Shown in pieces: positions 1-64,000 of a stretch of 64,000 bases of DNA. Source of the stretch: Cetorhinus maximus (lineage: Eukaryota); contig NC_135892.1 of the NCBI RefSeq assembly GCF_964194155.1, forward strand, positions 4,402,001 to 4,466,000, read 5' to 3'. The position numbers were made by a program, and so were the translations under genes. The stretch's first letter is position 1. Every line of letters starts with the position of its first letter. The notes beneath the pieces were generated by a model. It was not told where the DNA came from, did not search any database, and saw only the letters and a program-made list of their open reading frames with translations.

Positions 1-143
1 GGGTAACTAATTTCTTATTAAAATAATAAATCAGAATAATTTATGTGCCAGTGTAGAAACAGAGCTTTTATCCCAGTCAGGGTAAAACCTTTTCCATCTA
101 ACACAACATGACTCCATTCTCCACCCAAAGAATAAAAACTTAC

Positions 144-235
144 TTTTTCTTTTTCTTCTTAATGTACTTTTCTTGAGCAAATCCAGTTTTGTCTCTAAAT
201 GTTGTGCTATTCTCAATCAGATGTTGAACAATATC
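144..235 (-). CDS. TRMT6: TRMT6 coding exon 4
   Basis: tag|GAT ATT GTT CAA... DIVQHLIENSTTFRDKTGFAQEKYIKKKKK ...AA|gtaag; 92 bp. Confidence 0.93.
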
Positions 236-3200
236 CTACGTAAAATAAAAACTTAGCTTTAATGAAACAATTACCATTTGGGAATACAAATGCAATGTAA
301 TTTCTGTGGAGAGAATTTAACACTTATTAAATAGTCACTTTCCCTGTATAGGAAAGACTATGGTGTAGCGGTAATGTGGCTGGAAAATCCAGAGGCCCAG
401 GTTAATGTTCTGGGGGCATGGGTTCAAATCACATCTGGGGGAGGCGACGGCGTAGTGGTGTTATCGCTGGACTAGTAATCCAGAGACAGAGGGTAATGCT
501 CTGGCGACCAGGGTTCGAATCCCGCCAAGGCAGATGGTGGAATTTGAATTCAATAAAAAAAACTAGTATTATAAGATTGGGCCAATGGAACCATTGTCGA
601 TTGCTGTAAAACAGTCATCCTCACGGAATAACGTACCAGACATCACCATTCCTGTGTATGTCAGGACAGGCCCAGCAGAGGTAGCGGCACAGTGGCATAC
701 AGTCTGGGAGTCCTCAACATCAACTCCTGACCCCAAGGAGTCTCCCCATGGGGTCTCATGGGCAAGGAAACCTCCTGCTGATTACCACACACTGCCCTCC
801 CTCAGCTGATGAATCAGTGCTCCTCCAGGGTGGGGGACTTCAATGTCCATCACCAAGAGTGGCTCAGTACTGGCTGAGTTCTAAAGGACATAGCTGCTAG
901 ACTGAGTCTATGGCAGGTGGTGAGGGAACCAACAAGAGGGAAAAACATATCCTCATCCTCACCAACCTGCCTGCCGCAGAAGCATCTGTCTATGGTAGGA
1001 GTGACCACCATTGTGGAGACAAAGTCCCGCCTTCACAATGAGGATACCCTCCATTGTGTCGTCTGGGATAGATTTCGAACGGATCTAGCAACTCAAGACT
1101 GGGCATCCACGAGGCACTGTGAGCCATCAGCAGCAGAATTGTACTCAAACACAATCTGTAACCTCATGATTACCACGTACCCCGGTATATCCCCCACTTT
1201 ACCCTTGCCATCAAGCCAGGGGATCAACCATGGTTCAATGAAGAGTGCAGGAGGGCATGCCAGGAGCAGCGCCAGGCATACCTAAAAATGAGGTGTTAAC
1301 ACAGGACTACTTTCGTGCCAAACAGCATAGGCAGCAAGTAATAGACAGGGCTAAGCGATCCTGCAACTGACAGATCAGATCTAAGCTCTGCAGTCCTGCC
1401 ACATCCAGTCGTGAATGGTGGTGGACAATTAAACAACTCACTGGAGGAGGGGGGGCTCCACAAATATCCCCATCCTCAATGATGGGGGAGTCCAGCACAG
1501 CAGTGCAAAAGATAAGGCTGAAGCATTTGCTACAATCTTCAGCCAGAAGTGCTGAGTCGATGATCCATCTCGGCCACACAGAGGCCGCATCACAGATGCC
1601 AGTCTTCAGAAAATTCGATTCACTCCACGTGATATCAAGAAATGGCTGAAGGCACTGGATACTGCAAAGGCTACGGGCCCTGACCATATTCTGGCAATAG
1701 CACTGAAGGCTTGTGCTCCAGAACTTGCCGCGCCCCGAGCCAAGTTGTTCCAGTACAGCTACAACACTGGCAACTACCTGGCTATGTGGAAAATTGCCCA
1801 GGTATGTCTTGTACACAAAAAGCAGGGCAAATCCAATCTGGCCAATTACTGCCCCATCAGTATACATTCCATCATCAGTAAAGTAATGGAAGGGGTCATC
1901 AAGAGTGCTATCAAGCAGCACTTGCTTAGCAATAACCTGCTTGTTGACGCCCAGTTTGGGTTCCGCCAGGGTCACTCAGCTCCTGACCTCATTACAGCCT
2001 ATGTTCAAACATGGACAAAAGAGCTGAACTCCCGAGATGAGACGAGAGTGACTGCCCTTGACATCAAGGCAGCATTTGACCAAATGTGGCATCAAGGAGC
2101 CCTAGCAAAACTGGAGTCAATGAGAATCAAGGGGAAAACTCTCCACTGGTTGGAGTATTACCTAGCACAAAGGAAGATGGTTGTGGTTGTTGGAGGTCAG
2201 TCATCTCAGCTCCAGGACATCAATGCAGGAGTTCCTCAGGGTAGTGTCTTTGGCCCAACCATCTTCAGCTGTTTCATCAAGGACCTTCCTTCCATCATAA
2301 GGTCAGAAGTGGGCATGTTCGCTGATGATTGCACATGTTCAGCACCATTCGCGACTCCTCAGATACTGAAGCAGTCCATGTCCAAATGCAGCAAGACCTG
2401 GACAATATCCAGGCTTGGGCTGACAAGTGGCAAATAACATTTACGCCACAGAAGTGTCAGGCAATGACCATCTCCAACAAGAGAGAATCCAACCATCGCC
2501 CCTTGATGTTCAATGGCATTGCCATCACTGAATCCCCCAATCACATCCTGGGGTTACCATTGACCAAAAGCTGAACTGGACTAAACATATAAATACTGTG
2601 GCTACAAGGGGTCAGGGGCTAGGAATCCTGCAATGAGTAACTCACCTCCTGACTCCCCAAAGCCTGTCCACCATCTAGAAGGCACAAGTCAGGAGTGTGA
2701 TGGAAGACTCTCTACTTGCCTGGATGAGTGCAGCTCCCAAAACACTCAAGAAGCTTGACACTGTCCAGGACAAAGCAGCCCGCTTGATTGGTACCACATC
2801 CAAAAACATTCACTCCCTTCACCACCGATGCACAGTAGCAGCAGTGTTACCATCTAGAAGATGCAATGCAGGAATTCACCAAGGCTCCTTAGGCAGCACC
2901 TTCCAAGCCCATGGCCACTACCATCTATATGGACAAGGGCAGCAGATAGTTCGGAACACCACCACCTGGAAGTTCCCCTTCAAGTCACTCACCATTGTGA
3001 CTTGGAAATATATTGCTGTTCCTTCACTGTTGCTGGGTCAAAATCCTGGAACTCCCTCCCTAACAGCACTGTGGGTGTACCTACACCACTTGGACTGGAG
3101 CGGTTCAAGACAACAGCTCACCACCGTCTTCTCAAGGGAAACTAGGGATAAGCAATAAATGCTGGCCCGGCCAGCGAAGCCCACATCCCATGAATGAATG

Positions 3201-6200
3201 AAAAAAAAATGAGTTCGTGGAACTTAAAATCAATTAATAAATCTGGAATATAAAACTAGTCTCAGCAATGGTGACCATGACAACCATCGCTGATTGTTGC
3301 AAAAGCCCATCTAGTTCACTAATGTCCTTTTGGGAAGAAAATCTGCTGTCTTTACCTGGTCTGGCCTACACGTGACTCCAGACCCACAGCAATGTAGTTG
3401 ACTCTTAACTGCCCCTGAAATGGCCTAGTAATTCCTGGCAGCAATGCCCATATCCCATGGAAGAATAAGAAAAAGTCATCCATACCTGACCTTTTAACCC
3501 TTGTCCTTTAAGTGCCTCAATGTCATCTCTGCTGAGTTTCTGGGACTTGCCATCATCAATTATGTTTCGGTTATCAACACCAGCTTCATTTGTTTCTGGG
3601 AGAATAAAAGTGCACACTGCTTTCACAACAAACAAAACCCACAAGACTCTTTACTTTGTTTAGACTTGGGCCAAATTTAGCCACAACTACTAGGTTTGAA
3701 AGTCTCTTCAAACTGTAAGCATTCCATATGAAATGATTGGCTTGTCTCAACAGTCTTCAATGGGGGAAGAGCCACGACACTCAACCTTCCAGAATTAATT
3801 TAGTACCCAGTCATCATCGCTTTTCAGAGAGAGTTAAGATTCATAGTTAAAGCAGAAATATTGTCCTTCCTCTAACGATGCTCAGTGCCTATACAAAGTG
3901 ACAAGTACACACACAAATATTGTGTTTCCCGACAGGCAAAAAAAACCCATTAAATTTAAACACTGAAGCTTGTACTATTTTCTTAGACATTATTATTTTT
4001 TTTAAAAGCTGTTCAAACTCAGTAGCTATACCTTTAGCAATTAAAAATCTGTAAGTCAAACTACTAAGAGAATTTGGAAACCATCCCTTTATTCCTCCCA
4101 CACCCCACAAAGAATAAATATAAATTACAATTAGTTTCAAGAGCAAATTTTCTTTTACTCCTTGACTAATTTTGGTACATAGTATAGAAATATACACTTT
4201 TTCTTTCCTTTGCAGTTCAGCAAACGGAAGTAGAGAACAATGGTAAAATGTAATGTAGAAAGTTAATTCACTAACTGCGATTGAGATTTCAAGTCAGAAA
4301 TAATTCACTCAATTCTGGGGGTTTACATGCAAAAGGTTTTTAAGTTATATCGAATGAAATGCTGTCTGAATCACTTGGTTATATTCTACCCATGGGGTAC
4401 CGGATGCGTATGAATGACTAAATATAGTCAATGAGGAAAACACTGCCCAAAGAGCCCAAACTGTAATAATCACTGTGCAATATACAGCACAAATAAAAGT
4501 TATTAAATATTACCCCTTAAAAAATTATACAAACTTTACATTTGTCAACTTTGGCAAGCAAGAGTTATCACATCAAACATGCTTTTGAATGTATACAGAC
4601 TGTCTGGTGGAATGACTAACTATAGAATTTGGTCGCTTTATTGGTTAGTAACATTGACATTAAGCTGTCCGTCATGCAATTTGCAGGTTCAGACAGAAAT
4701 ACATGAAGTTCTGACGCTACCTTTGGCAACTTCCTCAATTTTTGCTTTAAGTGGTTGGAGAACTCCTCCATTGGAAACCTCAAAAGTGGTGCCATACTGC
4801 TGTCCAATCACATTGTCCAAGTAAAACCACTGTTTCTCAAAGATGATTTTTCTGGAAAGCAAAGATTGAGATCCATTAAGTTCTAACCAGAAAATTAAAT
4901 ATCATCCGAAGTCATAGACACAATCACTGACTTTTAAAAAAATCATTCATGGGATGTCGGTGTCACTGGCTATGCCTGTGCCCATCCCTAACTGCCCTTG
5001 AGGTGGTGGTGAGCTGCCTTTTTAAACTACAACAGTCCATGTGGTGTAGGTATACCCACAGTGCTGTTAGGGAGGGAGCTCCAGGATTTTGACCTAGCTA
5101 CAGTGAAGGAATGGTGATATATTTCCAAGTCAGGATGGTGTGACACAAAAACAGAAAATGCTGGAAAAACTCAGCAGGTCTAACAGCATCTGTGGAGAGA
5201 AAAACAGAGTTAATGTTTCAATTCCATATGACTCCTCTTCAGAGTGAAAGAGAAGTAAAAATGTGTATAAATTTATACTGTTAAAGGGGGTGGAGCAGGT
5301 GAAGCTGGATAGAAGGCCAGTGCTAGGTGGGGCAAAGGAGATATGGACAAAGATGTCATGAACAAAAGGACAAAGGGGGTGTTAATGGTAGTGGTAAGGG
5401 CTAAAGGAGGTGCTGATAGTGGCATTAAGATAAGAAAGCAGAATGTGATAATAGCTAGACAAGGGTAAGTAGTCTGGAAAGAACAACATGAACAAGTAAC
5501 AGATGGCCCTAGTGGAGATGGGGTGGGGTGGGGAGGGGGGACGGTGGTGGGAAAAAAGATTGAAAATAGTGTAAAAGATGAGGATGAAAATAGTGTAAAA
5601 GGTGAGGATAAAACAATGAATAAATGGAAATAAAAATAAAAGTGTATAAAAAATAAAAATATTGAAAAAAGGGGTGAGGATAGAGGAGAGTTTTCATGGT
5701 CTGAAGTTGTTGAACTTGATGTTCAGTCCAGAAGGCTGTAAAGTGCCTAATCAGAAGATAAGGTGCTATTCCTCCAGTTTGCGATGGGCATCACTGGAAC
5801 ATTGCAGCAGGCCAAAGATGGACATGAGGGCATGACAGCAGGATAGTGTGTTGAAATAGCAAGCAACAGGGAGGTCTGGGTCATGCTTGCAGACAGACCG
5901 AAGGTGTTCCGCAAAGTGGTCACCCAGTCTGCATTTGGTCTCTCCAATGTAGAGGAGACTGCATTGGGGACAGGGAATGCAATAGACCAAATTGAAGGAG
6001 GTGCAAGTGAAGCGCTGTTTCACCTGAAAGGAGTGCTTGGGCCCTTGGATGGTGAAGAGGTAAAGGGACAGTGTTGCACCTTCTGCAATTGCATGGGAAG
6101 GTGCCGTGGGAGGCGTTGGGGGTAATGGAGGAGTGGTCCAGGGTGTCCCAGAGAGAACGGTGCCTTTGCAATGCTGACAGGTGGGGGTGAGGGGAAGATG

Positions 6201-9200
6201 CGTTTGGTGGTGGCATCATGCTGGAGTTGGCAGAAATGGTGGAGGATGATCCTTTGAATACAGAGGCTGGTGGGGTGAAAAGTGAGGACAAGGGGTACCC
6301 TATCATGGTTCTGCAAGTGAGAGGAAGGTGTGAGGGCAGAGGTGCGGGAGATGGGTCGGACATGGTTGAGGACCCTGGCAACCATAGTGGGTGGGGAAAC
6401 CTTGGTTAAAGAAAGCATGTCAGGAGCGCCGTTTTGGAAAGTGGAATCATTGGGACAGATGCGACGGAGGCGAAGGAACTGAAAGAATGGGGCGGAATCC
6501 TTAAAGGAAGCAGGGTGTGAGGAGCTATGGTCAAGGTAACTGCGGGAGTCGGTGGGTTTGTAATGAATATTGGTAGACAGTCTATCACTAGAAATTGAGA
6601 CAGGGAGGTCAAGGAAGGGAAATGTTGGAGATGGACCATGTGAAGATGATAGAGGGGTGGAAACTGAAAGCAAAATTGATAAATTTTTCCAGGTCCAGAA
6701 GAGAGCATGAAGGGGCACTGAAACAGTCATCGATGCACCAAAAAAAAAGAGCTGTGGGAGGGGACCTGAGTAGGACTGGAACAAGGAATGTTCCACATAC
6801 CCCATAAAGAGACAGGCATAACTGGAGCTCATGCAGGTACCCATAGCCACACCTTTTATTTGGAGGAAGAGACACAAGTTTAAGGAGAAATTGTTGAGAC
6901 AGATAAAAAGTTCAGCCAGATGCAGGAGAGTGGCGGAGGATGGGGATTCTTTGGGCCTCTGTTCAAGGGAGAAGCGGAGAGCCCTCAGACCATCCTGGTG
7001 GGAGGTGGAGGTGTAGACGGATTAGGCATCCATGGCGAAGATGCTGTGGTTAGGGCCAGGGAACTGGAAATTGTTGATATGACGTAGGGCAGCAGAGGAA
7101 TCACGGATGTAAGTGGGGAGAGACTGGACAAGAGGCGAGAGAACGGAGTCAAAATATGAAGAAATGAGTTCCGTGGGGCAGGAACAGGCTGACACGATCA
7201 GTCTTCCAGGACAGTCCTGTTTGTGGATTTTGGGGAGGAGGTAGAAGCGGGCTGTCAAGGGTTGATGTATGGCTTGGAGGGGAACTTGCAGGTGGTGGTG
7301 TTCCCATGTGTCTGCTGCCCTTGTCCTTCTAGGTGGTAGTGGTCATAGGTTTAAAAAGTGCTATCTAAGGAGGCTTGGTGAGTTCCTGCCATGCATATTG
7401 TAGATGGTACGGTACACTCTGCCGTCAGTGGTGGAGGGAGTGAGTTTTCATGGATGGGGTGCCAATCAAGCAAGCTGCTTTGCCCTGGATGGTGTCAAGC
7501 TTCTTGAGTGTTGTTGGAGCTGTACTCATCCAGGCAAGTGGGGAGTATTCCATCACACTCCTGACTTGTGCCTTGTAGATGGTGGACAGGCTTTGCGGAA
7601 TCAGGAGGAGAGTTATTCGCCGCAGGATTCCAAGCCTCTGACCTGTTCTTGTAGCCATGGTATTTAAATGGATAGTCTAGTTCAGATTCTGGTCAACGGT
7701 AACCCCCCAGGATGTTGATAGTGGGGGATTCATTGATGGTAATGCTACTGAATGTCAAAGGATGATGGTTAGGTTCTCTCTTGTTGGAGATGATCATTGC
7801 CTGGCATGAATGTTACTTGCCACTTGTCAGCCCAAGCCTGGATATTGTCCAGGTCTTGCTGCATTTGGACATGGACTGCTTCTGTACTTGAAGAGTCACG
7901 AATGGTGAACACTGTGCAATCATCAGTGAACATCCCCACTTCGGACCTTATGATCGAAGGAAGGTCATTATGAAGCAGCTGAAGACGGTTCGGCCGAGGC
8001 CCTAGCCTGAGGAGCTCCTACAGTGATGCCCTGCAACTGAGATGATTGACCTCCAATAACCACAACCATCTTCCTTTGTGCTAGGTATGACTCCAGCCAG
8101 CAGAGAGCTTTCCCCCACCCAATTCCCATCGACTCCAATTTTGCTAGGGTTCCTTGATGCCATACTGGGTCAAATGCTGCCTTAATGTCAAGGGCGGTCA
8201 CTCTCACCTCACCTGGTATGACTTGTACTATCAAACTGTACTTAACTTTATGAGGAAGGCAAAGAACTACAGCTAAAACACCCTGCAATTTCCTGGTTCT
8301 ACTTAGTCTAGAAGAATTCTATGTTCTTAGTCTAACACTACCTACATTATTCAATTTAAACATTTGCACTCCATAGACAATTTCAGCATTTCTTTAGCAT
8401 GTTCCAGATGTTTTGATAGTTTCCAAAGATACAGATACATGGAGACAGAGGATGCAGATGAGTGGGCTGGAACTATAGCGCAAAACACAGGAATGATAGC
8501 TATATAAGTAATGAGGAATATCTACAGAACAAAAAACGGCTGGCCCAGGACAGACAGTGCTCCTGCTCAAGTTTGATGCAGCAAGAAACTTTCAAGTAAC
8601 ACCAGGTGGTCACTGTCTCAGGCTGAACAAAATTGCTCATAACTTCAGCATTCTGTTCACCAGATCTTCTCCATCACAGACTGCCTACTTAGAGCAAGAG
8701 GCCAGTCGGAGGCTGGAGAAAAGCAAGGTGGGCAGGGAGGGGCGTGGGGAAGAAAGGGGCCCGGAGGCTGGAGAAACACGGGTGGTGAGGGCAAAGAGGT
8801 GCCCCTGCAAGGAACATGATATCATTAGTGTTGCCCTCCCCCACCCACTCCGAGTGAGAAAAAAATTCAAATGTGGCCCCTCACGTGAAAAGGTTGGATA
8901 GGGCTAGTCTAGAGGCCTGTGTCTCAGGGTGATGGGTTACTCATTTAAGGGCTGAGGTGGGGAAAATTTTCTTCACAGAAGATTATGAATCTTACGTAGC
9001 AGGTCAGCCAAAGGGATGGGGGCGGCATATGGACTGTCAAATAGCAAGGAGATAAAATAACTAAACAATCATTTTTTAGTGATCTTGGCCAAGGGATGAA
9101 TATTGACCCGGACACAGGGGGAACCTTGCTCTTTAAATAGGGCTAGGGGGCTTTTAATGCCCACCATTGTCACTGACAAGTACAGTACCAGTAATATACA

Positions 9201-11159
9201 GTGAGCAAAATAATGAACAATAACATCACATTATGAACGCGCCTTAGAATTTTAAGACAAACCCAATTTAGATGTTCCACTAATTCTTCTATGTTTACTA
9301 AAAAAAACTGCCACTACTAATACAACTTTAACACAAATGGGCCAAATATTATTTGCAAAATAAGGGCACGGAGCAAGAAGACGAAGTCCCAGGTGTATGA
9401 GTTTTCACAAAGCTACCGAGCATTTTTAAAAAAAAAGCACAAGTGACTTGCACAGCACAGCACCAAAACTTTCCCAGGTTTCAACTTATGAAGTACTATT
9501 AGCAGCCGAGCTAAAAGTTCCACAGGTTTAATGCGGACACATGAGAGCTGCAGACCTTTGAAAATGCTGCTGGTTCAAACAAAAAAAGGCAGTGGATAAA
9601 GTTACAAAAATCATTTAAAAAAAAGCAAGAATATTAATTCTGAGCGGAGTGGAGGGGACTTTGACGCCAATATTGAATGATATCTTTGCTTTTGAAGTAA
9701 ATCTCGTCCAGCTGCATCATTTAAGACTTTGGGTCATAAACGCAATGTGGCAGTGGCTCCATAAATGCTGGACCCCCACCAACCCCACACACAACCCCCC
9801 ACCCCACACACAACCCCCCCACCCCCCCCACACACACCCCCACCCCCCCCACACACACACTCCCACCCTCCCCCCCACACACACTCCCACACACCCACCC
9901 CCCCACCCCACCCACACCCCCCCCACCCACACACACCCCCCCACCCCACCCACACACACACCCCCCCCACCCACACACACACACCCCCCACCCACACACA
10001 CACACCCCCCCACCCACCCACACCTCCCCCCCCCACCCACACACACACACCTCCCCCCCCCACCCACACACACACCTCCCCCCCCACCCACACACACACA
10101 CCTCCCCCCCCCACCCACACACACACCTCCCCCCCCCACCCACACCTCCCCCCCCACCCACACGCACACCTCCCCCCCCACCCACACACCTCCCCCCCCA
10201 CCCACACACCACCCCCCCCCACCCACACACACACACACCACCCCCCCCCCACCCACACACACACACACCACCCCCCCCCACCCACACACACCTCCCCCCA
10301 CCCACACACACACCTCCCCCCCCCACCCACACACACACACCTCCCCCCCCCCACCCACACACACACACCTCCCCCCCCCCACCCACCCACACACACCTCC
10401 CCCCCCCCACCCACACACACACCTCCCCCCCCCACCCACCCACACACACCTCCCCCCCCCACCCACACACCTCCTCCCCCCCCCACCCACCCACACACAC
10501 ACACCTCCCCCCCCCACCCACACACACCTCCCCCCCCCACCCACCCACACCTCCCCCCCCCACCCACCCACACACACACACCTCCCCCCCCCACCCACCC
10601 ACACACACACACCTCCCCCCCCCCACCCACACACACACCTCCCCCCCCCACCCACACACACACCCCCCCCCCACCCACCCACACACCTCCCCCCCCCACC
10701 CACCCACACCTCCCCCCCCCCACCCACACACACACACCTCCCCCCCCACCCACACACACACCTCCCCCCCCCCCACCCACACACACACCTCCCCCCCCCA
10801 CCCACACACACACCTCCCCCCCCCACCCACACACACACCTCCCCCCCCCACCCACACACACACACACACCTCCCCCCCCCACCCACACACACACCTCCCC
10901 CCCCACCCACACACACACACCCCCCCCCACCCACACACACACACACACCCCCCCCCACCCACACACACACACCTCCCCCCCCCACCCACACACACACACA
11001 CACACCCCCCTTGCTGGGGCAGTATCACTGCTGCAGTTACCTTCCCCTGTGCACCTGAACGGCTTTAAACACCTCCTCCCTCTTCAGGACCACATGGTCC
11101 CCCTCGCCGACAGTGTGGGCCCCGCTGCCGGCAGCCAGCACCTCCCCGGGCCCGGACAT
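144..11159 (-). CDS. TRMT6: tRNA (adenine-58-N1)-methyltransferase non-catalytic subunit TRM6, 5' part of gene (coding exons 1-4; continues beyond window start)
   Basis: Spliced exons 11159-11041, 4851-4721, 3595-3486, 235-144 join in frame with GT-AG introns: MSGPGEVLAAGSGAHTVGEGDHVVLKREEVFKAVQVHRGR-KIIFEKQWFYLDNVIGQQYGTTFEV..-ETNEAGVDNRNIIDDGKSQKLSRDDIEALKGQGLKGQ-DIVQHLIENSTTFRDKTGFAQEKYIKKKKK. Matches the Gcd10/TRM6 N-terminus; head-to-head with MCM8 as in other vertebrates. Confidence 0.96.
357..435 (+). mobile_element. tRNA-derived SINE, 5' part (remainder at 3209-3476)
   Basis: A-box-like TGGTGTAGCGG and B-box-like GGTTCAAATC; body resumes after the LINE poly(A) at 3209. Confidence 0.6.
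436..610 (+). mobile_element. tRNA-derived SINE head joined to a LINE body
   Basis: GGCGTAGTGG A-box and GGTTCGAATCC B-box; resembles the head at 357 and the SINE body at 3220-3310. Confidence 0.65.
611..3208 (+). mobile_element. Degenerate non-LTR retrotransposon (CR1/L2-group LINE): endonuclease remnant, reverse transcriptase and 3' tail
   Basis: ORF 1745-2437 has QFGFRQGHS, ALDIKAAFD, GVPQGS and FADD motifs; endonuclease remnants upstream; ends CCCATGAATGAATGAAAAAAAAA; frameshifts and stops. Confidence 0.92.
3209..3476 (+). mobile_element. 3' part of the interrupted SINE, with LINE-like tail
   Basis: Body CCCATCTAGTTCACTAATGTCC...GACTCCAGACCCACAGCAATG; tail GCCCATATCCCATGGAAGAATAAGAAAAAG resembles the LINE 3' end. 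Confidence 0.65.
3486..3595 (-). CDS. TRMT6: TRMT6 coding exon 3
   Basis: cag|..TNEAGVDNRNIIDDGKSQKLSRDDIEALKGQGLKGQ|gtatg; 110 bp. Confidence 0.95.
4721..4851 (-). CDS. TRMT6: TRMT6 coding exon 2
   Basis: cag|A KIIFEKQWFYLDNVIGQQYGTTFEVSNGGVLQPLKAKIEEVAK G|gtag; 131 bp. Confidence 0.95.
4933..5145 (-). mobile_element. 3' end of a CR1/L2-group LINE (same family as 611-3208), split by the Penelope insertion
   Basis: Reverse complement of 2990-3200; continues at about 7262. Confidence 0.8.
5146..7258 (-). mobile_element. Penelope-like retroelement (RT + GIY-YIG endonuclease), 5'-truncated and degenerate
   Basis: TARFYLLPKIHK, QIKGVAMGT, FLDL, TNIHYKPTDS and GIY-YIG NLVYCIPCPQCSLLYIGETKCRLGDHFAEH across frameshifted ORFs; 3' UTR with hammerhead-like motif near 5208-5245. 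Confidence 0.92.
7262..8215 (-). mobile_element. CR1/L2-group LINE RT fragment (upstream continuation of 4933-5145)
   Basis: VTALDIKAAFD.VWHQG and SVMEYSPLAWMS motifs in ORFs 7968-8288 and 7425-7658. Confidence 0.88.
9772..11010. repeat. C/A-rich minisatellite (unit about CCTCCCCCCCCACCCACACACACA) in TRMT6 intron 1
   Basis: About 1.2 kb with almost no G on the + strand; source of the spurious P/H/T and G/V/C ORFs. Confidence 0.97.
11041..11159 (-). CDS. TRMT6: TRMT6 coding exon 1
   Basis: gcggcgATG at 11159; MSGPGEVLAAGSGAHTVGEGDHVVLKREEVFKAVQVHRG AG|gtaac; 119 bp, phase matches exon 2. Confidence 0.93.
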
Positions 11160-11800
11160 CGCCGCCGCCGCCGCGCTCCTCTTCCCCTCCCCCTTCTTGG
11201 CCTGGCGCCTTCAATCCATCCCCCACCTCTCTGGACCGAAACCAGCGTAAACACACGGGAAGGCTGGTCGAGGTTGACTCGGGCGATGTTCAGTGGCGCG
11301 GCCGCCGGAAAACTCGCGTCCTTCAACAGCCAGCAGAGCGCGCGGACACGCTACCCGCGGCCGCTCTGCAGCCAGCACGCGGCCCCGGAAACGGAAAGAG
11401 AAGCGGCCAGTACCGCGCGCGCATGCGCGTCAATGCGGTTCCACACCCCCCCCTCCCGCCGGTCCGCCCACTCCATACGGTACGCATGCGCGTCAACCGG
11501 GATCCACACCTCAATGCATGCGCTACAATCAGGCCCCGCTCGGGCGGGCATGAGCCCATCAGGCCCCACCCACGTGTTGCGCGTCACCCAAGCTCCGCCC
11601 AGACGCGCGTAATCAGCTCCCGCCCATTCCAACCGTCTTCCTCTCTGCCACTGTACGCATGCGCCTCGCTCATGCTCCAGCCTAGCTGGCGGGTGCGAGA
11701 AGTTGGTTTGAGCCATCCGTGTGGCTTCAGTCTGTCCAACCGGTGACCGGCTCAAACGCAGCGCCCGGAAGTAGTGGAAAGGAGTGGCGGGGTTGAGGAA
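11160..11800. promoter_or_regulatory. CpG-island bidirectional promoter of TRMT6/MCM8
   Basis: High CpG density between divergent genes; NRF1-type GCGCATGCGC at 11419-11428 with near copies at about 11483, 11515 and 11655; ETS CCGGAAGT at 11765-11772; E2F-like TGGCGGG/TCCCGCC. Confidence 0.85.
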
Positions 11801-11855
11801 TTTGAGAGAGAAGAAACCAGCCTGTTGCAGATAGTCAGGATAAGACCCCGTATCT

Positions 11856-12385
11856 CCCCCCCCCCACCCAGTGCAGTGTCACTGTTTCCAGCCTCCCCTC
11901 CCCCACCCAGTGCAGGGTCACTGTTTCCAGCCTCCCCTCCCCCACCCAGTGCAGTGTCACTGTTTCCAGCCTCCCCTCCCCCACCCAGTGCAGGGTCACT
12001 GTTTCCAGCCTCCCCTCCCCCACCCAGTGCAGGGTCACTGTTTCCAGCCTCCCCTCCCCCACCCAGTGCAGGGTCACTGTTTCCAGCCTCCCCTCCCCCA
12101 CCCAGTGCAGTGTCACTGTTTCCAGCCTCCCCTCCCCCACCCAGTGCAGTGTCACTGTTTCCAGCCTCCCCTCCCCCACCTAGTGCAGTGTCACTGTTTC
12201 CAGCCTCCCCTCCCCCACCCAGTGCAGTGTCACTGTTTCCAGCCTCCCCTCCCCCACCCAGTGCAGGCACTGTTTCCAGCCTCCCCTCCCCCCCCCAGTG
12301 CAGTGTCACTGTTTCCAGCCTCCCCTCCCCCACCCAGTGCAGTGTCACTGTTCGTGCCTCCCCTCCCCAATTCAGTGCAGTGACA
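11856..12385. repeat. 39-bp minisatellite, about 13 copies (CAGTGCAGTGTCACTGTTTCCAGCCTCCCCTCCCCCACC)
   Basis: Near-identical tandem units, giving 13-aa periodic ORFs in several frames. Confidence 0.97.
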
Positions 12386-12490
12386 TCTATGCCAGCCTCC
12401 TGTCCCCCATCCAGCGTAGTGTCATTAGCAACAGCCTCACCTTCCCCTCCTCCCACCCCATCTCCACTTTGGCCAAGACAATAACCTGCA

Positions 12491-46203
<33,713 letters not shown>

Positions 46204-46239
46204 CTGCAGATTAATCAAGTTCTACAGCAACTGCCTTTT

Positions 46240-46341
46240 TGGATAAAAGCAAAATGCTGCGGATGCTGGAAATCTAGAACAAAAACACCTGGGAAAACTC
46301 AGCAGGTCTGACAGCATCTGCGGAGAGGGATACAGTTGACA
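46240..46341 (-). mobile_element. Short Penelope-tail insertion in the MCM8 3' UTR, 10-bp TSD
   Basis: AACTGCCTTT at 46229-46238 and 46342-46351; GGAAAACTCAGCAGGTCTGACAGCATCTG core. Confidence 0.8.
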
Positions 46342-46620
46342 AACTGCCTTTGTAGACTTGTTTTCCTTTTGAGGGGGTTAGCACAAAGGCAAGGAGAGCT
46401 AAAAAAAAAATAACATCTACCTTTTGTTGATATTGTTATGTCTTAAATATTTCAAGTTGCAAATCAGTAAAATAGTATGGAGACAATTGAAATATTTAAT
46501 TACTTATACTAGATTTGAGCAAAATCTTAATTTTAGCTTTAAAAAATAGCCAGCCCATTCTTTCAAGATACATACAAAAATGCTTAATTGATTTCATGAT
46601 GTTTAGAAAGTGTTGATAGA

Positions 46621-46626
46621 AATAAA
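46621..46626 (+). terminator. Candidate MCM8 polyadenylation signal AATAAA
   Basis: First canonical hexamer I found after the stop codon, in an AT-rich 3' UTR; not verified. Confidence 0.4.
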
Positions 46627-48109
46627 ATTGCGCGTCCTCATCATTTCCCTTATCCACAAAAATGTCACTTACTGTTCAACAAGAAAATCGAGCTAGAGTA
46701 GAATCTTGATATCAGTTGCCATAGAAAGGTGGGCTTGAACCTACATTCAGCGTACTCCACGTAACTAGTTCTGGTGTTAGCTGTATTTTTGAGGAAAGTA
46801 GGTAAAATAGTTTGGAAACATCAGAAGGCAGAGAAGCGTTGTACTGTATTGCACCTGGTACGGCGTATGCCACTTGGACGAGTGAAGAATAAAAAGCAGC
46901 AAGGTAATCTCCTTGGGCGTTGCACAGGGGCTCAAAACCAGGTCATGTGGGGTTAGAGTAGGATTAATTGGACCAGAGTGTGCAGACACAATTTAATTGC
47001 CTTTTTAAAATTATATAATACTGTTCTTATTTTATATTTGCCACTATAAATTTCTGTAACTTAAATTTATAATGGAAACTCTCTAGTTAAACTTGCTATA
47101 CTGTAGTTGCACCCTGCCCACTGGTGACACTGCAGCACCTTTGCTAGAGGGAAGATATAAGTTGTGTGTCAGTTTTACATCAGTTGCCATCATAAATGCC
47201 AACATAAGAATTTATAATGGGAGGAAGTTGACTTAAGTCTGACCAGTTGAAAGAGTTTTAATAACCACATGTGAGTCAGAAGAAACCCATTTGAACTTTG
47301 TTGATGTGTATTTGCTGTCAGGTGTCTGAAATTCAAGCAATAATATCTTGACTGCCAGGGTGCTGCGTACCTCAGTGAGGTACTTGTGAGGTACGTGAGC
47401 TTTATCTGTGCTCTACCACAGAGTAGGAATAGAATGTGAAGTGTTGTTTCTGTGGATTTACGGCATTAGTTTGGAGAAGGATCTGCCCAGACAGCCTTCA
47501 CAAATGCGTAGTGAGAAGACAGAATTTTTCAAAAACAAATCTTTTCCAATTTAAAAACATTGCTGTAAGTATTAAATGGATCATAGTACATTTTGTTTTT
47601 ACTTTTATAGGTATTTATGTCATCAAGTAATTGTTCCCTGAACTCTTTGTAGAAATCTTACTTCAAATGTTAGCAGTGTATTTTCATTTGTACAAAAGCA
47701 GCTTTTAGTTCAGAAAATACTATGTTCTGTAAATCTGTTATAACCTACAAAGTATAAAAAGGTGTTTCTGTCCACCTAATAGAATGTATTTTGAAAAATG
47801 TAGTGAACAAATGCTATTAAAATTATATATTTTTAAAATATAATGTCCATACCTTTTTGTTTGGACTGATATCTTTATTAAGACTTGGATTTCTTGATTC
47901 ATTTTTATTTTGTCACAGTCTATGCATTTGTGAGAGAATATCACCCAAATGTTGAACTGAGTACAGAAATGAAAGAGCATTGAAAGGTTTGGTATTCAAG
48001 TGCCCTTCTATATATGTGAGCCAGCATTACTGCAATGTATAGTTCACTGGAGAACATAGGAGATTCTGAAAAAAGCAGCACTGTCTGTCAGGCCAATGCA
48101 TGTTAAGTT

Positions 48110-48510
48110 TAAAAATAAAAAAAGACTTGTATTTATATAGCGCTTTTCACAACCAACGGACGTCTTAAAGTGTAGTGACTGTTGTAATGTAGGAATTGCA
48201 GTGGCTAATTTGCACTCTGCAAACTTCCACAAACAACAGTGTAATAATAACCAGAATATTTTTTTGTGATGTTGATTGACGGATAAATATTGGCCAGGAC
48301 ACAGAATAACTCAAATAAAAGCAGTGCTGGAAAAACTCAGGTCTGGCAGCATCTGTGGAGAGAGAAACAGAGTTAACATTGAGTCAAGTATGACTCTTCT
48401 TGGGAACTGAATTCGAGTCATCTTCTATTGGGGGGTGTCATCTTTCAGATGAGATGTGGGTGTATAAGATCCCATGGCACTATTTTGAAGATAAGTAGGG
48501 GAGTTATCCC
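48110..48510 (-). mobile_element. SINE with L2-like tail, interrupted by a Penelope-tail copy (about 48312-48412)
   Basis: CTTGTATTTATATAGCGCTTTTCAC end; similar to 60730-61010 and 37590-37640. Confidence 0.6.
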
Positions 48511-49109
48511 TGGTTATAAAAGCAAAATACTGCGGATGCTGGAAATATAAAATAAAAACAAAGTGTTGGAAAAACTCAGCAGGTCTGGCAGCATTTATGG
48601 AAATAGAGAGTTAACATTGAGTCGAATATGACTTCTTCGGAACTGAGATTTTAATACTTTTACTTTTGTAGTTATTTATGCCTTTAGTTGTTCACTGAAT
48701 TCTTTGTAGAAATTTTACTTCAGATGTTAGTGTATTATCATTTATACAAAAATAGCTTTTAAATCTGTTATAATCCACAAAGTATGGAAAGGACTGTCCT
48801 GCTAATAGAGAATATACTTTGAAAAATGCAATGAACAGATGTTAATAAAATTCAGCATTCAACAGAATGAATGGGATCCTTCCAGAGACATAACTAGTTT
48901 AAATCCAATTTTCAAATTTGGTTCATCCTAAACACCTGGTGATCCAAAATAAAGTACAAAATGCTCCCCATGTTGCCACTGCATTTTTTTCAGCTGTGGG
49001 GAGGAGGGGGTGAATATAGGAAAAAGTTAACCTGGAATATTACTTAACATTGAACTTTAGGAATAGAACTTGAGGACACAGGCTTAAATAAATACAGGTT
49101 AATTTTAGA

Positions 49110-49640
49110 TATAAAACCAGAAAAAGCTGGAAATACTCCTGTCAGGCACCATAAGTCTCTCCACAGATGTTGTCTGACCTGAGTATTTCCTGTAATATTT
49201 CCAGAGTCCACAGCATTTTCCTTTTGTAAAGGTACTTTTAGGACTGATGGCAGGAAATTCAATGCAGAAAGAATGATCAACATGTGGAGACCACCTACAA
49301 ATGAGAACAATGGAGGCGAAAACTCTGCCATTATTAAAGAAACAAGCAGGTACAATACTGAAGTGGGCTTAGCATCTCACTGGGTGAAATTAATGAAGAC
49401 GGGCTTCCTAATCTAGTGAATTTTGCAGAACCATTTTTGAACCCAAATAAAAACAAAAACAAAATAATGCTGGAAATACTCCGCAGGTTAGGCAGCATTT
49501 GTGGAGAGAAACAGAGTTAACACTTCACATTAGGACCATTCATCGGAACCAAAGGCCATTGACCTGAAGCTTTAAGTTTCGCTCCATAGATGCTGTCTGA
49601 CCTGCTGAGTACAGTATTTTGGGTTTTCAGATTTCAAAGT
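49110..49640. mobile_element. Two decayed Penelope-derived fold-backs (about 49110-49225 and 49445-49640)
   Basis: GCTGGAAATACTCC..CAGG..GGCAGCA arms facing CCACAGATG.TG.CTGACCTG..GAGTA arms. Confidence 0.65.
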
Positions 49641-49837
49641 ATTTTGCTTCTGTTAGTTTTTATTCCAATACAGTTAGTTGCTTGGTAGTACAAAACTTGA
49701 ATATTGCTGAAAAGATAGACATGTTGCTGAAGCTTTTTGTCTTGCGCTCATCAGGACAAATGCAAGAATGCCAAATTTCAAACTATCACAATTTATACAA
49801 CAGGAGAAAAGGGTTTTGATGGGTTGGCAAGTTGACT

Positions 49838-50890
49838 TATTTTCTTCATTCTTGAGATGTGGGTGTCGCTGGCTAGGCTTGCATTTATTGCCCATCCATA
49901 ATTGCCCTGGAGATAATGGTAGTGAGCCACCTCCTTGAACCGCAGCAGTCCGTGTGGTGTAGGTACATCCAATGCTGTTAGGGACGGAGTTCCAGGATTT
50001 TGGCCCACTGACAGTGGAGGAACAGTATGTTTCCAGGGTAGTGTCTGGCTTGGGGGGGAACTTCCAGGTGGTGGTGTTCCAATGTGTCTGTTGTCCTTGT
50101 CCTAGATGGTAGTGGTCATGGGTTTGGAAGGTGCTGTCGAAGGAGGCTTGGTGAGTTCCTGCAGTGCATCTTACTGTGCATTGGTGGTGGAGGGAGTGAA
50201 TGTTTATGGATGGGCTGCCAATCAAGCAGGCTGTTTTGTCCTGGATGGTATCAAGCTTCTTGAATGTTGTTGGAGCTACACTCATCCGGGCAAGTGGAGA
50301 GTATGCCATCACACTCCTGACGTGCCTTGTAGATGGTGGACAGGCTTTGGAGAGTCAGGAGATGAGTTACTCACCACAGGATTCCTAGCCTCTGACCTGC
50401 TCTTGTAGCCACAGTATTCAAATGGCTGTTCAATGTTGATAGTGGGGGGATTCAGTGATGGTAATGCCATTAAATGTCAAAGGGTGATGGTTAGGTTCTC
50501 TTCTGTTGGAGATGGCCATTGCCTGGCACTTGTGTGGCATGAATGTATTTTGCCACTTGTCAGCCCAAGCCTGGATAATGTCCAGGTCTTGTTGCATTTG
50601 GACATGGACTGCTTCAGTATCCGATTTGCTGCGAATGGTGTTGAAATGCTGTGCAATCATCAGTAAACATCCCTGCTTCTGACCTTATGATGGAAAAGTC
50701 ATTGATAAAGCAGCTGAAGATGGTTGGGCCTAGGACACTACCCTGTAGTGATGTCTTGGAGCTGAGATGATTGACCTCCAACAACCAGCTTCCTCTGCGA
50801 TAGGTATGACTCCAACCCAGTGGAGAATTTACCCCGCCCCCCCCGCCCGCCCGCCCGCCCGCCCGCCCGCCCGCCCGATTCCCATTGACT
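49838..50890 (-). mobile_element. CR1/L2-group LINE 3' fragment (same family as 611-3208)
   Basis: QMQQDLDIIQAWADKWQ and YSPLA.MS..PTT.KKLDTIQDK; contains a (CCCG)n expansion at 50832-50877. Confidence 0.88.
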
Positions 50891-51219
50891 CGGGTTGGAG
50901 TTGTCGCCCTGGAGAAAGCAATAGTTTGTCAGAGTGACACTTGCCAAGCCATCAGCACCCTTTTCTCCTGCAGCATAAATCAATGTGACGTTTGGAAAAT
51001 TGACATTCTTGTGTTTGTCCTGATGAGTGTAAGGGGAGGGGGAGGGGGAGGAGGGGAGGAAAGAAACTTGTGCCACGTGGCTGTTTTTGTTTTAAAGTGA
51101 TAACCAATATAGTTTCGAGATGAAGCTTTCCTCCACCCTCATAAGCAACCTCCCCTCCCCTCCCTTTGGAGCTTCTACACCTGCGACTTTAAGAGTTGTT
51201 TAAAAATAAAAGTCGGCTA

Positions 51220-51870
51220 AAAGTGTGTGGCCTGCGCCTTTAAGCAGGTGTCGTTCGGGCCTCTTTCTAACCCCCGCCCCCCGCCCTCGAGCCCTGACCT
51301 CGCCGGGGAAATGATGGCTTCTCAGGGCAGCTGCCGACTGAGGCGGGCCCAGGGCAGCAGCAGCAGCGGCGGCCGGGGCTGCTCGCACTGAGCGTCAGGC
51401 CTCGGGGCCGCCCATCCCCACTCCCCGGGCCATGTTCCTGTGGAAAAGCCGCTGGGCGATCGGGCGGGCGGTGAGCCGACCGGTTAAAATGGAGCCGGGG
51501 CCCCGGGCCGGGTGGCCGCCGCCGCCGCCCTGCTGGGCCCACACGCGGCTGCTGAGCTCCGGCGGGGGCCCTCCCCACCCCGGGGCCTGGACCGGGGCCG
51601 GGAGGAGGCGCCTGGGCCCCGGACCCGGCCCCGGCCCCGCCTGGTGGTCCTCCCCTCACGCCCGAGCCCGGCGGCGGGAGGCCGCCCCAGGCCGCGGGCC
51701 CGCCTGCAGCAGCCGCGCCTGCGGAGCCGGCAAAGCGGCCGCCAAGAAGGCAGCCCCGGAGCCCTACCCGTACCGGAGGGTCGGAGACAAGGAGCAGGCG
51801 GAGGAGAGGGAGAGGGCGGCGGCCGCGGCGGCCGGGTCTCCGGAGCTGGTAAGGAGGGAGCGCGGCCCCT
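51220..51870 (+). promoter_or_regulatory. CpG island / promoter and first exon of CRLS1
   Basis: Very GC- and CpG-rich; GC boxes CCCCGCCCC at about 51272-51287. Confidence 0.8.
51432..51848 (+). CDS. CRLS1: CRLS1 coding exon 1 (mitochondrial-targeting-like N-terminus)
   Basis: gcc[22 protein letters not shown]... Arg/Ala-rich ...GSPEL|gtaagg; 139 codons. Confidence 0.85.
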
Positions 51871-54800
51871 CAGTGACCCTCACACTCACTCAGTCTCCCT
51901 CACTCCCTCACACTCACTCTCCCTCACTCTCACACTCACTCTCCCTCACTCTCCCTCACACTCACTCACACTCACTCTCCCTCACACTCCCTCACACTCC
52001 CTCATTCTCCCTCATGACATTGACTGACTTTGTAACTCAGGTCGTCCAATATTCATTCAAACTCGGGCACTAACTCTTTGCTCTTGTTCCTCTCACTCCA
52101 TCACCCTCTCACTCCATCACCCTCTCACTCCATCACCCTCTCACTCCATCACCCTCTCACTCCATCACCCTCTCACTCCATCACCCTCTCACTCCATCAC
52201 CCTCTCACTCAAACACCCTCTCACTCCATCACCCTCTCACTCCATCACCCTCTCACTCAAACACCCTCTCACTCCATCACCCTCTCACTCCATCACCCTC
52301 TCACTCCATCATGTTCACTCCATCACCCTCTCACTCCATCACCCTCTCACTCTATCACCCTCTCACTCCATCACCCTCTCACTCCATCATGTTCACTCCA
52401 TCACCCTCTCACTCCATCATGTTCACTCCATCACCCTCTCACTCCATCATGTTCACTCCATCACCCTCTCACTCCATCACCCTCTCACTCCATCACCCTC
52501 TCACTCCATCACCCTCTCACTCCATCACCCTCTCACTCCATCATGTTCACTCCATCACCCTCTCACTCCATCATGTTCACTCCATCACCCTCTCACTCCA
52601 TCACCCTCTCACTCCATCATGTTCACTCCATCACCCTCTCACTCCATGTTCACTCCATCACCCTCTCACTCCATCATGTTCACTCCATCACCCTCTCACT
52701 CCATCATGTTCACTCCATCACCCTCTCACTCCATCACCCTCTCACTCCATCACCCTCTCACTCCATCACCCTCTCACTCCATCACCCTCTCACTCCATCA
52801 CCCTCTCACTCCATCACCCTCTCACTCCATCACCCTCTCACTCCATCATGTTCACTCCATCACCCTCTCACTCCATCATGTTCACTCCATCACCCTCTCA
52901 CTCCATCATGTTCACTCCATCACCCTCTCACTCCATCATGTTCACTCCATCACCCTCTCACTCCATCATGTTCACTCCATCATGTTCACTCCATCACCCT
53001 CTCACTCCATCACCCTCTCACTGCATCACCCTCTCACTCCATCATGTTCGCTCAATCGCCCTCTCACTCCATCATGTTCGCTCAATCGCCCTCTCACTCC
53101 ATCATGTTCGCTCAATCGCCCTCTCACTCCATCATGTTCGCTCAATCGCCCTCTCACTCCATCATGTTCGCTCAATCGCCCTCTCACTCAATCATGTTCG
53201 CTCAATCGCCCTCTCACTCCATCATGTTCGCTCAATCGCCCTCTCACTCCATGTTCACTCAGGCTCACCCTTTCACTCAATCACTCTCTCACTGAGGTAC
53301 ACCCACTCAGTCAATCACTCTCACTCAGGCACACACTCTCACTCAGGCACACCCTCTCACTCAGGCACACCCTCTCACTCAGTCAATCACTCTCTCTCAG
53401 GCACACCCTCTCACTCAATCACTCTCTCTCATGCCCTATCACTCACACTCAACCACTCTCACACATATATACATAATCACTCACTCAGGCACACCCTCTC
53501 ATTTCACTCAATCGTGTTCAATCAGGCATAGCCTCTCATTCATACACATTCAATCACTTACTAAATCACTCTCCCTCACACACACTCAGTCACACAATTA
53601 TATTCAATCAGGCACAGCCTCTCATACACACTCAATCACTCACACTCAGTCACTCGCTCAATTATTCGCACTCATTAAACACTGAGTTACACACACTCAT
53701 ACATAGTCACTCCCACACATTCTATCGTACTCTCTCACACCCTCTTGCGCTCACACACTCCGTCACGTTTGCACATGCTCCCTCCCCTTCTCACTCTCAT
53801 ACACACACCCTTAACCTTACATACTACCCGTCTTACTCAGACTCACGTACACCCACTTGCATTCACACATGCCCTCTCACTCTCTCATACTCAATCACAT
53901 ACTCGCACACCCAATGATACCGCATCTCTCGCGTGCGTGCGCACACACTCTTTCGCCTCATCACTCCCTCCTGTTCACTCTCTCTTGGTTGCCCCGTTAC
54001 TCTTAGTCATTGACTCACTTCCACATATTCCTTGGGATTGGATTTTTCTCCAGCGCTTTATCCTAGAGTCACTTAGAGATACACGTACTGCAGTTGTGGA
54101 CTTTGCTGCTGCAACATTACTGCCTCATTTTTGGCATGGGCTGCACCAGAGCTGATGTTTTCAAAACATTGTGGTTCATATTATTAGTGATTAGGCTTGG
54201 GGCCAGTGGTTAGGGTTAGGAACGTCTCATAAATTTATCCTATTATTAAATGTGAGCAGTCATTTTATGATGACCTTTGAAATTTATTAGTGATTTTTAG
54301 GGTATGGCAGAATGTGCTCTGATGTTTCTGGAAGAGCTGAAGACGTGGTTAGTCAATCTTCCATGGATAATCTCAGATTTTGTTATAGATACGGCTGTGT
54401 GCTGTATGATAAATCTTCTCTAGCTGGCTCTTCACACCTCTTTAGTGGAGGTGCAATTGTCAATTTACACCTGAAATTGCTGGAGCGGTGTTTTGGGCTG
54501 TGCATGCAGTTTGTTGTGCTTTTCAGCTCCCTGTTCATATTGATTTCTGTTGGTACCATGGAAATCATCATTCATGAGGTCAGTGACATATCAGAGACCT
54601 TGTGGGCAATGTGCCTGGTTGCATACCCTGCAACTACTAGCACTGTTTAATGGTGAGAACAGTGCTATAAGTCAAATTGAGGAGTTGCAGTAAATGAACT
54701 TCTTCTGAAACCAAACCAGATCAACTAAATAAACTTCTTAAAAATGCTGGAAAAATTAACCTCTTGTGTCTGCTTGTCCCTGTTGTCAGTGCTTCCCCGT

Positions 54801-56246
54801 TGCTTTGAGTTTTACATGTCATAGACAGTTCACATACTACATGTGTGATAACCTGACTGTTGATGAAAGTGGCAGGTTCCTCACGTGGAGCCTTCAGCAG
54901 CATGTGGGTCCCACCAACGATCTGCTGCACACTGGGGAAGCCAGCAATCCAGTGGAAGTTGGTACGCTGGCTATTTAATGCAGTTGGCTACACTGTGGAA
55001 GGTTCTAGGCTGCAGATCCTCACAGCTCCCTGATAAATGTCACAGAGGCCTTCGGCCACGGGTGCCTCAAGCGACACATCAATTCCAAGTTGTAATTGGC
55101 AGCATAATAAGTAGTAATTAGGAACGGGGGACTTCTCAGTGGATTTCTTATTACAATTCTTTTGCCTTCTTTACATGTAAAAATAGATTGGGGGTGGGGG
55201 GGGTGCCCTGAGATGCTAATAGTGCTCTGGGTGACAAAAACTGGCAAGAATAAACTTTCAAATTTGAGAAATTTAGGAAAAAGTACTTTTGGAACAATTT
55301 CCTGACTGCTGACATCAGGCTCCAAAGTTTTAAATGTTCCTTTATTGGCCTATCAGGCTGAGAGTCATGTGTTGGCCATTGGCTGCATCAATACCTAGGT
55401 GCTCCATGACTTTGTTTTTCAGTTGCACTGGCTGTGGCAGAGGTAGCAGCATAAATCCCACAAATTGGAGATTGGTACTAACTGCAATGGGAAAACCAAG
55501 TGCTGATACTAGAATTTTATCAGCTTTGGCGAGGCTGACAATGACAGATTTAGATGAGAAAAGATGGGAGGAGGCTCGAGTGGAGCATAAATGCTGGCGT
55601 AGATTGGTTGGGTTGAACGACCTGTTTCTGTGCGGTATAACCTATCCCAGTAGCGGATGATGAAAACTGATGACATTATCTCAGTTACTCCGCTTTGTAA
55701 ATGATTTAACAACAGTGCACACCAGCATTGATCAGCAATGTCCCAGGAATTTCAAACCCACATTTATGTGTCGCTCATACCTTGGATGCAAAGTTCTTCC
55801 GCCTGACTGACGTATTTCATATTCATGACGGAGGAGCAAAGCAGAACTCAAACTCTGAGCAATGAGGCAAATCTACCATTAGAAAAAACAAAAACAGAAT
55901 TACCTGGAAAAACTCAGCAGGTCTGGCAGCATCGGCGGAGAAGAAAAGAGTTGACGTTTCGAGTCCTCATGACCCTTCAGCAGAACTGAGTATAGTTAGG
56001 AGAGGGGTGAAATATAAGCTGGTTTAAGGTTGGGGGGGAGGGGGAGGGGGGTGGTTGTAGGGACAAGCAAGCAGTGATAGGAGCAGATAATCAAAAGATG
56101 TCACAGACAAAAGGAACAAAGGGGTGTTGAAGGTGGTGATATTATCTAAGATACCTTCAACACCCCTTTGTTCCTTTTGTCTGTGACATCTTTTGATTAT
56201 CTGCTCCTATCACTGCTTGCTTGTCCCCACAACCACACCCACCCCC

Positions 56247-56288
<42 letters not shown>

Positions 56289-57995
56289 CCCCCCCCCCCC
56301 CCCACCTTAAACCAGCTTATATTTCACCCCTCTCCTAACTATACTCAGTTCTGCTGAAGGGTCATGAGGACTCGAAATGTCAACTCTTTTCTTCTCCGCC
56401 GATGCTGCCAGACCTGCTGAGTTTTTCCAGGTAATTCTGTTTTTGTTCTGGATTTCCAGCATCCGCAGTAGTTTTTCGTTTTTAAATCTACCATTAGATT
56501 GGGTTCAGAACCAATCAAACATGTGGTAGGGAACCAAAGTCACATGTAAGACTGTCTGAGAGGCAGGTTCCCTTCACTGACTGACACTAGTGAATCAATT
56601 GGGTTTTTAACAACATAAGGTATACCATAAATATATTCATTACTTTTCATGGGCGGATTTGCTTGGCCAAAGTACCATAACCGCTTGGTTATTATGATCT
56701 TGGTTGACATTTAAAGCCTAGTGTAATATCTGGTGTTTGTTGCTTTTGAAGTCGAGGAAGATTGTTTGGAGAGACATAATGGAACCATTGACTGAAGCAT
56801 TTCAAATTCATCTTCAGGTTAGGTTTGAATTCATTTGGAAAAACAAGCTAAAGATTTTCCATTGAGAAAATAAGTACATTTTTTACAGAAATAGCAATCC
56901 TTTTGGGTTTCTGAGTTTGAACGTTAGAAGCAACAGGCTGTGTTAATTACCCATTTGTTTGTCAAGTTCTCTGGCTATCTCTGAAGTAAAATTAAACTGT
57001 TCATAAAATAATATCCTATAACAGCAACTTGCATTTATGCAGTGTCTTTACCTTGGAAAAAAACTTCAAAGGAGCATAACTGGGGGAAAAAGCCTGCCAC
57101 AGAAGAAGGTAGTAGGATATTAAGATAGGTGACGAGAAGCTAGGCCAAAGAGATTTTAAGGAGGGGCTTAATCGAGGAAAGAGGCAGAAGTTTAAGGAGG
57201 ACATTTCAGGGCTTAAAGCCTAGACAAGCTAATGGCACAGCCACTAATGGTGGGGGTGAAAGGATTGGGGCTGCACAAGAGACCCGAGTTAGAGGAAGGC
57301 AGAATTCTTGGAGGATTGTAGGGCCAGAGGTTAGATATAGGAAAGGGTGAGACTGTGGAGGGATTTGAACATATACAACTTAGTTTGGAAATCAGAAATC
57401 GTAATAAAATAAGAGGAAGCAGAAACTCATTACTTGCAGGAAATTTGTGCAGATGACACAGACTCACGCTCGTTTATTTCTTCATTAAAGTTATATAAAT
57501 GTAAGTTCATGCAGCCTCTCCCTGTAGCTGACAGTGATGCCCCTGGGGCAAATACGAACTTCAAGCCTTGTCTTTTGAGACAAGCTGAGGGCTTCAAGTG
57601 AAGCTCTTGATGAAGATGTTCAAAAGGTACAAAAGACAATTTTATAGGGAGGTTTAACTATGTTACTGCAAAATGTGAAATAGTTAAACGATTTTGTTAT
57701 ATCACAAACCTTTTTTTGTGAGGACTTAGTGGGAAAGATGTGACAGATATCTGCCCCTGCGCACTCTCTTCTACCCCTAGAAAAAAAATGAGGTTTTCTT
57801 ACTGGTGATCAGGAATATGTTTATATGAAATAATTAATTTCCTATCTTTCTTTATAGTATGAAAATCCATGGACGATTCCAAACTTACTATGTATGGCAA
57901 GGATTGGCTTGTCACCATATTTGGGCTACCTGATTGTGGAAGAGGAATTCAATTTAGCTCTGGGTCTTTTTACTTTGGCAGGAATTACTGATCTG
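51432..57995 (+). CDS. CRLS1: Cardiolipin synthase (CMP-forming), 5' part of gene (exons 1-2; continues beyond window end)
   Basis: Exons 51432-51848 and 57858-57995 join in phase 0; [11 protein letters not shown]...LAGITDL marks the start of the CDP-alcohol phosphatidyltransferase domain; lies downstream of MCM8 as in other vertebrates. Confidence 0.93.
51870..53990. repeat. Compound C/T/A-rich minisatellite in CRLS1 intron 1 (16-mer CACTCCATCACCCTCT, 14-mer CACTCCATCATGTT, 30-mer higher-order unit, degenerate flanks)
   Basis: Tandem units visible at 52090-53260; source of the S/H/P/T ORFs. Confidence 0.96.
55949..55987 (-). ncRNA. Minimal type-I hammerhead ribozyme-like motif (variant core)
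   Basis: - strand AGUU-CUGCUGA-A-GGGUC(AUGAG)GACUC-GAAA-CG-UC-AACU: helix I AGUU/AACU, helix II, palindromic ACGU helix III and GUC site; core has C where consensus has A6. Confidence 0.65.
56347..56385 (+). ncRNA. Hammerhead ribozyme-like motif, sense copy in CRLS1 intron 1
   Basis: AGTT-CTGCTGA-A-GGGTC-ATGAG-GACTC-GAAA-TG-TC-AACT. Confidence 0.55.
57015..57400 (-). mobile_element. L2-like 3' fragment
   Basis: ACAGCAACTTGCATTTATG end, purine-rich body similar to 17030-17580. Confidence 0.55.
57858..57995 (+). CDS. CRLS1: CRLS1 coding exon 2
   Basis: tag|[46 protein letters not shown]|gtgag; 138 bp. Confidence 0.96.
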
Positions 57996-59984
57996 GTGAG
58001 TAATTGCCTCTATCACAATTGAATATATTTTGTCGAATTTACACTTTTTAAGAGCATACCTTTCAAATTTGCTAATGAAGCATATAATTAGCTTTTAAAT
58101 GCATGCTTCTGTATGTTGTTGTACCACATCCATTGTGTACAAAATTTTGACATTTGAGTATTATGTTGAAAGACAATTGCCTGGATTTTGCAATTTAATG
58201 ATGTTGGAATTCAGTGTTTGCCATCATTACAAATGTAACACTAGCAGCCACTTTTGATGTTCATACATGTCCAGTTATGGAAATCCAGATGTTGCTGTCA
58301 AGGATTCTTTGGTTGTCCATAAAAGTTGCTTAAGCAATTACTTGAGTTGATGCGGACTTTAACTTTTAAGCTGATAGCCTTGCTGTAAAGACCTTTGAAA
58401 TAATTGTGCCTTGTTGAATGAGGTGTAACTAGCATGTTTAATGGTGTATTAAATTCATAATTACTGTCGAATGATCCCTCTGGCCCTGAGAAACTCATTT
58501 CATATTTGTCAAATATCTCCATTACGATAAGTTCCACACTTGTATCTTTTTTAGAGTTTGTTTATGATATTTCAGCTTCTAATTTAACCCATGTGTATGT
58601 CCCAATTTTTTTTTTTTGCTATCTGTAAAATGATTAAAAAGAGAAGGACAATTGGCTATTTCCTGCTTTGCTGTCTATGAGGCTACCTCGAAATGATTGG
58701 CTGTTCAGCCTGCTTGATGACATCATTTCTGGATGCTCGTGGTCTCCATAAGCTGAAGCAGTTGGAAGTAATCTTGGGAAAGGAGAAATTCACTCCACTG
58801 AGATCACTAGACCTTTGTGGGCAGCTTTCTTCGAGGACAAGCACTGTCTCTTTGCCACTGAATGCAAAATCTGGGCTAGTTACTAATGGAAATATCAACT
58901 TTGGTATAATAGTTAACACACTGTAAAATGTATTTTCAAAGGTTGTTTTTTAAAGTTGTGTTGGATATTCTGAAGAAAATGCTCCCTTGTACTGTAACTT
59001 CTGTAAAGAGGAACTTGGGGATTCAGTAAGTTTAATTTCATCATTAAGCTCATCTAGCATGTTGACACTAATATCCTGTAGGATAAATAATCACACAATA
59101 TAATTTATTTTGATATATCGCTAATAGGTTTCTTGTATGTTTTTAATTCCGATCAAATTACTTCTGCCACTATTGATGATCAAGCAGCCAGTATTATGCA
59201 GTTTGGAATGCTGTTCCTTCTACAATCCAAGTTTAAAAAGGCAAAATTCAGTTTTTCCACAGTTTAAAGAGACATTGCCATTGTAATGTGACCATACATA
59301 TCAAAGTTTCACATGTTCATATTGTGTTTTATTGTAAGCCTAACTGTTTAATTAATTTTTAAAAATAAAATAACATCAGACGAACCATGAACAAGTTTCC
59401 TATTTTGGTGTATAAAATGGGAGCTAGTAATTTGCTGTTTAACTATGATTTGTGAACTGCAGATGTTCAAATTATAATGAAAATTCCCTTTTGTGCCTGT
59501 GGTTAAAAAGAGTACAACTAAACAAAAATAGGTCAGTTTTGAATTTGAGCAAGGTGTGAACTTGGAGCAGGCATTATAGGAAATAGTGGAATCAATCAGT
59601 TCATTCTTTCAGTAATTTCAGGTCCATCTTATCCATGGAAAAATCCAGGTTAGTTTGATACCTACCACTCTAATAATGTTGTAGCGCATTATGAGATTGT
59701 AAAATTTAAGAAGTAAACAAGTGTCTACCTCCTGTCATCGGGACATTTCATAATCTCAAAAAATATAAATATACATTAAATTCATGAGGCTTCTTTTATA
59801 CTTTTTTCACGATTGAACCAGTAGGAACATTTTTTTGTTGTTGCCTAATGTAAGTGAATTTAGATAACTTCTTGAATCTGAATTGTATTTGGGAAATTTC
59901 AGTTCTGTCCTCAGAATGATTTTAGTAGCAGGATTTGTAACTTTGTATGTAAGACTATATACAAAGTACAGAGAAGCCTGTTTA

Positions 59985-60240
59985 TAAAAGCAGAATACTG
60001 CAGATGCTGGAGATATGAAATAAAAACAGCAAGTGCTGGAAAAACTCCAAAGTTTAGCAGCATCTGTGGAGCGCGAGAGAGACTGAGTTAATGTCTTGAG
60101 TCTAATATGACTCTTCTTCAGAACGTTTTGAAGTTGAAGTTCTGAAGAAGAGTCATGTTAGACTCAAACATTAACTCTCTCTCTCTCACTCTACAGCTGC
60201 TGCCAGACCTGCAGAGTTTTTCCAGCATTTTCAGTTTCTA
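59985..60240. mobile_element. Older Penelope-derived fold-back with decayed CUGAAGA hammerhead motifs in both arms
   Basis: GAGTC-TAATAT-GACTCTTCTTCAGAAC facing GTTCTGAAGAAGAGTC-ATGTTA-GACTC. Confidence 0.85.
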
Positions 60241-60448
60241 TATTAAACAAGCACTATTGCTATAGAAGGATGCTGGATATAACTAAACCAGGCTGTAGCC
60301 ATTTGTCAAATTACCGCCTGACCAGAGTTAATGAACTGTCTTTTAGGAATTGCTAAATGTAAAACATGTCATTGTGTTCATTGGGTTTTTAAAGTATAAA
60401 ATCAGTGCATTTTAACAAAGTGTCTGATTGATCCATTCCATGAATGGA

Positions 60449-60585
60449 AGCTGGGATTTTCCGGTCCTGCCCGTGGCAGGAATCGTCGCGGACGGGACAG
60501 AAAATTTGATGGAACAGTCAAAGGTTCGTTGACTTCGGGCAGCAATTTCCAGTTCTGTGGCGGGCGGGACCGGAAAATCGCGGCC
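60449..60585. mobile_element. MITE (PIF/Harbinger-like ends)
   Basis: Terminal inverted repeats GCTGGGATTTTCCGGTCC ... GGACCGGAAAATCGCGGC; GC-rich patch in an AT-rich intron. Confidence 0.65.
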
Positions 60586-60729
60586 GAAGAGTCAGACAAT
60601 GATGTTGGCATATTAGCTTGGTTTATCAATTTAATTTGCATGCACTTGATGTTTTGGTTAATACCATTTTGATTGGTATGTTTTGTTTGCTCTTCATAAC
60701 TGACAGATGCAAGTATGGTTTTGTATTTT

Positions 60730-61010
60730 AAAAAAAAGAAAGATATGCATTCATATAGCGCCTTTCATGACCTCGGGATGACCCTAAGCGCCTTAAGACT
60801 AATGAAGCCTGGTCACTCTTGCAATGTAGGATATATGGCAGCCAATTGCACAGCGAACAGTAATCTGAAAATGACCTTTAGTCATGTTGGTTGAGGGGTA
60901 AATATTGACCAGGTCACTCGGGAGGACTCCCCTGCTCTTCCTCAAAATAGTGCCTTGGGGTCTTTTACATCTGCCTGGTTTAACACATCATCCAAAAGAC
61001 AACAGTTTGA
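60730..61010 (-). mobile_element. SINE with L2-like tail
   Basis: GCATTCATATAGCGCCTTTCATGACCTC...GGTAAATATTGACCAGG, similar to 48120-48310. Confidence 0.6.
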
Positions 61011-64000
61011 ACAATAAATAGATAGTGATTTAAGATAGCCCCAACAAAGGCTGAGGTACCAGATTAAGTTGCCAGCCTAAATAGGCAATCAATCAATCAA
61101 TCTTTGTACACCAGGTTTCCAATTAACATCTTTTTAAAGATACTTCTTTCCATACATCCTTTGCCCCTCGCTCCCCCCCAAAGATCTAGGATGGAATTGC
61201 ATCTTCAGGTATGATACAAATGCTGAAGTTGAAGCATAGATCTTCATTCTTTCTGTCAAGCAGCCTGTCATCAAATAACCTCTCCTTAATTTCGAGCTAC
61301 TGTTTGTTTACACGCTTGCTAAACATTAAGAATCTATTTAGTGGGGCAGTTAATTTTCAAGAAACCTTAATGCCTAAGGTCTGAGACATTTTAAGTATTA
61401 TTCCCGCTTATTGAACTTCGTTGCACAGTCTGGGATTTTAGTTTTGTGCAGTTAACGTGATTATTCTTTAGCCAAACATAAAGGACACCAATCAGAATTG
61501 AGAAGTTTATGAAAGCTGCTGTTTTGATCAAGGACAACTTCCCAGATGGGTATCCTATATATTTTCCCCACAGTTGCAGCTATCGTTACAGTGCATATTG
61601 ATAGCCCATATGGATGAGTTAGACCTGTATAATATTGCATTCCTTCAATCGAGTTCTTTATTAATGGATGATTTCTCTTCAAAAACAGTGAAGTGTTCAA
61701 GGATTGTTTTTCTAAAATGATCCAAATATTTCACTTCTTCATACTTTGATAGTTCAGTTACTGAGGCTCTGCAATAATCACTGGTATTATTAATGTTACT
61801 GTACAAGTTATTAATACAGTGCTAAGATGCTGAGTTAATACCATAAAACATTTAATTTTTTAAAAATGTAACATTGTTTTTAGCTCTCATAAAGGAAGAT
61901 GGAATATAAAAGGTTAGAACATGCATGCTTTGTTCTGTTTTTTTATATATAAAACCAAGTCAGTAAAGAACTGACAGCATTTCTAGAATCTTCAACTTCT
62001 AAATTATCGATTACATAATTCATATGACTATGCACATAGTTTTACAGGCATCTTTGAAGATAAAATGCTATTTTTTGCTTCAGAGCTTTTTTTTTGAATA
62101 TGGTCCCAAAACATTTGAGAATCCATTAAAAAAAATACTGTCTGAAATCATGCAGTTCTATGCTTTTAAGCATGAGCTTTTGGCCTTTATATTTGCATTG
62201 GGTTGATTATTTTTATCTGCTTTCTATTTTGTTTTTTTTTAGGCAGTAATGAATGAGAAACTTTTTTAAACTTTTGTTTGTTTAACTTTGGAAAATTTGA
62301 ATTTCTCTCTGCGTCAAATGCTGCAATGATTCTTTTCCCTGATTTGGTACAAGGATATAAATAAATCCCTGGTTTTAGTAAGCTACTATTTTGACACTCC
62401 ATGGAACTGAGCACTAAAATAATCAGTGGTTTGCATAAACTGATAGTCTTTAAGTTTATTATTATTAATGCCACTACGTCATGATGGCAGCCAACACTGG
62501 GATCAAAGGAAAAGATCATCCCAGTGATAATGTATGCGGATACTTATTAGGAATGCTAAACCGAGATAAAACTAAAATCAAATTAACTATTGGCCCTTGT
62601 CATTGTCCCCGATCATAATGTGAACATACCTTCAATGCCTGGCTCATAATGTATGAACTCTTCAGTGTTGTAATATATAACTGGAAGGTGTGTGAATCCA
62701 GTTCAATTCAAAATGGGACATTTGAATGTACCATAATTAATTTGCAAATCTTTTCTGTGAAAAGGTCACACTTTTTTTTTTGGTTATAATTTTTGTGCTT
62801 ATTTAAGGGAATAATTTCCCGTTTGCAGTAAAATTTGTAAGTGATTTCATTACAAATGCAGAGGAATCCTCCTCCTCCTCCATCAACCCCTTTTCCACCT
62901 TTTAGTACTTGAAAATGAAGTGTTTTGCTTTCCAGGCTCCCGGCATCACGCCATGCACCCTAAGTCAGATACAACATGGTTAGTTTCAAAATAAAGCTCT
63001 CCCCAATCCGTCCAAACAGCATTCTACAGTCCCCGTCTGGGGTGCGATCCCAGTTGTACCCGTGTGTGTTCCATTTCCCAGACCAAACCATCCAATAGCC
63101 CCTCAGAGAGAGACAGTTTTATGCTATGGAGTTATATCTACCAGGAACTGGGCTGGGACTGCCTAAACTCATTTCACATGAGACATTTGGAGATAAATTC
63201 ATTCACCAGTTTAATTTGAATTTGATATAAGGCTTAGAGATGAAGGATCAATGATTTAATCCAGCCTATTGAGGTGGAACCCATGGCAGCTGGATCCACT
63301 TAATCACAGGAGTGGAGACTGGAACTCTGAATCCTGGGTTGACATCTGGTGGGATACTGTAATCTGTTAGGCATGGTGCACCTCTATCTTGTAGGTTGCG
63401 GGAGCCCTCAAAACCCTGTCACCCTATAGGACTAATCACCTATTGGCTGGTATAAACATCGTCACAACCATCTTCATAAAGGACTAATCATGCATGTCAG
63501 ACTGTTAATCACCTACGAATTCTGCTGCTTCATAAATATTCTCCAAACAAGTAGTATGTAGATACGAAAATTACAGCATATCTCCCAGTGTAGCAGAGCA
63601 AAGCTATGGAAGTTGTACGGTGTTAAGACTTGTTTACTTTGGCCTCCACATTGGTTAACCTTTAGCAGTTTACAGTACTTTCATACATTAATTAGGAAAT
63701 AAGTGTAGAACAGGACAGCACCATTGTTTGAAAAAGATAGAAGGTAATCTTTTACAGCAATAAAACATCTTCATTTTCCAAAGTACAGGAGATGTGTTAT
63801 TTTCTTTCAATATATCAATTTATTTAATGGACCATTGAGATAATGTATCTTGCACACTTTTTGAAAGAGTCCTTTTATAAATTACAACACTGTTTGAATG
63901 TCTGCTGAAGTTAATGAGATGTAGGAAATACTAAAATACCACTCCGAAAATTTACATATTTTACTAAATTTAGGCAGGTACTTCTAAAAAGCGTTGTGTT

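Follow-up and report, generated by a model that had tools for sequence, protein, structure and literature searches.

Short fold-back repeats in a shark genome are very probably 5'-truncated insertions of Penelope-like elements

Module arms and a decayed Penelope-like element

The window studied here, a 64-kb stretch of the Cetorhinus maximus genome, carries sequence of the MCM8 and CRLS1 genes, in and around which copies of one short module are inserted. Using a profile built from six window arms, nhmmer identified 20 module arms (E ≤ 0.002), while the best E value in the reversed window was 0.37. The arms constitute seven head-to-head fold-backs, five single arms and the 3' end of a 2.1-kb Penelope-like element (PLE), and the module is present at all 13 of these places, as listed in the initial annotation. 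The fold-backs range from 122 to 600 bp, and their 3' ends point outward in seven of seven; most units correspond to the last 75–330 nt of the PLE and contain no ORF. All seven fold as hairpins (z from –4.0 to –39.3 against dinucleotide shuffles), and arms folded singly show no unusual fold in nine of nine cases (z from –0.36 to +1.43).

The PLE (5146..7262, minus strand) is decayed and 5'-truncated, and consists of an RT core and thumb, a Cys linker, a C-terminal GIY-YIG domain and a 3' UTR ending in a tail-less module. In tblastn it shows 40–52% identity to RT plus GIY-YIG proteins with DKG and YIDD motifs, and the C-terminal GIY-YIG part 37–47% to the C-termini of homologues matching PF01541, while Pfam gave no match for the window's own PLE fragments, that of GIY-YIG included. 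The remnant thus represents a PLE-type RT in a single ORF, now broken by frameshifts and stops and lacking the catalytic YIDD. Consequently, the module is indeed the 3' end of this element as first described, but the element can no longer be called coding. Between RT and EN lies a decayed CX2-5CxxC linker, which precedes the matched GIY-YIG motif in 23 of 30 homologues and by which the parent would be assigned to the Neptune type, although the linker is also common to Nematis; the vertebrate PLE clades are Neptune and Poseidon (bioRxiv 10.64898/2026.07.22.740005). The element sits inside a LINE fragment with a decayed overlap of about 10 bp. Its module and the young arms agree at only about 80% of positions (77 matches against 19 mismatches), and judged by sequence the copy is a dead member of an older subfamily. 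The longest arm aligns with the 3' UTR of the PLE, the homology covering some 250 nt of the element's 3' region. Within the 64-kb window there is neither an intact parent of the young subfamily nor a partial-tandem full-length copy with 5' and 3' pLTRs, and the module gave no significant blastx match to any of the 30 PLE homologues, hence no ORF start was traced in it. Just before the hammerhead core of this copy (5245..5277, minus strand), a TATA-like 7-mer (5277–5271) and an Inr-like TCACT (A at 5245) are spaced by 32 nt and have a putative function.

Single arms and fold-backs

Among the single arms, two are located in MCM8 introns: an old one with a tail (14049..14190, minus strand), without a detected TSD and uncertain at its 5' end, and a young one of 75 nt without a tail (21768..21842, plus strand), flanked by a 12-bp TSD (21756–21767/21843–21854). 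A third, of 103 nt and with a tail (46239..46341, minus strand), is located in the MCM8 3' UTR within a 10-bp TSD (46229–46238/46342–46351). The remaining two are old, lie on the minus strand downstream of MCM8 and end at the Inr-like site, one without (48308..48410) and one with a tail (48514..48646).

Two fold-backs in MCM8 introns carry the tail on the left: an old one that turns at the Inr-like site and lacks a TSD (22850..23096), and a young one that turns within hammerhead helix II and has a 12-bp TSD (42890..43100; 42878–42889/43101–43112). The latter interrupts the ORF of a different and older PLE, whose frame runs on across the TSD codons TGQY. Another young left-tailed fold-back (45356..45594) turns at the Inr-like site, and its 12-bp TSD (45344–45355/45595–45606) is the duplicated donor of the penultimate MCM8 exon. 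Downstream of MCM8, an old short fold-back (49108..49229) with a right tail turns 3' of the hammerhead, and an old one with a decayed right tail (49447..49655) has a left arm extending to the Inr-like site. The youngest and longest fold-back (55884..56483), right-tailed and with a 15-bp TSD (55869–55883/56484–56498), lies in CRLS1 intron 1; its arms show 244 matches and 4 mismatches, and a microsatellite is expanded in the right one. An old left-tailed fold-back without a TSD (59981..60243), 3' of CRLS1 exon 2, turns at the Inr-like site, where a short stretch is partially duplicated. Therefore, the copies are not all intronic as had been proposed: five of the seven fold-backs are, while the remaining two, at 49108 and 49447, are found beyond the MCM8 stop codon, 36 nt after which the single arm at 46239 is located.

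Exact TSDs flank five of the 12 short insertions (21768, 42890, 45356, 46239 and 55884), including the three young fold-backs for which clean ones had been reported; lengths may be off by 1–3 bp where T-rich element ends run into them. The TSD sequences are unrelated to one another and 58–75% AT. The other seven, older copies have no TSD, with at most six exact flanking bases, which is taken as an effect of age; so TSDs of 10–15 bp do not extend window-wide. In an alignment of the right flank only, the orthologous contigs of two related species (organisms B and C) start precisely at 56484, where the right-hand TSD of the 55884 insertion begins, and these sites are apparently empty.

Tails, 3' ends and reads

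The 36-nt tail is present on one arm only in six of the seven fold-backs and is ambiguous in that at 22850, which extends to older copies what had been observed in the young ones; one tail per fold-back is modestly beyond chance (P about 0.06). In the youngest copy the tail (56448..56483, plus strand) lies between two fixed 3' ends, found 36 nt apart in reads of three organisms. In one raw run (X21), 6,413 reads have loose ends behind 56447 (agreement 0.38) and 4,115 behind 56483. In this run 53,198 of 12,177,498 reads align, and depth peaks at 40,494 versus about 0.5 in unique flank; the module accounts for at least 0.4% of the reads of one raw run. The best fold-back junction has 15 reads at a depth of about 15,000, and no joint is dominant among the best 15 of 143. 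The possibility that the top joints are capture-library artefacts was ruled out for three of four, which are also present in contigs of other runs.

The hammerhead motif

The youngest copy has a minimal type I hammerhead motif at 56346..56386 (plus strand), in which core position 6 is C. No window arm matches the canonical minimal descriptor in full, while three match with C at position 6, compared with none in 30 shuffles. Helix II is 91.8% paired with two-sided change in three of five pairs, on weak statistics, and helix I is 54% paired in an alignment (A1) where it is misregistered. No hammerhead family occurs among the 26 Rfam matches in the window; the miRNA matches of the hairpins are generic hairpin matches below gathering. 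The motif resembles the minimal type I hammerheads of PLEs in its short helix I, the extra base after position 9, the G10.1–C11.1 pair and the palindromic 15.2–16.2 (PMC4209133). However, in contrast to the metazoan examples (PMC4209133), core position 6 in the young shark subfamily is C, or U in reads; in a hammerhead from a phage, the A6C change gave little activity (PMC3088659). The ribozyme motifs noted in the hairpins are real as relics, but cleavage is unlikely; the hammerheads are probably silent, being A6 variants or decayed and locked in hairpins. In metazoan PLEs, dual opposite-strand hammerheads 100–700 bp apart have been noted, as have single motifs that come from truncated PLEs (PMC4209133).

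Origin of the fold-backs

How, then, could such fold-backs arise? We consider it very probable that the short repeats are dead-on-arrival, severely 5'-truncated insertions of EN+ Neptune-type PLEs, for which a mechanism with two nicks and two starts is proposed. The RT-GIY-YIG protein would nick both target strands 10–15 bp apart, and reverse transcription would begin inside the PLE RNA at either of two sites, giving a tail or none. One short cDNA would yield a single arm, while two cDNAs, one per nick and joined at their 3' ends, would yield a fold-back with a tail on one arm; the hairpins would be by-products and the hammerhead a passenger. The earlier view of independent retrotransposition products is borne out by the variable TSDs, the arm lengths differing between copies as had been stated, the seven different centres of the seven fold-backs, the homology to the PLE 3' end, the apparent empty sites and the lack of a dominant junction.

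The architecture is that of the published EN+ PLE complex insertion unit (Schostak 2008, PMC2377424; Arkhipova 2013, PMC3846280; Craig 2021, PMC8557442), with 5' truncation, a head-to-head inverted copy, a one-end tail of 30–40 bp, variable TSDs, palindromic junctions and a minimal hammerhead. The shark units differ in being mostly 75–330 nt long, without ORF, extremely numerous and with junctions clustered at one site. PAc, a Poseidon element of Anolis, has two internal RT starts, with cleavage and extension of both strands in vitro (PMC11167929). The shark element is similar in its two fixed RT starts bounding the tail, AT-rich targets and a hammerhead upstream of the starts (PMC11167929), but differs in carrying the Cys linker of Neptune and Nematis; the PAc text consulted derives neither fold-backs nor a 5'-end hot spot (PMC11167929). 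Non-LTR retrozymes, reported from one chondrichthyan, are likewise non-coding, hammerhead-bearing and derived from PLE pLTRs (bioRxiv 10.64898/2026.07.22.740005). They are head-to-tail tandems, however, while the shark arms are single or head-to-head with TSDs, and no head-to-tail unit occurs among the 20 window arms.

With the same element identity, the fold-backs could instead have formed by snap-back self-priming on a single antisense template, after which the endonuclease resolves the product by staggered cleavage that leaves one tail, as proposed by Arkhipova 2013 (PMC3846280) and Craig 2021 (PMC8557442). Near-perfect palindromic centres at 45356 and in the joints 56347/56348, as well as private variants common to both arms of the same fold-back, are consistent with this route; the common variants also count in favour of the two-nick, two-start reading. 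However, non-templated bases or partial duplications occur at the centres of 42890, 45356 and 59981, the longer arm can be either one, and priming in vitro takes place on both strands, at two internal sites (PMC11167929). Moreover, in three of four informative fold-backs it is the arm without a tail that contributes the unpaired centre, which argues against a simple snap-back of tail-first cDNA. On balance we regard the snap-back route as somewhat unlikely.

Under the two-nick, two-start mechanism, the clustering of arm ends also needs an explanation. In the youngest copy (56317..56350, plus strand), a TATA-like TTATATTT (56317) and an Inr-like TCAGTT whose A is at 56347 mark a hot spot of 5' ends and junctions and have a putative function; the segment also contains an AG/T site resembling a splice acceptor. 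Nine of 19 arms end at the TATA/Inr-like site, and three of the four best raw-read junctions lie there. The TATA-like motif is found 30–32 nt upstream of the hot spot in three subfamily sequences (the young arm, the copy at 5146 and the consensus of a third subfamily), and a TATA plus Inr-like motif is likewise present in the pLTR of Adineta PLEs. The stop positions lie 101 or 137 nt from the two RT start sites. This clustering suggests that the cDNAs run off at the transcription start of the pLTR: that many cDNAs stop here would most likely reflect the RT running off the 5' end of a pLTR-started RNA, a step for which we put the chances at about even. It is more tentative, and falls short of even, that the short arms are strong-stop-like cDNAs, begun within the 5' pLTR and running off the capped RNA end at a TATA/Inr start just before the hammerhead, each fold-back being a pair of them from both nicked strands, one per start site. 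In the mostly open-access literature covered on strong-stop, twin priming, palindromic or MITE-like elements and shark Penelope, we found nothing on a start-site hot spot or on this family.

Alternatively, the hot spot at 56347–56349 might be the acceptor of a pLTR intron, the cDNA being made from spliced RNA. A pyrimidine tract and AG do immediately precede hammerhead helix I, and in D. virilis Penelope the end of the intron has been mapped to the 5' boundary of helix I (PMC4209133). However, spliced templates should share a first exon before 56349, while among the 23 of 1,014 loose-end entries considered, those before 56347 differ from one another (44 and 45 contigs, with an agreement of 0.37–0.38), and the upstream TATA-like motif recurs in three subfamily sequences. 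Thus, an acceptor is unlikely.

Could the fold-backs form a non-autonomous palindromic family, in which the transcript of a master hairpin is mobilised again, in trans, by the PLE protein? Four opposite-strand joints have 12–15 reads with 10–13 starts each, compared with a single-copy depth of about 0.5; contigs from more than one species also contain these joints, and in a contig of organism C joint depth reaches 499.6 versus 28.5 for single copy, or 17 times. However, each top joint amounts to at most 0.1% of depth, the window centres all differ, and the variants seen in the arms belong to several subfamilies and are specific to their locus. The three adjacent variants 56346/49, 56347/48 and 56349/51 indicate a positional hot spot rather than a single master. 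We therefore consider a master hairpin very improbable. The uniqueness of junctions, set against amplification of the fold-backs themselves, thus holds within the window, but some read joints recur at several loci, and given these there may have been limited re-amplification.

Finally, a true MITE moved by a DNA transposase is practically refuted by the variable TSDs (12, 12, 12, 10 and 15 bp, no fixed short one) and the TSD-flanked single arms, although the copies are short, interspersed, numerous, hairpin-forming inverted repeats with TSDs; their termini are asymmetric with a tail on one side, neither fixed size nor fixed symmetric TIRs exist (122–600 bp), and the entire arm is homologous to a retroelement 3' end.

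Implications

For annotation, these hairpins resemble MITEs and score, below gathering, as microRNA precursors, yet they are PLE debris. Perfect helices of 47–144 bp are predicted in MCM8 and CRLS1 pre-mRNA. Inverted Alus attract ADAR or Dicer, and by analogy these helices could do so as well. Such a numerous family, with its junction hot spot, offers an inexpensive natural data set on the formation of inverted ends and tails in PLEs. If the strong-stop reading is true, shark genomes would hold tens of thousands of natural PLE integration products, which would read out the integration mechanism and map the pLTR promoter.

Insertion family and a related, older element

Motif search and self-BLAST, followed by nhmmer with a profile of six window arms, identified 20 arms (copies of the short 3'-terminal module of a Penelope-like element, PLE) across the whole window at E<=0.002, and the best match in the reversed-window control had an E of 0.37. 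Seven fold-backs and five single arms account for all but one of them, the last being the 3' end of the element at 5146; this bears out the initial annotation of about a dozen paired and single copies. All seven fold-backs are head-to-head with the element 3' ends facing outward, and each forms a hairpin on folding (z -4.0 to -39.3); in the young fold-backs 42890, 45356 and 55884, the longest perfect helices reach 47, 65 and 144 bp. The one-armed extension noted earlier in the young copies, that is, the 36-nt tail (56448-56483), is confined to a single arm in 6/7 fold-backs, the one at 22850 being ambiguous, and is present at 3/6 unpaired ends. Exact target-site duplications (TSDs) of 12, 12, 12, 10 and 15 bp flank five of the 12 short insertions, in agreement with the annotated 10-15 bp, whereas the seven older insertions retain no more than six exact flanking bases in the same search. 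Paired arms carry 1-4 mismatches against each other in the young fold-backs, compared with 16/87, 11/63, 12/101 and 4/24 among older pairs; therefore, insertion continued over a long period. In the youngest fold-back (55884), a microsatellite (CT) and a run of C have expanded in just one of the arms, adding ~47 nt (56250-56305), and a local duplication of 72% identity (47597-47824 and 48658-48852) adjoins the 48514 arm.

The element at 5146-7262 (minus strand) is a 5'-truncated PLE remnant that retains RT, GIY-YIG and a degenerate Cys linker, is interrupted by stops and frameshifts and lacks YIDD; the best protein match for the PLE is a bamboo shark protein. A CX2-5CxxC linker, given as a mark of Neptune and Nematis PLEs in PMC8557442, precedes the matched GIY-YIG motif in 23 of 30 homologues, and the other seven gave no match to the linker/GIY-YIG motif pattern used. 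The module had been assigned to the 3' end of this coding element, and the longest young arm indeed aligns with its 3' UTR over ~250 nt. However, the remnant is only ~80% identical to the young arms within the module and is consequently ruled out as their parent; by sequence comparison, it is the same kind of element from an older subfamily.

Proposed formation of the fold-backs

The arms are PLE 3' ends. Their own 3' ends fall at two fixed positions, and their 5' ends and TSDs are variable. Such insertion architecture has already been published for PLEs (PMC8557442, PMC2377424 and PMC3846280). The proposed origin as PLE retrotransposition products is supported, and the notable point of the family is a junction hot spot. 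Retrozymes are arranged head-to-tail (bioRxiv 10.64898/2026.07.22.740005), in contrast to the head-to-head fold-backs here. In an in vitro study of an Anolis PLE, both strands were cut and extended, the tail was delimited by two internal RT starts, and a dimer was predicted (PMC11167929). By analogy, each insertion could start from staggered nicks that prime either a single short cDNA or a pair, and a pair joined head-to-head would form a fold-back; RT run-off at the start of the PLE terminal repeat (pLTR) would account for arm lengths of 101 and 137 nt. A somewhat less likely alternative is self-priming on an antisense template with subsequent endonuclease resolution, as in the Discussion of PMC3846280 and in PMC8557442. 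Simple snap-back of a tail-first cDNA cannot yield an unpaired centre derived from the tail-less arm, which is found in three of the four informative fold-backs.

Reads and contigs from 4/24 runs were mapped to the sense arm and right flank of 55884 (56306-56905) at likeness 85. Run X21 placed 53,198 of its 12,177,498 reads (0.44%) there, nearly all on the arm, with a peak depth of 40,494 versus ~0.5 in the unique flank; since X21 is a capture library, the estimated density, about one arm in every 60 kb, is a floor and not a copy number. Within the right flank, a fragment of a different repeat (56550-56620) reaches a depth of ~200 in this run. Loose ends, where the match stops, mark two 3' ends 36 nt apart in X21, at 56447 (6,413 reads, agreement 0.38) and 56483 (4,115 reads). 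In contigs of two related species (organisms B and C), the flank is matched at ~95% from precisely the TSD's first base (56484) onward, and the letters before it (321 and 270, respectively) are unlike the element; judged by this right flank, both apparently carry empty sites.

Among the 15 of 143 joints listed, the top opposite-strand ones in raw reads are 56349/56351 (15 reads), 56347/56348 (14), 56393/56401 (14) and 56346/56349 (12). As for recurring fold-backs, no master junction exists, because each top joint accounts for at most 0.1% of local depth; yet each has 10-13 read starts at a single-copy depth of 0.5 and therefore recurs at several loci. One organism C contig joint has a depth of 499.6 versus 28.5 for single-copy sequence, and limited re-amplification of fold-backs may occur.

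Junction hot spot at 56347

Three of these four joints lie within ~5 nt of 56347, as do ends of 4/7 window fold-backs and 9/19 non-coding arms, and loose 5' ends before this position occur in 44 and 45 contigs of organisms B and C (agreement 0.37-0.38). Position 56347 corresponds to the A in an Inr-like motif, TCAGTT, with a TATA-like 8-mer 30 nt earlier. In the 5146 copy, TCACT follows a TATA-like 7-mer at a distance of 32 nt, and the loose-end consensus of a third subfamily (1,502 reads) keeps the TATA-like 8-mer at the same spacing, the middle having diverged. The site is called TATA/Inr-like by comparison with the general consensus and spacing of the two elements. Adineta pLTRs are described as having a TATA motif together with an Inr-like one (PMC3846280). 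The hot spot could instead be an intron acceptor, with a precedent in D. virilis (PMC4209133), but the heterogeneous loose ends speak against a shared first exon. No published account of the junction hot spot was found in the main texts of the literature searched.

Hammerhead motif

The arms bear the minimal type I hammerhead motif of metazoan PLEs (PMC4209133), as the annotation of ribozyme-carrying hairpins implied. However, no arm fully matches the canonical descriptor; three do so once C is allowed at position 6, a match absent from 30 shuffles, and older arms keep the canonical first box, with decay elsewhere. Helix II is 91.8% paired, with 3/5 pairs changed on both sides, the statistics being weak. 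Young subfamilies seem to have lost A6. Core position 6 (56354) is T in about half of X21 reads and ~90% of contig depth in organisms B and C. Cleavage is unlikely, since A6C has low activity in another hammerhead (PMC3088659, in part), minimal motifs need dimers, and the one sense copy in a fold-back pairs with the other arm.

Gene context

The DNA belongs to a cartilaginous fish, as an MCM8 exon with 92-94% identity to named shark proteins and the bamboo shark match of the PLE indicate. MCM8 has coding exons from 12491 to its stop at 46201-46203, and a CRLS1 (cardiolipin synthase) exon lies at ~57859-57996. The intronic placement proposed for the hairpins holds for 22850, 42890 and 45356 (MCM8, with the single arms 14049 and 21768), 55884 (CRLS1) and probably 59981 (CRLS1), but not for 49108 and 49447, which lie downstream of MCM8 with the arms 48308 and 48514. 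Fold-back 42890 sits in another PLE, older and distinct, the frame of which runs on across the duplicated TGQY codons; this host (42019-43700, minus strand) lacks the Cys linker and is Penelope/Poseidon-like by motif. Long low-complexity tandem arrays (9772-11010, 11854-12451 and 51876-53660) lie beside the CpG-rich starts of MCM8 and CRLS1. An HDV-like (CPEB3-family) ribozyme match at 24252-24315 (minus strand; 33.7 bits vs. gathering 35, E 1.5e-07) is head-to-head with a 5'-truncated LINE 3' fragment (24308-24899, AAG tail) and is possibly an inverted LINE 5' end.

The antisense single arm at 46239-46341, in the MCM8 3' UTR, begins 36 nt past the stop codon and is therefore probably part of the mature mRNA. 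The insertion at 45356 (locus 45344-45606) has left the penultimate MCM8 exon with a duplicated donor, which lies in the TSD; the second donor (45599), if used, would add 251 nt and a stop at 45580-45582, truncating the winged-helix domain.

Follow-up and report, generated by a model that had tools for sequence, protein, structure and literature searches.

A hammerhead motif with a pyrimidine at core position 6 across a Penelope-like retroelement lineage of Cetorhinus maximus

The window analysed here is a 64,000-nt stretch of the Cetorhinus maximus genome (contig NC_135892.1, positions 4,402,001 to 4,466,000 of the forward strand), and all coordinates below count from its first letter. It holds young and old copies of a retroelement, several of which carry a minimal type-I hammerhead motif (Table 1). 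Read on the minus strand, the motif at 55949-55987 runs AGUU, the core CUGCUGA, a single A, GGGUC, AUGAG, GACUC, GAAA, CGUC and AACU, which gives a 4-bp helix I, a 5-bp helix II, an ACGU palindrome and a GUC cleavage site. In the usual hammerhead numbering, the fourth core base, here a C, is position 6. Every part that an earlier note had named for a type-I hammerhead is indeed in place, but its list left out an extra unpaired A between A9 and G10.1, and the fold itself is assigned by descriptor only.

As the earlier note had also claimed, all four young arms that keep a core read CUGCUGA, and the older relatives at 5208-5245 and 60085-60175 read CUGAAGA. The four arms belong to just two insertions; each insertion holds two arms in inverted orientation and is bounded by direct target duplications. 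In the insertion at 45356..45594 both arms start 2-3 nt ahead of C3; the 5' strand of helix I is truncated in these arms (45461-45536), with a G at 1.1, and the 45502 arm shares its C15.2>U change with the 56347 arm. The copies' ends fall in the tail region behind the hammerhead, and the window's young copies are without an ORF.

Table 1. Hammerhead-bearing copies of the retroelement in the window and their parts
Feature	Position	Strand	Remarks
Minimal type-I hammerhead motif, C6 variant	55949..55987	-	
Helix I of this motif	55987-55984 with 55952-55949	-	
Core of this motif	55983-55977	-	C6 = 55980
Unpaired A of this motif	55976	-	between A9 and G10.1
Helix II of this motif	55975-55971 with 55965-55961	-	
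GAAA of this motif	55960-55957	-	
Predicted cut in this motif	between 55953 and 55952	-	
C6 hammerhead motif, opposite arm of the same insertion	56347..56385	+	core 56351-56357, C6 = 56354; C15.2>U
Single insertion: pair of 5'-truncated pseudo-LTR arms in head-to-head orientation	55884..56483		arms ~55884-56134 (-) and ~56153-56483 (+)
15-bp direct target duplication around it	55869-55883 and 56484-56498		read by eye
TATA-like TATATTT, ~30 nt ahead of helix I	56318..56324	+	mirror 56016-56010 (-); promoter role inferred
Initiator-like TCAGTT over helix I 5' strand	56345..56350	+	mirror 55989-55984 (-); start inferred
Conserved tail / 5' UTR behind hammerhead	56386..56483	+	tail motif 56401-56431, mirror 55933-55903 (-)
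Second insertion: inverted pair of C6 arms	45356..45594		cores 45495-45489 (-) and 45502-45508 (+)
12-bp duplication around it	45344-45355 and 45595-45606		read by eye
Young inverted pair, truncated within motif	42892..43105		position 6 missing
Young copy, truncated in loop II	21766..21848	+	position 6 missing
Old A6 relative (CUGAAGA) and adjoining ORF remnant	5143..5293	-	deepest ORF-tree row
Old inverted pair, A6 (CUGAAGA)	60018..60242		G12 decayed

What kind of element carries these motifs? Long copies run upstream into an ORF with RT and GIY-YIG domains. Using an N-terminal stretch of the ORF from a C6 copy as query, we took 20 long copies out of the best 40 matches. Their 3' motif has C6 in every case, a uniformity that the choice of query favours. 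In nine of them a second motif lies ~3.3 kb upstream, at the 5' end, as a direct repeat and again always with C6, and inverted arms are present in several. An unbroken 917-aa ORF is found in four of the 20, and three of these four carry C6 in both hammerheads. The ORF matches the Pfam families RVT_1 (E 2e-6) and GIY-YIG (E 5e-4), both just under the curated cut-offs, and its neighbours in the Atlas are eukaryotic RVT_1/HTH_animal clusters. Full-length relatives thus have the single ORF with RT and C-terminal GIY-YIG of a Penelope-like element (PLE), and the partial-tandem pseudo-LTRs, inverted 5'-truncated copies and 3' tail are of the same type. The Penelope-like identity proposed earlier is upheld: the host of the hammerhead is an autonomous PLE with tens of thousands of genome copies, which by resemblance may be Poseidon-like.

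In this element the ATG lies 178 nt past C3, the stop codon ~390 nt ahead of the 3' motif, and stop codons interrupt the frame before the ATG. The motif is thus non-coding and under no coding constraint, and those upstream stops lead us to reject a coding constraint as the reason for the state of position 6. A separate observation concerns the 5' UTR. In the ancestral core with A6 and U7, an AUG at positions 6-8 opens a 9-codon frame that U6 or C6 abolishes; since A7 would also remove it, loss of this AUG can explain the change of A6 only in part, if at all. No second hammerhead was found in any of the five elements scanned with a relaxed descriptor.

Is the motif itself real? A 31-nt pattern of the window subfamily has 16,412 exact matches in the 4.0-Gb genome and none when reversed as a control, so the motif is not due to chance. 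The Rfam scan of the window gave no hammerhead match at E<=5, even for the decayed A6 relatives, and its miRNA matches were rejected, as they correspond to the inverted arms. For the 39-mer, energy minimisation predicts another hairpin (z = 0.15); helix II has a predicted probability of 0.32 in the window type vs 0.99 in the youngest; and with 110 nt of 3' sequence added, helix I is mostly unpredicted for every type, A6 included. The predicted dimer minimum is a double hammerhead in none of eight copies, and since this holds even for A6, folding cannot discriminate between the types. We therefore rejected energy folding as a stand-alone support for the hammerhead fold, which these predictions do not back.

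Position 6 was then read across the genome. Among the 16,412 matches, 5,471 have C6 and only 44 have A6. The remaining 10,897 (by subtraction) have U6 or G6, and among the 100 matches listed only U6 and C6 occur. When the pattern leaves helix II open, exact matches rise to 47,114, of which 6,741 have A6; exact matching under-counts old copies, so that the share of A6 in all copies must be higher. A younger subfamily with helix II GGGCC/GGCUC has 5,645 matches, with C6 in 98 of the 100 listed. The C was thus in the source elements, as had been proposed; post-insertion mutation as its origin is rejected by the counts, and so is a young genome-wide consensus with A6, the outcome that the earlier note had named as speaking against its idea. 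A random 200 kb held seven motif-spanning copies (four U6 and three A6), too few for use. Outside this genome, the U6 form in one contig and the A6 form in a loose-end consensus, from two other organisms, give a weak hint.

Compared with the minimal hammerheads of metazoan PLEs (PMC4209133), the motif has C3 U4 G5, N7 G8 A9 and G12 A13 A14, with A6 as the sole exception: the published consensus is CUGANGA, and here position 6 is C or U. The likeness extends to the type-I topology, the place in the pseudo-LTRs of an RT and GIY-YIG element, the short helix I, the unpaired base between 9 and 10.1, the G10.1-C11.1 pair, the loopless palindromic 15.2-16.2 segment, the NUH site, the tandem pairs ~3.3 kb apart and the inverted pairs. 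The motif is therefore a variant, and not a consensus member, of the PLE minimal hammerhead.

To place the variants in time, we collected 261 records (1.3 Mb) with 340 distinct profile matches, 246 of them spanning the motif; this set mixes core-selected, tail-selected and random loci. Trees were built on the ORF with the motif left out, from 63 copies with >=300 nt of the ORF end, 52 of which (>=450 nt) entered IQ-TREE, and were midpoint-rooted on the old window copy at 5143..5293. The trees are ladders. A6 and early U6 rows are interleaved at the base, followed by a node of U6 rows with GGGUC and C17 (support 100/98), a node whose set holds the first C6 rows (99/97) and a node of 27 rows that all have C6 (98/81). 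The trees do not establish that C6 arose once, nor do they reject it (p-AU 0.19). The order of types read from these trees would be A6, U6, CUGCUGA (the window type) and CUGCCGA (the youngest), likely with U first and C afterwards. U6 is older and commoner than C6, and the window type stands midway in the series, before the youngest CUGCCGA form. Divergence from the group majority, in groups of 5-14 copies each, falls along the same series, from 4.9% for A6 (n=9) through 2.7-3.6% for U6 and 2.0% for CUGCUGA (n=5) to 0.9-1.2% for the CUGCCGA types (0.9% in the youngest, n=14). Together, the ladder and the staged drop in divergence mean that the lineage kept copying through several stages after the loss of A6.

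We then asked how far the other bases of the motif are constrained. We could stage 235 of the 246 motif-spanning copies by variable sites, and 182 of them have U6 or C6, in seven pyrimidine-6 stages. Through these stages the majority base changed at 0/12 core, 0/8 helix I and 0/2 helix III sites and at 3/8 helix II sites, as against 8/12 free sites within the motif, 12/40 upstream sites and 7/61 tail sites. The core differs from the free sites (Fisher p = 7e-4) and from the upstream flank (p = 0.027), less so from all flank (p = 0.10). Measured against fourfold-degenerate ORF sites (8/96 changed), the invariance is not significant, either for the 12 core sites (p about 0.35-0.38) or for 23 sites (p = 0.17). 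The free motif sites and the upstream flank also change far faster than the fourfold ORF sites, an excess that possibly reflects selection on the repeat or uneven sampling. Because the set was partly core-selected, the test was repeated with the core positions as N: 89 of the 100 matches listed are intact, five have a CpG-type G12>A and six have other, scattered changes; CpG decay of G12 is the sole variant seen more than twice among them.

All helix II changes keep pairing, one pair passing from A-U through G.U to G-C (G-C in 10 copies) and the second from U-A through U.G to C-G (the wobble in 5 copies, C-G in 25); in the youngest types helix I is longer by two outer pairs. H17 went from U to C and back to U, and G never became the majority. 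The covariation that the earlier note had called for is therefore present at two helix II pairs, with two-sided changes through wobble intermediates, but it is modest and comes down to ~three lineage-level events. In a 29-row alignment that was core-preselected, the paired percentage was reached by 11 of 500 shuffles and the two-sided pair count by 230 of 500; the alignment does not stand out clearly from its shuffled versions. With about a dozen events read from sequence, the constraint on the motif is suggestive.

We next looked at the 5' starts of the 103 copies that carry the exact tail motif: 53 pass the TATA region, 44 start between -30 and +45 of C3 and six start just outside. Among the 44 truncated 5' ends, 15 (from 12 insertions) lie at -5 to -2 from C3 (binomial p = 4e-9, overstated because arms are treated as independent), and three lie at the cut site, which is the chance expectation. 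The preferred start coincides with the word TYAGTT, which, like the upstream TATATTT, is near-constant across stages; these words resemble the initiator and TATA box consensus. We infer that transcription starts on the first bases of helix I and that the short copies are complete cDNAs of the 5' end of uncut RNA: their 5' ends are at the start of helix I and not at the cut site. A rival explanation of the pile-up is that synthesis ends once the cDNA has folded back on helix I, and such fold-backs do exist, as 8 of 30 inspected cut-site ends are of this kind.

Genome-wide, 54 copy ends fall at the cut site vs 27 two bases before it and 18 two bases after it, counted with three patterns that differ slightly in length and excluded letters. 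Besides the eight fold-backs, seven of the 30 inspected by eye (out of the 54) are ambiguous, with a 2-nt overlap; the controls at neighbouring positions also hold fold-back and ambiguous cases and were left uncleaned. No sharp cleavage signature was thus found in the copy 5' ends (54 vs 27/18, with 15 of the 30 inspected being fold-back or ambiguous). A two- to threefold excess at the cut site may exist, in at most ~1% of the subfamily. Tails from the A6 era do not separate from U6 tails. In Figure S3 of PMC4209133, TCAG- or TCAT-like words can be seen by eye directly ahead of helix I in several motifs as well, and the arrangement with a start site at helix I may be general. In a set of inverted insertions (L261, L265, L269, L274, L280, L287, L288 and L290; about 1430-1530) the junction is an exact helix I complementarity, which suggests that cDNA fold-back priming is one source of PLE inverted repeats.

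What would a pyrimidine do at position 6? A6C is a described natural variant, known from one phage, where it is slow but active and performs poorly in Mg2+ (PMC3088659, PMC7151607). The Bcep176 hammerhead has a kobs of 0.004 per min at 1 mM Mg2+ vs 0.31 in Mn2+, and A6C placed in a fast hammerhead lowers activity by orders of magnitude at 0.3 mM Mg2+ (PMC7151607). CUGCUGA is itself the core tested in the mouse-gut mutant of the same work (PMC7151607, PMC3088659). On a minimal hammerhead, A6C could mean no activity at all.

Between the two options of the earlier note, a functional core variant or a dispensable ribozyme, the data speak rather for something in between: a motif weakened yet still under selection. 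To explain these results we propose a ribozyme that probably still folds and cuts slowly and whose fold is under selection, a reading to which we give about an even chance. The substitution of A6 by a pyrimidine is lineage-wide, non-coding and present in both repeats of intact full-length copies; later changes fell only at positions where hammerheads tolerate them, and the inserted copies carry the uncut motif. In this scenario, source elements would have swapped A6 for U or C, likely U first, and kept copying. Transcription would run from the first bases of helix I, and reverse transcription would begin in the tail 3' of the cut site, by analogy with PMC11167929. With such a start, cut RNA could not give a complete terminal repeat, so that slower cleavage would be cheap or even helpful to copying. 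Residual cleavage, by a dimer paired at the ACGU palindrome or with the help of the element's protein, would hold the other core bases unchanged; the element would still need either some cutting or the fold as such. Against this attenuated ribozyme counts the double role of the helix I 5' strand as putative initiator.

In a first alternative, the motif no longer cuts and persists as a structural or sequence signal at the RNA 5' end, perhaps a protein-binding site or a downstream part of the promoter, its hammerhead look being merely inherited. The copy ends without a cleavage signature and the motif's position at the inferred transcription start would suit such an element. In vitro, insertion was not impaired by catalytic mutations in the Anolis hammerhead (PMC11167929), and Naiad PLEs are successful despite having no canonical hammerheads (PMC8557442). 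Yet the eight single-stranded core bases stayed fixed (0/8) as against N7, H17 and loop II (8/12, p = 0.004), and H17 toggled between allowed bases only, which leaves this alternative possible but doubtful.

At the other extreme, the variant would be fully working, with dimerisation, the ORF protein or Mn2+ compensating so that cleavage equals that of the A6 ancestor. After two changes at position 6, the youngest subfamily has not gone back to A (A6 in one of the 100 matches listed), helices I and II were strengthened later, Mn2+ rescues C6 hammerheads (PMC7151607) and protein-assisted cleavage is described for one PLE hammerhead (PMC11167929). We nevertheless judge a full rescue improbable: in Mg2+ both C6 hammerheads tested cleave slowly (PMC7151607, PMC3088659), the core shows no compensating change, and A6 is found in 56 of 56 metazoan motifs (PMC4209133), under a descriptor that required it. 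Finally, a dispensable ribozyme that drifts, with too little time for other core changes, agrees with the ORF baseline, which predicts about one core change where none was seen, but is highly improbable given that 12 of 43 motif sites changed, that position 6 alone broke the consensus and that recurrent sub-lineage helix variants keep pairing (G.U to G-C in 10 copies, U-A to U.G in 13 and 5).

Returning to the attenuated ribozyme, we envision a bolder version, which is speculative and on balance unlikely. The passage from A6 through U to C would be an adaptive gate that silences spontaneous cleavage so that capped, uncut RNA gets copied, cleavage being switched on by the element's protein, dimerisation or Mn2+. 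If true, a eukaryote would have a pyrimidine-6 hammerhead that is both natural and functional, within the first 39 nt of the transcript, and this hammerhead would belong to a class systematically missed by CUGANGA descriptors.

Several known systems frame these possibilities. The element resembles Poseidon of Anolis carolinensis (PAc) in its architecture. In PAc, cleavage by the hammerhead requires protein, insertion is templated by uncut RNA, and reverse transcription begins at an internal site in a tail 3' of the motif (PMC11167929); the present element would likewise start in its tail. Unlike PAc, whose ORF starts in stem II (PMC11167929), our motif is non-coding, with the ATG well behind it. 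Like the U3-A8 variant of Schistosoma Cercyon, which is the sole core covariation reported in the excerpts of PMC4209133 used here, it is a core variant amplified by a PLE and missed by the standard descriptor; the Cercyon change is a compensatory base-pair swap, whereas position 6 has no compensating partner here. And unlike Bcep176, a single phage ribozyme that shares the C, the variant is fixed in a eukaryotic retroelement lineage, on a minimal motif and with U6 as well.

A6 is present in all 56 representative metazoan motifs in Figure S3 of PMC4209133, a set in which cartilaginous fishes do not feature. A published search descriptor, 'cuganga', fixes A6 (PMC8557442); descriptors of this kind would miss about 40,000 of the 47,114 exact motifs here. 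Some PLEs reported as 'lacking' hammerheads may deserve a new search. The phenomenon is larger than the earlier note saw, an inherited, lineage-wide pyrimidine-6 variant. Our literature search turned up neither a retroelement hammerhead with a pyrimidine at position 6 nor a natural A6U; the collection of Lunse et al. 2017, said to hold about 150,000 PLE variants, might contain one.

Cleavage by a PLE hammerhead was not needed for insertion in vitro (PMC11167929), and PLE hammerheads have been suggested to merely parasitise PLEs (PMC8557442). The lineage described here offers an age-ordered natural series (A6, U6, C6U7, C6C7 and reinforced helices) in one autonomous element with intact copies; thus, the trade-off between cutting and copying becomes testable on natural sequences.

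The window holds another ribozyme-like match. At 24252-24315 (-), the Rfam CPEB3/HDV-like model scores 33.7 bits (gathering 35, E 3.6e-5); the surrounding stretch is rich in repeats and has a relative near 1700-2970, and the match may be a ribozyme that belongs to a different retroelement. Long low-complexity or minisatellite arrays lie at 9730-10430, at 11776-12436 (39-nt unit) and at 51861-53380, with CT-rich 16-nt minisatellite units near 52-53 kb.
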